Assembly (NCBI GenBank): GCA_963702845.1
Contig: OY969763.1
Span: forward strand, 2,432,001 to 2,496,000
Origin: an uncultured Verrucomicrobiae bacterium
GTDB taxonomy: Bacteria > Verrucomicrobiota > Verrucomicrobiia > Limisphaerales > Palsa-1400
DNA length: 64,000 nucleotides
Direction: 5' to 3'
Of the stretch, positions 1 through 64,000 are shown in pieces. The first letter of the stretch is position 1. Each line of letters opens with the position of its first letter. Under the pieces are notes generated by a model, which was given only the letters and a program-made list of their open reading frames with translations, was not told the origin of the DNA and did not search any database. A program made the position numbers and the translations under genes.

Positions 1-1
1 G

Positions 2-2378
2 ATTGACGTTCAGATTTCACACGCAAAGGAACTGTGGCTCGCCGTTAGCGACGGCGGCGAGAAACGCGACAACAACCTCATCATACTGGGTGATCCGAAA
101 TTGATTCGCGCCGATGGATCGGAAGTGTATCTCACAAAGTTTCAAGAAGAGTTTATTCGCCCAGCACGGGTCGGGATTAATACAACTGTGAACGGCAAAC
201 CGTTGCGCATCCTGCAAAAGAGCTATTCACATGGCTACAGCGCGCCAGCACCATTACTCGTTGGTTTCCATCTGCGCGAGGAGTTCGATCGACTTTACAT
301 CAAAGCCGGAATTGATGCCGCAGTCGACCCGAATGCTTCCAAAAAACGCCTGGAGGATGTTCCTGTGAATGCGCCGAAGGTTGAGTTTGCCGTTTTCACC
401 AGCCGTCCGAACGAAGCATTTCTAAAACAACCATTCGACACGACCCAGCGATTCGGCCTCGCCGCAGCACAAGCCTCGCTCAAGGATTTAAAAGTTGCAG
501 ATGGGTTTGAGGTGTCGCTCTTCGCGTGTGAACCGATGGTGCGCAATCCAACTGACATGGACATCGATGCGAAAGGTCGGGTCTGGGTTTGCGAAGGTGT
601 CAATTATCGCAGCACGTTTCAGCCTTGGGGAGTCATTCGTCCAGCGGGAGATCGTATCGTTGTGCTCGAAGATACCGATGGCAACGGAATGGCCGACAAA
701 GAAACGACTTTTTATCAGGGGCCGGAAATTAATTCAGCACTCGGCGTATGTGTGCTGGGCAATAAGGCAATTGTTTGCTGCTCACCGAACGTCTTCGTTT
801 TCACGGACACAGACGGGGATGGGAAAGCCGATAAGAAGGAAATTTTGTTCAGCGGCATTAGTGGCGTTGACCATGACCATGGCGTGCACGCGTTCACCTT
901 TGGACCGGACGGTAAGCTCTATTTCAATTTCGGCAACGAAAGCAAACAATTGAAACGGCCTGATGGCTCCCCTGTTCTCGATGTTGAAGGCCGCGAGGTT
1001 TCTGCGAAAGGCAAACCGTTCCGAAACGGAATGGTCATACGATGCAATCTCGACGGCAGCGAAGTCGAAGTGCTCGGATACAATTTCCGCAATCCCTATG
1101 AAGCTGCGGTCGATTCATTCGGCACGGTTTGGCAATCCGACAACGATGACGATGGCTCTAAAGCTGTTCGGATCAATTACATCATGGAGCACGGCAACTT
1201 CGGGTTTTACGATGAACTCACCGGTGCCGGCTGGGGACAAAAACGCAGCAATATGGAAGAGGAAATTTCGTTGCGTCATTGGCATCAGAACGATCCCGGG
1301 GTTATTCCAAATCTATTAATCACCGGCGCAGGTGCTCCGACCGGCATCACGATTTACGAAGGCAAGCTGCTGCCGAAAACCTTCCAAAATCAAATGCTTC
1401 ATTGCGATGCCGGCACGCGCGTCGTTCGCTGTTATCCAGTTCAACCCCTCGGCGCGGGATACAAAGCCGAAGCCGTCGACATTCTAACCAGCAGCGATGC
1501 GTGGTTCAGGCCTGCCGACGTGTGCGTCGCGCCTGATGGTTCAATTTACGTTGCTGATTGGAACGACGCGGGCGTCGGCGGACATAACATGGCTGATCGC
1601 GAGCTGGCAACAATGACAGGTCGCATTTATCGCATTGCACCGAAAGGCAACAAGCCAGCACGGTTGAAATACGAATTCAACACCGCGGCACAATGCATGG
1701 ACGCCCTGCGTTCCCCGAATAACGCCGCACGTTATCTCGCGTGGACAAAACTGCACGAGATGCGAAGGCAAAGCAGAAAAGGCGCTACTCAAAGATTGGC
1801 GCGGCAAAGATCAGCGGCTCGGGCCCGCGCACTGCATTTGCTCGCCCGCATACCCGGCAAACAGGAAAAATATGTGAAACAAGGACTCAACGATTCCAAC
1901 CCGGATATCCGGATCACCGCGCTGCGCATTGCCCGCTCGTTAAAAATGGATGTTATCCCTTACGTACAAAAGCTCGTAACCGATTCCAACGCGCAAGTCC
2001 GCCGCGAATGCGCCATCGCATTGCGCCATGACAGCTCCGATCGCGCAGCGGAATTATGGGCGCAATTGGCACAACAACACGACGGCAAAGACCGCTGGTA
2101 TTTGGAAGCACTCGGAATCGGCTCTGATGGCAACGAGGAGAAATTTTTCGCCGCGTGGCTCAAGAAAGCTGGTGACGAGTGGAACACGGTTGCCAGGTCG
2201 CGACATCATTTGGCGTTCCCGCGCGCCGGGTTCAGCAGCTTTTCTCGCAAAGATAATCGCCGACCCAAAAACTTCCGACGTAGAGCGCGCGCGTTGTTTT
2301 CGTGCGTTCGATTTCATTCCGGCCTGTTCGCAAAAACAGCAGGCGCTCGTGCAACTCGTGGCGGCGGCAACGAACTAG
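2..2378 (+). CDS. PVC-type membrane-bound dehydrogenase-like protein (divergent NPCBM-like region, beta-propeller, HEAT repeats); 5'-partial, frameshifted
   Basis: The frame is open from base 2. Motifs: FACEPMVRNPTDMDIDAKGRVWV, LEDTDGNGMADK, DHDHGVH, NFRNPYE, WFRPADV, then HEAT repeats (DRWYLEALGIG). The C-terminus continues in ORF 2028..2378 (GRDIIWRSRAP...) after a shift near 2200. No CxxCH before the stop. Confidence 0.8.
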
Positions 2379-3276
2379 TTATACGTCACACAACCGGACG
2401 GCGGCGTTCAGCGAAGCAAACTTGTCGCGCGTTGGAATAAATTCCTGGCCGACGTAGCCTTTGTAGCCAGTCTCTGCAATCGCGTTCATCACCGCGGAAT
2501 AATTGATCTCTTGCGAGTCATCGATTTCATTTCGGCCGGGATTGCCACCGGTGTGATAGTGCGCAACCAACGGATGATACTGCTTGATGCGCGTGATGAT
2601 GTCGCCGTGCATGATCTGCACATGATATACATCGAACAAAATCTTCATCCGCTCTGAACCGACCGCCTTTACGATTTCGGCGGTCATATCCATGCTGTCG
2701 CAGAAATAATCGGGATGGCCTTTCATGTTCACGTTGACGCGCGAATTCAGCATTTCGATGACGAGATTAACCTTTTTCTTCTCCGCGTGACCGATGATCT
2801 TCTTCAGGCCGTCGACCATGTTCTTCATCCCCTCGATCCGTCGACAATCCGCGTCGATAGCCGGAGAAAGTTATCACGTTTTGGAAACCGCCATCGGATG
2901 CTTTGTTGATGCGGTCAGTCAGCACCTGGATGCATTCGTCGTGCTCTTCTTTGTGTGCAAATCCTTTCAGGAACCCATGCGATGAAATCATCGCGCAGGT
3001 CAGCCCCTTTTTTTGAATCGTCGGCAATTGCTCGGGCTGCAGCAATTCGATCGATTCCAGCCCCATGCGAACGGCGTCATCGGCCAATTCCTCCAGCGTC
3101 ATCGGCTTGTAGCACCACCAGCAGACCGATTGGCGGATGCGTCCATTCTTGGGTTTATAGGTTGCTTCAGCCTCGGCCCGTTGCGTGACGCCAAGCGCGC
3201 CGAGAGCGAGGGCTCCGGCTCCAAGATGTTTAAATGCAGTGCGGCGGGAAAGAGTCGTTTTCGGCGCTGTGTTCAT
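2379..3276 (-). CDS. Hydroxypyruvate isomerase (Hyi)-family TIM-barrel protein with Tat signal; frameshift near 2830
   Basis: ORF 2767..3276 (SRRTAFK Tat motif, RQSVCWWCY, NVITFSG) continues in ORF 2379..2828 (IEMLNS, LFDVYHVQIMHGD, HYHTGGNPGRNE, GYVGQEF). Confidence 0.85.
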
Positions 3277-3313
3277 GCCTACTTTTTAGCCCGAGCCGAG
3301 CCGCCTGCCTAGT

Positions 3314-4060
3314 TTAATGTTTTAGCACGATTGGTTTATTGCACGCCCAGAGCACGCCGCGCGTGACCATGTCGAGGTATTCGGGCGTTTCCATCACCTT
3401 ATTCGAATGGCCAACGGTCGTGCCGAAGACGCGTGCTTTGCCGTAGGTATTCGCCCAAACGACGGTGTTCTTGCTCTTATCTTTGTCGTGGCCGGTGGCT
3501 TGCGCGAGCGGGATGGTGTGAGGCCAGAGTTTGATGGTGACGTATTGCTCGTCAGATGGATCGTGAAAGATCGCCGGGAAACCTTTCATAATCGGATTCC
3601 CGGGCTTCACGACCGTGACATCAAAAGGCTGTTGCTTCTCATGACGCATAGAGGTAACCCCGAGCAGCTTTCGCCATTCATCGGTTTTGGCTTCGCGGAA
3701 CGTGTGAATGGCACAATGAATCACAACGGCAGGCAGGCCGGTGTCGCGATGGACGGCGGCGATTTTGTTGATGTAATCGACGTTGGTGAATTTTCCCGAG
3801 CACATATTGTACACCACGACGTCGATGCCTTTGTTCCAGTCGGGTTTGTCGAAGGTCTCAAAGCGAATTGTTTTGTCGTCGGTTTCACCTTTATCCTCGA
3901 TTGTCCAAACAATATCCGTTCGCGCGCCAATGCCTTCGGTCAGAGTCTTTTTTTGCGCGGTGAATTCGTGACAACACCCGCCGGTGATGTAAAGAGCGTG
4001 AATGGGTTCGGCGGCCTTAGCGCTGATTGCCAGTGCCAGCAGGAAGAAAAGTTTTCGCAT
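3314..4060 (-). CDS. Secreted ThuA-like (class I glutamine amidotransferase-fold) protein
   Basis: Signal peptide MRKLFFLLALAISAKA; ITGGCCHEF, VVIHCA, DEQY and WANTYGKARVFGTTVGH motifs. Confidence 0.85.
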   Translation of the reverse strand: MRKLFFLLALAISAKAAEPIHALYITGGCCHEFTAQKKTLTEGIGARTDIVWTIEDKGETDDKTIRFETFDKPDWNKGIDVVVYNMCSGKFTNVDYINKIAAVHRDTGLPAVVIHCAIHTFREAKTDEWRKLLGVTSMRHEKQQPFDVTVVKPGNPIMKGFPAIFHDPSDEQYVTIKLWPHTIPLAQATGHDKDKSKNTVVWANTYGKARVFGTTVGHSNKVMETPEYLDMVTRGVLWACNKPIVLKH

Positions 4061-4140
4061 CCGGCGAATCTGACAAAAAAACACGGTAACTCAACTAGAT
4101 TTCTCGACGACCACTTACAATGTAACTATCATCGGGACTC

Positions 4141-5743
4141 GTGCGTTATCGCTGTCTCCATTGTTTACTGGTCTTTTTCGCGATATCCCTGCGCATTTTC
4201 GGCATGGCTGCCGAAAGTGGGACGGACCAACTCCGCTCGCTCGTTCGGATGCCGATGGTAACGGTTACTTTCGGTTGGTCGTTCAACCCAAAAACCGGGT
4301 TGAAGCTCGACGTCGAAAAGCCGCTCGCCCGCGATCGAATCGCTGAAATCGAAAAGAAAGTCACCGGCACACCTGCCGATGCCGAACGTTATCTCCTGTT
4401 AGGCGACCTTTACCTTGACGTTCCCGACTACGAGAAGTCCCGCAACGCTTATGTCAAAGCAGTTGCTCTGTTCCGGAAGCGCATGGAGTTGGAGCCCGAC
4501 CGAGCTTCTTTGCTGTGTGATTTCGGCGAAGCGCTCTACGCGACGTCGAATTTCGATGAAGCCGAAAGCGTGCTGCGCAAGGCGGTAAAACTCGCGCCGA
4601 AAAACGCGGCTGCTGGGACAGTTTAGGACGCTATCTGGAAACAGTGGCAGCAACAAAGTTTAGTCCGACCAAGAGTTCGCCAGACAAGCCTGCGAACGAA
4701 AGACCTTCCGCAGACCAACTGGCCAGCGCACAACGGTCGCTCGATGAGGCGACAAGGTGTTTCGACAAAGCAATTACATGTTCGACAAACGAGGCGATGC
4801 CTTATGTGCAACGCGCCATGCACACATGGGCACAGCATTTCTACAAACGCGCCTTTGAAATGGCGCGCGGCCAGGAAGACGACGAACATAAACTGGAGCG
4901 GTCGCTCGCGGCCAATGACGCGTTACCAGACCTGGATAAAGCGGTTCAGCTCGATCCAAAGGATGTGCGCGTGATTGGCACGGCGACGATCATGGAAGTT
5001 TTTTCCGCCAACGCGAAGAAGAACAACAAGCCACACGTGCAGATGATCAAGTTCGAGGAGATGGCCGATCCAACGCAAAAATCCATCCGCGCCAAGCTCG
5101 TCCTGCTCCAAAATATCGCGCAAAGCGCTGAGCCGAAAACGGCGGCGGCCGCGACGGAAATGCTCGCGTTTTGCCAGGGGCCGTTGATCGGCGATCTTGC
5201 GGGTTGTATGGAAAGTTTACGTCGCACTGTTCAGCTCGACCCAACGCGCCAGGGCGCATGGCACATGTTGATTGCAGGGTTGGCTGGCCAGGGCCGTTAT
5301 CGACAGGCCGCGCCGGTTTGCGAACAGAACATTGCCCAAAAGGATTCGCCGATGAATCGCATTATGTATGCAAAGGTGCTGTTCAAGTTGAATCGCCTGG
5401 CGCAGGCCGATGAACAATTACGAGCCGCACTTGCGTTTGGACCCAGGCGATTTCACGCGCGAACGTAGCCGTTGCTGCGATCGCGGTGAAGCGCGGGACG
5501 AATCTTACTGAATTGATTCAGGCTGAGCAACCGTTGTCGCGCGCGGAACAGGCGGTGCAAAGCAAGCTGGACGTCGATCGCGATGGCGCGCGCCAGGCGA
5601 TGATTGATTTTTGTCTGACCAAAGCGATTTACTGCGGGCTCACGGACCGCACCGACATGGCGCGAGCTTACGCTAAACACGTCCTCACACTTGAATCAGA
5701 GAATCAAGATGCGAAGGAAGTGCTTGCGGCGTTGAATCGCTAG
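4141..5743 (+). CDS. Tetratricopeptide-repeat protein, split over three ORFs (shifts near 4620 and 5460)
   Basis: ORFs 4141..4626, 4644..5468 and 5486..5743 are consecutive and TPR-like (AESVLRKAVKLAPKN, LDKAVQLDPKD, LRRTVQLDPT). Hydrophobic N-terminus. Confidence 0.7.
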
Positions 5744-5746
5744 AAC

Positions 5747-5764
5747 GGGCGGAAATGTCCGCTC
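5747..5764. terminator. Short hairpin between convergent genes
   Basis: GGGCGGA-AATG-TCCGCTC fills the gap between the TPR and LOG stop codons; no U-tract. Confidence 0.3.
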
Positions 5765-6798
5765 CTAGTAACTGTTCAGCACGTCGATCAGTTCGCGCAA
5801 GCGGCCGTATTGGCGACGGTCGAATTCGAAGGCAATGCGCGGCAGGTCCAGGCAATCGTTATCTTCTTGTTCTTCCGGCGTCGGCTTGATGATGTGGATT
5901 TTTTGGCCGGTCATGATGTCGCCAAAATCTTCGTTCAATGCATCAATGGCTGAGGCAGACGGCGCATTTTTCAAACGCAGCACCAACTGCTCTTTGACGA
6001 AACGGCTGGAATGGTAGTTCCGATAGAAACGCGTGATGATGCGAACGGCGTGCTTGGCGTTGTCGGCGATTTGGTAAAGGTGCAAATCGTCCGGCGAAAT
6101 CAGTTGTTCGCGCAGGAGATGTTCGCGGACATTTTTGTCCCACGTTTTCCAATACGTGCCGCCCGGACGATCCATCAACACCAACGGCATGAGACGGCTC
6201 TTGCCGGTTTGCATGAGCGTGAGAGCTTCGTATCCTTCGTCCATGGTGCCGAAGCCGCCAGGGAAAATACGATTGCGTCGGAGTTGCGGATGAAGATCAG
6301 CTTTCGGGTGAAGAAGTATTTGAACGAGATCAGCTTCTTGTCTTTGTCGATGATCGGGTTTGGCGATTGTTCCCAGGGGAGACGGATGTTGACGCCGAAA
6401 CTGTTTTCCGGACCAGCACCTTCGTGGCCGGCTTGCATGATGCCGGGACCTGCACCGGTAATGACCATGTAGCCGGCTTCGGCGACCATTTTAGCGAACT
6501 CGACGGCTTGGAGGTATTCCTGTTTGGACGGGAGAGTTCGGGCAGAGCCGAAGATGGTGACTTTGCGTTTGTGGTTGTAGGGCGCGAAGAGGCGATAGGA
6601 ATAACGCATCTCACGCAGTGCGGTTCTGATGACGCGCACGTCACCACGATCTTCAACATCGCTCAATAATTTGAGGCCGTTGATGAGGATGTCTTCAACT
6701 AGATCGGGGTTGTAACCGTCTGGTTTGAAGTCTTTGATGAGGTCTTGAATACGCCGCCGGATTGCGGGGTCTATCTGATTTTTTTCAGGTTTTTCCAT
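5765..6798 (-). CDS. LOG-family (TIGR00730-like) Rossmann-fold protein; frameshift near 6265
   Basis: VTIFGSAR, ITGAGPGIMQAG and FKYFFTRK in ORF 6175..6798; PGGFGTMDE..TLMQTGK continues into ORF 5765..6244. Confidence 0.88.
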
Positions 6799-6826
6799 AT
6801 AATTTAATCAATTCCGAGCGTAAGGG

Positions 6827-7607
6827 TTACGTGGGTAAAAGCAACAGTTTGCGGCGGTAGCAAAGGATGGCGCTGATGACGATCAGGATTGTGAAGACCG
6901 AGACGGAGATGACGCCCATTTTGTAGACAAACTCGCGGAAGGTTTTGAATTCGTGGACGGGGGCGCTGAGATGAATGGCCATCAAAGTCACCAGCGGCCA
7001 ATGACACTAAAGCTAGACTGCACCAGAGATAGTAACGCCATGCATCGGGTTGGTTGTCAGATTTCGGCGATTGGGAACGAAGCCATTTAAAATAGTGGAG
7101 CGCGAGGATCGCTCCACCAGCGAGCGTGCTGATGTACTGAAGGACGTAAGCAATGGTGATGTCTTGCGGGCCAATATGAGCGAGACTCATGCGAAGCGGG
7201 GCAAAATGGCGAGACACGTAAGAGCCGTCGTGCGTGAACTGATCCCAGATGATGTGCGTCCATGCGCCGAGTAGGATTGAAACGATTGCGATCAAAAGAG
7301 TTTCAGGGGTAAAGACTGGTTTCTGATGCGCCAAGGGCGTGAGTTGGTTGCGATGCGGGGACGGGAGAATGAAGCAGAGTTCGCGACGGATCAAATAGAA
7401 CAGACCGAGCAGAACCAGGCCAGTGGGAATACAAATGACGACCGTACCAATCGGTTGGTGAGCGATTTTTGCGAGGCCGCGCTCGCCGATGAAGTAACCT
7501 GCGTCTGGTGACATGCTCCCGATGACCAAGGCCGCGAAGCTCAATCGATTCGGAGTGAATCGTCTAAACGGAAGAATCGCGGCGGGATGGGAGCAGGTTA
7601 GCGGCAT
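6827..7607 (-). CDS. DUF4184-family membrane protein; frameshift near 6995
   Basis: MPLTCSHPAAILP, ALVIGSMSPD and HIIWDQFTH motifs. The shifted frame gives a final TM helix (VFTILIVISAILCYRRK) with its stop ending at 6827. Confidence 0.8.
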
Positions 7608-7635
7608 AGGTTTCTCATATCACCGATGACCAAAT

Positions 7636-7676
7636 CCAAAGCGGCAGAGGGCTGCCGCACTCCAAGACGCTTCGCG
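7636..7676. repeat. REP-like palindromic intergenic element
   Basis: CCAAA-GCGGCAG-AGGG-CTGCCGC-ACTCCAAGACGCTTCGCG, with a perfect 7-bp stem at 7641-7658. It resembles dispersed repeats I recall from PVC/Acidobacteria genomes. Single copy in this window. Confidence 0.5.
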
Positions 7677-7704
7677 AGGCCGCAAGCATGTGATGAACAT
7701 AACA

Positions 7705-10700
7705 CTATGGCTCTTTCGTTAATTGTTTCTTCAACTCGCGTGTGAGGGGGCGGTTGTCGCCGGGTGGGTTAAGGATGTACCAAATCAGGTCGCGGAAATC
7801 TTTGTCGGGCATTTGTTCGAGGCCTTCGGGCATGACGGACAGTTGGCTGACGCGCATGGATTCGACATCGGATTTGGACACGACTTCTTCTTTGGGCCCA
7901 GCCGAGAGAAGTTTGATGTGGGTGGCGTCGTTCTCGACGATGCGGCCACTGACGTTGCGGCCGTCTTTGGTTTCGACTTCGACGTTTTCGTAGCCTTTGC
8001 CGACGACTTGATTGGGGTCGATGACGTTGGCGAGCAAGGCGTCGAGAGAGGAGCGACCGACACCGGTTAGGTCGGGGCCAACGTCTGCGCCTTCGCCATA
8101 GAGTTTGTGGCAGACAAAGCAGGTTTTTTTGGCGACTTCGTAGCCGTGAGAGATGTCTGGTTTACCGTCGCGAACCATATGACGCTTTTCGTGAATCAAT
8201 TTGGTTTTGTTTTCGTTCGATTCGCGGAACCGTCCGAGCAGATTTTTCGTCCGTTCATCCAGCGCGATGTCTTTGTAGTGCGCGAGCGTGCGGAGGATAC
8301 CGGCTGAGACTTCGGTCGGTGCGACCGTTTTGTTCTGGACGGCATTCAAGAATTCGTTCGCCCAGGTCTGGCGGGAAACCAGGGTGTCCATCGCTGCCCT
8401 GCGCACGCTGCCATTAAAGGTTTTCCATTGGTTGAGGATTTTTGCGGCGACGTCATCTCCGTCGACCGAGCTGATAATGCGCAAGGCTTCGACAGTCACC
8501 GCCTCAGGATTCTCGTGGGTGATCACTTGAACGAGTGCATCGTGAACGGCTGGGCATTTTTTTTCTTTTAAGATGCTGATGGCTTGGACACGTTCGTCGG
8601 TCGGGGCGGATGAGGTGTTGATGAGCTTGAGGGTCGCGGCGAGTGAGTCGGGATCGTTCCACAAGGTGCCGAGTTCGCGGGCGCCGGATTGAACATTCGT
8701 GTCTGAACTTTCATGTAACGTGGCGAACAAAGATTTGAGGTCGCGATCGGGTAGCAACTGCTTTCCGTTCTGGCCGTCGATAAAGCCTTGGAGCGCAGCA
8801 GCGGCCAGGCCGGATTTGTCATCGGAGATTTGTAATAGGAAATCGACGGCTTGGTTGAGTTTGTTGGTTTCGCCGGTGTCGCAGATGCGGTGCATAGCTT
8901 TGCGGGTGAGGATGCCGCTGAGGGGCATGGTGCGGGCGCCGTTTTCGGCGAGCCATTTGAGGCCACCAACAACTTTCGCATGCTGTGGCAGCAGGAACTG
9001 TCCGGAATAGTCTTGATTCGGACCTTCAGCTGGATTTTTCGCAATGACCGGTTCCTCAGCCATCCAAATCATGAACGGGATTAACGGATCATTGGCGTCG
9101 GCAGAGGAAACAATCAAGTTATTCAGGGCTTTTCCCACTGGCATCATGGCGATGTCTTGATCAACCGTTGGCGATCTCGATACAACACGTCGAATAGCGG
9201 TCGCCACCGAAAGGCGGACAACAGGACTCGAATCCGACGCCATTGTAGTTAACTGAGATATAACTTTGTTAATGTATCCGCGAGCGTTGGAGCCTCCTCC
9301 GCGAGTGATAATGTCGTTACGAAAACGGTAGCAGACTTTCTCCTGCATAACGCACTGCCCAACTCCGGACGGCAGGCTCGCTTGAATGGAGCATTTCTTC
9401 GAGGAACTTTGGTTCGCCGTCCATGTCGAATGGATAGGTTCCATAAAGTGTCCAAAGTGCCGCCATCCTCACATCCAGTGACGTGTTAGTTCGAATTATC
9501 TCACGAAGATCATATTTGATTTCGAAGTTCTCAGACCCAGTGAAATGTTCGCACAATAGACGTTGTGCCATTCTGCGTTGCCAGATATTTGGATGTTGTA
9601 GGAGCCAAACCAATTCATAGTGCTTCGCCCTGCTCAAATCCATGTGGCGTTCACGTTGGCCGGACTTGTGTTCGCCCGTGTAAACGACACGCCAGATGCG
9701 TCCGTAGGTGCGGTCGACGCCTTCGGGGTCGGCTTGGGCGTTTTGGTAGCAGGGATATTTGTCATACCAATCGGCGATCCACATTGCGCCGTCGGGGCCG
9801 ACTTGTTCGCTGACGGGACGGAACCAACCGTCGGTGGTGGTAAGGAAATCTTTTTCGGCAACGGCTTTAAAGCTGGAGCCGTTGGGGATGAGGCGGTCGT
9901 GGTTGATGGCGCATTGGTGGATGTTGCCGAAGAAAACGTGGCCCTGGTATTCGGGCGGGAACATGTCGCCTTGATAGATGCAGATGCCGCTATAGGCGGC
10001 CATGTAGTGTTTGTGGTCGACGATTGATGGGAGGAGTTCGTAGGCGTAGGGATTTGCGGGGACGCCGCCCTGGCGTTGGTAGATGCCGCCGGGGGCGAGG
10101 TGCCAGAGATGATCGATGACGCAGGCGCTGACGAAGGCGTTGCCGGCGGCGTCAAAGTCCACGCCCCATGGATTGCTGGTGCCGTCGGCGAAGACTTCGA
10201 ATTTTTTGGTGATTGGATGGTAGCGGCAGAGGGCGGCGCTGACTTCGATGCCGGGTGAGCTGGCTTCGGGGATTTTGACTTTTGAATGGTTGAAGACGCC
10301 GTGGGTCATGTAGAGCCAGCCGTCGGGACCCCACGTGAAACCGTTGAGGAGTTCGTGGCGGTCGTTGGTGTCGAAACCGGTGAGGAGTTTTTCGCGGGTG
10401 TCGGCGTGATCGTCGTGATTGGTGTCGCGAAGGAACAGGAGGTCTGGGGCTTGGCCGACGTAAACGCCGCCGTTGCCGAGGGCGATGCCGGTGGCGAGGT
10501 TGAGGCCGTCGGCGAAGATGGTGACTTTGTCGGCGACGCCGTCGCCGTCGGTGTCTTCTAGGATTTTGATGCGGTCGCGGGATTTTGCGCCTTTTGGTGC
10601 GCCTAGTGGATATTCGAAAAGTTCGACGACCCAGAGTCGGCCGCGTTCGTCCCACGTCATGGCGACTGGGTTGATGATGTCGGGCTCGCGAGGCGAATAA

Positions 10701-10856
10701 ACGGACTTCGAAACCGGGAGGGACGGTGAATGCTTTTTGCGAATCGGTTGGTGATAGCGCGGCGCCGGCGGCTGGCGCGTAAGCCCCGGTGAGTTGATGG
10801 CCGGTGGCGAATGTAAGGTTCGTCGTTAAAAGCAGCAGTAGAATGATGCGGCTCAT
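7705..10856 (-). CDS. PVC-type heme-binding CxxCH protein (beta-propeller, HEAT repeats, cytochrome c); frameshifts near 10695 and 9325
   Basis: Signal MSRIILLLLL; FTVPPGFEVRLFA; MTWDERGRLWVVE; GWFRPV; C-terminal CFVCH, GPDLTG and SVMPEGL. Spans ORFs 10152..10913, 9317..10660 and 7705..9444. Confidence 0.88.
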
Positions 10857-11027
10857 TGGGCGAAAGAATGTGGTGTAGGAGACGCGGTGACAAGTCTCAA
10901 AATTCAAAGGCAAAGGTCAGAGACTCGTTACCTCGTCTGCTACAAAATCCAAGTGCAACGGTACCCCGCTCTGCTATAGGTTATACAGGCGCGCGAATTG
11001 CAAAGCACAGCATTACAAATTAAAAGT

Positions 11028-11861
11028 ATGAGCAAAAAGATTCTTTCGGAGGCGCAGGTTCCGCATTTCACAATGATGGTTATGTGATCGTGCGCGGATT
11101 GTTTGATGCCGAGGAAGCCGATATTTTGCGAAAGACGGCCAAGGCAGATGCGGCGTTTGAGAAGCATTCGTATCAAGTGGATGACGGCAAAGGCGCCGCC
11201 ATCAAGTTGGCGCTTGTGGAATAAGCTTGGGGAAAATCTTTACGGTTATATCGCGCGTTGTCCGAGGATTGTGGATGCGATGGAGCAGCTTCTCGGCGAT
11301 GAGGTTTATCATTATCACTCGAAGATGAGTATCAAGGAGCCGTTCACGGGCGGCGCATGGAATTGGCATCAGGATTATGGGTATTGGTATTTGAATGGAT
11401 GTCTTTATCCGGATATGGCGTCGGCGTTTATCGCGGTGGATCCGAATACGCGCGAGAACGGGTGCATGCAAGTGCTTAAAGGCTCACACAAATTGGGACG
11501 TGTGGAGCATGGAAAGTTTGGCGACCAGACCGGAGCTGATCCCGAGCGGGTCGAGAACGCGAAGAAAATTATGGAGCACGTTTATGTGGAGCTTGCGCCG
11601 GGAGATGTTTTGTTTTTTCACTCGAATACGTTTCACGCTTCGGACCAGAACAAGTCCCCGGATCCGCGCTGGTCGTTGATCTGTTGTTACAACACGAAGC
11701 ACAACAATCCGTATAAGGAGAGTCATCACCCGTTCTACGAGAAGCTCGACAAGGTCTCAGACAATGCGCTGAAGGAAGCGGGAGCGAAGTTGTTTAGCGA
11801 AGGTCAGGAGTTCTGGGAACCGAATAAGGACAAGTCGATGGCGGGCGGAAAGAAGCGTTAG
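11028..11861 (+). CDS. Phytanoyl-CoA dioxygenase (PhyH/EctD-like) Fe(II)/2OG dioxygenase; 5' frameshifts
   Basis: WHQDYGYW (HxD), [22 protein letters not shown] and a downstream R. ATG at 11028 and [13 protein letters not shown] lie upstream in shifted frames. Confidence 0.85.
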
Positions 11862-11873
11862 CACGCGGCCACC

Positions 11874-12986
11874 TTACTCGGCGTTTAGCAACAGCAGGTC
11901 GTTACGTTTGGCCTGGATGTTTTCCAATCTTTTGTCGCCGCGCAGGACATGGCGGAAGGCGATAGGGAAGGTCTCGGTTTCGTAGTTGAAATCTTCTGAT
12001 GCCTGCACCTGGATGTGGACATGCGGCATGGTGGTGTTGCCGGAATTACCGCATTGAGCAATAGGTTGGCCGAGTTTTACCTCGTCGCCGACTTTTACGG
12101 TGATGCTCTTGCGTTTGAGGTGAGCAATCAAAACGTAACGGTCGGGGGCCATCTCGATCGTCAGGTAGTTACCGGCGACGTGTTCTACGTCGGTTTGGCC
12201 TATTTTATTGTCGCGATGATTACGTTCCACGTGAGCAACACGACCGGAACATGGGCTGTAGACCGTTTCTCCGAATCCGGCATCGCTTTTCATGATCTTC
12301 CAATCGCGAACCTGCAGCACGTTGTCAGCGACTTTGAAGATGTCGAGAGCGTGGCGCTGAGATATTAAAGGGTAATGGTGGTTGATGATTGAATCGTTCC
12401 CGCCCTGGACCACACACATCACGCCTTTCATCGGCGAATCGAGCACAACTTTTTCTCCCGGAGCGGGAGAAGCGATTTGGCCGAAATGCCAAATCATGAA
12501 CGCAGCGCCGATCGCATACATCACCGTGAACGGAATTGAGATGCGGCTCGCCGGCATGAACGAAATAAGGATTTGTGGTGCAACCAGGCCCCACATGATC
12601 AATTTCATGAATGATTGTGGATAATCCGGAAATTGGCATCGGACAATGGCAATGCTCAGCAGATACCCGCAACTTGCGTAAAACGCCAAACGCGGCAGAG
12701 CGGCAAGCCAGTAACGGCCCGATTCGCGATCAAACGGTTTAATCAGTAATCCGAGATAAATTTTATGGCGCACAATACGCGAAACGAGAATCGCAGACAC
12801 CACAAACGCGGCCACAAACAACATAAAATAAATCATGTTCGTAAAAAAATCGCCGGTAGCGTATGCGCCATAACCGATACCGAGCATCAGTAGCGCGAAG
12901 ACCGTTTCTCCAACGTAAATAAGGATTTTCTTTGCCCTGCTATTGGTAGCGGTCTGTTGAGGGCTAACGACGGTTAGTGTTTCCAT
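11874..12986 (-). CDS. Membrane-anchored M23 family metallopeptidase
   Basis: About 5 TM helices, then NHHY...HALD, GNYL, IAHLK and GNSGNTTMPHVH (HxH). Confidence 0.85.
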   Translation of the reverse strand: METLTVVSPQQTATNSRAKKILIYVGETVFALLMLGIGYGAYATGDFFTNMIYFMLFVAAFVVSAILVSRIVRHKIYLGLLIKPFDRESGRYWLAALPRLAFYASCGYLLSIAIVRCQFPDYPQSFMKLIMWGLVAPQILISFMPASRISIPFTVMYAIGAAFMIWHFGQIASPAPGEKVVLDSPMKGVMCVVQGGNDSIINHHYPLISQRHALDIFKVADNVLQVRDWKIMKSDAGFGETVYSPCSGRVAHVERNHRDNKIGQTDVEHVAGNYLTIEMAPDRYVLIAHLKRKSITVKVGDEVKLGQPIAQCGNSGNTTMPHVHIQVQASEDFNYETETFPIAFRHVLRGDKRLENIQAKRNDLLLLNAE

Positions 12987-13120
12987 AAATTGTTCGCTGA
13001 ATGCGGCAATGAAGTTGTTTACTGAAGGGGAGGAATTCGGGAACTGAAACGGGATAAGACGATGGAGGGTGGGAGCAAAAAGTAATCAGTATTCAGTATG
13101 CAGTAAAAGCCACTGGATGT

Positions 13121-14425
13121 TCAATCAGCGTTGAGAATGTCGCCTTTGATCGGGGAGTAATTTGATTTTGGTTCGGAGCCGCCGGCAAGTGGGACTTTGT
13201 TGAATTTGCATTTGATGCCGAGTGCGTCCTGGAAAATGGCGGAATGTTGAAGCTGATAGTGAAGGTGAGGCTCGGATGAATTGCCGGAGTTGCCGCATTT
13301 GCCAAGCAATTGTCCGCGCTGGACGTGGTCGCCAGCTTTCACCACCAGGCTGCCGCGTTGGAAATGAGCGAGCATGGAGAACTCGTTCGTGCGGTGTTCG
13401 ATGACAATACAATTGCCGACCAGACAATACGAATTCATCGAACCCGGCGTGTTATCGCGCACGCCGTCAATCGCCTCGATTACCACGCCGTCTGCGGGGG
13501 CGAGTATTTCGCGCCCGAAACAAAAGTAATCTTCATTCTTCGAGGCATCGCCGCTGTGCGTTTCGCCTTTATCGTCCACACCAACGATATCGAAGGCGAA
13601 GTTCTGGGCAGGAATGCCGTGGTGATGATTCAATTCTTTGGTGTCGCCTCCCCAGACCACGAGCCATTTGCCTTTGAAAGGTAGCGAAAGCTCCGTGACG
13701 TGTTTTTTCGGCGCGGGTTTCGACGCTACGGCGTGCGGTTTGAAATAGAGTCCAGCAATTTTGTTTTCATCGTCGAGGGCGAGCGTCATGTCGAGCATGC
13801 CTTGCTCGCAATGGACAGGGAACACTGTCTCCTCCGCACCGCGTTTCGGCTGATCCAACTTCTGCAGTTTGCCGTACTGCGACGTTAATCCGGTAAAAAA
13901 CTCGGTTGATTTATCCAACGGCAACGCCTCGCTCATATCTTTGTTAAAAAGCTTTTCGACGCCGGAGTAATCCGCCGCATTGATCAACTCGATCAACTGC
14001 TTTGCAATCTTAGTGGAGGGATCCTCCTGCTTTTTCGACGCCGCTTTTGGCGATTCGGCACGCGGCTTGAAGTAGAGCCCTGAAATTTTGCCCTGGCGAT
14101 CGAGCGCAAGCGACATGTCCGTCAACCCGCGCTCGAAATGGGCCGGGAAAACCGTCCAACCGGCGCTGCGTTTCGGTTCGTCCAGCTTTTCGATTTTTCC
14201 CAGTTCCGCCGCCATTCCGGCAAAGAAGGCGGTCGATTTATTCAACGGCAAAGCAGCGCTCATCTGTTTGTCGAAGAGATCCTCGATGCCGGAATAATCC
14301 GATGCGTTTATCATCTCAACGAGACGGTTTGCGACAGTGGTGTAGGAATTGGTGTCCTGGGCAAAAATGTTGTGAGATAAAATGATGAAAACAAAGGCCA
14401 AGAATGTGGGAATAAATTTTTTCAT
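13121..14425 (-). CDS. Secreted M23 peptidase with two DUF3887-like repeats
   Basis: Signal peptide; two ~95-aa repeats (INASDYSGIEDLFDKQMSAALP / INAADYSGVEKLFNKDMSEALP ... GLYFKP); NHHH..FAFD and GNSGNSSEPHLH. Confidence 0.85.
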   Translation of the reverse strand: MKKFIPTFLAFVFIILSHNIFAQDTNSYTTVANRLVEMINASDYSGIEDLFDKQMSAALPLNKSTAFFAGMAAELGKIEKLDEPKRSAGWTVFPAHFERGLTDMSLALDRQGKISGLYFKPRAESPKAASKKQEDPSTKIAKQLIELINAADYSGVEKLFNKDMSEALPLDKSTEFFTGLTSQYGKLQKLDQPKRGAEETVFPVHCEQGMLDMTLALDDENKIAGLYFKPHAVASKPAPKKHVTELSLPFKGKWLVVWGGDTKELNHHHGIPAQNFAFDIVGVDDKGETHSGDASKNEDYFCFGREILAPADGVVIEAIDGVRDNTPGSMNSYCLVGNCIVIEHRTNEFSMLAHFQRGSLVVKAGDHVQRGQLLGKCGNSGNSSEPHLHYQLQHSAIFQDALGIKCKFNKVPLAGGSEPKSNYSPIKGDILNAD

Positions 14426-14473
14426 ATGTTTGTGTACGGCTGTAGGCGTCGCTTTCGAAACTCCGCCCTATAT

Positions 14474-14507
14474 TTGATTAGTCGCAGCGGAAGGGAACAT
14501 TATTACA
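14474..14507 (-). promoter_or_regulatory. Putative ECF-sigma promoter, copy 1
   Basis: Minus strand TGTAATAA-N15-CGACTAATCAA, about 50 nt upstream of the 14425 start; same boxes and spacing as the copy at 19105-19138. Confidence 0.75.
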
Positions 14508-14572
14508 CCGAGTGAAACTTTTTGACAGATCCCGGGCACGAACGAGAAATTTTAAGCTGCTATTCTCCATTT

Positions 14573-15376
14573 TTAATCTCCGCTCCATTGATATTCGAAC
14601 CCCGACGGTGGATCATACTGGCAGGCCATCGAGAAAATATAACCACCGTCCGGATCTGGGATCAGGTTCGTATTCCAGAACACTTTGAGGTAGCTGACAT
14701 GGCCGTCGACAAAACCGAAAATGTCTTTCGCGTTATTAAAAACTGCCAGGTCATGGCCGACCGGCAGAGGAGTTTTCGGTTGATGCCAGGAATATGGAAA
14801 AATGCCGGGACCTTCGAGGATCAATGCGGTCATAGCTGGTTTGCGGATGGAGGCAAGTGTTCGACCGCCGATACCGCGAAACGGGCCAAAGTCCCCGTTA
14901 GTGGAGGTATTTGTATACTGATTCAATCCGTTAAACACATAGCTGGAAAAGTCTGTCTCGGGTTGATCGTGGCGAGGTCGGGGAACGTATCCCCGTCCGA
15001 TTTCCAGGCGCATGTCGTAGCAAAACGTGTCAGCAGGACAAGCGAACAGTTTCTGACCCAACTGATTGGTGCCTTTGCCTCCAACGTAAGTTTGGATCAT
15101 TTCTTTGTAGCAATATGACAGCGGCAGGTTCGTATCATTCGCGTAAGCATTCGCCGCGCCGGTCCATGGCGACTTGTCTCTCGAGTCGTCAGCATACATG
15201 CGCAGCGCCGCGCTGAGTTGCTTGAGGTTGCCGGCACACGCAGTTCGCCTGGCGGCCTCCTTGGCCCTCGACAGAACTGGCAAAAGCAACGCAGCGAGAA
15301 CGGCGACGATCGCAATGACCACCAGCAATTCGATGAGCGTGAATGCCTTCGCTATCCTGGAAAAACTGTTGATCAC
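14573..15376 (-). CDS. Prepilin-type N-terminal cleavage/methylation protein (PVC H-X9-DG type)
   Basis: [42 protein letters not shown] and FGFVDGHV. Confidence 0.88.
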
Positions 15377-16794
15377 TGGTGTTTGGGCGGAGTGATCTTC
15401 TTTGCCTTTTGGTTTTTTCCTTCATCGATAAAGAGCAATTGTGTTGTTTCGCCAGCCGCATTCGTCACGAAATGAATTTGTTCGTCCATCGCGGTATAAA
15501 AAAAATCTGTCTTCGACTCAGGAAAGATTTCGTAAGGGCATTCCATCTTCCCGCTTCGCTGGGCGACGAGATGATCACCGTTGCGCGTGATGGTCAGCCG
15601 TTCGGACCAACCCAGCTTGTATTCCCCAACATAGTGGTCGTAAATCGCTGGATCTATCGAAACGGCCTTCCGCTGCTGAGGTGCCGTAAATTTGTGCAGC
15701 GTACTGTAATCCGGATTCAGGATTCGGTCGCAGATGTCGTCCACATCGTTTGCTTCGTTCGCCAATACAATCACGCCGCATTTCTTCGACGCATCAAACT
15801 CAATGACCGTGCGAAAGCCGCCGCCCATGCCGCCATTTTGCTCGATAACATCATCCGACTCAGGTGCGACCAAGCGCCACCAACCGAGTCCAATCTTTAG
15901 CGCAAAAACCCCAAGAAACGAATGCACAGTTTTTCGTGCTGTCTGTGTCTGTGCCATCGACGCACAAAGCTGTTCCGGGCCATGCCCCATTTCTGCGGAA
16001 AGGAATTTGACCATGTCGTTCACGCTCGAATGAAGCCTGCAACCTTGCCATGTAAGAAAACCCCAATTCTTCGCGGGCGGACCAACAACGCTGTAACCAG
16101 TCGCCAGACGCGCTTTCATCTCGGCGGTAAGGACGACGCGCGTGTTCGTCATGCCCAGCGGTTCGCAGATGCGACTGATGACCAGCGCCTCATAATTAGT
16201 CCCCGCCCTCAGCGCCAAAATGTGACCAAGCAATCCCATCCCAAAATTTGAGAAATCAACTTCCCATCCTTTCACGTGGCTCAACTTGGCCTTCCCCAAC
16301 CCCTCATACATCTGTTCCACCGTGTAATCTGCCCACGGGTCATCTCCGTCTTTCGGCGCCATCTTGTCTGGGGTCGACGGCAGCCCCGACGTTTGCATGG
16401 CGAGGTCCAGCAGTGTTATTTCGCGATTGCCCTCCTTCGGCGTTTTCACCGAGGCGGGCAAATATTTGGAAATGGGATCGTCCAATTTCACTTCGCCGCG
16501 ATCCACCATGTCCTGGAGCAGCGCCGTGGTGAAAACTTTGGTGATCGACCTGATCTCAAACAGCGTATCGCCATCGATCAGGTTCGTTTTATCCCGCTCG
16601 CAGACGCCATGCACATAGACATTCGTCCCGCTCTCATCAATGATGCCAATCGCCATCCCCGGCGCGCGTTTCTGTTCGTCAACAACGTGAACCAGGAGCT
16701 TTTTAATTTCCTCCGGCTTCCTTCCAGCCGCAGAGGACGAGATAACACTCGCTGCCAACAAAATCGGCAGTGTTCGTAAAAATCGGTTTCGCAT
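15373..16794 (-). CDS. Beta-lactamase-family serine hydrolase with DUF3471-like C-terminal domain; degenerate motifs
   Basis: Signal peptide, SITK (SxxK), [15 protein letters not shown] and EPLGM; C-terminal YDHYVGEY...[10 protein letters not shown]. Confidence 0.82.
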
Positions 16795-16861
16795 GGGTAT
16801 GGGTTATGTCTCTTGTGCAACTACGCAAAATACGGCGATTTTGATGGGCAAGATTTCCCGC

Positions 16862-18577
16862 TCAGTCGGCTTCGCGCAGTAACAAATCGTTTCGTTTCGC
16901 TTCGACGTTTTCCAATTCCTTGCTGCCGCGCAGGACGTGGCGGAAGGCGATGGGGAAAGTTTCGCAGTCGTAATTGAAATCAGGCGTAGACTGGACCTGG
17001 ATGTGGACGTGCGGACCGCTGGTATTGCCGGAGTTGCCGCATTGGGCGATGGGATCCCCTGCTTTTACTTCGTCGCCGACTTTGACTGTCGGGCTGTTCT
17101 GTTTCAGGTGGGCGAGCAGGACGTATCGGTCTTTTGCGACTTCGATGCTGATATAGTTTCCGGCGACATTTCCTATATCGGTCTGTCCTACTTTGTTATC
17201 GCGATGGTTACGCTCAACGTGGGCGACGCGGCCCGAGCATGGGCTGTAGATGGTTTGCCCGAAGCCAGCGTCATCTTTCATGATCTTCCAATCGCGAACT
17301 TGCTGCACGTTTTCGGCAACTTTGAAGATGTCGAGAGCGTAGCGTTGCGATTCCAATGGGTAGTGATTGTTGATGATCGGGTCGTTTCCACCGTGAATAA
17401 CACACATCACGCCCTTCATCGGTGAATCGAGCGCAATTTTTTCGCCCGGAGCGGGTGTGGCGATCTGAATGAAATGCCAAACCATGAACGCCGTGCCGAT
17501 GGAATAAAGCGCTGTGAACGGAATGGAGATGCGACGCGCGGGCATGAACGCGAGAACCAGTTGCAATGCGGCCATGCTCCCGGTGAAGATTTTCATGAAC
17601 GCTGCGGGATGATCGGGGAATTGGCACGGAGCAATAGCAATGCTCAGCAAATATCCGCAGCTTGCGAAGAAAGCCATGCACGGTAGAGACGTGATCCAGT
17701 AGCGCAAAGATTCACGACCAAACGGCTTCGTCAGCAATCCGAAATAGATTTTTCCCAACACTGCACGCGCTACGAAGATCGCCGGCATGACAAACGATGC
17801 GAGAAGCAATAGAACGTAGACGACGTTCATAAACATGCCCAGGGCGTAGGCACCGTAGCCAAGACCGAGCAAAAGGAGCGCAAGCAGCGTTTCTCCGGTG
17901 TTAAGCAATATTGTTTTTGTTCGTGTCGTCGTGGCGGCCTGTTGAGCAGAAATGATGGTTTGGGTTTCCATAAATTGTTGGTTAAGCGGTTCGCCGGTTT
18001 CGGCGGAATGGAGTAGGGCTTCCAATTGTGCTTCCGCAGGCAGCAATTGTTTCCTTCGCCCCCATTGATTCAGCCAGTAGACAAACACGTAAATGATGAC
18101 GATCACCACAGTGAATGTGATCTTGAAATCTTTCTCGGAGCCTTGATCTCCCCAGACCGAGAGCATTAGACCGGTGCCGATCGGAAGCAAATACCACCAT
18201 AGAACGGAGCGCAATAACCGTGATTGGGTACGGACGGAGTGCAACTCGGCATGCAAGGCTTCAACAGTTGTAGCATCGGGTTTCGCAGGCGGAGTGGTTC
18301 GGCGTGCGTGAATAAATTTCCAACCGATGAATATTGCACTGCCCATCACGACCAGATCGCCAAGGCGCGAAATGAAGGACTCAGTCTTGTCGAAGAAAAC
18401 CCCGAAGAAGACCAGGATAAACGCGCAACCGACCAACTCACGCGCGTCGCGCACGAGCAATTTTCGGCGTAGGTCGCTCATTTTATTGCGCATCGCTGAG
18501 ACGAGTTGCGGCGCGGAAACAGCGGGGGCGGCGACCGGTTGCTGTTGCCACAAATCTTTTAACTCCTGATCATTCAT
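16862..18577 (-). CDS. Putative anti-sigma membrane domain fused to a membrane-anchored M23 peptidase
   Basis: Overlaps the sigma-factor stop. MNDQELKDLWQQQ plus about 4 TM helices, then a paralogue of 11874..12986 ending GNSGNTSGPHVH. Confidence 0.75.
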   Translation of the reverse strand: MNDQELKDLWQQQPVAAPAVSAPQLVSAMRNKMSDLRRKLLVRDARELVGCAFILVFFGVFFDKTESFISRLGDLVVMGSAIFIGWKFIHARRTTPPAKPDATTVEALHAELHSVRTQSRLLRSVLWWYLLPIGTGLMLSVWGDQGSEKDFKITFTVVIVIIYVFVYWLNQWGRRKQLLPAEAQLEALLHSAETGEPLNQQFMETQTIISAQQAATTTRTKTILLNTGETLLALLLLGLGYGAYALGMFMNVVYVLLLLASFVMPAIFVARAVLGKIYFGLLTKPFGRESLRYWITSLPCMAFFASCGYLLSIAIAPCQFPDHPAAFMKIFTGSMAALQLVLAFMPARRISIPFTALYSIGTAFMVWHFIQIATPAPGEKIALDSPMKGVMCVIHGGNDPIINNHYPLESQRYALDIFKVAENVQQVRDWKIMKDDAGFGQTIYSPCSGRVAHVERNHRDNKVGQTDIGNVAGNYISIEVAKDRYVLLAHLKQNSPTVKVGDEVKAGDPIAQCGNSGNTSGPHVHIQVQSTPDFNYDCETFPIAFRHVLRGSKELENVEAKRNDLLLREAD

Positions 18578-19091
18578 GGACGGCCTCCTTCATCAGGCAG
18601 GAAAGTTTCGTTTTTGCGCGATGCAAAATGACGCCGACATTGCTCGTGGTGATGCCCATCACCTCTGCCATTTGGTCATAGCTGAAATCTTCGAGGAACA
18701 ATGTGATCAATGCTTTTTCGAGTTCGTTCAGTTTGGCGATGGCAGCATAGAGATTGGCGAGTCGGTCATTGGTCGGTTCAGCGGTTTGGCGCGATTCGAT
18801 AGTGCGGGCGAGTTCGGCGTGTTCAACGTGCACGACCTTGTCAGCGCGCGAGGCGCGTTTGCGAACAAAGGTGATAGAGGTGTTGATGGCCACGCGATAA
18901 AGCCAGGTATTGGCGAATTGTTTCTCTTTTAGGGCCGGCAAACCGCGCCAGATTTGGAACAGGATTTCCTGATATAAATCGTCCTGGTCGGCGGAGTTCC
19001 ACGCGTAAACACGGCAGACCTTGAGAATCCGGTTTCGGTTCTCGTTCACCAGTTCCAGGAACTGTTGGTCGTCAGGCTGCGTTCGTTTCAA
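18570..19091 (-). CDS. ECF-family RNA polymerase sigma-70 factor
   Basis: 173 aa; DDLYQEI...W, TWLYRVAIN (region 2); FSYDQMAEVMGITTSNVGVILHRAK (region 4). Confidence 0.93.
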   Translation of the reverse strand: MKRTQPDDQQFLELVNENRNRILKVCRVYAWNSADQDDLYQEILFQIWRGLPALKEKQFANTWLYRVAINTSITFVRKRASRADKVVHVEHAELARTIESRQTAEPTNDRLANLYAAIAKLNELEKALITLFLEDFSYDQMAEVMGITTSNVGVILHRAKTKLSCLMKEAVHE

Positions 19092-19104
19092 TTCGGCCCT
19101 TTAA

Positions 19105-19138
19105 TTGATTAGTCGATGGCTACGTTCCATTTATTACA
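19105..19138 (-). promoter_or_regulatory. Putative autoregulatory ECF-sigma promoter, copy 2
   Basis: Minus strand TGTAATAA-N15-CGACTAATCAA directly upstream of the sigma gene start at 19091. Confidence 0.78.
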
Positions 19139-19274
19139 AGAAAAACGATAATCTTCGAGCACTGGTGCGTTGGCCCGTTGAATCCGGGTGCGCATATTTT
19201 AAAAGTTAGAATTACGCAGACTGACACGTGTCACTCTTTACCTGCCCAGCACTCTCCCCTATTCTGAGGATGTC

Positions 19275-22100
19275 ATGCCGACATTGCTTGAGAAGATTGA
19301 AGCCAGCGCCGCCGAACGTCTCGTTCTGCCGGCTAACCGCATGCCTTCTCAGGAATTGGCGCGTTACAAAACCTTTCTCAAGGTCGAAACGCATCGAGTC
19401 AAAATGCTTCATCGTGCCGGTGCCAGTGGCCTTGAAGTGTGTCATGCTCGGTCCGCGATTTTGGATTTATTGTTGCGACACATTGTTGAAGGCGTTTTGG
19501 CTAATTCTCCAGAGCTGGCACAGAAGCCATTAAATTTTACGGGATCAACGGCCGACCAGGCAAAACAACGGGCCCGCTCTCCAGTGCCGACTTTTACTTT
19601 GGTTGCCACCGGCGGATATGGTCGGGCCGAACTCAATCCGTGCAGCGACATCGACATCATGTTCCTGCACGACTCTGAATTGGCGCTGCACCCGAAAGCG
19701 AACCCGGCGCTTTCTGCGCTCGTGGATGGATTGCTTTATACGCTGTGGGACCTGGGCTTCAAGGTCGGGCATTCGGTGCGCACGGTGGAAGATTGTGTCA
19801 AGGTCGCCAGCAAAGACATCCAATCGAAAACGAGTTTGCTCGAAACGCGCCGCATCATGGGCGACGAAAAGTTGTTCGATCGATTTCATCGCACGCTTTT
19901 GGCGAAGTGCGTTTTGGGGCAGGAATCTGAATACATCAACGCACGCGTGCAGGATCAAGCCGCGCGACGCGCCAAGTTCGGCAATTCACCGTTCATGCAG
20001 GAGCCGAATATCAAGAACGGCTGCGGCGGACTTCGCGATTACCAGAACCTGATCTGGATGACGTATTTTAAATACCGAACCAGCTCGCTTGAGGAGTTGC
20101 AGCAGAAGGAGATGATCAGCGAGTCGGAGCGCAAGCAACTCGAGGCCGCTTATGATTTCCTTCTGCGCGCGCGAACCGAGTTACATTATCACTCCGATCG
20201 CGCGGCGGATGCGTTGAACAAAGCGGCCCAGGCGCCGGTTGCATATGAACTTGGCTACAAAGAGCGGTCCCCGAGCAAGCGCGTGGAGGAGTTCATGCGC
20301 GATTATTACACGCATGCGCGCAATATCGATTTGATCACGCGCACGGTGGAGCAACGCCTGGCGTTCCTGCCGAAAACCGGTTTCATCCCATCTTTCGGGG
20401 CAATCTTCCGCTCGCAAGCTGAGCGTATGCGCCGGCATGTGGTCGATGGATTTAAGTGTGTCGATGGTGAAATTCATTTTCTCTCTCGCAACATCTTTCG
20501 CGATAACCCGCGTCGCATGATGCGAGTCTTTCTGCACGCGCAACAACGCGGGTTGAAGCTAAATGCGGACCTCGCGCAATTAATCCGCAGTCAGCTCTCA
20601 CTCGTGAACAACGAGTTCTTACGCGATCCGCATGTGCGCGAAACGTTTCTGGAAATCCTGGACCAACGCGGCAACGTTGCGCCTATTTTACGGGCGATGC
20701 ATGAAGTCGGAGTGCTTGGAAAATTCATTCCTGAATTCGGCAAGCTGACGTGTTTGGTCCAACACGAGTTTTATCATCAATACACCGCCGACGAACATAC
20801 TTTGGTGTGTCTGGAAAAACTGGACCAGGTTTGGAATGCGAAGACGCCGCCGTTCAGTTCCTATGCGGAACTTTTTCCGCAAGTTGAGCATCCGCACGTG
20901 TTGTATCTCGCGCTCTTGTTGCACGATTCCGGCAAAGCCCTCGACACCGGCAAGCACGAAGACGCCAGCGCTAAGCTGGCCGAAAAAGCCGCCGCGCGGC
21001 TCGGGCTTGACGGAGCAAAGACCCACATCTTGCGTCTGTTGATCGAGAGCCATTTAATCATGGTGCAAATTTCGCAGCGCCGCGATCTCGATGATCCAAC
21101 TGTCATCCGAAATTTTGCGCGGCAAATTCAATCGGTCGAAAATCTCGTCATGCTGACGTTGCACACTTTTGCTGATTCGATGGGCACGAGCGACCAGCTT
21201 TGGAATGGGTTCAAGGACGCAGCGATGTGGCAACTCTATCGCAAGACGCGCGATGCGCTGAGCGGCGCACCGGAATTTTTGATCGCTGAGGCGCGTCAAC
21301 GCGATCTGCTCTCGGAAGAAGTCGAGCGAATGGCCCCTGACACGTTCGACACGGACGAAATTGCGGCGCACTTCGATAACCTGCCGACGCGCTATTTCCA
21401 GATTAATGACGCGAAAGAAATTTTGCGCGACATCACGCATGTTCACCGCTTTTTGCACGTGCAAATGGCCGACGATGAATCGAACGCGTTAGCGCCTGTC
21501 ATCGCCTGGCACAATGAGCCGGATCGCGGTTATAGCACTGTTACTGTGACTAGTTGGGACCGCGAAGGTCTGTTCAGCAAGATTACCGGGTGTCTCACAG
21601 CCGCTGGGTTGAATATTTTCCACGCGGAAATTTTGACGCGGAACGACGGCATCATTCTCGATTCGTTCAGCGTCAACGACGCGCGGACCGGGTTGCTCCC
21701 GAATAAAGACGGCCGCGATAAGTTTGAGTCGATCATGCACAAAGTCCTGGTCGGCACCCACGTCGATTTACCGGGCGTTATTTCGAAAACGAAAGCGGCG
21801 CCACCAACCTACAAATCGTTAGAAGGCGAACGGATTCCCACTTCAGTCACTTTCGACAATGAACTTTCGGAAACGCGCACGATTATTGATATCGAGGCTG
21901 AAGATCGCATCGGATTGCTTTACGATATTTCGCGCGCCTTGAACGATTTGAATCTCGACGTTTCGATTGCAAAAATTTTGACCGAAAAAGGCGCCGCCTC
22001 CGACACGTTCTACGTGACGGAATGGGATAAGACGAAGATCACGCAGGCTGACCGGCTGCGGCATGTCGAACACCGGTTGCGCTCGGCCATCGGGCGATAA
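19275..22100 (+). CDS. glnD: [Protein-PII] uridylyltransferase/uridylyl-removing enzyme
   Basis: ATGGYGRAELNPCSDID, EPNIKNGCGGLRD, QHEFYHQYTADEH, LLHDSGK and two ACT domains (DREGLF, DRIGLL); 941 aa. Confidence 0.96.
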   Translation: MPTLLEKIEASAAERLVLPANRMPSQELARYKTFLKVETHRVKMLHRAGASGLEVCHARSAILDLLLRHIVEGVLANSPELAQKPLNFTGSTADQAKQRARSPVPTFTLVATGGYGRAELNPCSDIDIMFLHDSELALHPKANPALSALVDGLLYTLWDLGFKVGHSVRTVEDCVKVASKDIQSKTSLLETRRIMGDEKLFDRFHRTLLAKCVLGQESEYINARVQDQAARRAKFGNSPFMQEPNIKNGCGGLRDYQNLIWMTYFKYRTSSLEELQQKEMISESERKQLEAAYDFLLRARTELHYHSDRAADALNKAAQAPVAYELGYKERSPSKRVEEFMRDYYTHARNIDLITRTVEQRLAFLPKTGFIPSFGAIFRSQAERMRRHVVDGFKCVDGEIHFLSRNIFRDNPRRMMRVFLHAQQRGLKLNADLAQLIRSQLSLVNNEFLRDPHVRETFLEILDQRGNVAPILRAMHEVGVLGKFIPEFGKLTCLVQHEFYHQYTADEHTLVCLEKLDQVWNAKTPPFSSYAELFPQVEHPHVLYLALLLHDSGKALDTGKHEDASAKLAEKAAARLGLDGAKTHILRLLIESHLIMVQISQRRDLDDPTVIRNFARQIQSVENLVMLTLHTFADSMGTSDQLWNGFKDAAMWQLYRKTRDALSGAPEFLIAEARQRDLLSEEVERMAPDTFDTDEIAAHFDNLPTRYFQINDAKEILRDITHVHRFLHVQMADDESNALAPVIAWHNEPDRGYSTVTVTSWDREGLFSKITGCLTAAGLNIFHAEILTRNDGIILDSFSVNDARTGLLPNKDGRDKFESIMHKVLVGTHVDLPGVISKTKAAPPTYKSLEGERIPTSVTFDNELSETRTIIDIEAEDRIGLLYDISRALNDLNLDVSIAKILTEKGAASDTFYVTEWDKTKITQADRLRHVEHRLRSAIGR

Positions 22101-22131
22101 GCGACACTGCCGCGCTCTACTCACGTCGGTA

Positions 22132-22152
22132 TGGTCACTAGGTTAGTGACCA
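22132..22152. promoter_or_regulatory. Perfect inverted repeat upstream of the HtrA gene
   Basis: TGGTCACTA-GGT-TAGTGACCA (9-bp arms) between glnD and the protease gene. Confidence 0.4.
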
Positions 22153-22241
22153 CCCTGCCCTGATTGTCGGGTTGGGGTGTTGTGCCCATTTCAAATCAGA
22201 ATGGGCGACGTAATATTCCAGTGCATTTGCAAAGGAGTATT

Positions 22242-23741
22242 ATGACACGTATCACAGCTTGCGGGCTCGCGCTCGCATTGGGATTTTTCGCGGTGCCCGC
22301 GCGCGCCGAGCAACCAAACGCCGCGCAGGGTAACAACCCAACAGGCCACATCGACGCGCAGGCTGTCGCACCTGCGGAACAATTGGGCAAAGCATTCGCG
22401 GAAGTTGCAGCGCATGTTCAGCCTGCCGTCGTGAGCGTTTACTCGGAAAAAATGGTTAAACATCCCGACACTTCGGCGGACGATCTTTTGCGTCGATTTT
22501 TCGGCGACCAGATGCCTCCCGGTCACGGTCGCGGAAGTCGCAATCATCCCAGCACAGTTCCACAACAAGGAATGGGTTCGGGAATAGTCATCGATAAGAA
22601 AGGTCACATCCTGACGAATTATCACGTCGTGGGTGACGTGGATGAAATCAAAGTGCAGCTTGGCGACAGACGCCGGTTCGAAGCGGAGATTGTAGGTTCA
22701 GATCCAGCCAGCGACGTCGCTGTGATTCGCATCAAAGGGAATGTTCCTTCAGATATGCCGGTGGCTGAACTTGGCGACTCAGACGCTTTGCAGGTGGGAA
22801 ATATCGTCATGGCCATCGGATCGCCATTTGGTTTCATTCAAACTGTGACGACTGGAGTATTGAGCGCGAAGGGACGCGCCGGCATCGGCATTAATACTTA
22901 CGAAGACTTCCTGCAAACTGATGCTGCCATTAATCCCGGCAATTCCGGCGGCCCGCTGGTAAACATGCGTGGGCAAGTTATCGGCATCAACAGTGTAATC
23001 GCAACGAGCATCGGGCAGTTCGCGGGCGTCGGATTGGCAATTCCGATCAACATGGTGAAAGCAGTCCTGCCGACACTCACCAGCGGCGGCAAGATTGTGC
23101 GTGGCTTCCTTGGAATTGGAATTCAGGAACTGACCAGTGATCTCGCGCAGCAATTTGGCGCCAACACGCTCAATGGCGCGCTAGTCAGCGACGTGAGCAA
23201 AGGGGGTCCAGCCGACCAGGCCGGTTTGAAACCTGGTGATATCATTTTGCGGATTGATGGAAAGCCGCTCCAGGACACCGCTCATTTGAAAAATATGGTG
23301 GCGGCGACGAAACCCGGCACACCAGTTAAGATGGAAATATTGCGCGATGGTAAAGAGCAGACTCTTACTGCCACCGTAGCGAAACTGGCGCCTGAGCCTG
23401 ACGTCGCGTCAGTGGAGTCGGAAGAGGCGGGCAGTAATAAGGAAAAGCCATCGGGTAAGCTGGGCGTTTCCGTTCAACAACTCACTCCCGGGCTGGCGCA
23501 GCAATTGGGATATGAAGGCGATAAGGGTGTTGTCGTCACTGACGTCCAGGAAGGCGGCCCTGCAGCTATGGCGGGCCTCAAAGAGGGCGATTTGATCGTG
23601 GAGGCCGACCATCAAGCAATTTCGAGCCCCGCCGATCTGCGTCGTACCATGGATAACTCGAAAAGTCAGAACAGCATGTTGCTGCGGGTGAAACGCGACA
23701 AACAGACGGTTTACATTCTTGTTCCAGCCCGACCGCAGTAG
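22242..23741 (+). CDS. Do/DegQ (HtrA) family serine protease with two PDZ domains
   Basis: AAGGAG before ATG 22242; signal peptide; TNYHVV, SDVAV and QTDAAINPGNSGGPL; two PDZ repeats. Confidence 0.95.
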   Translation: MTRITACGLALALGFFAVPARAEQPNAAQGNNPTGHIDAQAVAPAEQLGKAFAEVAAHVQPAVVSVYSEKMVKHPDTSADDLLRRFFGDQMPPGHGRGSRNHPSTVPQQGMGSGIVIDKKGHILTNYHVVGDVDEIKVQLGDRRRFEAEIVGSDPASDVAVIRIKGNVPSDMPVAELGDSDALQVGNIVMAIGSPFGFIQTVTTGVLSAKGRAGIGINTYEDFLQTDAAINPGNSGGPLVNMRGQVIGINSVIATSIGQFAGVGLAIPINMVKAVLPTLTSGGKIVRGFLGIGIQELTSDLAQQFGANTLNGALVSDVSKGGPADQAGLKPGDIILRIDGKPLQDTAHLKNMVAATKPGTPVKMEILRDGKEQTLTATVAKLAPEPDVASVESEEAGSNKEKPSGKLGVSVQQLTPGLAQQLGYEGDKGVVVTDVQEGGPAAMAGLKEGDLIVEADHQAISSPADLRRTMDNSKSQNSMLLRVKRDKQTVYILVPARPQ

Positions 23742-23785
23742 GTTTTGTTTGAGACTCGCACCAGCGTCTCTTACATTCTCTGGCA

Positions 23786-24898
23786 ATGAACGTCAGAGTT
23801 AAAGGCCGCTCACAGCATTATCGCACCGTCACATTCGATGCAGACAAGAACGCGGTGATGCTGATCGAGCAACGTCTGCTGCCCCACCAATTCAAAATAA
23901 TCGGCACGCGTGATTTTCGTGAAACAGCCGCGGCCATCAAAGACATGATCGTGCGTGGGGCCGGCGCGATTGGCGCAGCCGCCGCCTACGGTTTGGCCCA
24001 AGGTGCACGGGCGTTTCGTGGAACTGATTTACGGAAGTTTTCGAAACACGTTGAGACGGTTTATGAAACTTTGAAGGCGGCTCGGCCTACTGCCGTCGAC
24101 CCGGTCAACGCGATGAACGACGTTCGGCGCTCGATGAGCAAAGGTGAGACTGTCGAAGAACAACAGGCGCTTGCCTTGGCGGCGGCTGAAGAGTTCGCCA
24201 ATGAAGATGTTGCTCATTGCCGCGCGATTGGCGACCACGGCGCGAAACTGATCCGCAACGGCATGCGTGTCCTGACCCATTGCAATGCCGGGTGGCTCGC
24301 GTTTGTCGATATCGGAAGCGCAACCGCGCCGATCTACGCGGCGCACGGGGCCGGCAAAAAATTTCACGTATTCTGCGACGAAACACGTCCTCGCTGCCAG
24401 GGCGCGACACTGACGGCCTGGGAACTTGCACAGGAAGGTGTGTCGCACCAGGTCATCGCCGACAACGCCGCCGGTCATTTGATGCAGCGTGGCGAAATTG
24501 ATCTGGTCATTGTCGGCAGCGATCGCACGCTCGGTCGAACTGGCGAAGTTGCAAACAAAATTGGTACTTATACAAAAGCGGTTTTGGCGCACCGCCACAA
24601 AATTCCGTTCTATGTCGCGATTCCGCTTTCGACCATTGATTGGAATCTAAGAAAGGGCCGGGATATTCCGATTGAAGAACGCAACGAGAGCGAAGTGCTC
24701 GGCGCATGGGGAATAAATCCGAAATCCGAAATCAGGAATCCGAAATCTCAATATGTTCGCATTGCCAATCCAACCAGTGGCGCGCGCAACCCTGGATTCG
24801 ACGTCACTCCTGCTGAGTTAATCACGGGAATCATCACACCCGTTGGAATTTTTAAGCCACAGGATCTATGGAAGAACCGCAGCCGGTTAGGCGGTTAA
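23786..24898 (+). CDS. mtnA: S-methyl-5-thioribose-1-phosphate isomerase
   Basis: MIVRGAGAIG, RPTAVD, LTHCNAG, ETRPRCQG, ANKIGTY and NPGFDVTP. Confidence 0.93.
   Translation: MNVRVKGRSQHYRTVTFDADKNAVMLIEQRLLPHQFKIIGTRDFRETAAAIKDMIVRGAGAIGAAAAYGLAQGARAFRGTDLRKFSKHVETVYETLKAARPTAVDPVNAMNDVRRSMSKGETVEEQQALALAAAEEFANEDVAHCRAIGDHGAKLIRNGMRVLTHCNAGWLAFVDIGSATAPIYAAHGAGKKFHVFCDETRPRCQGATLTAWELAQEGVSHQVIADNAAGHLMQRGEIDLVIVGSDRTLGRTGEVANKIGTYTKAVLAHRHKIPFYVAIPLSTIDWNLRKGRDIPIEERNESEVLGAWGINPKSEIRNPKSQYVRIANPTSGARNPGFDVTPAELITGIITPVGIFKPQDLWKNRSRLGG
24716..24750 (+). repeat. Five tandem heptamers (AATCCGA type) inside mtnA
   Basis: AATCCGA AATCCGA AATCAGG AATCCGA AATCTCA, translated as NPKSEIRNPKSQ. 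Confidence 0.8.
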
Positions 24899-24910
24899 TA
24901 AAAGTGACGC

Positions 24911-24938
24911 TTGAACTTTGGCGCGCGAGCCATAAACT
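24911..24938 (+). promoter_or_regulatory. Putative sigma-70 promoter of tRNA-Cys
   Basis: TTGAAC-N16-TAAACT, ending 16 nt before the tRNA. Confidence 0.45.
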
Positions 24939-24954
24939 TTAGACGTCTTCAGGC

Positions 24955-25029
24955 GGCGGAGTAGCCAAGTGGTAAGGCACGGCTCTGCAAAAGCTGTATG
25001 CGTCGGTTCAATTCCGACCTCCGCCTCCA
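24955..25029 (+). tRNA. tRNA-Cys (GCA)
   Basis: Acceptor stem GGCGGAG/CTCCGCC, anticodon arm CGGCT-CTGCAAA-AGCTG, T arm GTCGG-TTCAATT-CCGAC, discriminator T and encoded CCA. Confidence 0.97.
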
Positions 25030-25273
25030 GTTTGTGAATATTCTTCAGAGGGCTTGGTGGGTTTCGGTGGGAAAAGATCAGAGATTTTCTTCTCATCTTC
25101 CGGCGGCTTCATGGACATTTCGCGTTAGAGAGCGCTGGGAATTGTAAAAGCGTTAAATTAATTTTGCGATTTCATGTGGAAAATCCAATTGTTTAACGCC
25201 CTGACAAGGCAACGGCTTAAAACCAAAATCAACGGATTTTGCCGACGGCAAATTGGAAATTTGCATTGATTGG

Positions 25274-25308
25274 TTGACAATAAGCGAATTTTGCGCAAAC
25301 GTTTGCGT
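25274..25308 (+). promoter_or_regulatory. -35 box plus LacI-type operator 1 (GH25 gene)
   Basis: TTGACA at 25274; GCGCAAACGTTTGCGT at 25293-25308. Confidence 0.85.
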
Positions 25309-25376
25309 TGCACCCCAAACAACACGGCAAAACCCAGCAAACTAACCATTAACCACTAAACAAAAAGAAAGAAGTT

Positions 25377-26144
25377 ATGATGCATCCACGAAAATCAATT
25401 AGCGCGTCTCTCGCGTTTATCACTGCGGGAATTGCCCTGGCCCTCTCGACACCCGAAGCCCAAGCACGTCCGTTAGGCATTGACGTCTCCAGTTTCCAAG
25501 GAAATGTCAATTGGACCGCTGCCTACAATAATAGCAATATCCGGATCGGGTTTGCCAAAGCGACTGAAGGCACGTTCTACCAGGACGCCTATTATCACAA
25601 CAACATGTCGAACGGAAAACTGGCGGGTTGCTTAATGGGCGCCTATCACTTTGCTCGTCCGGCATCCAACAGTGGCACCAGCGAGGCGAATTATTTTTAC
25701 AGCTTCGCGAACGCAAACTTCAATATTGGCGGACAAACAATTGGACCTGTTCTCGATATGGAGGTGTGGACTGGGCATGTGAATGCTTCCAGCTACACGG
25801 ATTGGGCGAACCAGTGGGGCAGTCAAATGATCACGAAAATGCATAACAACGGCCAGACGTGTAACTGGATTATCTACGTCAGCGCCTGCAGCGCATGCAA
25901 TTTCAACAGTAACATCACTGGGAGCCCCTGGATCGCCAATTACAATGGCCAGGATTCTCAGACGGGCACACCCTGGAGTTCGTGCGGTGGCTGCAATGTT
26001 TTTGCCGGCGTAGGTTGGCGTTTCTGGCAGTTCACGTCGACCGGCAGCGTTTCCGGCGTCAGCGGCAGTGTCGACAAAGACGTTTACAACGGCTTGCTTT
26101 CAGACCTGATGAGCAGCGATCTCATCATGCACCAATATCCGTAA
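25377..26144 (+). CDS. Secreted GH25 muramidase (lysozyme)
   Basis: Signal peptide ending AQA; GIDVSSFQG, AKATEG, GAYHFARP, LDME (DxE), PWIANY, FWQFTSTGSV and VDKD. Confidence 0.92.
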   Translation: MMHPRKSISASLAFITAGIALALSTPEAQARPLGIDVSSFQGNVNWTAAYNNSNIRIGFAKATEGTFYQDAYYHNNMSNGKLAGCLMGAYHFARPASNSGTSEANYFYSFANANFNIGGQTIGPVLDMEVWTGHVNASSYTDWANQWGSQMITKMHNNGQTCNWIIYVSACSACNFNSNITGSPWIANYNGQDSQTGTPWSSCGGCNVFAGVGWRFWQFTSTGSVSGVSGSVDKDVYNGLLSDLMSSDLIMHQYP

Positions 26145-26176
26145 TCTGATCCTCGATTAGTCGGATTCCGTCGAAG

Positions 26177-26207
26177 GTTCACCACAAATTGTGGTGAACT
26201 TTTTTTT
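26177..26207 (+). terminator. Rho-independent terminator
   Basis: GTTCACCAC-AAATT-GTGGTGAAC followed by 8 T, about 30 nt after the GH25 stop. Confidence 0.88.
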
Positions 26208-26308
26208 GCAACCTTCTCCGGGTCGAGATAAGCACAACGAATTACTCGTCCTCAAGACCGCGATGTCGTAAAAACAACTAAGAATTCGAGCAACCACGAA
26301 TGATAACG

Positions 26309-26343
26309 TTGACAAATAGACGCATTTGCGCAATCGTTTGCGT
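26309..26343 (+). promoter_or_regulatory. -35 box plus LacI-type operator 2 (pilin-like/GH127 unit)
   Basis: TTGACA at 26309; GCGCAATCGTTTGCGT at 26328-26343. Confidence 0.82.
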
Positions 26344-26368
26344 TAACCATTACTTAAATGCTTCAAAC

Positions 26369-27169
26369 ATGTTGCCCATGTTTCACTTAGTCGAACGTAA
26401 AAATCGTCACGCAAAAGACCTGCATCGGTTCGGGTTCACATTAATCGAGCTTCTGGTGGTAATCGCAATTATAGCGATCCTTGCTTCCATGCTCCTGCCA
26501 GCGCTCGCGCGTTCCAAGGAGCAAGCTCACCGGGCAAATTGTAAATCGAACATGCGACAGATGGCGGTCGCGGTGATTATTTATGCGGATGACAATCGTT
26601 CTTACTTCCCCATAGCGTTGCGCGATCAGCCGTCAAGCGTCTATCACGCGTCGTGGTTGCCGACGAATTCGTTTAACTACATGCACAAAGCATCGAAGAT
26701 TTCGAGTAATGCGCTGGGATGTCCCAATAAGCTGGCAATGACTGGCTGGTATTGGGAGCAGGATTACGGAACGCGCATTGGCTTTTATTGTGGCTGGGGT
26801 TTGCCGACGGCGCTGAACACGAGTGATCGGAGCCTGACGAATTACGGCGTGAATCCGTGGCCATGGGATTCGCCGCAGAAAACCACGGACATCACGCGTT
26901 ATTCGATGTTACTCGCTGACATCATTGAGAAAGGAACAGATAATCTGAACGGTATCCAAAATGTGACCGATTGTCCGCACGCGCCCACGGGCTCCCGCAC
27001 GAGCGCTGCGGGGCAGCTGGTCGAACCATCAGCGCTCAATTCCGACGGCGGCAATTTCGGACGCGTCGATGGCGCGGTGGAATGGCGTCGGCAAGCGGTC
27101 ATGCATCCGCACGTCGTTCACTGGAGCGCCAAAGGCGTGGAAAATGTAGCTTACATGGGTTATTGGTAA
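26369..27169 (+). CDS. Prepilin-type N-terminal cleavage/methylation protein
   Basis: [36 protein letters not shown] and [11 protein letters not shown]. Start placed downstream of the operator (26369 or 26378). Confidence 0.88.
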
Positions 27170-27187
27170 GCCCATAATTTTTCTGAC

Positions 27188-29536
27188 ATGAATCGACCTT
27201 ATCGTTCGCGCTGTTGCCAATTATTAATCCCGTCTTTGGTTATCCTGACAGGCATCGCCACGCATGCATCAGGTTCGCCGATTTCTCTGCTCCCGGAAAA
27301 GGTCGCGCCAGTAATCGTCGACAAACAGGATGCGCAAATCCCCGATCGTGTGCATCTGACCGGGTGGGTCGGCACGCGGGTCGCCATTAATGAATCGAAC
27401 CGGCTCGCGAAACTCGACACGGATCGTTTGCTGGAAGGTTATCGACATCGACCCGGCCGGCAGACGTGGGACGGCGAACATGTCGGCAAATGGCTGCACG
27501 CCGCGACGCTCGCCTGGGCGAATACTGGTGATCCGGTTTTGCGCAAACGCCTCGATCTGGTTGCGAGTGAACTGACGAAGTGCCAGATGCCGGATGGTTA
27601 TCTCGGCACTTATGTGGAAACGAATCGTTGGAAGGAATGGGATGTTTGGGCACACAAATATAATTTGATCGGGCTGGTGACTTACATGCGTTATACCGGC
27701 AATCAGGAACCGATGCCGGCCTGCCGTCGCATGGCGGATTTGCTTTGCCAGACGTTTGGCGACGGCCCGGGACAGCGCGATATTATTCCCGCGGGCTTTC
27801 ACATGGGATTGGCTCCGACAAGCGTGCTGGAACCAATGGTATTGCTCTACCGTCTGACCGGCGAGGCGCGATATCTGGACTTTTGCAAATACATTCTGCG
27901 CGCATGGGAACAACCGAACGGCCCGAAAATTGTTTCAACGCTTCTGGCAGGAAAAAGCGTGGAAGAAGTTGGTGACGCGAAAGCTTACGAGATGCTGTCC
28001 TGCCTAAACGGCGCGCTGGAGTATCATCGAACAGTCGGTGATCCACAAATTCTCAAAGCCTGTTTGAATGCGTGGCAGGACATCGTCGATAACCGACTTT
28101 ACATCACGGGGACCTCGAGCTATCGCGAGCATTTTCACGCGGATTATGATTTCCCGAACATTAACAACGTCGGCGAAACATGCGTCACGGTGACCTGGCT
28201 GCAGTTTAATGCGCAGCTATTGAGACTCACTGGAGAAAAACGTTTCGCAGACCAACTCGAGCGTACGACGTTGAATCAATTAATGGGGGCACAAAGCTGC
28301 GACGGCGGCGCCTGGGGCTACTACGTGCAGATGGAAGGAAAGAAGCCATATAGCAGTAATCTTGATGGCCATTGCTGCCTTTCGAGTGGGCCACGCGGCG
28401 TGGCGTTGATTCCGACGTTTGCATTTACCACCGATAGGGACGGTGCCGTTGTGAATCTCTACGATTCCGGTAGCGCAAACCTTGTTCTGCGAAATGGCGA
28501 TTCGATGAGCTTGGACTTGCAAACGCAATTTCCGAGCAGCGAAGACGTTCAGATCTCCGTCACGGCAGCGCCGAAAGGATCACATGCAATTAAATTGCGC
28601 ATTCCGGATTGGTGCAACGATGCGACGATCATGATCAATGGCAAAAAAGCCTCAGGCAAGAAGAACGGTGACGGTTATGTCGCTCTTAACCGACGCTGGA
28701 CAAGCGGCGATAGAATTGATCTGCGTTTAATAATGGAACCGCGCATCATCGTTGGTGATCACAAGAACGAAGGAAAATTTGCGATCCAGTACGGTCCACT
28801 GGTGCTAGCGGCAGACGCTGATTCGTCCAACATCTCTTCAAACGCACTTGAGGAATTTCGTATTTCCGAATTGAATCCGAGGAAGTTGCGCATCGTTACC
28901 GAACCCGCAACAGGTAAATTTAAAACTTGGCCAAGCGCCCACTTATTTCGAGTTGTCAGCGACAATGGTGAATTGCCGATTAGCCTGGTGCCGTTTGCCG
29001 ACGCGGGTTCAACGGGTGCTGAATACGAAGTATGGTTGCCTTACGGAACGCCGCGTGCGGGGCGCAATCTCCTACTGACAGGTTTGGAAACGCGCTCGCG
29101 CCGTCAAAGCATGGGCGACTCAGTCATTGATAATAATTTTCAAACGTATGCAAGCACCGCGAGTGGCAAGGCGGCAGCGCAAGACTGGTTTACCGTCTTG
29201 CTGCAAAAACCCGTAACGATTTCCCGTGTAGTAGTTGCGCATGGTCGTAGTGAACACAACGGTGGTTGGTTTGATGCCAGCGCGGGCAAGCCCCGACTGC
29301 AAATCAAAGTTGTCGGTGAAGAGAAATGGAAAAACTTGTGTGACATCAAAAATTATCCCGACACAACCGCAACGAGTTCCGCGGGACTCAATGCCGGTGA
29401 GCAGTTCACTTGCAAGCTGGAAAAACCCGTTGAAATTGCCGGTATTCGTGTTATCGGTAAGCCAGCGTGTGGAGACGATCCAAAGCAGGCGTTTGCAACC
29501 TGCGCAGAATTGCAGGCTTACAATGATCTGCCGTAG
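27188..29536 (+). CDS. GH127/GH146-type (beta-L-arabinofuranosidase-like) glycosidase with C-terminal F5/8-like domain
   Basis: WDGEHVGKWL, KAYEM, ETC and HCC Zn/Cys motifs, LRIPDW and YGPLVL; signal peptide. Confidence 0.88.
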   Translation: MNRPYRSRCCQLLIPSLVILTGIATHASGSPISLLPEKVAPVIVDKQDAQIPDRVHLTGWVGTRVAINESNRLAKLDTDRLLEGYRHRPGRQTWDGEHVGKWLHAATLAWANTGDPVLRKRLDLVASELTKCQMPDGYLGTYVETNRWKEWDVWAHKYNLIGLVTYMRYTGNQEPMPACRRMADLLCQTFGDGPGQRDIIPAGFHMGLAPTSVLEPMVLLYRLTGEARYLDFCKYILRAWEQPNGPKIVSTLLAGKSVEEVGDAKAYEMLSCLNGALEYHRTVGDPQILKACLNAWQDIVDNRLYITGTSSYREHFHADYDFPNINNVGETCVTVTWLQFNAQLLRLTGEKRFADQLERTTLNQLMGAQSCDGGAWGYYVQMEGKKPYSSNLDGHCCLSSGPRGVALIPTFAFTTDRDGAVVNLYDSGSANLVLRNGDSMSLDLQTQFPSSEDVQISVTAAPKGSHAIKLRIPDWCNDATIMINGKKASGKKNGDGYVALNRRWTSGDRIDLRLIMEPRIIVGDHKNEGKFAIQYGPLVLAADADSSNISSNALEEFRISELNPRKLRIVTEPATGKFKTWPSAHLFRVVSDNGELPISLVPFADAGSTGAEYEVWLPYGTPRAGRNLLLTGLETRSRRQSMGDSVIDNNFQTYASTASGKAAAQDWFTVLLQKPVTISRVVVAHGRSEHNGGWFDASAGKPRLQIKVVGEEKWKNLCDIKNYPDTTATSSAGLNAGEQFTCKLEKPVEIAGIRVIGKPACGDDPKQAFATCAELQAYNDLP

Positions 29537-29575
29537 GCTTTTAGATTGACTCGGAACTTGGCAGGAATCAGGATA

Positions 29576-29591
29576 GCGCAAACGTTTGCGT
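29576..29591 (+). promoter_or_regulatory. LacI-type operator 3 (lacI-rbs operon, autoregulatory position)
   Basis: GCGCAAACGTTTGCGT 17 nt before the LacI start; TTGACT at 29546. Confidence 0.87.
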
Positions 29592-29608
29592 AAGGCGAAA
29601 ACTGAAGC

Positions 29609-30683
29609 GTGGCAACTGATAAACATAAAACTCCAGAGCCGCAACCGGCGCGCGCGTTGGGCAGTCCCCTGCCCACTTTGCAACGCATCGCCGATGAATC
29701 TGGTGTTTCCGTTTCGACTATCTCTCGCGTATTAAGCGGTCAAGCGGGCCGTTATCGCATCAGCAAACAAACTGAGGCAACGGTTCGCGCCTTAGCCAAG
29801 CAGATCAATTTTGTTCCTAATCAACTCGCACGCGGCTTACGCTTGAGAAAGACGCTGACGGTCGGTCTCGTCATTCCTGATATTTCCAACCCGTTCTTCG
29901 CGGGCATTGCGCAACAAGTGACCCTCGGTACAGAGAAGCCACGGTTATTCCGTAATTTTGTGCGACAGCCAGGGCAGCGTTGAACTGGAAACCAACGCTC
30001 TAGCGCTCCTGCAGAGTCGCAATGTTGAAGGCGTAGTCCTCTGCCCCGTTGGCCAGTCTCCAAAACATCTGATGGATTTAGTCGAAAGCGGATTGCCTAT
30101 GGTTTTGGTCGACCGTTTTTTCCCAGACACATCCATTCCTTACGTCAGTTCCGATAACGTCAACGGGGCAAAACAAGCCACGGAATATTTAATCGCAAAC
30201 GGTCATCGGCGGATAATCTGCCTACAAGGTTTGCACGGCACCTCGCCGAATGAATTTCGTTTACGCGGTTATAAAGAAGCGCTTGCCGCTCATCACATCC
30301 CGGTAGACCGGTCATTGATCGTTGGTGACAGTTTCACTGAGCAAAGTGGCTACATCGAAACAAAACTGTTGCTGCGCACACAGCCAGATGCCAGAGCGAT
30401 TCTGGCCTTTAGTAACGTCAACGCGCTCGGCGCAATCCGAGCGCTGGTCGAAGATCGGAGGAAAATCCCGGACGACATGTCGATTATCTCTTTCGACGAT
30501 CCGGCCTACGCACCGTTCTTATCGCCGCCAATGACGACTATCGCGCAATCCTATTCTGAAATGGGCGCTGTCGCGGTGAAGCTGTTGTTCGACCAAATCC
30601 AATTTCCGCGAAGGCAAACCAAAGGCGGTATATTGCTGCCCACTACACTAGCCGTCCGGCAATCAGTAAGGAAAAAAGTGTGA
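29609..30683 (+). CDS. LacI-family transcriptional regulator; frameshift near 29933
   Basis: HTH TLQRIADESGVSVSTISRVL, hinge FVPNQLARGL and IPDISNPFF; continues in ORF 29958..30683 (PMVLVDR, SIISFDD, PPMTTI). Confidence 0.92.
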
Positions 30684-31712
30684 ATCCGGTAAAACGTGCG
30701 CCTTCAATTCTTGTCGTTGGAAGCTCTTGCACCGACATGGTTATTCGTGTCGATCGTTTGCCGCGCGTGGGTGAAACAGTTTTAGGCGGTGAATTCGCCA
30801 GCACGCCCGGAGGAAAAGGTGCAAATCAGGCTGTCGGTGCCGCGCGAGCGGGTGGCGCAGTGACTTTCATCGGTTGCATCGGACGCGATGCCTTCGGAGA
30901 TAAGATGGTCAAATGTTTGAGTGATGACGGAATCAATATGGAGTTCACGGTGCGCATCCGAAGGCTCCATCCGGCGTTGCGTTAATTTTTGTCGGCCCTG
31001 AAGGCCAAAACTGCATCGCCGTGGCGTCTGGATCAAATGGCAAGTTAACTCCTGTTGATTTAACACAAGCTCGCGAAGCATTCACCAACGCCAGCGTTTT
31101 ACTGCTGCAGTTGGAAACGCCGCTCGTTACCGTGGAAGCCGCCGCTGAAATTGCCAGCGAAACCGGCACGCGAATATTGTTGAATCCTGCACCAGCGCAA
31201 AAATTGCCGGCTAGTTTGCTGCAGCGACTTATTTCTCATCACGCCGAACGAAACCGAAGCGGAGTTGCTCACCGGCGTTCCCGTCACAGATTCTTCGAGC
31301 GCGGTAAGGCGGCAGTCTATCCTCCTGTCGAAAGGCGTGCAGAACGTGATTATCACGATGGGCAGCGCCGGCGCTTACGTGGCGAGAAAGAACTCGGCCA
31401 GATGGTGCCGGGATTCAAAGTGAATGCAATTGATACGGTCGCTGCCGGTGATGTTTTCAATGGCGCCCTGGCCGTTGCTCTCGCCGAAGGAAAATCATGC
31501 TGGATGCCACACGTTTTGCGAACGCGGCTGCCGCCGTCGCGGTGACGCGACACGGCGCTCAAGCGTCGGCACCAACGTGCAAGGAAATCGATCAAATGCT
31601 CTTTAGCGGCAAATCGGATCGTATTGTTTTTGCGGACGGCATTTCCAGAAATGGTCACGCCGAAAAGCCCGCTCTGCAATCAACCCTGTCGTCCGAAACT
31701 TACGCTAAATGA
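30680..31712 (+). CDS. rbsK: Ribokinase (PfkB family); several frameshifts
   Basis: VVGSSCTDMV, PGGKGANQAV, LLQLETP, LNPAPA, ITPNETEA (shifted frame), DTVAAGDVFNG and FANAAAA, across ORFs 30680..30985, 31021..31545 and 31497..31712. Confidence 0.85.
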
Positions 31713-32661
31713 AACCCCGTTTCTGTTACGCACTCCTTATCTGCGCGTGCGTCATACTGACCGCTTGCAACAAATGTGAAAACCAATCGGCTGACGAGTC
31801 CAACTCCAGAAAAGCCGAAAGTCGCCCTCGTGATGAAATCACTCGCCAACGAGTTTTTCAGCACGATGGCTCAAGGCGCTGAGAAACATCAGCAGGCCAA
31901 TGCCACGTCATACGACCTTCTCGCCAACGGAATCAAAAACGAAACCGACCTCGCGCAACAGGTCAGTCTCGTGGAGCAGATGATCGCGCGCCAGGTGAAC
32001 GCAATCGTGATCGCGCCTGCTGATTCCAAGGCGCTGGTCACAGTCCTTAAGCACGCCAAAGCGGCGGGTATTTTGATCATCAACATCGACAACAAACTCG
32101 ATGCTGACGTGCTGAAGCAGGAAAACCTGCAAGATGCCGTTCGTCGGTCCGGACAATCGCGCAGGCGCACGCAAAGTCGGCGAGGCGCTCGCAAAGAAAC
32201 TCAAAGCAGGTGACGAGGTCGCGATCATCGAAGGGATTCCCACGGCATTCAACGGACAGCAACGTCGGCTTGGTTTTGAAGACGCAATGAAAACCGCGGG
32301 CATGAAAATCGTCGACAGTTCAAAGCGGCAATTGGGAAATGGAAAAAGCAAACAATGTCGCCTCAGCGATTCTTAGCGAACATCCCGATTTGAAAGCGAT
32401 TCTTGTGCGCGAACGATAACATGGCTCTCGGCGCTGTTTCAGCGATTGAATCGGCTGGCAAAACCGGAAAAGTTCTTGTCGTCTGGCTTTCGACAACATC
32501 AGCGCCATCATCCACTGATCGAAAAAGGCGCGGTGGTCGCCACCGCCGATCAGCACGGGGATCAATTGGCTGTTTTCGGCATCGAAGCCGCGCTGAAAAT
32601 TCTCAAAGGCCAGGCTCCACCCGCGGACCAAACCACGCCCGTGGACCTAATCACGAAATAG
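31709..32661 (+). CDS. rbsB: Ribose-type sugar ABC transporter substrate-binding protein; several frameshifts
   Basis: Lipoprotein-like signal (ILTAC), KPKVALVMKSLANEFF, IAPADSK, FVGPDN, CANDNMALG and ATADQ; fragments lie in successive frames. Confidence 0.8.
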
Positions 32662-32670
32662 CGGCCGCCT

Positions 32671-34192
32671 ATGGCTGACACTCCCCTGCTGCAAGTCACG
32701 GGCCTGCGAGAAAAGTTACAACGTCCCGGTTCTCTCTGATTTCAATTTCGATTTGCATCGAGGTGAAGTCCACGCGCTCGTCGGCAGCAACGGTGCGGGA
32801 AAATCAACATTCGCGCGAATTCTTTGCGGCCTAACCGCACGCGATCGTGGCGGCATTCGACTCAATGGCCGCGATTACGCTCCCGGTTCGAAACGCGAGG
32901 CCGAACACGCTGGTGTCGTCATGGTGCTGCAGGAGCTAAACGTCATTGGCACACTGACCATCGCCGAAAATATTTTTCTCAACCGCTTGCCACGAAGCGG
33001 CGGGTTGATCCGTTTCGACGACCTGCACAAACGCGCCGCAACCGCCCTCGCCCGCGCAGGATTGGATGGCGTCGATCCATCCACCCCGGCCGGGTTGCTC
33101 GGTGTCGGTCATCAGCAACTCGTTGAAATTGCGGGTGCGCTCTCGCAGGACTGCAGACTTCTCATTCTCGACGAGCCCACCGCAGCGTTGAGCGATCCAG
33201 AAATCGATCAGCTTTTCGAAAACGTCCGTCGACTGCAAAACGAAGGCGTTGGCATCATCTATGTCAGCCATCGCATGGATGAGATTCGCCGCATCGCCAA
33301 TCGCATCACCGTTTTGCGTGATGGCCGTCGCGTTGCGACTCATGAAACCGGAGCCATCACTTCGGCACAACTAGTGCGCGAAATGGCCGGTCATGATCTT
33401 CCTGAACGCAAACAGACCGGTTCGCGCGCGTCTGGTTCCGTTGCGTTGCAGGTGAACAATCTTCGAGCGGGCACTCGCGTGCGTGGCGCCAGCTTTGAAG
33501 CCCGATGCGGCGAGATCCTGGGAATCGCGGGGCTCATCGGCTCGGGCCGCACCGAAACCATGCGCGTGATTTTTGGAGCGGATCCAAAGCAAAGCGGGGA
33601 AATTTTCATCAACGGCAAGCTTGCCGAAATCCGCGCGCCAAAAGACGCTGTCAAAGCAGGAATCGGTTTTATTCCTGAGGACCGCAAACAACACGGCCTC
33701 TTATTGTCGCAATCCATTCGCGTCAACACGACACTGGCTTCCATTTCCTCCCACTCAAAGAAAGGATGGCTGGACATTGCCGCGGAAACGCTGACCGCCA
33801 GCTCGCAGCGCGAACAATTGCAGACACACTGCCATACGATTGAGCAAACCGTGTCAGAGCTGAGCGGTGGCAATCAACAGAAAGTCGTGATTGCGCGCTG
33901 GCTCGCACGCGATTGCAGCATCTTGCTGTTTGATGAACCCACGCGCGGAATCGATGTTGCGGCGAAAGATACAATTTACGAATTAGTCCGCGGACTCGCG
34001 GCCAAAGGCAAAGCAGTCGTCATCGTCTCAAGCGAATTGGTTGAGTTGATGGCACTGTGCGATCGAATTGCGGTGATGTCCGACGGCCGTATCGCTGCTG
34101 AGTTTCTGCCTGGCGAATGGTCGCAAGAAAAAATCACCAAAGCTGCGTTTAGCAGTTATCTCACTGAAACAGAAAGAGCCGCCGCGCTATGA
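32671..34192 (+). CDS. rbsA: Sugar ABC transporter ATP-binding protein (double NBD); 5' frameshift
   Basis: GSNGAGKS, ILDEPT, GLIGSGRTE, PEDRK, LSGGNQQK and FDEPTRGIDV. ATG at 32671 is out of frame with ORF 32753..34192. Confidence 0.88.
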
Positions 34193-35199
34193 CTTTATTT
34201 AAACCCCGCAAACTCATCGAATACGCGGCCATGGCGGCGATTTGGATCGCGCTCATTTTGCTATTCGGTTTCCTGAGCCATAACTTTCTCAGCACGCGCA
34301 CATTTCTCACACTCGCCAACCGCATCCCTGCCCTGGCGGTCGTATCTGTTGGTATGACGTTGATCCTCGTGATTGGCGGGATCGATTTGTCGGTTGGCTC
34401 GATCGCCGGCCTGTGCGGTTCTGTTCTTGGAGTTCTCGTGATCGACGCTCACATTCCGTTCTGGGAAGCAACCGTGTTATGCCTAGTGATTGGCCTCGCC
34501 GCCGGAATCGTAAATGGATTGATCAGTGTCTGTCTGAACATTCCCTCGTTCATCGTCACTCTCGGAATGCTGGAGGTCGCACGCGGCCTGGCTTACCTTG
34601 TTACCGGATCGCAAACAAAATATATCGGCGGCGCGATTGAAGGTTTATCTGAGCCCATTCACTCGCTGGGAATCTCTCCCGCGTTCCTGATCACAATTGC
34701 GTTAACGGTCATCGGACAAATCGTTTTGTCGCGCACAGTATTTGGACGTTATCTGATCGCGATCGGCACGAACGAACAAGCAACGCGCCTGGCGGGTATC
34801 AATCCTGTTCCCTCAAAGATTGCTGTGTTCGCGCTCGCGGGTTTGCTCAGTGGTTTGGGCGGCGTGTTTCTGACATCGCGACTTGGATCAGCAGATCCAA
34901 ACGTCGGCGTGGGCATGGAGCTTTCAACGATTGCCGCGGTAGTCATCGGAGGAACCAGTCTGATGGGCGGACGTGGTTCGGTCATCAACACCTTTTTTGG
35001 CGTATTGATCATCGCAACTCTCGACGCCGGTCTAGCACAAATCGGCGCTTCCGAACCTGCTAAACGTGTCATCACCGGTTCAGTGATCGTCGGAGCGGTG
35101 ATTTTGGACGCCTCACGGCAACGGTTAGCGTCCCGGCTGGCTCAGTCTTTGGACGTCGTTAAACGAAATGCCAGCACGGCAGTGCCGGTATCGAAATGA
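34189..35199 (+). CDS. rbsC: Sugar ABC transporter permease
   Basis: GGIDLSVGS, PSFIVTLG, FGRYLIAIGTNE and IAAVVIGGTSLMGGRG; overlaps the convergent gene by 58 nt. Confidence 0.88.
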   Translation: MTLFKPRKLIEYAAMAAIWIALILLFGFLSHNFLSTRTFLTLANRIPALAVVSVGMTLILVIGGIDLSVGSIAGLCGSVLGVLVIDAHIPFWEATVLCLVIGLAAGIVNGLISVCLNIPSFIVTLGMLEVARGLAYLVTGSQTKYIGGAIEGLSEPIHSLGISPAFLITIALTVIGQIVLSRTVFGRYLIAIGTNEQATRLAGINPVPSKIAVFALAGLLSGLGGVFLTSRLGSADPNVGVGMELSTIAAVVIGGTSLMGGRGSVINTFFGVLIIATLDAGLAQIGASEPAKRVITGSVIVGAVILDASRQRLASRLAQSLDVVKRNASTAVPVSK

Positions 35200-37004
35200 C
35201 CGGTGACACGAACTTTCGCGTCTTTGATCAACATCTTTGGAGGATGCGCTAACTGCAGCACCAATTCTTTCCTTTCACCCGGCGCAAGTGTCAACTCCGG
35301 CAAGGGCTGCGACTTCCATTTTTGAGGTAAAGTCACAGTGAGTTTTCCGTGAACCGGCTGCGGCCCAAAATTGTAGACAAACAGCGGAATCGTTGCCTTC
35401 TTACCTTCGGGAATCCGATATGCAGATTCGTTCAGAACGATATCTTCCTGTCGCGGCAACGCTTGAATCACAACACTTCCAGCATCTCCCGCCAACAGCT
35501 TTGCTGGCGCGGGTGGCGGAAACAAATCAGGGCGCGAGTCGTTTGCCAGGATTGCGTAGGCAGGTGCAGTCGTTAGATGCAATACCTGAGAGGGTTTGAC
35601 GGCGCGCCCCAAATGGTCGAAACACGCCAGTGGCTGATTCGGCAGTTCAAACGTGTCGTCCGAGTCCGACCAAATCACAAGCACGTCTGCTTCTTTGCCG
35701 TCCGGCTTCGCTCGAAAAACGTAGCCGTGAATTAACTCATCGGCGGTCTTCACCCTTCCAACGGGAGCAGCATCCGCCAACAAACGTCCAACTGCGGCAG
35801 CCGCGACAAACGCCGGACGTGGGGTGATATCTTTGTGCAAAATCCCGTATTGAATTTGGTGCTCGGAATAATCAGGCAGCATGAAATAAAACACCGCCCT
35901 TGTTCCTTCATGCATCGACAACGTGTAAACTTTCGCCACCCGTTCACTTTGCTCGCGCAAATCGGCGTCCGTTGGTTCTTTGAGCTTTTCGTCGCCTTTC
36001 CAGTAGACAAACACATTACATTCCGTAACCCACATAGGTTTGCCGCCCGAAACAGCACGCAAATCGTGGTATAATTTTGGATATTCCGAAAACGGGTAGT
36101 AGTGATGCAGGTTGAAATAATCGAAATAGGGCCAAGCTTCATTGTCATTGAAATCGGCCAACGTCGACGCCCGATGAATCGCAAAAACATTTTGGCAAAC
36201 TGGCAATTCAGGATCACCGGCTTTCAATCCGAGATACGCCACCTTTTGGTAGGTGGCCATTTCGCTGCCGGTATGCCCGCCGAATTCCTTAATATCCGCC
36301 TCATTCCATGGTTCGATCGCTTCGATCAAGCCATGCCAGCGCCGTGCAAATTGCCGATAGGAATTGTAAACATCTCGCAAATCTAAAGCGAAATGCTGCG
36401 TGTGCGGATTTGCCCATTCAGGCGATGCGTGATTGACCTGCAAAACTTTCAATCCTGCGGTCGTTTGAGCGCTAAGCGCATCGTCATAGCGCGTGTGTGG
36501 AGCAAATTCACCTCGCTTCGGCTCCATTTCCGGCCAAGACATGCGATCGCGTACGCGGTTCATGCCCGCAAGTTGGCAAATATTGATAACATTTGTGACC
36601 TGCTCTCCCGAAAAAATCCACGCCATTGCGACATCAATTCCAATCGGCGAAGTCTCCGGTGTCGGCGCTTTCAACGGCTCGATCACGGCGGCGAAAACGC
36701 GGTTAGTAATGTGGCCGACGCCCCGAACAATTTTGTAAATACCGACCGGCAGCTTCCCCACTTCCGCCTTGCCGTTCTTGAATGGGCCGGTGCGAATAGT
36801 GTTGTTGTCGTAGTCTACCACGCGCCAGGTTTCCACCTCGCCGGGCGGCTCAGCAACAACTACAGGTTCGTCGGCGAGAAAGATATTCCCAGGATGCGAT
36901 GGCAGCGGCCGCGGGATGTCGCGCTTGAGCGGTGCGGCTTCACCTCGCAAGCCAAGCATCGTCAGCAGTCCCAAAATCCCAAGCGTGAATCGAAACCGTT
37001 TCAA
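35142..37004 (-). CDS. Secreted clan GH-A-like glycoside hydrolase (GH39/GH5-like, family unclear)
   Basis: Signal peptide; RDRMSWPEMEP, EPWNEAD (acid/base), NLHHY, WVTECN (nucleophile) and YGIL...PRPAF. Starts 4 nt after the upstream stop. Confidence 0.7.
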   Translation of the reverse strand: MKRFRFTLGILGLLTMLGLRGEAAPLKRDIPRPLPSHPGNIFLADEPVVVAEPPGEVETWRVVDYDNNTIRTGPFKNGKAEVGKLPVGIYKIVRGVGHITNRVFAAVIEPLKAPTPETSPIGIDVAMAWIFSGEQVTNVINICQLAGMNRVRDRMSWPEMEPKRGEFAPHTRYDDALSAQTTAGLKVLQVNHASPEWANPHTQHFALDLRDVYNSYRQFARRWHGLIEAIEPWNEADIKEFGGHTGSEMATYQKVAYLGLKAGDPELPVCQNVFAIHRASTLADFNDNEAWPYFDYFNLHHYYPFSEYPKLYHDLRAVSGGKPMWVTECNVFVYWKGDEKLKEPTDADLREQSERVAKVYTLSMHEGTRAVFYFMLPDYSEHQIQYGILHKDITPRPAFVAAAAVGRLLADAAPVGRVKTADELIHGYVFRAKPDGKEADVLVIWSDSDDTFELPNQPLACFDHLGRAVKPSQVLHLTTAPAYAILANDSRPDLFPPPAPAKLLAGDAGSVVIQALPRQEDIVLNESAYRIPEGKKATIPLFVYNFGPQPVHGKLTVTLPQKWKSQPLPELTLAPGERKELVLQLAHPPKMLIKDAKVRVTGHFDTGTAVLAFRLTTSKD

Positions 37005-37008
37005 CTAG

Positions 37009-40000
37009 TTATTTAACTTTAAAGAACGCTTTCGTGCTGGCGTTGACGTTGATGGTGTAAGGACTGGCTGCACCAACGACGTTTGTAAATGTTCCGGCAA
37101 CATCCGTCGAGGATTGCAGCGAATATGGCGCGTCCCAAGTCAGGACGAGGTTCGAACCGTTACGAGTAACGGTGATCACCGCCGGAGCCGCTGCCGCGTC
37201 GGGACCGAACCGAACACCGCGCAAATTTTGGTTCACACCGGCCGTTGCCAGCGTCGTTACACTCGCAGAACCGCTATTGTCGACGATTGCCAGCAAACGA
37301 TTGAACGCCGAATCGCTGGTGGTCGCATAAACCACGGGCATCGCGCCACTGAAATCCACAGTGATGTAACGGATGGCGCCGACCGTCAACGTGTAGGCGA
37401 AGTACCAGCTCGAGCCGTCGAACTGATAGCGCATCACACCGATACTGGTGCCCAGATAAATAATTGTTCCCGTCGGATCAACAGCCATGTCTGTTGGCGT
37501 GGAACCCGGAATAAACAAGGAAGTTGGCGCCGTTGCAGTAGTCGGAAATCCATTCCATTGCAACACGGCAATACCGCTGGACGAGCCTGATACGCTGTAG
37601 AGGTTGCCGTTGAAAATATCCACCGACCGTAAGTTCGGGTACGACGACTGGATCGTCACGGCCGACTGGCTCAAACCAAAATAGTAAGTGCCACCCGCAT
37701 TACCGGCTCCCCAGAAGTTATTTGTCCCATCAGATGCCGCGCCACGGAAATAAGTCGCGCTATAGGCAGTGGTATCCGTCACTGGCAATGTGAACTGTCC
37801 ACCGCCATCAATCAGTCCGACGCCACGCGGCACCGCCGTGGATCCGGATTGGAATAACGCAGACGCATACGGCGCTGTCGTGTGATAGCCGCCAAAAACC
37901 ATGTAATGCCGATCCGGTGTGCGCGAGAGTGCCGTCCCGGTAATTGTTGAACCATTGGCGTCCGGTCCCATTTCGATCAACGCATTCGCACCTGTATCAG
38001 GAATGCTAACTGTGTTCACATACGCACCGTTCGTCGTGAATTGATCGAGGAATGTCGAGTTGCCGTTGAACGTCGGCGTCTGCGCGCCATCGCCAACGCG
38101 CACAACAATCACGTTTGTATTGAAAAGTCGAATCGAGGGAACCACGGACAGGGCCGCCGCAGCACTCGTCGTCGAACCATAGTTGTTGCTGACGACCACC
38201 GAGTAGCTGGCTGACATAGCGGCTTGAACATTCGACAATGTGTACCCGAATGCATTTGCATTCGGTATACTCACGTTATTCGAAAGCCACTGGTAGGTGA
38301 ACGGGGCTGTGCCATTCACGGCCACTGCGAACGCAGCATTGTTGCCAGCGACGATCACGCGAGAACTTGGTTGCGAGGCAATCGATGGAGGAGCGTATAC
38401 CGTCAGAATGGCATCACCACTCACCACACTCAAACCTGAGGCATCGCCGACCGAAACACTGTAACTCGCGGCATCACCGCTCGACAGCGACGAAACCGTG
38501 AGAGTGCTCGTAGCGGCACCGATAATGTTTCCACCGTCACTCAAATTCGCGCCATTCTTCCGCCATTGATATGTAATTGGTGCGGCACCCGAAGCCGACA
38601 CATTGAATGTTGCGCTCGTTCCCGCAACACCCGTCGCAGAAGCGGGCTGCGATATGATCGGCTCAATCACCGTCAACGAAGCAGGCGCGCTGTCGACTGA
38701 ACCCGTAGTATCAGTAACCGTTGCGATGTAACTCGCCACATCCAGATACGAAACACCAGAGATCGTCAACGTGCTCGTATGACTGCCCGAAATTCTTCCG
38801 CCGTCCGTCAAATTTCCAACGTTCACCTTCTGCCATACATAGCTGCGCGCCGTTAATCCAACTGACGCGACCTGGAACGTTACCTTGTTACCATAGTTCG
38901 TCGTGACACTCTGTGGTTGCGCGGTGATTGCGGGGTCGTTGACCGTCAATGTTGCCGGCACGCTTTGCACAGCCATGTTAAGGCCGTTTTGCACGGACAC
39001 CGCGTAACTACCCTGGTCGGAGAACGAAGCGCTACCAACCGTTAACGTTGGTGACGCGGATCCTGAAATATTTCCTCCGTCGAACAAATCACTTCCGTCT
39101 TTGTTCCACCGATATGAAAGCGGAGCCACCCCGGCTGCACTGACGTGGAACGTTGTCGTGGTTCCCGGCGGAACCGTTTGGCTCACTGGCTGTGAATTGA
39201 TTGCAGGATCACCCACGCTCAACTGCGCAACCTGTCCGGTCGTTGTGCCGTAAGAATTAGACGCCACCACAACATAACTGTCCGCATCGTTCTGGGTAAC
39301 ATTCGACACAGTCAAAGTGGCGGAAGTCGACCCACTGACATTGCCGCCGTTGGACAAAACAGTCGCGCCCTTATACCACTGGTAACTAATCGGGGTCGCA
39401 CCGACGACCATAGTTGGAATCGTCACCGTTGTGCCCGCGTTCACCGTAATGTTCGAGCTACCTTTTGCAATATCCGGTGCTCCAGTCACAACGGCCCATG
39501 TCAGGCCGACGCGGACTTCATCAACAACACAGCCAGGTGGAGCATTGGTAAAACATCCAAGCATGAACGACTGAATACCAGGCGCACTCAAATCGGTTCC
39601 CGCCGTAACCGTAACCGTCGGAGTCGGCGGCGTCGCTGCGCCGAACGTGTTGGTTGCGGGGTTTACCCACAAATTTGCCGGGTGACCCGTTGTTCCGTAG
39701 TCGTAGCTTCCAACAACCAACACAACATCGCCAACGTTGCGAACGGTTGTGTCATACGCCTGGTTGGCAGTGCTGGGTTTATTCTTTCCAATTCCGAGCA
39801 AATACCCACCACCTGATTTTTCCGCGACGATGTAAGAAGTCGCACGAGCGACTGCCGCTCGTTGCGGTCCGAAGTTGTCTCCGAATGCGGCAAACAAATT
39901 CGGGGTTGCGCTCGAACTCAATGTTGAAATATCGGTCACCTTGAGCAGGAAGGAAAAGTAACACGCGCCGGTACTCACCGCCGGAAACGTTACACTCATG

Positions 40001-40330
40001 CGCCCCATGTTTCCCGTTGCCGGTGGGATGAACAAACTGTTGCCGGGCGAAGTGGGCAAACCGGGATAACTAAGGTTGCCGTTTGTAACGATCGGATTGC
40101 CACTCACTGCAGCTCCGGCGAAATTGCTAATACACCCCCAAATTCCACCCGTCGCATTCGTCGCCAGGACGTAGCCCGCCGCATTTGTGAACCCGAAACA
40201 CAACTGCGCGCCAACCGTATACGAAGTCCCGCCATAGGCCGTTGCGTCGGCAAACGGTTCATAAACAGACAGGGCGTTCGCACGGCTGAGGGCTAATGCA
40301 AAAGAAATACAGACGGGTACCTTTTTTCAT
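37009..40330 (-). CDS. Secreted Ig-repeat protein A (shared N-domain, about 5 Ig repeats, propeller-like domain, short C-terminal domain); 1-nt frameshift in the A-run after ATG
   Basis: ORF 37009..40203 extends in frame to [31 protein letters not shown] 40330 is one base out of frame. Ig repeats follow P.I..QP...YQW.K.G...D...Y.V.V.N. Confidence 0.85.
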
Positions 40331-40407
40331 ATGACGAAAGAATTCAAGCGACGATAACCCTTCTTGTTGAGGAATATGGCGCGCATGAAAGTTAATCAAC
40401 TGGGCTA

Positions 40408-40443
40408 CCGCAAACGTTTGCGCAAAATGCCCCATTATGTCAA
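40408..40443 (-). promoter_or_regulatory. -35 box plus LacI-type operator 4 (protein A/GH-A unit)
   Basis: Minus strand TTGACATAATGGGGCATTTT-GCGCAAACGTTTGCGG. Confidence 0.85.
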
Positions 40444-40528
40444 GTTAGATTCGATTTCAGCCTCTTTTCAGGAGTAGCGTCCCTGCAATGCACAAGGACG
40501 TCCCACCTTATAACCTCGTCCTAAACCC

Positions 40529-43500
40529 CTATCTACTGAACACTGCATGCAGTGTCAGCCCATTAGTCATGATAAATGTCAGCACAGAGCTCGTGCTAAG
40601 GTCTTGAGTTCCATCCGTCCACTTAAGGAACGTTGTAGTCGGCGCTGCCTTAATGACGTAGGGCTGTCCGACGTCCAACAGCGTGCCATTAACCGGTTTG
40701 CCTAAGTTTGACAACACTCCGACGGCAGAGCCTCTTGCGGTGCCGCCACCCTGCTTCTCGACAACAACGTGGAACGTATCCGGATTAGCAATATAATAGT
40801 AGTTCACCGCTTTGCTGTAATTCGTGTTGGATGCGGAATCGACGGCAGCGGCGTAGAACGTGTTAGTGCCATCGGCTAGTTGCACATGTGTCGCCCACAG
40901 CGATATCTTGCCAGCGACAGGATTCGTTGGCGTAAACAAGTCGCTCATTACGAATGTTGCAGGGACCGTCAGCAAGGCAGTCGATGGATTCGTCCGTATC
41001 AACGTCACGGAAACAAGAAGGCCGTTGTCCAAGGCTTTGCCTCTGATATCGACTTCAGGAGCGACATTAGTTTGAGTCGCGACAACCAATCCATTCGTCG
41101 CTTTCGTTTTATCTTTCGGGTCCTTGATCATGATCATCGGCGGCGCTTTCGTGTCGAGCAACAGCGAGATCAGCAGTGACGCCGTCCCTTTATTGGGAGC
41201 GTTGTTGTGCACATCACAGGAATAAAGGCCTTCATAGCCAGGCTGTACATTCCCGATAAAATATGTAGAGTCAGTTGCTCCGGAGATCGCGTTTCCATTC
41301 TGGAACCATTGATACGTGAACGGCGCAAGACCTTTGGAAATTTTAGCCGTGAGCGTGTTATCAAAACCTTGTTTAACGTGTGGGCCGTGTTTCGAAACGA
41401 TCACCAGCTTCGGCGGATCGTAAAGCGTCACAGTAACACTATCGCTGGTTAGATGCCCGTTCGGCGCGTTTGTTACGACACAGTAATAGTTGCCGGCATT
41501 CTTTCCTGCTGTGAGTTTACTTAGTGTCAGGGTGGAGGTAGTCGCGCCAAGGATTCCAGCGGCGCCACTGTCTTTCAACGTTTTCGTCGCCGATCCGATG
41601 TGCTGAAACCATTGGTATTTCAGTGCCGTGCCACCCGCGCCGATCGTCAGCACAACGTTGCTACCCGTCGAACCGATCGCGTTCGCCGGCTGCATATTGA
41701 TCGCTGGATCCGTCACCGTAATAACTGCTACGGCACTGGTCGCGGTGACGCTGTTCGCGGTGACCGTCACATAATAACTGTCAGCATCGGCGCGAACTGC
41801 ATTCGTTTTCACAAACGTCGCATCAGTCGCGGCAGCAATTGCACTCGTACCTTTGTACCATTGATACGTCGGGCTCGAACCACCGGCCACAACTGAAAGG
41901 GTCAGGTCGGTGCCGGCATTGATGTTGTGCGATTGCGGCTGAGTATCGATCGATGGACCACAGCCTGTGACAGTGACAACGCGCGTCGCCGATCCAGTGT
42001 TATTGCTGGGATCGATTGCGCTATACGTCAGCGTATAAGTTCCAGCAACGTTCCCGTTCACGGTGCCAGTGGTACTAACAGACAATGAGCCGGCACAACT
42101 GTCGCTGGCCGTCGCGCCTGGGTCGCTGAAGCTGCTATTGCAATCGACATTCATCGTCGCCGAACCGTTTAACGTGACTACCGGCGGCGCGGTATCAACA
42201 ACCGTCAATGCCGCCGCCGTGCTGGTTACGGTTTGCAAACCGGCAACTGCAACACTGTAACTGTTCCCCGATCCTGCCGTCGTGACACCAACTAGCGTCA
42301 GGCTTGTGCTGGTCGATCCTGAAACGGATACACCGTCACTCAACGGATTCCCATTTTCATACCACTGATAAGTCACCGATGGCGTGCCGCTTGCGCTTAC
42401 GTTGAAAATAGCATTGCCGCCACATTGAACTGTTGCCGGGGTGGGTTGGACCGTGATCGCGGGATCGTTTACCGTCAACGTCGCCGACGCGCTATTGCTG
42501 CTCGCGCCATTACTTACAACGACTGAGTAAGTCTGAGCGTCCGTCGACGCGACACTCGAAACCGTCAGACTCGATGTCGTCGAACCGGTAATATTTCCGG
42601 TGTTCGACAGGTTCACGCCGCCTTTTTGCCATTGGTAACTTAAGGTGCCGCCACCAACCGCTGAAACCGAGAGCACGACGTTGTCACCGAAATTTGCAGT
42701 TTGTGAAGTCGGTCCAGAAGAAATGCTCACCGGGTTAATGACAGTTAAACTCGCGGAAGAACTGGTCGCGCTGCTGTGCATATTCGTAACGGTGAAAGAA
42801 TAGCTGCCCTGGTCTGCTGCCGAAAGATTCGCAATGCTCAGTGTGGCATTGAATGCACCGGAAACGATCGAGCCGGAGCCGGTTGTTCCGTCCGCCAACG
42901 CCACTGAATCTTTAAACCACTGGTACGTCAGCGGTGTGTCTCCAGCAGCCGAACCAGTAAATGTGACTGAACCTCCGGTCGCGCCCGTTTGGCTGGTCGG
43001 CGACGAGGTTACTGCAACCGGTGTTTCGGTCGGACCGAAACGAAGACCGCGGAAGGTTTGATTCACGCCAGCCGTTGTAAAAGTGGTCACCGGCGCAGCA
43101 ACACCGGTATCTGTGACAGTCACGATCCTGTTGAACGACGAATCTGTCGTCGTTGCAAAAATCACCGGAGCCGCACCGCTAAAGTCGACCGCAACGTAAC
43201 GCACAGAGCCAGTGCCCAGCGTGTAAACCAAAGTCCACGTCGAACCATCAAATTGCCATTTGGCCACGCCCGCACTGGTGCCGACGTAAATGTTCGTTCC
43301 CGTCGAATCAACAGCGATGTCCGACGGAACCGATGCCGGAACAAACAATGTCGTCGCTGCGGTTGCGGTTGTCGGACGGCCATTCCATTTCAAAATCCCA
43401 GTGCCGCTGCCTGAGCCCGAAACGGTGTAGAGGTTGCCATTGAAAATATCCACCGAACGCAGGTTCGCGAATGAGGTCTGGATGGTCGCTGCCGCCGCAT

Positions 43501-46147
43501 CCAATCCGAAATAATATGTTCCTCCGGCATTACCCGCTCCCCAGAAGTCGTTCGTGCCATCAAACGCTGCTGCCCGGAAATAGGTCGCGTTGTATGCGTT
43601 GGTGTCCGCAATCGCCAAAGTGAAATTGCCGTAAGTGTCAACCAAACCAATCCCGCGCGGTACCGCGGCAGATGTGGACGATTGAAGCGCGCCGGAATAT
43701 GGGGCGGCGGTGTTGTATCCAGGAAGAACGATGTAACGACTGTTCGCCGATCGCGATAGCGCACTGCCCGTCAACGTGCTCGAATTCTGATCGAGACCCA
43801 TTTCAATCAACGCGGATGAACCGCTGCTTGGAATGGAAACGGTGTTCACGTAGTTACCAGTTGGATCATACTGATCCAGGAATACAGAATTACCGTTCAA
43901 AGTTTGCGTCTCCGCCCCATCACCCGCGCGCAGAACGATCAAGTTGGTGGTATATAGTCGAACCGACGGTACCGCGCTCAGCACTGCCGCGGAACTTGTC
44001 ACCGAATTAATTGAATTTGTGACCACAACCGAATAGCTGCCGTTGTCCGAGGCCTGCGCGCTCGCAATCGTGTACACAAATGTCGTCGCGCCGGAAATTG
44101 GTGAGCCGTTCAGTAGCCACTGATAAGACAACGGAGCAGCTCCTGTTGCAGAAACTGCGAAGGCCGCTTTGTGGCCGGCAACTATTGTGCGCGAACTCGG
44201 CTGCGATGTGATCGAAGGCGGACTGAGCACCGTCAGAATAGCGTTACTGCTCAAAACGTTTGTTCCAGAAGCGTCGCCGACCAGAACTGTATAACTTGTC
44301 GCATCCGTCGAAGAAACTCCGGTCAAGGTCAGGGCACTCGTCAACGCCCCAACGACATTGCCGCCATCAGTCAGATTTGAACCGTTCTTCTTCCATTGGT
44401 ACGTAATCGGCGCTGCTCCGGTTACTGTGACGCTGAACGTTGCCGTGCCAGCGGAAGCGACCGTCGCCGATGCCGGTTGTCCCGTGATGATCGGCTCGAT
44501 TGCGGTCAAAGTCGCCGCGCTGCTATCGATTGATCCGCCAGGACTGGTCACCGTTACGGTGTAACTCCCATCATCAGTGTATGACATCGAGCTAACTGTC
44601 AGTGTTGCACTTTGCGCGCCAGAAATATTGCTTCCGTTCGAAAGGTTATTCACACCGTGATGCCATTGATACGTAATCGGTGAACTGCCGATCACCGAAA
44701 CTGAGAAGGTCGCGGTTGTTCCATAATTTCCGGTAACGCTCTGGGGCTGTGCAGTGATTGCCGGATCGGTCGCGCTTAAAGTCGCTGTCGAGGTCTGCGC
44801 TGTTCCACCCAATCCATTCGTCACATAGCACGAGTAAGACCCGACGTCAGAACCTGACGTACCGGTGATGGTCAGCGTCGATGAAGCCGCGCCGGAGATA
44901 TTGCCACCGTTAACAAGAGCACTCGCTCCTTTGAACCACTGATACGACAACGACGCAGCCCCGAGTGCTGTCACGGAGAAATTGACGTCCGTTCCAGGCG
45001 AGACCGTCTGACTGACGGGCTGTGTCGTAATGTAAGGATCCGTCACGTTCAAAACGGATGATGAACTCGTCGCCGTGCCAAGGCCGTTTGTAATAAGCAA
45101 CGTGTAGGTGCCTGCGCTCGCTTGCGATGCGCTGGAAACGGACAAAATCGCAGTAGTCGCGCCGGAAACAGTTCCGCCGTCCGTAACGTTCACACCGTTG
45201 CGTTGCCACTGATAAGTGGTTGGCGATGCGCCGGTGACAGTTGCTTTAATCGTCACGGCATCCCCTGCATTCTTCGATTGGGTTGTCGCCGGTTGCGCTT
45301 GAATTTCCGGCGCGCCAGTAACGACCGCCCAGTTCGTCGAGACACGCACATCATCCACCACACACGCTGGAGGCGCCGCATTTGTGTAACCACCAAGAAC
45401 AAAACCGGCAATTGCGCTGGCCAATTCAGTACCGGTTGTATCACTAACCGTAGCTGCGGGCGGAGTCGCCGCCCCGAGATTTGTTCCAGTAGGATTAATC
45501 CATAAATTGGCGGGATGCCCGCTCGTCACGAAATCGTACCCGGCAACGATGAACAATGTGTCACCAACATTGCGTACCGTTGTATCGTAAGTAACATTAG
45601 CGACCGCCGGCTTATTCTTGCCGATGCCTAACACATAGCCGCCACCCGATTGCTTCGCCACCAGGTAGGATTGCGCACGAATCAAAAACTGTTTGGTATT
45701 GCCGATCGTATCAGTGAACCCCGCAAGAAAGTTCGAGGACGTCGCGGACGTTAGCGTTGAAATATCTGTCACCTTCAACATGAACGAGTAGTAGCACTGG
45801 CCAGTCGATACCGTTGCAGGCAAAGTGATGCGTCCCATGTTACCCGGCTGTGGCGGAATATAAACCGCGTTGCCGCTGGAGGATCCGATTCCCGGATACG
45901 ATAAATTGTCGTTCGTGATTACAGGCACCCCGGCGTTGACAGGAAATGTATTACTGACACAGAACCACGCGAAACCCTGCGCATTGGTTTGCGTGGGGAT
46001 AGTAGTAGGTCCTCCCGCCAGGTAGGAGTTTGGTGTGTAGCTGGTTCCACCAGACGCAGTGGCATCCGCGAATGGATCGTAGAACGAAACGGCGGCACCG
46101 ACGTGCATGGCGAGAAGGAGTGAGGTGAGGGTTAGTAACTTTTTCAT
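40529..46147 (-). CDS. Secreted Ig-repeat protein B (1872 aa; shared N-domain, Ig repeats, propeller-like domain, DUF5011-like domain, more Ig domains)
   Basis: Signal MKKLLTLTSLLLAMHVGA; about 11 Ig repeats; DTAPPVVTLNG...DPGATASDSC...YTLTY...TRVVTV. Confidence 0.88.
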   Translation of the reverse strand: MKKLLTLTSLLLAMHVGAAVSFYDPFADATASGGTSYTPNSYLAGGPTTIPTQTNAQGFAWFCVSNTFPVNAGVPVITNDNLSYPGIGSSSGNAVYIPPQPGNMGRITLPATVSTGQCYYSFMLKVTDISTLTSATSSNFLAGFTDTIGNTKQFLIRAQSYLVAKQSGGGYVLGIGKNKPAVANVTYDTTVRNVGDTLFIVAGYDFVTSGHPANLWINPTGTNLGAATPPAATVSDTTGTELASAIAGFVLGGYTNAAPPACVVDDVRVSTNWAVVTGAPEIQAQPATTQSKNAGDAVTIKATVTGASPTTYQWQRNGVNVTDGGTVSGATTAILSVSSASQASAGTYTLLITNGLGTATSSSSVLNVTDPYITTQPVSQTVSPGTDVNFSVTALGAASLSYQWFKGASALVNGGNISGAASSTLTITGTSGSDVGSYSCYVTNGLGGTAQTSTATLSATDPAITAQPQSVTGNYGTTATFSVSVIGSSPITYQWHHGVNNLSNGSNISGAQSATLTVSSMSYTDDGSYTVTVTSPGGSIDSSAATLTAIEPIITGQPASATVASAGTATFSVTVTGAAPITYQWKKNGSNLTDGGNVVGALTSALTLTGVSSTDATSYTVLVGDASGTNVLSSNAILTVLSPPSITSQPSSRTIVAGHKAAFAVSATGAAPLSYQWLLNGSPISGATTFVYTIASAQASDNGSYSVVVTNSINSVTSSAAVLSAVPSVRLYTTNLIVLRAGDGAETQTLNGNSVFLDQYDPTGNYVNTVSIPSSGSSALIEMGLDQNSSTLTGSALSRSANSRYIVLPGYNTAAPYSGALQSSTSAAVPRGIGLVDTYGNFTLAIADTNAYNATYFRAAAFDGTNDFWGAGNAGGTYYFGLDAAAATIQTSFANLRSVDIFNGNLYTVSGSGSGTGILKWNGRPTTATAATTLFVPASVPSDIAVDSTGTNIYVGTSAGVAKWQFDGSTWTLVYTLGTGSVRYVAVDFSGAAPVIFATTTDSSFNRIVTVTDTGVAAPVTTFTTAGVNQTFRGLRFGPTETPVAVTSSPTSQTGATGGSVTFTGSAAGDTPLTYQWFKDSVALADGTTGSGSIVSGAFNATLSIANLSAADQGSYSFTVTNMHSSATSSSASLTVINPVSISSGPTSQTANFGDNVVLSVSAVGGGTLSYQWQKGGVNLSNTGNITGSTTSSLTVSSVASTDAQTYSVVVSNGASSNSASATLTVNDPAITVQPTPATVQCGGNAIFNVSASGTPSVTYQWYENGNPLSDGVSVSGSTSTSLTLVGVTTAGSGNSYSVAVAGLQTVTSTAAALTVVDTAPPVVTLNGSATMNVDCNSSFSDPGATASDSCAGSLSVSTTGTVNGNVAGTYTLTYSAIDPSNNTGSATRVVTVTGCGPSIDTQPQSHNINAGTDLTLSVVAGGSSPTYQWYKGTSAIAAATDATFVKTNAVRADADSYYVTVTANSVTATSAVAVITVTDPAINMQPANAIGSTGSNVVLTIGAGGTALKYQWFQHIGSATKTLKDSGAAGILGATTSTLTLSKLTAGKNAGNYYCVVTNAPNGHLTSDSVTVTLYDPPKLVIVSKHGPHVKQGFDNTLTAKISKGLAPFTYQWFQNGNAISGATDSTYFIGNVQPGYEGLYSCDVHNNAPNKGTASLLISLLLDTKAPPMIMIKDPKDKTKATNGLVVATQTNVAPEVDIRGKALDNGLLVSVTLIRTNPSTALLTVPATFVMSDLFTPTNPVAGKISLWATHVQLADGTNTFYAAAVDSASNTNYSKAVNYYYIANPDTFHVVVEKQGGGTARGSAVGVLSNLGKPVNGTLLDVGQPYVIKAAPTTTFLKWTDGTQDLSTSSVLTFIMTNGLTLHAVFSR

Positions 46148-46275
46148 AACGGAGTGCTTTTTGGCTCGTGACTCTATCGGATGAACACAGCCGCTGGCGA
46201 AGAACCTGGCACAAACCTTTGTGCATCGAAAAACGTCATGGGCAGGATTTCTTTCGTTTGGATCACGGGCTAGTT

Positions 46276-46310
46276 ACGCAATCGTTTGCGCAATCACCTG
46301 ATTTTGTCAA
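46276..46310 (-). promoter_or_regulatory. -35 box plus LacI-type operator 5 (protein B)
   Basis: Minus strand TTGACAAAATCAGGTGATT-GCGCAAACGATTGCGT. Confidence 0.82.
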
Positions 46311-46449
46311 CCGCAAAATGCATTATGGATAAATTTTTATGCCCTCGCGACCCCAATCGGTTTCTAACGCCACGGCGAGGGTCTGTTACGGGCAATGTAA
46401 CGATGTAACGGGCGTAGACCCCGGTTAGGGTGCCCAGCTCAGCAGAACG

Positions 46450-49400
46450 TTAATAATTCGCCGTATTAACCCAATTCGACGAACTCGAGTTAGTGCCTTT
46501 CCGCACGATTACGGCGCTGCCCGGCGTGAAAACCTGATCCGATCCCACATTGCTCGACCCGAGGCCTACCCGCCGCCATGCCCCGCTCCAATAATAGTAG
46601 ACCGCAGCCGAGGACTTGTTCCTCTGCGCAACAGTGTTATCAAAAGTGAGCAATTCATCAGTATGAGCCCCTGGCAACGGACTCGCCACAAATGCTCCGC
46701 TACTGAACAACCCCGATCCATCGAGCGAAACCGCCGCAGGCCGCGCCAGGCCAATAAAATTATCCTGTTGGAAGGTCAGCGAACTTGTAAATGGAATCGC
46801 CAGCTTCGACGTCGCCACGATTCCAAATGCCGTCAACGTCGTGTTCGTCACCACATTGTGCCGCACTATAAACTGCGTGTTCGGCAACAACACATCATCG
46901 CCGTGATCCGCCCCCCCCTGCCCGACTTGTTTCCACAACCCACTGTTGAAGAAGTAAATCTTAGCCGCACTCAAATTAATGCCGCTCGCGTTAAAATCCG
47001 GAATTAACACTTCCGTATGTCGATCACCACTTGTCGGCGAAACATTCACTCCACTGCCATTTGGAAACACCGTTTTAAATGTCCAATACGGCTCGATCGA
47101 TAGTGCGTCGAACGCTGTCACCGACATCAGCGTGTCATTCCCGAGGTTCACGGCGATTGTATTATTTCCATTCGTCGTAATCGGATAAAAACGCCCCTCT
47201 TTCGCACCCGAAATAATCCGCACATAGTAATTGTTCGACTGAGCGCCTGCTGAATAAACAAACTGGTTCAAACCCCAGCCCGGCGAACCACTCACCGTGA
47301 TAATATTGCTCGAAACCGACAACACCGTCGCCAATGCCGCTGCTGGTCGCAGAAATGGTAATGACACGAAACTATCCGAATTGCCCAGTAACGCGACCCT
47401 CACGAATCCGGCAACGTCACTTCCCGCCCCCGCCGACACACGATAAAACCCCTGCCCATTCGTGGTCGCGCTGTTGGAAACAACAATTGTCGCCCCGCCC
47501 GAATTGTAATTGCTTATCGCCGTCCACTGCGCGTCCAACAAATTCGTTTTCGATTGCAGACTGTAAACACCACTCGGATCTACGCTCCAATTCATCGACA
47601 TACTGCCATCCGCACTCGCGCTGAGGGCCGCTATATGTGAAGTGGAAGTAAAAATTGTTTGGTCACGGAAAAATGCGGAATCAGGAATGGTCTGCTTATT
47701 GATGCTCGGCCCACTCCACGCCAAAGTCAGCGTCGGCACTCCCACCGATCTCCGAGCGTAATACAAGCGAAACGGATGCAACCCAGCCTTCAGCGGAATC
47801 GTGCTACTCAGCTCACTGCCACCGGTGTAGCCATAATCCTCATCAATCAAAATGGCATCGTGAATCCGCAAGAAGGCTCCCGTGTCCGCAGCCATATAAA
47901 ACGTGTAAGCACCATCCGTTGGAATATTGAGATAACCCGTGAACAGCAAACCAACATCGTTATCTCTTGGCCGCACCGCGACTGTCGGACGATTCGTCGT
48001 CCCGCTCGTCACAGCGCTGAGCGTTGTTAACTCCGGCACCCACGGAAATGCTTCTGTGTAGGTGCTCCATTGAATGCCCGATGTGATTTGCGTTGCAACA
48101 GTCGCCGGTACAAGGGCGCTGTCAAATGGCCGCGGCGCGCTCGAGTCCGGCCGCCGCAACTGCAGCACCCGATCCTTCATCTGCTGTTGCAGCGTGGCAA
48201 ACGACGATTGCGTCGCCAGGTTAGTCGCCTGCTTTAAATCATGCGCGACATCGTAGATTTCAAAATCGTTTGTTTGCGAAGCAATGTTGTATCGCACGCC
48301 CTGAAAACCATTCAGCCGGATCACCTGCATCACGTTGCGATCGCGACCGCGATGCGCAGGCTCGAACTCTGAATAAGCGGGCGTGCTCGACCCCTCATCG
48401 TCATACTCCACGTAAATCGTGCTCGCTCGTTGCGCTCCAGTTCCGAGCAATGTCGGAACCAAGGAAACACCATCACTCCGCGCAGTTCCGACGAATCCAG
48501 CCAACTCAGAAAACGTCGGCATCCAATCCTGAAATTGTGATGGCGATTCGGTAATCGTGTTCGCCGCAATCGTTCCCGGCCAGCGAACAAATGTCGGCAT
48601 GCGAATTCCACCTTCCCACGTATCACGCTTCACTCCATCCATCGGACCGAACGTATCGAAGAAATTCGCGACATAACTCGGAGTCAGTGACAAATAATCT
48701 TCAGTCGTCGGCCCATTGTCGGATGTAAAAACGACAATCGTATTCGTATCAATTGCCAGATCCTGCAGCAGCTTCCTGATATCACCAACTGCATCATCGA
48801 TTCGGCGCACTCCCATCGCGTAACGCTGAAATACTTCGGGCCACGAGACCTCTGGAGTCGACGCGTTATTGTCATCGTCGTAGGTCGCCGACGCGTAATC
48901 GGGATTGACGTACCGAGTCGATCGTTCCGCTCGCGGTGTTGATCATGTGCCCCGCCGTTCCGATCCATTGCATGCCGCCGTTCGTGCCGCCACCAGACGG
49001 ATAAGCCTGCGTCGGCAATTCATACACTGCGTGCGGAGTATCATAAGCTAAATACAAAAAGAACGGCTGCGACGAATTCGTCGCGCGCTGGTCCTGAATC
49101 CATTTCTTCGCACGCGCCGTGAACAAATCCGTCGTGTAACACTTATCCAAAGTCGACATGACGTTGTTTGTCCCGTCATAGCACTCTTTACTCTTCGGGC
49201 TATAAATTGCCTCCTTCGGATAATGATCGTGACCATCCGCGTGCCGCTCGTATCCGAAGAAATAATCAAAACCGCGCTTCGTCGCAAATGCAGGCCAATC
49301 CGCGGGCGTCGTTCCACCGAGATCGTCACCACCTAATCCCCACTTCCCAATCGCCCCCGTCGCGTAACCAGCGCGTTTCAAAACACGCGGCACCGTATGA

Positions 49401-51073
49401 TTATCAGCAAGTGCCTTGTCCCATTGTTGATCATGAACATTCGCGTGCCCCTGATGAACGCCGAGCAAAAACGACGCTCGTGACGGCGCACACACCGGCG
49501 CCGGACAATAGTGCTGATGCAATTGCAAACTTTCCGCGGCAAAACTGTCGATGTTCGGCGTCAATTCCCGGGGTTGTCCCGGAGCCCGACTGTTCTGGTA
49601 AAGCACGCCGATATCGCCGAATCCTAAATCATCGCAAAGAATGAAAATAATATTCGGTCGCTTCGGAGTGATCGACGAATCGGACGCAAACAATTCCGCC
49701 GAACTGCTCACCGCCGTGTGCCCAATCCCATTCATTGCCCGCGCGGAATAGCTGCCAACGTCACTCGCTGCAATAGAACTAATCGTCAGTGCCGTCGTAT
49801 CAGCACCGGAAACATTTCCGCCGTTACTCAAATCGATTCCGTTCTTCAACCAACGATACGACAACGGCGCAATTCCAGTCGCGCCCACACGAAACGTGGC
49901 GATCCCCCCCAGCGCCGCCACCTGTGTGCTTGGTTGTGTTGTTATCGTCAAATCGTTAACGCTCAACGTCGCAACAAGTCCAGTGATCGAACCATATGAA
50001 TTGGACGCAACGAGCGAATAGCTGGCCGCATCTGATCCGGCGACATTTGACAACGTCAACGTCCCCGAAGTCGCGCCACTGACGGTGCCATTATTTGACA
50101 ATGTGCTCCCGTTTTTCAACCACTGATACGTCAATGGTGTTCCGCCAATTACGTAAGTCGGCAACGTAACCGTCGATCCACCTTCCAACACAATATTCGT
50201 GGGTTGCGTCTCAATATCCGGCGCACCCGTGATCACCGCCCACGTCAATCCCACCCGTACGTCATCTACAACACAACCTGGTGGCGCATTCGTAAAACAG
50301 CCCAGCATGAACGACTGAATTCCAGGTGCGTTCAGGTCCGTGCCCGTCGAGATGCTGATAGTTGCAGTCGGCGCAGAATTGGAGCCAAAAGCAGTTGCGG
50401 CAGGATTAATCCACAAACTCGCTGGATGGCCGCTCGTGTCATAGTCGTACCGTCCGATTACAAACAATACATCACCAACGTTTCGGACGGTCGTATCGTA
50501 TACGGAATTGGCGGTGGACGGTTTATTTTTGCCTATACCAAGCAAGTATCCGGCACCCGATTTTTTCGCGACGACATACGATTCCGCTCGAGCCAATGCC
50601 GCATTCTGACTCCCCACATTGTCACCAAACGCCGCGAACATATTTGGAGTCGAGCTCGTGCTCAGCGAGGAAACGTCGGTCACTTTCAACAAAAACGAAA
50701 AGTAGACCTGACCGCTTGTTATCTGGAACGGCAACGCCATTCGGCCCATCACACCAGTTAGAGGCGGAATAAAAACTGAATTTCCAGAGGACAGGGGCAA
50801 TCCGATATATGACAAGCTCCCATTGGTGATGGTTGGAATCCCGGGCGGCAAAGTTGGAAAAGTATTACTCACTCCGTACCACGCACCGCCCGATGCGTTC
50901 ATCAACGCCGGAAAACTTTTGTTCGTGTTCGCAAACGTCGCGCCGACAGGATACGTAGTTCCGCCATTCGCGGTAGCATCAGCAAAGGGTTCGTAAATGG
51001 ATAGCGCAGAGGTTCGGCTCGTGAGAACAAGCACTACGGAAAAGGCTAACAGTAATTGTTTAAAGCGTTTCAC
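46450..51073 (-). CDS. Secreted protein C: shared N-domain, 2 Ig, Cys-type sulfatase, PA14-like and TIGR02597-like domains; frameshift near 48912
   Basis: GTG at 51073 begins a signal peptide; RPNIIFILCDDLG, CAPSR, GKWGLG and PH in ORF 48872..51121. The shifted frame reads YVNPDYASATYD...RYAMGVRRID, FTSDNG, WEGGIR and runs into ORF 46450..48816. Confidence 0.82.
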
Positions 51074-51082
51074 GAGGAGCTC

Positions 51083-51117
51083 GCGCAAACGTTTGCGCAT
51101 TGCTGAATGATTATCAA
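51083..51117 (-). promoter_or_regulatory. -35 box plus LacI-type operator 6 (protein C)
   Basis: Minus strand TTGATAATCATTCAGCAAT-GCGCAAACGTTTGCGC (perfect 16-bp palindrome), 9 nt before the GTG start. Confidence 0.87.
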
Positions 51118-51264
51118 GCAAGAAGTAGGTGCAAGAGCAAGATTGGGGTTAATCTCAGGTTACCGCACGGTGATTTCGGCAACTAAAGATTGAATTGACT
51201 CAAGTCAGCATTCCCGCGCAGAAAAGGAATGGAGCAGTATCCGAGTAACTGTTGCATACCGTTG

Positions 51265-52638
51265 TTAAAACAGTTCCATTAGGCTATCGGAGAACATCGA
51301 CATACCGCGCGGATCGGGATGGTTGATGGAGTTCATAAACAACGTGGTATATGGAATGCCTTGACGCCAGAGACGGCCCCAACGTTTTGACGCGTCAGCA
51401 AGGCCTACGGGGTTTTCAGCCGCGAATTGGCGCAGTCCAGTAACATAGGGACGAGGATCGTTATCAATTTCACGAAGCCGCGTCAGTCCCATCCAATCCG
51501 GACGGACGTAGTGCGGCGTGATAATGATCCACTCAGCGCCAATCGATTGAAAATCAGCCAACAATTTACCGTAGACTTCCCGCACCTGCGCAGGCGATAA
51601 ACCAGCGTCGTTGACGAACTCGGAAACGATGAGGTCTGGTTTCACGCCGAGAACTTTTTCTTTATAGTTGTGGAGCGAGCCCGGAGGTTCGGCGAGATAG
51701 CTCCCGGTTGTTCGTCCGCCCCAAGCTTCGGAAATTAATTCAATGCGCGCTTTCGGAAATCGCGCGCGCAAACGTGACACAAACTGCGCTTGCCAACGTT
51801 CGGTTTCCGGATGCGGCAGATATCCTGCATCGGTCACGCTGTCACCCCATGCCAGGATGCGGATGGGTTCGCCGTGACGAAGTTTGCTTAGCGATTTTGG
51901 AATACGAAGTTCCGCTTGCGAAGGATTAGTTTTAGGCAGTTCAGGGTATTTCGTTTCGAGAATTGGAAATAAACAATCAGAGGTCAGTTTTGCGGTCCGA
52001 CCCGGGACCCAAATCGTTGCGAGAAGCTTGTCGCCTTTTTCAAGCGAAGGCAGCACGGCGGTGGTGTTGGTGGGCGCTCCCTCTCGAATCAATATCTTGC
52101 TCTTTCGCGTCTGCACCACAGCATCGAGGCGCGATTGATAGAAACGATAGGACGCGAACACAGGTTGACCGGCTTGAATCGATCCGTTAGGAAGTCTTCC
52201 GATGGCGGACCAATGTAAGTCAGCGCCATAATCCTTTCCCGTTTGTAACGCGAATGGCGTGCCATCGGTGTTTGTATAAACACGTAAACTATCTGCAATC
52301 AGCATCCCGTCGGATGATGTTTCGCAAGTTCGCACTTCGCGCAAGACCGTTCCTTCACCGGCCCAGACAGGGACGGCGGGTTGAAATAGAGGCAACGAGT
52401 CGTAGCGCTCAAACTGCACCTCGCGCTCGGTCGAGGGTGAAATGGTCAGATTAGCAGACAGTGTCTCCGCCGAACGTAGGAACCTGGGGCGATTTGCCGT
52501 GACCTGGACTTGCCAGTCGCCGCTTAGTTTCAACTCCACGGCACCTGACGTTTGAATACAAAACGGCAGCGCGAGGACAATCAGAGCTATGTTTGACCAG
52601 AATTCATTTCTGAACCGATGCGCAAAATTCATGTGCAT
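51265..52638 (-). CDS. SGNH/GDSL hydrolase with N-terminal extension
   Basis: AWGDSVT, AWGG, EFVND and INHP catalytic blocks; signal peptide. Confidence 0.85.
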   Translation of the reverse strand: MHMNFAHRFRNEFWSNIALIVLALPFCIQTSGAVELKLSGDWQVQVTANRPRFLRSAETLSANLTISPSTEREVQFERYDSLPLFQPAVPVWAGEGTVLREVRTCETSSDGMLIADSLRVYTNTDGTPFALQTGKDYGADLHWSAIGRLPNGSIQAGQPVFASYRFYQSRLDAVVQTRKSKILIREGAPTNTTAVLPSLEKGDKLLATIWVPGRTAKLTSDCLFPILETKYPELPKTNPSQAELRIPKSLSKLRHGEPIRILAWGDSVTDAGYLPHPETERWQAQFVSRLRARFPKARIELISEAWGGRTTGSYLAEPPGSLHNYKEKVLGVKPDLIVSEFVNDAGLSPAQVREVYGKLLADFQSIGAEWIIITPHYVRPDWMGLTRLREIDNDPRPYVTGLRQFAAENPVGLADASKRWGRLWRQGIPYTTLFMNSINHPDPRGMSMFSDSLMELF

Positions 52639-52703
52639 CAGTGAATACCGGAGCGCGGATTAAGTCCACTCCCAGTTCCATTTCGCGGCCTGCGCGAAGG
52701 CTC

Positions 52704-53951
52704 TTAGAAATGATATCCGAAACTCAGCGCGAGAGCGTGACTAATATAGGTGTAGTTGCCGTTTGCTGGGGCGTTGAACCCAACCTGGTCGCTGATCGTG
52801 CGCTCGGGTCCGTAGGCAAATTGATAGGTCGCGTCCCAACTGATGTGCTTGTATTTTTTACCAACGCCGAGGCTGAATATGTGACGATCAGAATCAGGCA
52901 CAATAGGATTAAAATTTGCGCTCGGAACCGAGTTCTCGCTGTAAATGTATCCCCCGCTCACGTGCCAGCCGTGTTTGAAATAGCGAGTGGCGCCGAATTC
53001 ATAAAACCAACTCGATTGCCAATTCAGCGGCACGCTTTGAGGCCCAGTTACGCTTTTGTTAAGAGTTAAAGTATTGAGGGTGTGCCAGTCGGTCCAGTCG
53101 GCGTTCACTTCAAAATTCCACTTTTTGTTTGGGCGAAACGAATAGCCTAAGACAACATTTTGCGGGAATTTAAAACGGGTGGTGGCGCTCTCGGTGATCG
53201 GGCCGGGTAAGAGAGCCGGGATTTCGGTATCAGTATGTCCCTGGAAATCCATGGTCGTTTCGCTGCGATAGCTGACGCCGAAGGAATGTTTCTTCAACGG
53301 ATGCCAGAGCACGCCAGCGTTGAAGCCAAGATCGTCGTCGCGACCGCGAAAACGAAAGTTATTAGCCGAAGAGCCGAACGGAATGAATTGCAACTCGGAT
53401 TCAGCATGGTTGAACGTTGGACCAGCGGAAACGGAAAGAGTTTTGATCGGTTTCCAAGCAATGACCGGATTGATGGTCAGGTACTCAATTTGGCCTTTTT
53501 TAGGGAAGTTCGGCGAGGTTAGAAATGGCGCGTTATCCGGCCATTCCAATCCAAGGCCGTAGGGAGAGTAGACCCCGAGCCCCAGTGTCAACGGAAGGTT
53601 CGGCAATTTGCCGGTGACATAAAGTTGAGGGATGCCTTGCAGTTTTTGCCTGGTGTTGACGGTTGTGCCGCCGCCTTCGAAATGCGAGCTGAGTAAAATA
53701 CCATAGCCCCCAATGCGCGTGTCGATCCCGTCGAGTTGACTGATGCCCGCGGGATTGTAATAGATTGCCGAGGGATTGTCGGCCGTGGCGACAAAGGCGT
53801 TGCCGCGCGCAGTCGCGAATGCATCCTGATCAGGAAGGCGAATTCCAAGCGCAAACGAATGCGTCGGGAGGAGACTAATGAGTGCGATGCTTACTGCGAT
53901 GAGCGACTTAGCCGAAAGGCGCGCAGCAATTTTCTTGGTTGGTTGATGCAT
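52704..53951 (-). CDS. OmpP1/FadL-family outer-membrane beta-barrel
   Basis: ARGNAFVATADNPSAIYYNPAG, PYGLGLEW, WTDW and PDSDR; terminal Phe (GYHF). Start at ATG 53951 or TTG 53966. Confidence 0.9.
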   Translation of the reverse strand: MHQPTKKIAARLSAKSLIAVSIALISLLPTHSFALGIRLPDQDAFATARGNAFVATADNPSAIYYNPAGISQLDGIDTRIGGYGILLSSHFEGGGTTVNTRQKLQGIPQLYVTGKLPNLPLTLGLGVYSPYGLGLEWPDNAPFLTSPNFPKKGQIEYLTINPVIAWKPIKTLSVSAGPTFNHAESELQFIPFGSSANNFRFRGRDDDLGFNAGVLWHPLKKHSFGVSYRSETTMDFQGHTDTEIPALLPGPITESATTRFKFPQNVVLGYSFRPNKKWNFEVNADWTDWHTLNTLTLNKSVTGPQSVPLNWQSSWFYEFGATRYFKHGWHVSGGYIYSENSVPSANFNPIVPDSDRHIFSLGVGKKYKHISWDATYQFAYGPERTISDQVGFNAPANGNYTYISHALALSFGYHF

Positions 53952-54038
53952 AACTTTTTTTGTCAAATAAACCGAAATTAGACAAGCTTTAAGGGCTTCA
54001 AATATTGAGCTCGTTCAAAAATGGAATGTGCAAATCCG

Positions 54039-57000
54039 CTATTGCACAACGACGCGATAAAAAGCTGAAGATGAGCCGCCGGTGTCGGATAAGAATACGA
54101 TACCGACGCCAGAAGCATAGGTCGCAGCCGGACTCACCGCGACATCTGTCCAAATGGTGTTTGCTCCGTCGAGGGATGAAGCGCGTTGCAAACGATAGGT
54201 ATAACCCGGCGCGCAACTCAGGACGAAGCTAACGGTCGAACCTTGCCATGTTGGAGCCAACACGCCCATAGGCGGTGCGACGTTGATATTAAATTGGCTG
54301 CTGCGCAAAGAACCGTCTGGATCCATCGCGTTGATGGCAACAGGATACGAACCAACAGCGTTCGGTGTTCCGCTCAGTGTCGTAGTAGCGGAGTTAAACA
54401 CCAACCATCCCGGCGCAACCGGTGTTGAAGCCAACGAGAATGTCAGCGAGTCGTAATCTGTGTCAACAAACGCATCGGATGGAATTGTGAAATTAAACGG
54501 CAATCCGACACTGGCCCACTGATCGGCAATCGGATGGGCCAAATACGTGTTGTCAAATTTCACTTGGTAAATATAAGTCACTCCGAAACGCGCACCGGTT
54601 CCATCGTCGTAACGCGCGCCTGCGGCAAGGGTGCCATCTTTGAGAGCGACGTCGTAGCCGAATGCCGCATACGTATCAGTGGAGGGCGGAAGAATTTTCT
54701 CGAGCAACGACCACTGCGGCAAGCCGGGGAAATTGCGGGCGTAATGGAACACGGCGCCTTGCTGCGAAACATCCTGGAATGTGCCGATGGCGATTAGTTC
54801 GCCATCGAGAGCGACGGCGTTACCAAATTGGGTTGATGTTGCGCCTTCAGGATGAGTGAGCTTCCTGACCTGGCCCCAGACGTTGCTGCCGCCTTGATTT
54901 CGCGAGAACGCGTAGACTGCACCGGACTTCACGCCAACCAACGCAAACGGTGCGCCCGCCACGAGCAAGTCACCGCTGAGCGAAACAGAGTGGCCGAGCA
55001 AATCGCCAGTGACACCATCTGACGCACCAACTTTGCGGACCAAACCCCAGTTGTTTGTTCCGCCCTGGTTGCGGTCAAACAAATAGATCGTGCCAGCATG
55101 AACAGCGTTGTTTGAAAGCGAGTTCAAGTGCGATCCGATTGCTACGGTGTTGCTGCTGATCGAAATCGAATAGCCAAACTCGTCGCCATCGGTGCCATCG
55201 GTTGGGATGAGTTTTTTGACCAAACCCCAATTTCCCACGCCGCCCTGATTGCGCGAGTAAACGTAGGCTGCACCGGTCTTGGCAGACGTGCCGAGGGCAG
55301 CGTTGCGTGATGCACCGACGACCAGCGTATCTCCGTCGATCGCAACGGTGCCGAACAGGTCGAGATTACCACCATCCGCCGGGGTGAACTTTTTCGAGAA
55401 ACCCCAGTTATTCGAGCCGCCCTGGTTGCGATCGAATACGTAAGCTGCGCCTGTTCCCGTCCACAACGCACCAACTGCCACGGTGTCACCACTGATTCCG
55501 ACAGCGAGACCAAATTGATCCGTCACGGTCTGAGTTCCAGTGCCGACGAGTTTCTTCACTTGGGTCCAGGTATTCGGGCCGGCTGCGTTGCGAGAATAAA
55601 TGTAGGCAGATCCAGAACGAATCGATCCAACGAGATCGTGAGGCATTCCAGAAACGACATAGTCACGCGATGCCGCAACTGAATAGGCGAAAGTCGTTGA
55701 GGTGGTTCCGTTGCCGTTTGTCGATTCTTTGGTGAAGGCGTCGGTCGAAATCACCGTCGTATTATTGTCTACGGTAGGCGCAATAAATCCGTCAGCCACA
55801 GAAATCGTTAACCGATTAGTTTCGGAAGCGCCGGGGGCGAGACGACCGGTGATCGTCGGCACGAAAATCAACGCACGCAGTGCCGTTGTAGCTTGAGCTG
55901 GAGTGACGTTGTTGATGGTGTAGATACCGCTTCCGGCGGCAACGAAATTACCGAGCGAAGTCAGGAATCCGTGAGTTGGCAGATCCAACGTTACAGTCAC
56001 GGCGAGTGGTTGTGCACCGAGATCGTCGATGTCAGCGATAGTCACGGCCGCGAACGGCGCTAGCGTCGAATGGTCGTAAACTTTTTGATTCGATAACGTG
56101 CCAGTGATTGTGGGCGCATCGTCGGTAGCGGTGACATTCACAATCGTGTTTGCATCAACCACTGGGTTTGCAACAAACCCGTCATTAACTGTGATTGTAA
56201 AAGTTGTGACTTCGGTTGTCGGCACCGGGATGCGGTTCGGCGTCGGAACAAACACAAGGCCGCGAATCGCAGCGGTGATTGCCGGGCCCGTGCTCTGCAA
56301 GGTGTAAGTGCCGGGAGCGACATTCAGGAACCCGCCGAGATTCACAAGGTGACCTTTTGAAGCGTTATCCAGCGTGATTGTGACGGTCAATGGTTGGAGG
56401 CCAAAATCGTCGAGGTCGCCAATAGTGACCGCACTGAACGGCGAGGCTGTTTGTTTATCGGTGATAGAGAAGCCGCCTTGTGTTCCGGTGATAGTCGGAA
56501 CGTCATTGACGCCGACGATTGTGACGGTGACGGTGTTCGTATCGCGGTCGGAACCGGGGGTCACTACGTTGACAGTAGCAGTGCCGCTAACTAAGGCACC
56601 AGTATCGTTCGTGACTTGATAAGTGAATTGCTCGGAACCAGTGAAACCAAGCGCTGGAGTGTACAAGACATGGGAGCGCGAAACATCAGCGCTGACAGTT
56701 CCACCGTGGGTCGCGTTACCGAATCCCGAAAGAGGACGACCTGCTGTATCGGGCAAGATGTGGTCGTTCACAAGAACATCTAGCAAATTGCTGACCGAAC
56801 CGGCCAGGACAGTAAACGTGTCCGGGACGGTAACGAGACTCCCAACTGACACTGTGACCGTGTTGCTCCCGGTATCGGCGTTACCATCAACGGTTGAATA
56901 TCCAAAAGTTTCCAGGCCGATGAATCCCGGCGCGGGTGTGTAGGTGATGGAATTATTTACGCTCGATCCATTAATTGAGGCCGTGCCAACCAGAGTATTG

Positions 57001-60000
57001 GTTTGCAGCGCGGTAATCTTGAGAGTGCCAGGCGTAATCGGAAGCACGTAGTCATTCTTCAGCACTTGTAGCACGGTCGCGGCACTATCGTGAGCAACAG
57101 AATACACGTCGGGATTTGAGTTAACAACCGACGTGTTGATGACCTTGACCTTCACGTGACCAACCGCGCGATTTGGCGAACCGTCGGAAATTTCATAAGT
57201 GAAATTATCTTCACCACTGAAATTGGACGACGGCGTGTAGATGAGTGCTTTGCCAGCGCCGTTGATTGAAATAGTTCCATGCTGCGGAGCATTAGCGCCA
57301 ATACCGGTCGCGGAGATGAGCAGCGACTGACCAAGATTTGGCAGGATGCCGTCGTTGACCATGACCGGCAGGGTGTTGTTGGTGCTTCCTTGAACAACAG
57401 TGAAAACGTCGTCGTTGGCGAAGAAGCCGCTCGAAATGACCTTGATCGAAACGTTGCCAGTGGCCGTGCCCCCTGCTCCATCAGAAATGGTGTAAGTCAC
57501 AAACGGCTCCTGGTGATTCGTTACTCCCGTCGGCGGGTGATAGACGAGTTTGTTCTGGGTACCATTTATCGAGAGAGTGCCGATAATCCCGTTGGTTTGA
57601 ATACCGGTGATCACAAGATTGGTCGTGGTTCCCGGAATAATCTGATCGTTCGCCAACACGTCGAACACTGTCGTTCCCGTACCAGCCAGAGCGGTGAACG
57701 TGTCGTCGTTTGCTGTCAATGTACTAGTGCGGTCGATCACTGTAACAGTTACACAGCCAGTTGCGACTGAGCCACCAACCGCGACCTGATAAGTGAACAT
57801 TTCGAAGTATGGATAGGCGTTCGTATTGGCAGGCGTGTAGTGAATCTGGTTGTTCGCGCCATTGCCATTCAAGGTAATGGATCCACCTTTGTTCGGCGTC
57901 CCAAGAGCGGTGATGGTTAAACCGCTAGTCGCAGGGACAGTGCTATCGTTGGCAAGCACGTCTAGATTCACGCTGGTTCCGCGAGAGACCGTAAACGCGT
58001 CTGCATTCGCGCCGATAGTAAGCGCTGAAACGACAACCGTGACGGTTGCTGTATCGCTGCCACCCTGACCATCTGCAATGGTATAGGTGAAGGTTTCAGT
58101 GCCGGCAAAATTTTGTGGGGTAGAGTAATAGATTCCAGTGCCGTTGCTGTTGATCGCCACGTTGCCATTTTGACTAGGCGTGCTCACGCTCGTGATCGTA
58201 AGTATTCCACCGTTGTTCGCGAGATTGGCATCGTTGGCAACAACGGAAAGCAGGTTGGATGAAGTACCAGCCTGGACCGTGAACGAATCGTTGTTCGCCA
58301 CAGTCAAACTGTGGTCCAGCACAACGTAACTGAAAGTGTCTGACGTGGTCTGGCCTTCATGCAGCCAGTTGAACAAACCGCTCGGGTCGTAGCTGAAGCT
58401 GCCATCGGTGTTGATTGCCACGGGCGCTCCTGCCGAACTCACGCCGCTGCCGGCCAGCACATTTAAGGTGTCGTCAGGAGCGACGTTGTTGACATCAGGA
58501 TCTGTATCATTGACCAAAACACCAGGAGCAGAGATTTGCAGCAATGACTTTTCACCTGTTGAATATGCATCCGGCGCTGAGACGGGCCGGTCATTCACAC
58601 CAGTGACGGTAACGCTAACCACGGCGTTACTGAATAAACCATGGTCGTCTGTTGCGGTATATGTAAATGTGTCGATGACCACTTCTTTTCGGGCGAGCGC
58701 ATTGAGCGTCGCGGACACGCGCGGATCATAAACAACGTTTGTCCCTGAAATTGTCACACTGGCACCCAAAGCGCTGGTCGGCGTAACCGAGGTGACCTGC
58801 AAAACTGTCCCGTTATCCGGGTCGGTGTCATTGGCGAGTAATTGCGAGTGCGCAATGTTCAGCGGCGTTTCTTCGTCTGTCGCTATGCTATCAGCATTGG
58901 CAGTTGGGGCATCATTCACACCGGTGACCGTGATGTGAATAGCCGCAGTGCCGACGGTGTTATATCGATCCATCACGCTGTAGAAAAAGGTGTCGACGGC
59001 TGTTTGTCCTTGCGCGAGGGCATTCAGTACCGCAGATCCTCGAGGATCGTACGTGATGTGCGTTTGGTTGCGGTCGAAACGAATATCCAATGTAGCCGTG
59101 GCTCCCAAAGCTGTTGTGATCTGCAATGAACCAGCAATGTATGCGCCGGTCGGTTCGATCGACACCATACGCAGGGTGTTGGTCGTGTCGTCGGTGTTTG
59201 GATCGCGATCATTTCCGAGCAAGTTGTTGGCGGTGGTGAAATCCAAGACAGCATCTTCAGCCGTGGTAAGAATGGGGTTCGTCAATACTGAATCGTCGGT
59301 CGGCACCGGCGGTTGGTTCACGCCCGTGACGTTGACCGTAACAGTTGCAGTTGCTTTAAGCAGGTTCTGGTTCGTCGCGGCGAGATCCGTGCCTCGTGTG
59401 TGATCCACACCTGATGCAGAATCCAAAATCGTATATTGGAACGTGTCAACGACATTGCTTCCTTGCGGAAGGGAAGTTAGGAAAGTAGATGTCGTGGGAT
59501 CGTATTTGATCGTTGCTCCGGTCGTTGGAGAATTGTTGATTATCAACTGCGCGCCTAATGCACTGTAGTTAGTCGTACCAGTTACTCCGGGTGTAATTCC
59601 ATTTGTGACACCGACGCCGACAACGCGAATCGTATCGGTCGCATCCAAATCAACGTCATTTACCAAGACTGAAATTGCAACAATCGGGGTCTGCGCGTCG
59701 GTTGCTGCAGAATCGTCATACGCGCGCGGAGGAGAGTTACCAATGGCCAGCGGGTTGCCTGCCGTATCGTAGCCCGGATTCGACAATTCAGTCGGGCCAG
59801 GAACGCGGCCGCCTTCTTTTGCGACGACGCGTTGGTATGGGAGATAGACACCTTGAAATTGTGGGCTCAAGACCAGCGATTGATTTGAGACTGTCAGATA
59901 ACCGGGGTCATTCGCCGCCGAGGTAACAAACGAACTGACGTAGCTAATTTTAAGGATCATCTGATCAGAGGAGTTCTTCAGCGTAAATGTGCCTGCCGCG

Positions 60001-63000
60001 TTGTCGAGCAACAGGTCCGAGGCGCAAATCTGTTTATAAACACCAGAAGGAACAGACGTGTTCACTGCATTGTGCGAGAACAAAACAAGGGCTTCACCGG
60101 GGGACATTGGCTGGCTGGTGAACGTGTGTCGCAGAACACCACCGACATACAGTTTGAAACCTGCGAGATTCAACGCAGTGGAATCACGAGGCACATAAAA
60201 CTCGATGAATTCGTCGTTGGTGTTTGGCGCCGCCGGATTGAACGCAAATTCCTCGACAATGATTCTCTGCGATGCGCCCAAGTCATAGGCGCCGATGTCA
60301 GGTTTGTTGTCGCGGAAGAAACCGCGTTGGTCGGTGCCGAGCGAATCCAGAACCGCGCCAGGGGAAACTGCATTGCTAATGGCCGCACTTCCGCCAGCGA
60401 GAGCGAAGGTCAACGTTGGTCCGCCGTTGTTAGCAAGACTGAGGAGTTGGGGATTCGTGTTAACGTAATCTGAAGGAGGGTGGAAAATAATCGTGTTGGT
60501 TGCCGAGCCGCCGGTCGAAAAGGTTGTGGTTGTGGAATCGTCGGACACATTTCCACCCAGCGACAAAATTGTTCCGCTGTCATCCATTTCAAGGTTCTTG
60601 CCCTGGCCATCAGCAACGATCGAGTTCTGCAATTGAACGTAGGTGTTGAAAACATTCGGACGAATGGACGTGCCCTGATTGGACGCATCACGATTGTCAT
60701 GGAACGTGCAGTTCACGACGAACACGTCAAGTTCAACACCCGGATCAACGTTCTCAACATACAGTCCGCCACCACCTAATCCGCCATCCGCGTTTTGACG
60801 GTTCGTGGCAAATGTCGTGTTTGCAATGGTGCAGGATTGGTCGGCGTAAATCGAAATGCCACCACCGCCCTGCCCTACAGATGAGCTGTTGCTGTTACCA
60901 GCAATCAAGCAGTGGTCGACATTTAGCACGCCTTCAGTGACGTCAATACCGCCACCCCATACGTCAGCACTACAATCGGTGACCGCGCAATAGCTCAGGT
61001 TCAATGTTGAACCAGTGGCAACTTCAAATGCGCCACCCGCGAACGAATCATGTCCCTTTGTGAACTTCAGGCGATTCATTTGGACGATCGCGCCGTTGCT
61101 TACGAGGAACAGTTGCACTTTGGCCACACCGTCACCCGCAGAATCACCACTAATGGTCAGGTTATCGGCGCCGGGACCGTCGAACGTCAACGTCTTATTG
61201 AGGACCAATGTCGCGAGCAAATGAATGGTGGCTGGGTAATCCGGCGTGCCCGCAACCGTTGAGCGAATGTCGAAGGTAACGTGATCGTTGTTGCCGGCAT
61301 CGGTGATGGCCTTGCGCAACGTGCCCTTCTTCGCCGCATCAGGAACATTACCGTCATTCGGGTCGTAATCCGCCGTCGTTGTAACGATATATGAGTTTTG
61401 CGTTTTGCGCAGGACGACGGCGAGATTGGTCTGGATGGAATTTGGAATCTGGTTCGTAACGCTAATCGCAAAGTTCACTGGCTGTCCGACGAGCAGTCCA
61501 ACGCCGGGAGAAAAATTCAGCTGTTCGATGGCCGTGGTCGCGTTGCTTGCACTGCCACTGAAGGTGTAGACACCGGAACCACGATCAGAAAACCCCGCAG
61601 CACTAACACTGCTGGCCGTGAACGTTCCCTGGCTCGGTGTCGTAATCTGCACCCCCAGGTTGACAACGGTCGCGTCAGCGATCGTGACTAATTGAAACGG
61701 GAAAATATTCGATGTAAGCGGAATTGAAACGGGCTGAGGCGAAGGCAACGTAACAATCGGAATACCGCTCACAGCCGCGACGCGAACCTGGGTAGTGCTG
61801 TTCTGCACGATACCACCATGGCTATCATCCACACGAATCGTGAAAGTAGTTGTTTCTGTCAGACCAACTGGTACACGGTTTGGCGTCGGCACAAAGACGA
61901 GTTGGCGAATCGCTGCACTGGCATTGGTCGTTCCGATTAACGTGTAAACTCCGTTGTTACTCGTAAATCCGGACAGGACGAGGCTATTCGCGCTAAAGGT
62001 TCCTTTGGCGGAAGTGTCCAGAGTGACTGTTACGGCAAGCGGCTGGAGGCCGAGTTCGTCTGCGTCAGAAATCAACACCGTGGAGAACGGCAGCACAGTT
62101 TGCGTATCTTGAATTGTGACGAGCGGCGATACCCCGATAAGAGTTGGAGTGTCGTTAACTGGCGTGACGATGACAGTCGTGCTGGTATCCGTTACATTTG
62201 TGATCGGACCGTCGATCAAAGTAATCCCAAACACAGCGGTATCAGCAGTCGAACCATTGATGCGATTCGGAGTTGGTTGAAAAACAAGCGCGCGAATTGC
62301 CGTTGTCGCTGCCTCGCTGGTGCCGGCGAAGTCGTAGGTCGGTGGAGAAACACTATTATTCTTAACGAAACCACTCAGATTCGCGATCGTGCCCTGCGTT
62401 TCATTCGTCACACCGTTCAGACCAACTTTTACTATCATCGAGTTTCCGTTGAAGCTCTTGATCGTCACACCGGAGAACAGTGCGATCGTCGTATTATCGT
62501 TGACTCGCTGACCTGATGCCGTGCCCGACAATCCTGGTGGAGAAATCAATGAGTAGAGGTCGATGTAAAGATTTGTGCTCAACGTTCCGCCGTGTCCGTC
62601 ATCCGCGCTGATTGTCACTGTCAAAGTATTGGTGCCGGCAATGGGGCTGGATGGAGCTTGATAGAGGATATTGCGCAAATTTGAGGTCGCGACTTGCGGA
62701 TCACCACTGCTCACATAATTCGTCCCGGTGAATCCGCCAAGTTCGAGGGTGCCCAACGGACTAGGCCCACTCAGCACTACCTGATAGTTCAACGTCTGAC
62801 CGTTGGTCAGCGCAAGATTATCATTCGGATCGACATCTAACAGTGACAGAATTGAAAACGGCGACAATGTATGTCCGGTTTGCACTGTTTGATGCGCAGT
62901 AGTCACACCCGTTAGGGTCGGTGCGTCGTTCACTGAAGTTGTTACCACCGTCACAGTGCTATTCGAAACGGCGGCAAAGCTGTCGCTGATTCGCACAGTG

Positions 63001-63770
63001 AACGTTGTGGTTTCAGTTTGGCCGACCGGTACGTCGTTTTCAGTCGGATCGAAAACAAGGCCGGCAAGCGCTGTGGTCGCCGCGGAGTCAGTATTTGTGA
63101 TCGTTGCCGTCCCATTTGCATTTAATGTGAAACCGGTGCTACCAACAACGATTGTACCTTTGTTGGTGTCATCAAGGCTCACCGTCACGATCACTGGCTG
63201 GTTTCCGCTGTTATCCACGTCATTGAAAGAAATCGCGCCTAGCGGTTGAACCGTTTGTTTATCCGTGATCGCGAAACTCGTCGTTCCGGAAACCGTCAAT
63301 GTGGGAGCGTCGTTTGTCGACGTAATTCGAAGGGTCGTGGTTTGCGCTGCGGCACTGTTTCCAGCCGCGTCAGTCGCAGATATCTGGAAGACCACATTTG
63401 AAACGTTCGGCACGGGAATGAGGTTATTAACCGGCGTAAACGTCAATTGCCCGAGCAACGTATTTGCGGTCGATAAATTTGTTACCGCGATGACATAAAA
63501 ATTATTGGAATGAACGACACCAGTCGGGAGAGGCGTTTGAAAACCACCGAGCGAACTCGGGCTGAAACTAATCAAAACGGTAACAACGTTAGTGTCGCTG
63601 TCCGTAACTGTGACTGGATCGAAAAGATTGGTGGATTGCTTGTCCGTGATATTGACGGTGCCGGTGACATTATTGATGTCGAGCGGCGTAGGAGCTGCGT
63701 CCGCGGCCAACGCGCCAAGGAGCACGATGCCAATCAGTGCAAAAAGACCAAACCTGGTTGTCAGTTTCAT
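54039..63770 (-). CDS. Giant secreted adhesin-like protein (~3240 aa)
   Basis: Signal peptide; cadherin-like repeats (VNDAP); beta-helix/choice-of-anchor Q-like region (GTLRKAI...LANNGGPT...DQRG..R..PDIGAY); lamin-tail-like domain (EFIEFY); tandem-95/Big_9 repeats (VLAND); FG-GAP propeller (FGYSISIS); He_PIG-like domain; C-terminal FYRV domain. Confidence 0.88.
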   Translation of the reverse strand: MKLTTRFGLFALIGIVLLGALAADAAPTPLDINNVTGTVNITDKQSTNLFDPVTVTDSDTNVVTVLISFSPSSLGGFQTPLPTGVVHSNNFYVIAVTNLSTANTLLGQLTFTPVNNLIPVPNVSNVVFQISATDAAGNSAAAQTTTLRITSTNDAPTLTVSGTTSFAITDKQTVQPLGAISFNDVDNSGNQPVIVTVSLDDTNKGTIVVGSTGFTLNANGTATITNTDSAATTALAGLVFDPTENDVPVGQTETTTFTVRISDSFAAVSNSTVTVVTTSVNDAPTLTGVTTAHQTVQTGHTLSPFSILSLLDVDPNDNLALTNGQTLNYQVVLSGPSPLGTLELGGFTGTNYVSSGDPQVATSNLRNILYQAPSSPIAGTNTLTVTISADDGHGGTLSTNLYIDLYSLISPPGLSGTASGQRVNDNTTIALFSGVTIKSFNGNSMIVKVGLNGVTNETQGTIANLSGFVKNNSVSPPTYDFAGTSEAATTAIRALVFQPTPNRINGSTADTAVFGITLIDGPITNVTDTSTTVIVTPVNDTPTLIGVSPLVTIQDTQTVLPFSTVLISDADELGLQPLAVTVTLDTSAKGTFSANSLVLSGFTSNNGVYTLIGTTNASAAIRQLVFVPTPNRVPVGLTETTTFTIRVDDSHGGIVQNSTTQVRVAAVSGIPIVTLPSPQPVSIPLTSNIFPFQLVTIADATVVNLGVQITTPSQGTFTASSVSAAGFSDRGSGVYTFSGSASNATTAIEQLNFSPGVGLLVGQPVNFAISVTNQIPNSIQTNLAVVLRKTQNSYIVTTTADYDPNDGNVPDAAKKGTLRKAITDAGNNDHVTFDIRSTVAGTPDYPATIHLLATLVLNKTLTFDGPGADNLTISGDSAGDGVAKVQLFLVSNGAIVQMNRLKFTKGHDSFAGGAFEVATGSTLNLSYCAVTDCSADVWGGGIDVTEGVLNVDHCLIAGNSNSSSVGQGGGGISIYADQSCTIANTTFATNRQNADGGLGGGGLYVENVDPGVELDVFVVNCTFHDNRDASNQGTSIRPNVFNTYVQLQNSIVADGQGKNLEMDDSGTILSLGGNVSDDSTTTTFSTGGSATNTIIFHPPSDYVNTNPQLLSLANNGGPTLTFALAGGSAAISNAVSPGAVLDSLGTDQRGFFRDNKPDIGAYDLGASQRIIVEEFAFNPAAPNTNDEFIEFYVPRDSTALNLAGFKLYVGGVLRHTFTSQPMSPGEALVLFSHNAVNTSVPSGVYKQICASDLLLDNAAGTFTLKNSSDQMILKISYVSSFVTSAANDPGYLTVSNQSLVLSPQFQGVYLPYQRVVAKEGGRVPGPTELSNPGYDTAGNPLAIGNSPPRAYDDSAATDAQTPIVAISVLVNDVDLDATDTIRVVGVGVTNGITPGVTGTTNYSALGAQLIINNSPTTGATIKYDPTTSTFLTSLPQGSNVVDTFQYTILDSASGVDHTRGTDLAATNQNLLKATATVTVNVTGVNQPPVPTDDSVLTNPILTTAEDAVLDFTTANNLLGNDRDPNTDDTTNTLRMVSIEPTGAYIAGSLQITTALGATATLDIRFDRNQTHITYDPRGSAVLNALAQGQTAVDTFFYSVMDRYNTVGTAAIHITVTGVNDAPTANADSIATDEETPLNIAHSQLLANDTDPDNGTVLQVTSVTPTSALGASVTISGTNVVYDPRVSATLNALARKEVVIDTFTYTATDDHGLFSNAVVSVTVTGVNDRPVSAPDAYSTGEKSLLQISAPGVLVNDTDPDVNNVAPDDTLNVLAGSGVSSAGAPVAINTDGSFSYDPSGLFNWLHEGQTTSDTFSYVVLDHSLTVANNDSFTVQAGTSSNLLSVVANDANLANNGGILTITSVSTPSQNGNVAINSNGTGIYYSTPQNFAGTETFTYTIADGQGGSDTATVTVVVSALTIGANADAFTVSRGTSVNLDVLANDSTVPATSGLTITALGTPNKGGSITLNGNGANNQIHYTPANTNAYPYFEMFTYQVAVGGSVATGCVTVTVIDRTSTLTANDDTFTALAGTGTTVFDVLANDQIIPGTTTNLVITGIQTNGIIGTLSINGTQNKLVYHPPTGVTNHQEPFVTYTISDGAGGTATGNVSIKVISSGFFANDDVFTVVQGSTNNTLPVMVNDGILPNLGQSLLISATGIGANAPQHGTISINGAGKALIYTPSSNFSGEDNFTYEISDGSPNRAVGHVKVKVINTSVVNSNPDVYSVAHDSAATVLQVLKNDYVLPITPGTLKITALQTNTLVGTASINGSSVNNSITYTPAPGFIGLETFGYSTVDGNADTGSNTVTVSVGSLVTVPDTFTVLAGSVSNLLDVLVNDHILPDTAGRPLSGFGNATHGGTVSADVSRSHVLYTPALGFTGSEQFTYQVTNDTGALVSGTATVNVVTPGSDRDTNTVTVTIVGVNDVPTITGTQGGFSITDKQTASPFSAVTIGDLDDFGLQPLTVTITLDNASKGHLVNLGGFLNVAPGTYTLQSTGPAITAAIRGLVFVPTPNRIPVPTTEVTTFTITVNDGFVANPVVDANTIVNVTATDDAPTITGTLSNQKVYDHSTLAPFAAVTIADIDDLGAQPLAVTVTLDLPTHGFLTSLGNFVAAGSGIYTINNVTPAQATTALRALIFVPTITGRLAPGASETNRLTISVADGFIAPTVDNNTTVISTDAFTKESTNGNGTTSTTFAYSVAASRDYVVSGMPHDLVGSIRSGSAYIYSRNAAGPNTWTQVKKLVGTGTQTVTDQFGLAVGISGDTVAVGALWTGTGAAYVFDRNQGGSNNWGFSKKFTPADGGNLDLFGTVAIDGDTLVVGASRNAALGTSAKTGAAYVYSRNQGGVGNWGLVKKLIPTDGTDGDEFGYSISISSNTVAIGSHLNSLSNNAVHAGTIYLFDRNQGGTNNWGLVRKVGASDGVTGDLLGHSVSLSGDLLVAGAPFALVGVKSGAVYAFSRNQGGSNVWGQVRKLTHPEGATSTQFGNAVALDGELIAIGTFQDVSQQGAVFHYARNFPGLPQWSLLEKILPPSTDTYAAFGYDVALKDGTLAAGARYDDGTGARFGVTYIYQVKFDNTYLAHPIADQWASVGLPFNFTIPSDAFVDTDYDSLTFSLASTPVAPGWLVFNSATTTLSGTPNAVGSYPVAINAMDPDGSLRSSQFNINVAPPMGVLAPTWQGSTVSFVLSCAPGYTYRLQRASSLDGANTIWTDVAVSPAATYASGVGIVFLSDTGGSSSAFYRVVVQ

Positions 63771-63784
63771 TTTGGGGAAATAAG

Positions 63785-64000
63785 TCATTGGGACCTCGGC
63801 AAAGCCGGCGGCAGTTTCTCTTCTACTTGAGCGACCGTCGTAGTCGGATAATCAATTTGTGACAGCGCGATGGTGTCGGTTTGCACAGGAGTCGTTGCCC
63901 GTAATTCTTTGGCGAACGACTGTTCAATCTGCTTTTTCTTTTCGGCGAGAAGCCGACGCTGAATCGAAGCACTGACGTTCGCCAACGGCGTGACCGTCTT
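63785..64000 (-). CDS. 3' end of an upstream gene, possibly a parvulin/PpiC-type PPIase
   Basis: PLANVSASIQRRLLAEKKKQIEQSFAKEL resembles the helix that follows PpiC domains; truncated by the window end. Confidence 0.4.
   Translation of the reverse strand, partial: KTVTPLANVSASIQRRLLAEKKKQIEQSFAKELRATTPVQTDTIALSQIDYPTTTVAQVEEKLPPALPRSQ

Follow-up and report, generated by a model that had tools for sequence, protein, structure and literature searches.

A candidate local LacI regulon that may couple ribose uptake to secreted glycan-cutting enzymes in a Verrucomicrobiae bacterium

The rus loci of Bacteroidetes, such as BT2802-09 of B. thetaiotaomicron, couple a ribose signal, ribokinase and a ribose transporter to variable hydrolases (bioRxiv 10.1101/574913). 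As far as the main text of that study describes them, rus loci draw on 22 or more GH families and also encode ADP-ribosyl and nucleoside hydrolases and an aryl sulfatase, and LacI is their second most common regulator; GH127 does not appear in that text. The RbsR regulons of Proteobacteria are local and autoregulated, with an even, CG-centred palindrome and with rbsK and a ribose-type ABC transporter as members (Ravcheev et al. 2014, PMC4052901). That article defines LacI-family operators as even CG-centred palindromes, describes most LacI regulons as comprising one or two operons, states that PurR kept the ancestral RbsR motif and contains no occurrence of Verrucomicrobia.

The cluster studied here spans about 26 kb of the window, by which we mean the whole stretch of 64,000 nucleotides that was analysed. 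By analogy, it may function like a rus locus, but without SusC/D. It contains a ribokinase and a LacI regulator, as do rus loci, in which the regulator may be either RusR or LacI, and no TonB receptor or SusD family was detected among its proteins with Pfam and NCBIfam. It further differs from rus loci in using an ABC transporter rather than RusT, in carrying a defined operator at several promoters, in encoding large Ig/propeller proteins together with a prepilin and a multidomain sulfatase, and in belonging to Verrucomicrobiota. With RbsR regulons it shares the local, apparently autoregulated layout, the type of palindrome, rbsK and the ribose-type ABC transporter; however, it comprises six sites and about 13 genes, most of them for secreted proteins. 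We consider it probable, judging from sequence, that the cluster is a local LacI regulon in which a ribose signal jointly induces secreted glycan-cutting enzymes, surface proteins, the transporter and ribokinase. Its features are as follows.

25294..25307, plus strand: candidate operator 1, a perfect palindrome 14 bp past TTGACA; GH25 start 69 bp downstream
25377..26144, plus strand: GH25 muramidase-like gene with signal-peptide-like N-terminus (PF01183, E 4e-30; motifs DVS36, LDME126-129, VDKD232)
26329..26342, plus strand: candidate operator 2, 14 bp past TTGACA; prepilin start 26 bp downstream
26369..27169, plus strand: prepilin-type N-methylation protein (PF07963 and TIGR02532 over cut-off), DUF1559-like below cut-off
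27188..29536, plus strand: GH127-family cysteine glycosidase (PF07944, E 2e-57; PF20736) with a weak C-terminal F5/8 module
29577..29590, plus strand: candidate operator 3 in autoregulatory position, 25 bp past TTGACT; lacI 18 bp downstream
29609..30683, plus strand: LacI-family regulator (PF00356, PF13377) with an xRYRIS insertion after the HTH; a single frameshift near 29937
30680..31712, plus strand: ribokinase rbsK, matched by TIGR02152 in pieces; six single-base indels relative to L142
31709..32661, plus strand: sugar-binding protein, rbsB-like (PF13407); six small indels relative to L142
32671..34192, plus strand: sugar ABC ATPase, rbsA-like by family matches; one frameshift near 32708
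34189..35199, plus strand: sugar ABC permease, rbsC-like (PF02653)
35142..37004, minus strand: GH39-like clan GH-A hydrolase, unclassified, signal-peptide-like N-terminus; invariant N219-E220 and E313
37009..40330, minus strand: Ig protein A, with an unnamed N-domain, five Ig domains and a six-bladed-type beta-propeller; A-run frameshift just past the start
40409..40422, minus strand: candidate operator 4, 15 bp past TTGACA; Ig A 78 bp downstream
40529..46147, minus strand: Ig protein B, with the N-domain and propeller of A (64% identical) and about 11 Ig domains
46277..46290, minus strand: candidate operator 5, 14 bp past TTGACA; Ig B 129 bp downstream
46450..51073, minus strand: Ig-sulfatase C, with N-domain, two Ig domains, S1 sulfatase plus PA14 and a TIGR02597 tail; frameshift near 48913
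51084..51097, minus strand: candidate operator 6, 14 bp past TTGATA; likely GTG start at 51073, 10 bp downstream

The sequence-only reading had placed six copies of one core in this region, one upstream of each unit. We found that the core CGCAAWCGTTTGCG indeed occurs six times, each copy starting one base later than first given and 10-129 bp before the gene start of one of the six transcription units. The core is an even palindrome with a central CG, as expected of a LacI operator. On both strands of the window, allowing two mismatches, 17 matches were found, against a mean of 3.44 (maximum 10) in 100 shuffles. An exact scan of the 6.03-Mb genome detected the perfect form CGCAAACGTTTGCG four times, always within the cluster, and CGCAATCGTTTGCG three times, twice within the cluster and once at C1:5570130, inside a 613-aa ORF. 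Six of the seven exact matches are thus confined to 0.4% of the genome, and none of them precedes purine or other distant genes, so that the global motif which would have spoken against a local regulon was not found. When the genome was scanned with a PWM, the six sites ranked first at 27.3-29.4 bits, scores that are inflated by training on these same sites; the next site scored 21.7 bits. A one-mismatch variant of 16.5 bits lies at 53850, inside a FadL-like ORF; the earlier statement that no copy exists elsewhere in the window therefore holds for exact matches only.

Five of the six sites lie 14-15 bp past a TTGACA/TTGATA hexamer, and the sites overlie the -10 or +1 region. From the genome hexamer frequency, the chance of finding five of six sites 14-15 bp past TTGA[CT][AT] is about 1e-13, for a hexamer and a spacing picked after the sites had been seen. 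In most other genera the distance from hexamer to site is 23-26 bp, and this shift argues for an operator rather than a promoter element. A second genome of the same genus (G001) has three operators. All three orthologous promoters, including that of operator 1, keep the -35 hexamer and the operator while the spacer has diverged, which resembles a footprint. No LacI ortholog was detected in that genome at E<=1e-30; it is 73% complete, and its contig ends inside GH127. Upstream of lacI in G049 we found the same layout as at operator 3. In five other genera with a LacI ortholog, the exact site occurs 12 times across the genomes, 11 of these on the same contig as lacI (control 0) and ahead of the same genes in shuffled order; a check of relatives, proposed earlier, recovered this set of genes behind operators in G624, G766, G612, G679 and L141. 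One further genome (G011) has an operator before GH127-permease-rbsK and no lacI at this locus, and no site was found at 20 loci where the GH39-like gene lies apart from such clusters.

The lacI gene encodes an HTH and a sugar-binding core, lies within the cluster and has a site in front. Intact orthologs were found in L141, L142, P0001 and G049. Among 80 loci of LacI relatives, scanned from 400 bp upstream to 150 bp downstream of lacI, 56 carry the site with at most one mismatch (reversed control 0/80), and the site thus accompanies this LacI clade in different phyla; it was found beside none of 11 distant LacIs that have no HTH insertion. Locality, promoter overlap and conservation with the LacI clade support the proposal that the LacI repressor encoded in the cluster likely uses the six palindromes as its operators. 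Curated models do not place this regulator among RbsR orthologs, another difference from the RbsR regulons: its intact ortholog reached 214.5 bits of 382 required by NF047341, still its best model, and 184.2 of 531 required by NF007743. A global PurR regulon was rejected as well, with 174 against 501 bits and only seven exact genome sites, six of them in the cluster. Among 401 genomes of the order, this LacI is present in 13, the GH39-like gene in 51 and the GH127 clade in 63, and therefore the cargo also works without this LacI.

Alternatively, a PurR-like factor or another LacI could read the sites, or they could be by-products of duplicated promoters in a cluster that is decaying here. The core matches the PurR-type consensus, the three Ig genes are paralogs, this genome has one further full LacI gene at C1:1323948, and lacI, rbsK and rbsB are frame-broken. 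In this assembly, frames are also broken within Ig-sulfatase C and at the starts of rbsA and Ig A. However, the sites accompany the LacI clade, are missing before purine and other distant genes, and precede non-paralogous genes too, with spacers that differ among them. As for decay, 13 indels of one or two bases fall in 2.8 kb, whereas the next 7.3 kb has none that breaks a frame, and substitutions in the broken genes have the same third-position bias as in intact genes. Clustering and bias together fit consensus error rather than decay, and errors of assembly appear to account for the frameshifts in lacI-rbsK-rbsB. We therefore regard this alternative as very improbable.

Ribose, which the sequence-only reading had named as the probable signal, is most likely the inducer of the local regulon. 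Like RbsR-type regulons, the cluster includes a ribokinase. Linked kinases passed the curated ribokinase cut-offs of TIGR02152 (15/15) and NF008353 (14/15), and the collinear rbsK ortholog of L142 scored 310.7 bits against a cut-off of 299.65. Beside the LacI clade, a ribokinase-like gene was found at 38 of the 80 loci, a nucleoside hydrolase at 28 and an ADP-ribosylglycohydrolase at 11, with the family assignments confirmed; 32 loci have none of these in the flank, many flanks being short. Could the effector instead be D-allose, D-arabinose or 2-deoxyribose, handled by a ribokinase-like kinase and an RbsB/AlsB-like binder? The LacI stays under the RbsR cut-offs, and the binding protein is closer to the allose-binding model (AlsB, 173 of 335 bits) than to RbsB (152 of 337); the nearest structure to its ortholog is PDB 4YLE (E 6e-113), with E. 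coli RbsB at E 1e-34. In L059, L231 and L239, DUF2961 genes, presumably D-arabinofuranosidases, lie near GH127-rbsK. Against this, the kinases pass as ribokinases, the recurrent neighbours are hydrolases that yield ribose or ADP-ribose, and no epimerase or isomerase for another sugar was found in the cluster, which makes a different sugar quite unlikely. Some relatives have a PF07168-type permease that may be RusT-like.

The GH127 enzyme shares its Pfam GH127 domains and catalytic positions with known cysteine glycosidases (HypBA1, PDB 3WKW; BT 6EX6; NF049879). Roles have been described for Cys417 and Glu322 (PMC8106489). These positions as well as Glu338, Cys340, Cys418 and His194 are conserved without exception across 13 aligned members, and the Cys/Glu catalytic and Zn-ligand residues of the cluster enzyme (E314, E330, C332, C396, C397) are invariant. 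In the GHAVR motif, His270 and Arg273 take part in sugar binding. In the cluster subfamily this motif has become G-N/D-x-K-A-Y-E-M, so that His270 and Arg273 align to N/D and A, and Glu143 is replaced by Lys; the other GH127 of this genome retains GHAVR. The enzyme, earlier called a furanosidase, is probably not a usual, HypBA1-type beta-L-arabinofuranosidase. An aceric acid hydrolase was also rejected (NF049879, 169 against 950 bits). Of 20 loci picked by score, 8 place the subfamily next to ribokinase or ribose-type transporters, and it is fused to ADP-ribosylglycohydrolase in L050 and to a sulfatase in L222. Because the cysteine is kept, the sugar pocket is changed and the neighbours are ribokinase and ribose-type transporters, it may be a ribofuranosidase. 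If so, the cluster enzyme would be a novel type of glycosidase that releases ribose.

In the proposed mechanism, the LacI repressor would block the six promoters until D-ribose or ribose phosphate binds. After export via signal peptides, the sulfatase and the GH39-like hydrolase would open a sulfated, galactose-containing glycan that bears ribofuranose, most likely from a microbial or algal extracellular polymer, and the GH127 enzyme would free the ribose. Uptake would occur through the ABC transporter, or a single permease in some relatives, and ribokinase would convert ribose to ribose 5-phosphate; incoming ribose would lift repression in a positive feedback.

A further reading of the same regulon, in line with the earlier suggestion of foraging on bacterial envelopes or necromass, is a response to lysed cells. 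Nucleotide-derived ribose would then be a cue for a general necromass and biofilm-matrix foraging kit of muramidase, Psl/Pel-type hydrolases and protease, without any need for these enzymes to free ribose themselves. GH25 has the family match and the DxE catalytic motif of a muramidase, lies under a conserved operator here and in G001, and is followed at about 26177-26207 by a hairpin and T-run, read from the sequence and not listed by the terminator scan. In addition, the GH39-like fold is nearest to PslG after 5JVK, relatives' clusters contain GH114 and chondroitinase-B-like genes, the second perfect site of G049 precedes a subtilase, and nucleoside and ADP-ribosyl hydrolases lie beside the LacI clade. 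On the other hand, the genome holds 21 GH25 loci, of which this is one; it was found under an operator only in this genus and does not occur in the clusters with operators from L141 and five other genera (G624, G679, G766, G612, G510), and in four such genomes GH25 genes sit elsewhere. It appears to be a late, genus-level recruit. The window has no nuclease, nucleoside hydrolase or ADP-ribosyl hydrolase, the GH127-ribokinase tie persists without LacI, and two sulfatase types match galactose-sulfate enzymes, for which peptidoglycan does not call. Peptidoglycan foraging is thereby weakened, and we consider the lysed-cell response unlikely.

The conserved core comprises GH127, the GH39-like hydrolase, a putative 3-sulfo-galactose-type sulfatase, Ig/propeller proteins and the prepilin. 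Such a set suggests that the proposed regulon targets a glycan with sulfate groups and ribose more than the cell wall. Ig-sulfatase C is a single gene, as an intact ortholog aligns across the break, and the best PDB matches of this ortholog are 9S8A (E 4e-162), 9S8X and 7AN1. The first two are among the entries of PMC13524802, which reports 3S-Gal desulfation by its S1_20 enzymes, and by size and domain layout we infer that they are Amuc0451 and Amuc0953 of A. muciniphila. Ig-sulfatase C likewise has a sulfatase with abutting PA14, but adds the N-domain, Ig repeats and TIGR02597 tail and lies in a candidate ribose regulon of a non-gut lineage.

The GH39-like protein, with 1307 homologs among 8000 scored, was earlier called a GH-A hydrolase. 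Its predicted model (pLDDT 92) supports a GH39-type fold, a clan GH-A TIM barrel with NE acid/base and E nucleophile as in 5JVK of B. cellulosilyticus and PslG of P. aeruginosa, whereas Pfam (0 families at E 0.01) and NCBIfam gave no match; at 18% identity the substrate of these enzymes is not transferable. The remaining gene identities (GH25, prepilin-type, GH127, LacI, ribokinase, sugar ABC transporter, Ig proteins and sulfatase) were confirmed by family matches. The Ig/propeller proteins probably serve in binding or display and not in catalysis, and the prepilin has an ortholog in the clusters of G001, L141, G624, G679, G766 and G612.

The sequence-only reading had placed a palindromic core before each of six units (GH25; pilin-like protein and GH127; lacI-rbsK-rbsBAC; Ig protein A and a GH-A hydrolase, below called GH39-like; Ig protein B; Ig-sulfatase C). 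All six cores are present, each starting one base after the coordinate then assigned, and the gene identities were confirmed, with named homologs in Pedosphaera, Limisphaerales and Verrucomicrobiota, which makes membership of that order likely for the genome. The exact pattern has seven copies in the entire 6.03-Mb genome (G000), six within the 26-kb cluster and one inside a distant ORF. A PWM built from the six sites and run over the genome scored them at 27.3-29.4 bits and the next-best match at 21.7 bits. The claim that no copy lies elsewhere in the window holds for exact matches and fails for a one-mismatch variant at 53850, inside a FadL-like ORF. Occurrence before unrelated genes, the adverse case named earlier, was looked for genome-wide; the sites stay local to the cluster, and the genome-wide counts in G000 and its relatives rule out a global regulator. 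Single matches in other genomes (G058, G010, G018, G034, G025, G030 and G002) have no cluster genes behind them, among the matches listed, and another (G766:C45:53874) falls within an ORF.

Five sites have TTGACA or TTGATA 14-15 bp upstream in the direction of transcription and therefore cover the -10 region, while the site preceding lacI lies 25 bp past TTGACT, near +1. For all six, the site ends 10-129 bp before the likely start codon. The palindrome could instead be a promoter element, but this is ruled out because its spacing to the -35 varies (14-15 versus 23-26 bp). A generic sigma-70 scan gave 10 matches, compared with 10.6 in shuffled sequence, and none at the operators; the scan is uninformative, since the operator covers the -10.

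The regulatory logic of the cluster is well supported and ordinary as a regulatory type. A genome of the same genus (G001) retains the site with its -35 before the orthologs of GH25, the Ig protein and prepilin-GH127, with a different gene order and diverged spacers; a LacI ortholog was not found in this genome, which is 73% complete and whose contig ends inside GH127. Because the genomes are kin, the following locus and genome counts are not independent trials. LacI relatives from a wide range of phyla were examined at 80 loci; in 56 of them the site (at most one mismatch) lies near lacI, the reversed pattern in none. In 401 genomes of the order, a LacI ortholog (E<=1e-75) was found in 13, one of them G000. 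The genomes of five relatives contain 12 exact sites in all, and 11 of these share a contig with lacI (control, 0). The site was found in none of the loci of the 11 most distant LacIs among the 80, which are without the xRYRIS insertion after the HTH, its presence being assigned by eye. The five relatives are the closest to LacI by E-value, with G049 left out, and represent five genera and three families. A check of synteny in these other genera showed the sites before the same genes, in shuffled order:

protein with the N-domain (an unnamed domain at the start of the Ig proteins), and Ig-sulfatase
Ig-propeller protein with GH39-like hydrolase
GH127
prepilin
lacI
ribokinase
ABC transporter or else a single permease

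The G510 locus holds only the lacI region, ribokinase and GH127, and the G679 locus is without ribokinase. The metagenome contig L141 has the same gene set as the other operator clusters. Two findings count against the site being the operator of the local LacI: the search of G001 that found no LacI ortholog, described above, and G011, which carries a site with its -35 before GH127-permease-rbsK, with no lacI in that locus. As a negative control, the GH39-like gene in other contexts was accompanied by neither site nor ribokinase at 20 loci. Of 51 genomes in which the gene had a match, 20 were used for this, those ranked highest once the known clusters were set aside.

Two further settings of the operator were seen. 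G049 has a second perfect copy (L024:6573, G049:C448), distant from lacI-GH127, before a 1172-aa subtilase with BACON repeats. Ignavibacteria-type loci of the LacI clade (L107, L109, L113, L116, L119-L121, L131) have the same operator, often in two copies, followed by an SBP_bac_1 ABC transporter, GWxTD, FadL-like and T9SS-tail proteins and a dehydrogenase, with no ribokinase within the flank.

Contig L142, from a relative, is collinear with window 29819-40051 at 79% identity, and its lacI, rbsK, rbsB and rbsA are all open. Compared with it, the window has 13 indels of one or two bases within 29937-32708 and no frame-breaking indels in the following 7.3 kb. Substitutions in the broken genes stand at 37-49% for third and 2-7% for second positions, and the intact genes are alike; this pattern fits a local run of consensus errors. 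Ig-sulfatase C forms a single gene with one frameshift near 48913. The L142 ribokinase (8334-9332) lacks 36 bp spanning the AGD anion-hole motif present in the window's gene, which may reflect assembly collapse or a dead enzyme.

The signal is very probably ribose or ribose phosphate. All 15 linked kinases tested passed the curated cut-off for bacterial ribokinase, and the neighbours of the LacI clade at 80 loci include ribokinase-like genes (38), nucleoside hydrolases (28) and ADP-ribosylglycohydrolases (11); at 32 of the 80, none of the three is in the fetched flank. Less favourable to ribose, the regulator falls under the RbsR cut-offs and the sugar-binding protein is intermediate between ribose and allose binders. 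We take the operator core to agree with the PurR box. PurR has reportedly retained the ancestral RbsR motif (PMC4052901). In G633 and G791, a GH127-rbsK-rbsBAC operon is without the operator and a LacI ortholog was not found; their ABC permease, of the ribose type, forms one fusion protein with a HisKA_3/HATPase histidine kinase (L225:80-1804, L226:13101-14738), possibly a transporter-coupled sensing that replaces LacI.

The main interest of the cluster is its candidate ribofuranosidase, together with a predicted ribose-bearing polymer, rather than the regulatory logic. The GH127 subfamily is marked by WDVWAHKY and GNxKAYEM. The positions of Glu322, Glu338, Cys340, Cys417, Cys418 and His194 of the beta-L-arabinofuranosidase HypBA1 are kept, and the GHAVR motif and Glu143 are replaced; the pocket is changed and the catalytic cysteine retained. 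The roles of the aligned residues other than Cys417 and Glu322 are taken as general background; those of Cys417 and Glu322 follow PMC8106489. Among the 401 genomes of the order, 63 carry the clade. In 20 further loci, chosen by GH127 score alone from 74 places listed with known clusters excluded, a ribokinase and/or ribose-type transporter is in the same gene run in eight, mostly in genomes in which the LacI ortholog was not found, and neither is a neighbour in 12; for the GH39-like gene, this linkage was seen in 0 of 20 loci. A ninth linked case (L210) comes from a shorter locus. GH127 is also fused to an ADP-ribosylglycohydrolase (L050:10405-14007) and to a sulfatase (L222:7505-11443). In a quick tree, in which 12 rows were chosen via LacI or the cluster and L023 was labelled linked from lacI alone, linked copies lie on several branches. 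A separate fusion joins a nucleoside hydrolase and an ADP-ribosylglycohydrolase (L072:9712-12318).

Since alpha-D-ribofuranose and beta-L-arabinofuranose have the same configuration at C1 and C2, alpha-D-ribofuranosidase activity is a reasonable prediction for this clade. We tentatively propose from sequence that the subfamily might free ribose from O-glycosides as an alpha-D-ribofuranosidase and that the regulon could be a SusC/D-free, surface-displayed verrucomicrobial machine around it, a reading we hold somewhat more doubtful than not. Within the same guarded reading, the O-glycosides could be extracellular glycans that carry sulfate, or alpha-ribosyl groups left over from ADP-ribosylation. 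A literature search, with most subscription papers outside its reach, turned up no publication that links GH127 to ribofuranosidase or to ribokinase.

The remaining cargo bears on the target. An NE/E pair is invariant in the GH39-like protein, whose predicted fold resembles 5JVK and PslG. The nearest structures to the sulfatase-PA14 unit of Ig-sulfatase C are two from A. muciniphila, whose S1_20 enzymes are reported to take 3-sulfate off galactose (PMC13524802). A second sulfatase, for which an S1_16 kappa-carrageenan sulfatase is the nearest match, is found in several relatives' clusters; in some there are also GH114, DUF4838 or chondroitinase-B-like genes. For the beta-propeller and N-domain of the Ig proteins, no enzyme match stood out and an atlas search returned unnamed clusters only. 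The propeller matches spread over six-bladed propellers of many kinds (nidogen, Z 24.1, rmsd 2.9, 248 aligned; TolB, Z 19.5) and indicate no function. G000 has 11 further copies of the N-domain and seven of the propeller, without operator. Elsewhere in G000 the TIGR02597 tail of Ig-sulfatase C (46453-47451) recurs 13 times, with 56-61% identity; G624 orthologs end in a LamG domain instead.

A peptidoglycan target had been suggested by the muramidase. GH25 is indeed under the operator in G000 and G001, but in four cluster-bearing relatives its 1-6 copies are outside the cluster, and the expansion (21 loci in G000 including the cluster copy, 17 matches in G001) is genus-level, compared with four other genera. 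With GH25 outside the relatives' clusters and sulfatase, GH39-like and GH127 cargo conserved, the target common to these clusters looks to be a glycan that is sulfated and contains galactose and ribose, an identity we infer from gene content; peptidoglycan would be an addition at genus level. Tandem GH25 arrays lie in G000 at C1:5493998-5500151, 1787272-1791720 and 48754-54054.

The cluster works like the rus loci, the Bacteroidetes ribose utilization loci, but SusC/D is absent; it works also like RbsR regulons, but its regulator scores under the RbsR cut-offs, and it is thus outside both classes. For the rus enzymes, only weak activities are reported, and their roles are termed enigmatic (bioRxiv 10.1101/574913). 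These ribose-induced Bacteroidetes clusters are not known to have a polymeric substrate. A search reaching few subscription papers found, among the papers listed, none relevant to Verrucomicrobia or Pedosphaera ribose-LacI regulons. The cluster supplies a clean conserved gene set and a defined predicted operator for a multi-phylum LacI clade, a concrete candidate ribose-releasing glycosidase, and an example of a PVC-bacterial glycan-utilisation locus organised without SusC/D. If the prediction is true, this GH127 subfamily would be the so-far-missing enzyme releasing ribose from O-glycosides. One or two recombinant proteins are enough for a direct test of what polymers in nature release ribose and by what route.

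The cluster is bordered by tRNA-Cys (24955-25029). A recent island at this tRNA has no support, because GC content is flat at 51-56% over the window. Upstream of the regulon, on the same strand and without an exact operator, 51265-63788 holds a GDSL esterase-like gene, a FadL-like outer-membrane protein and a 3249-aa cadherin/FG-GAP/LTD protein.
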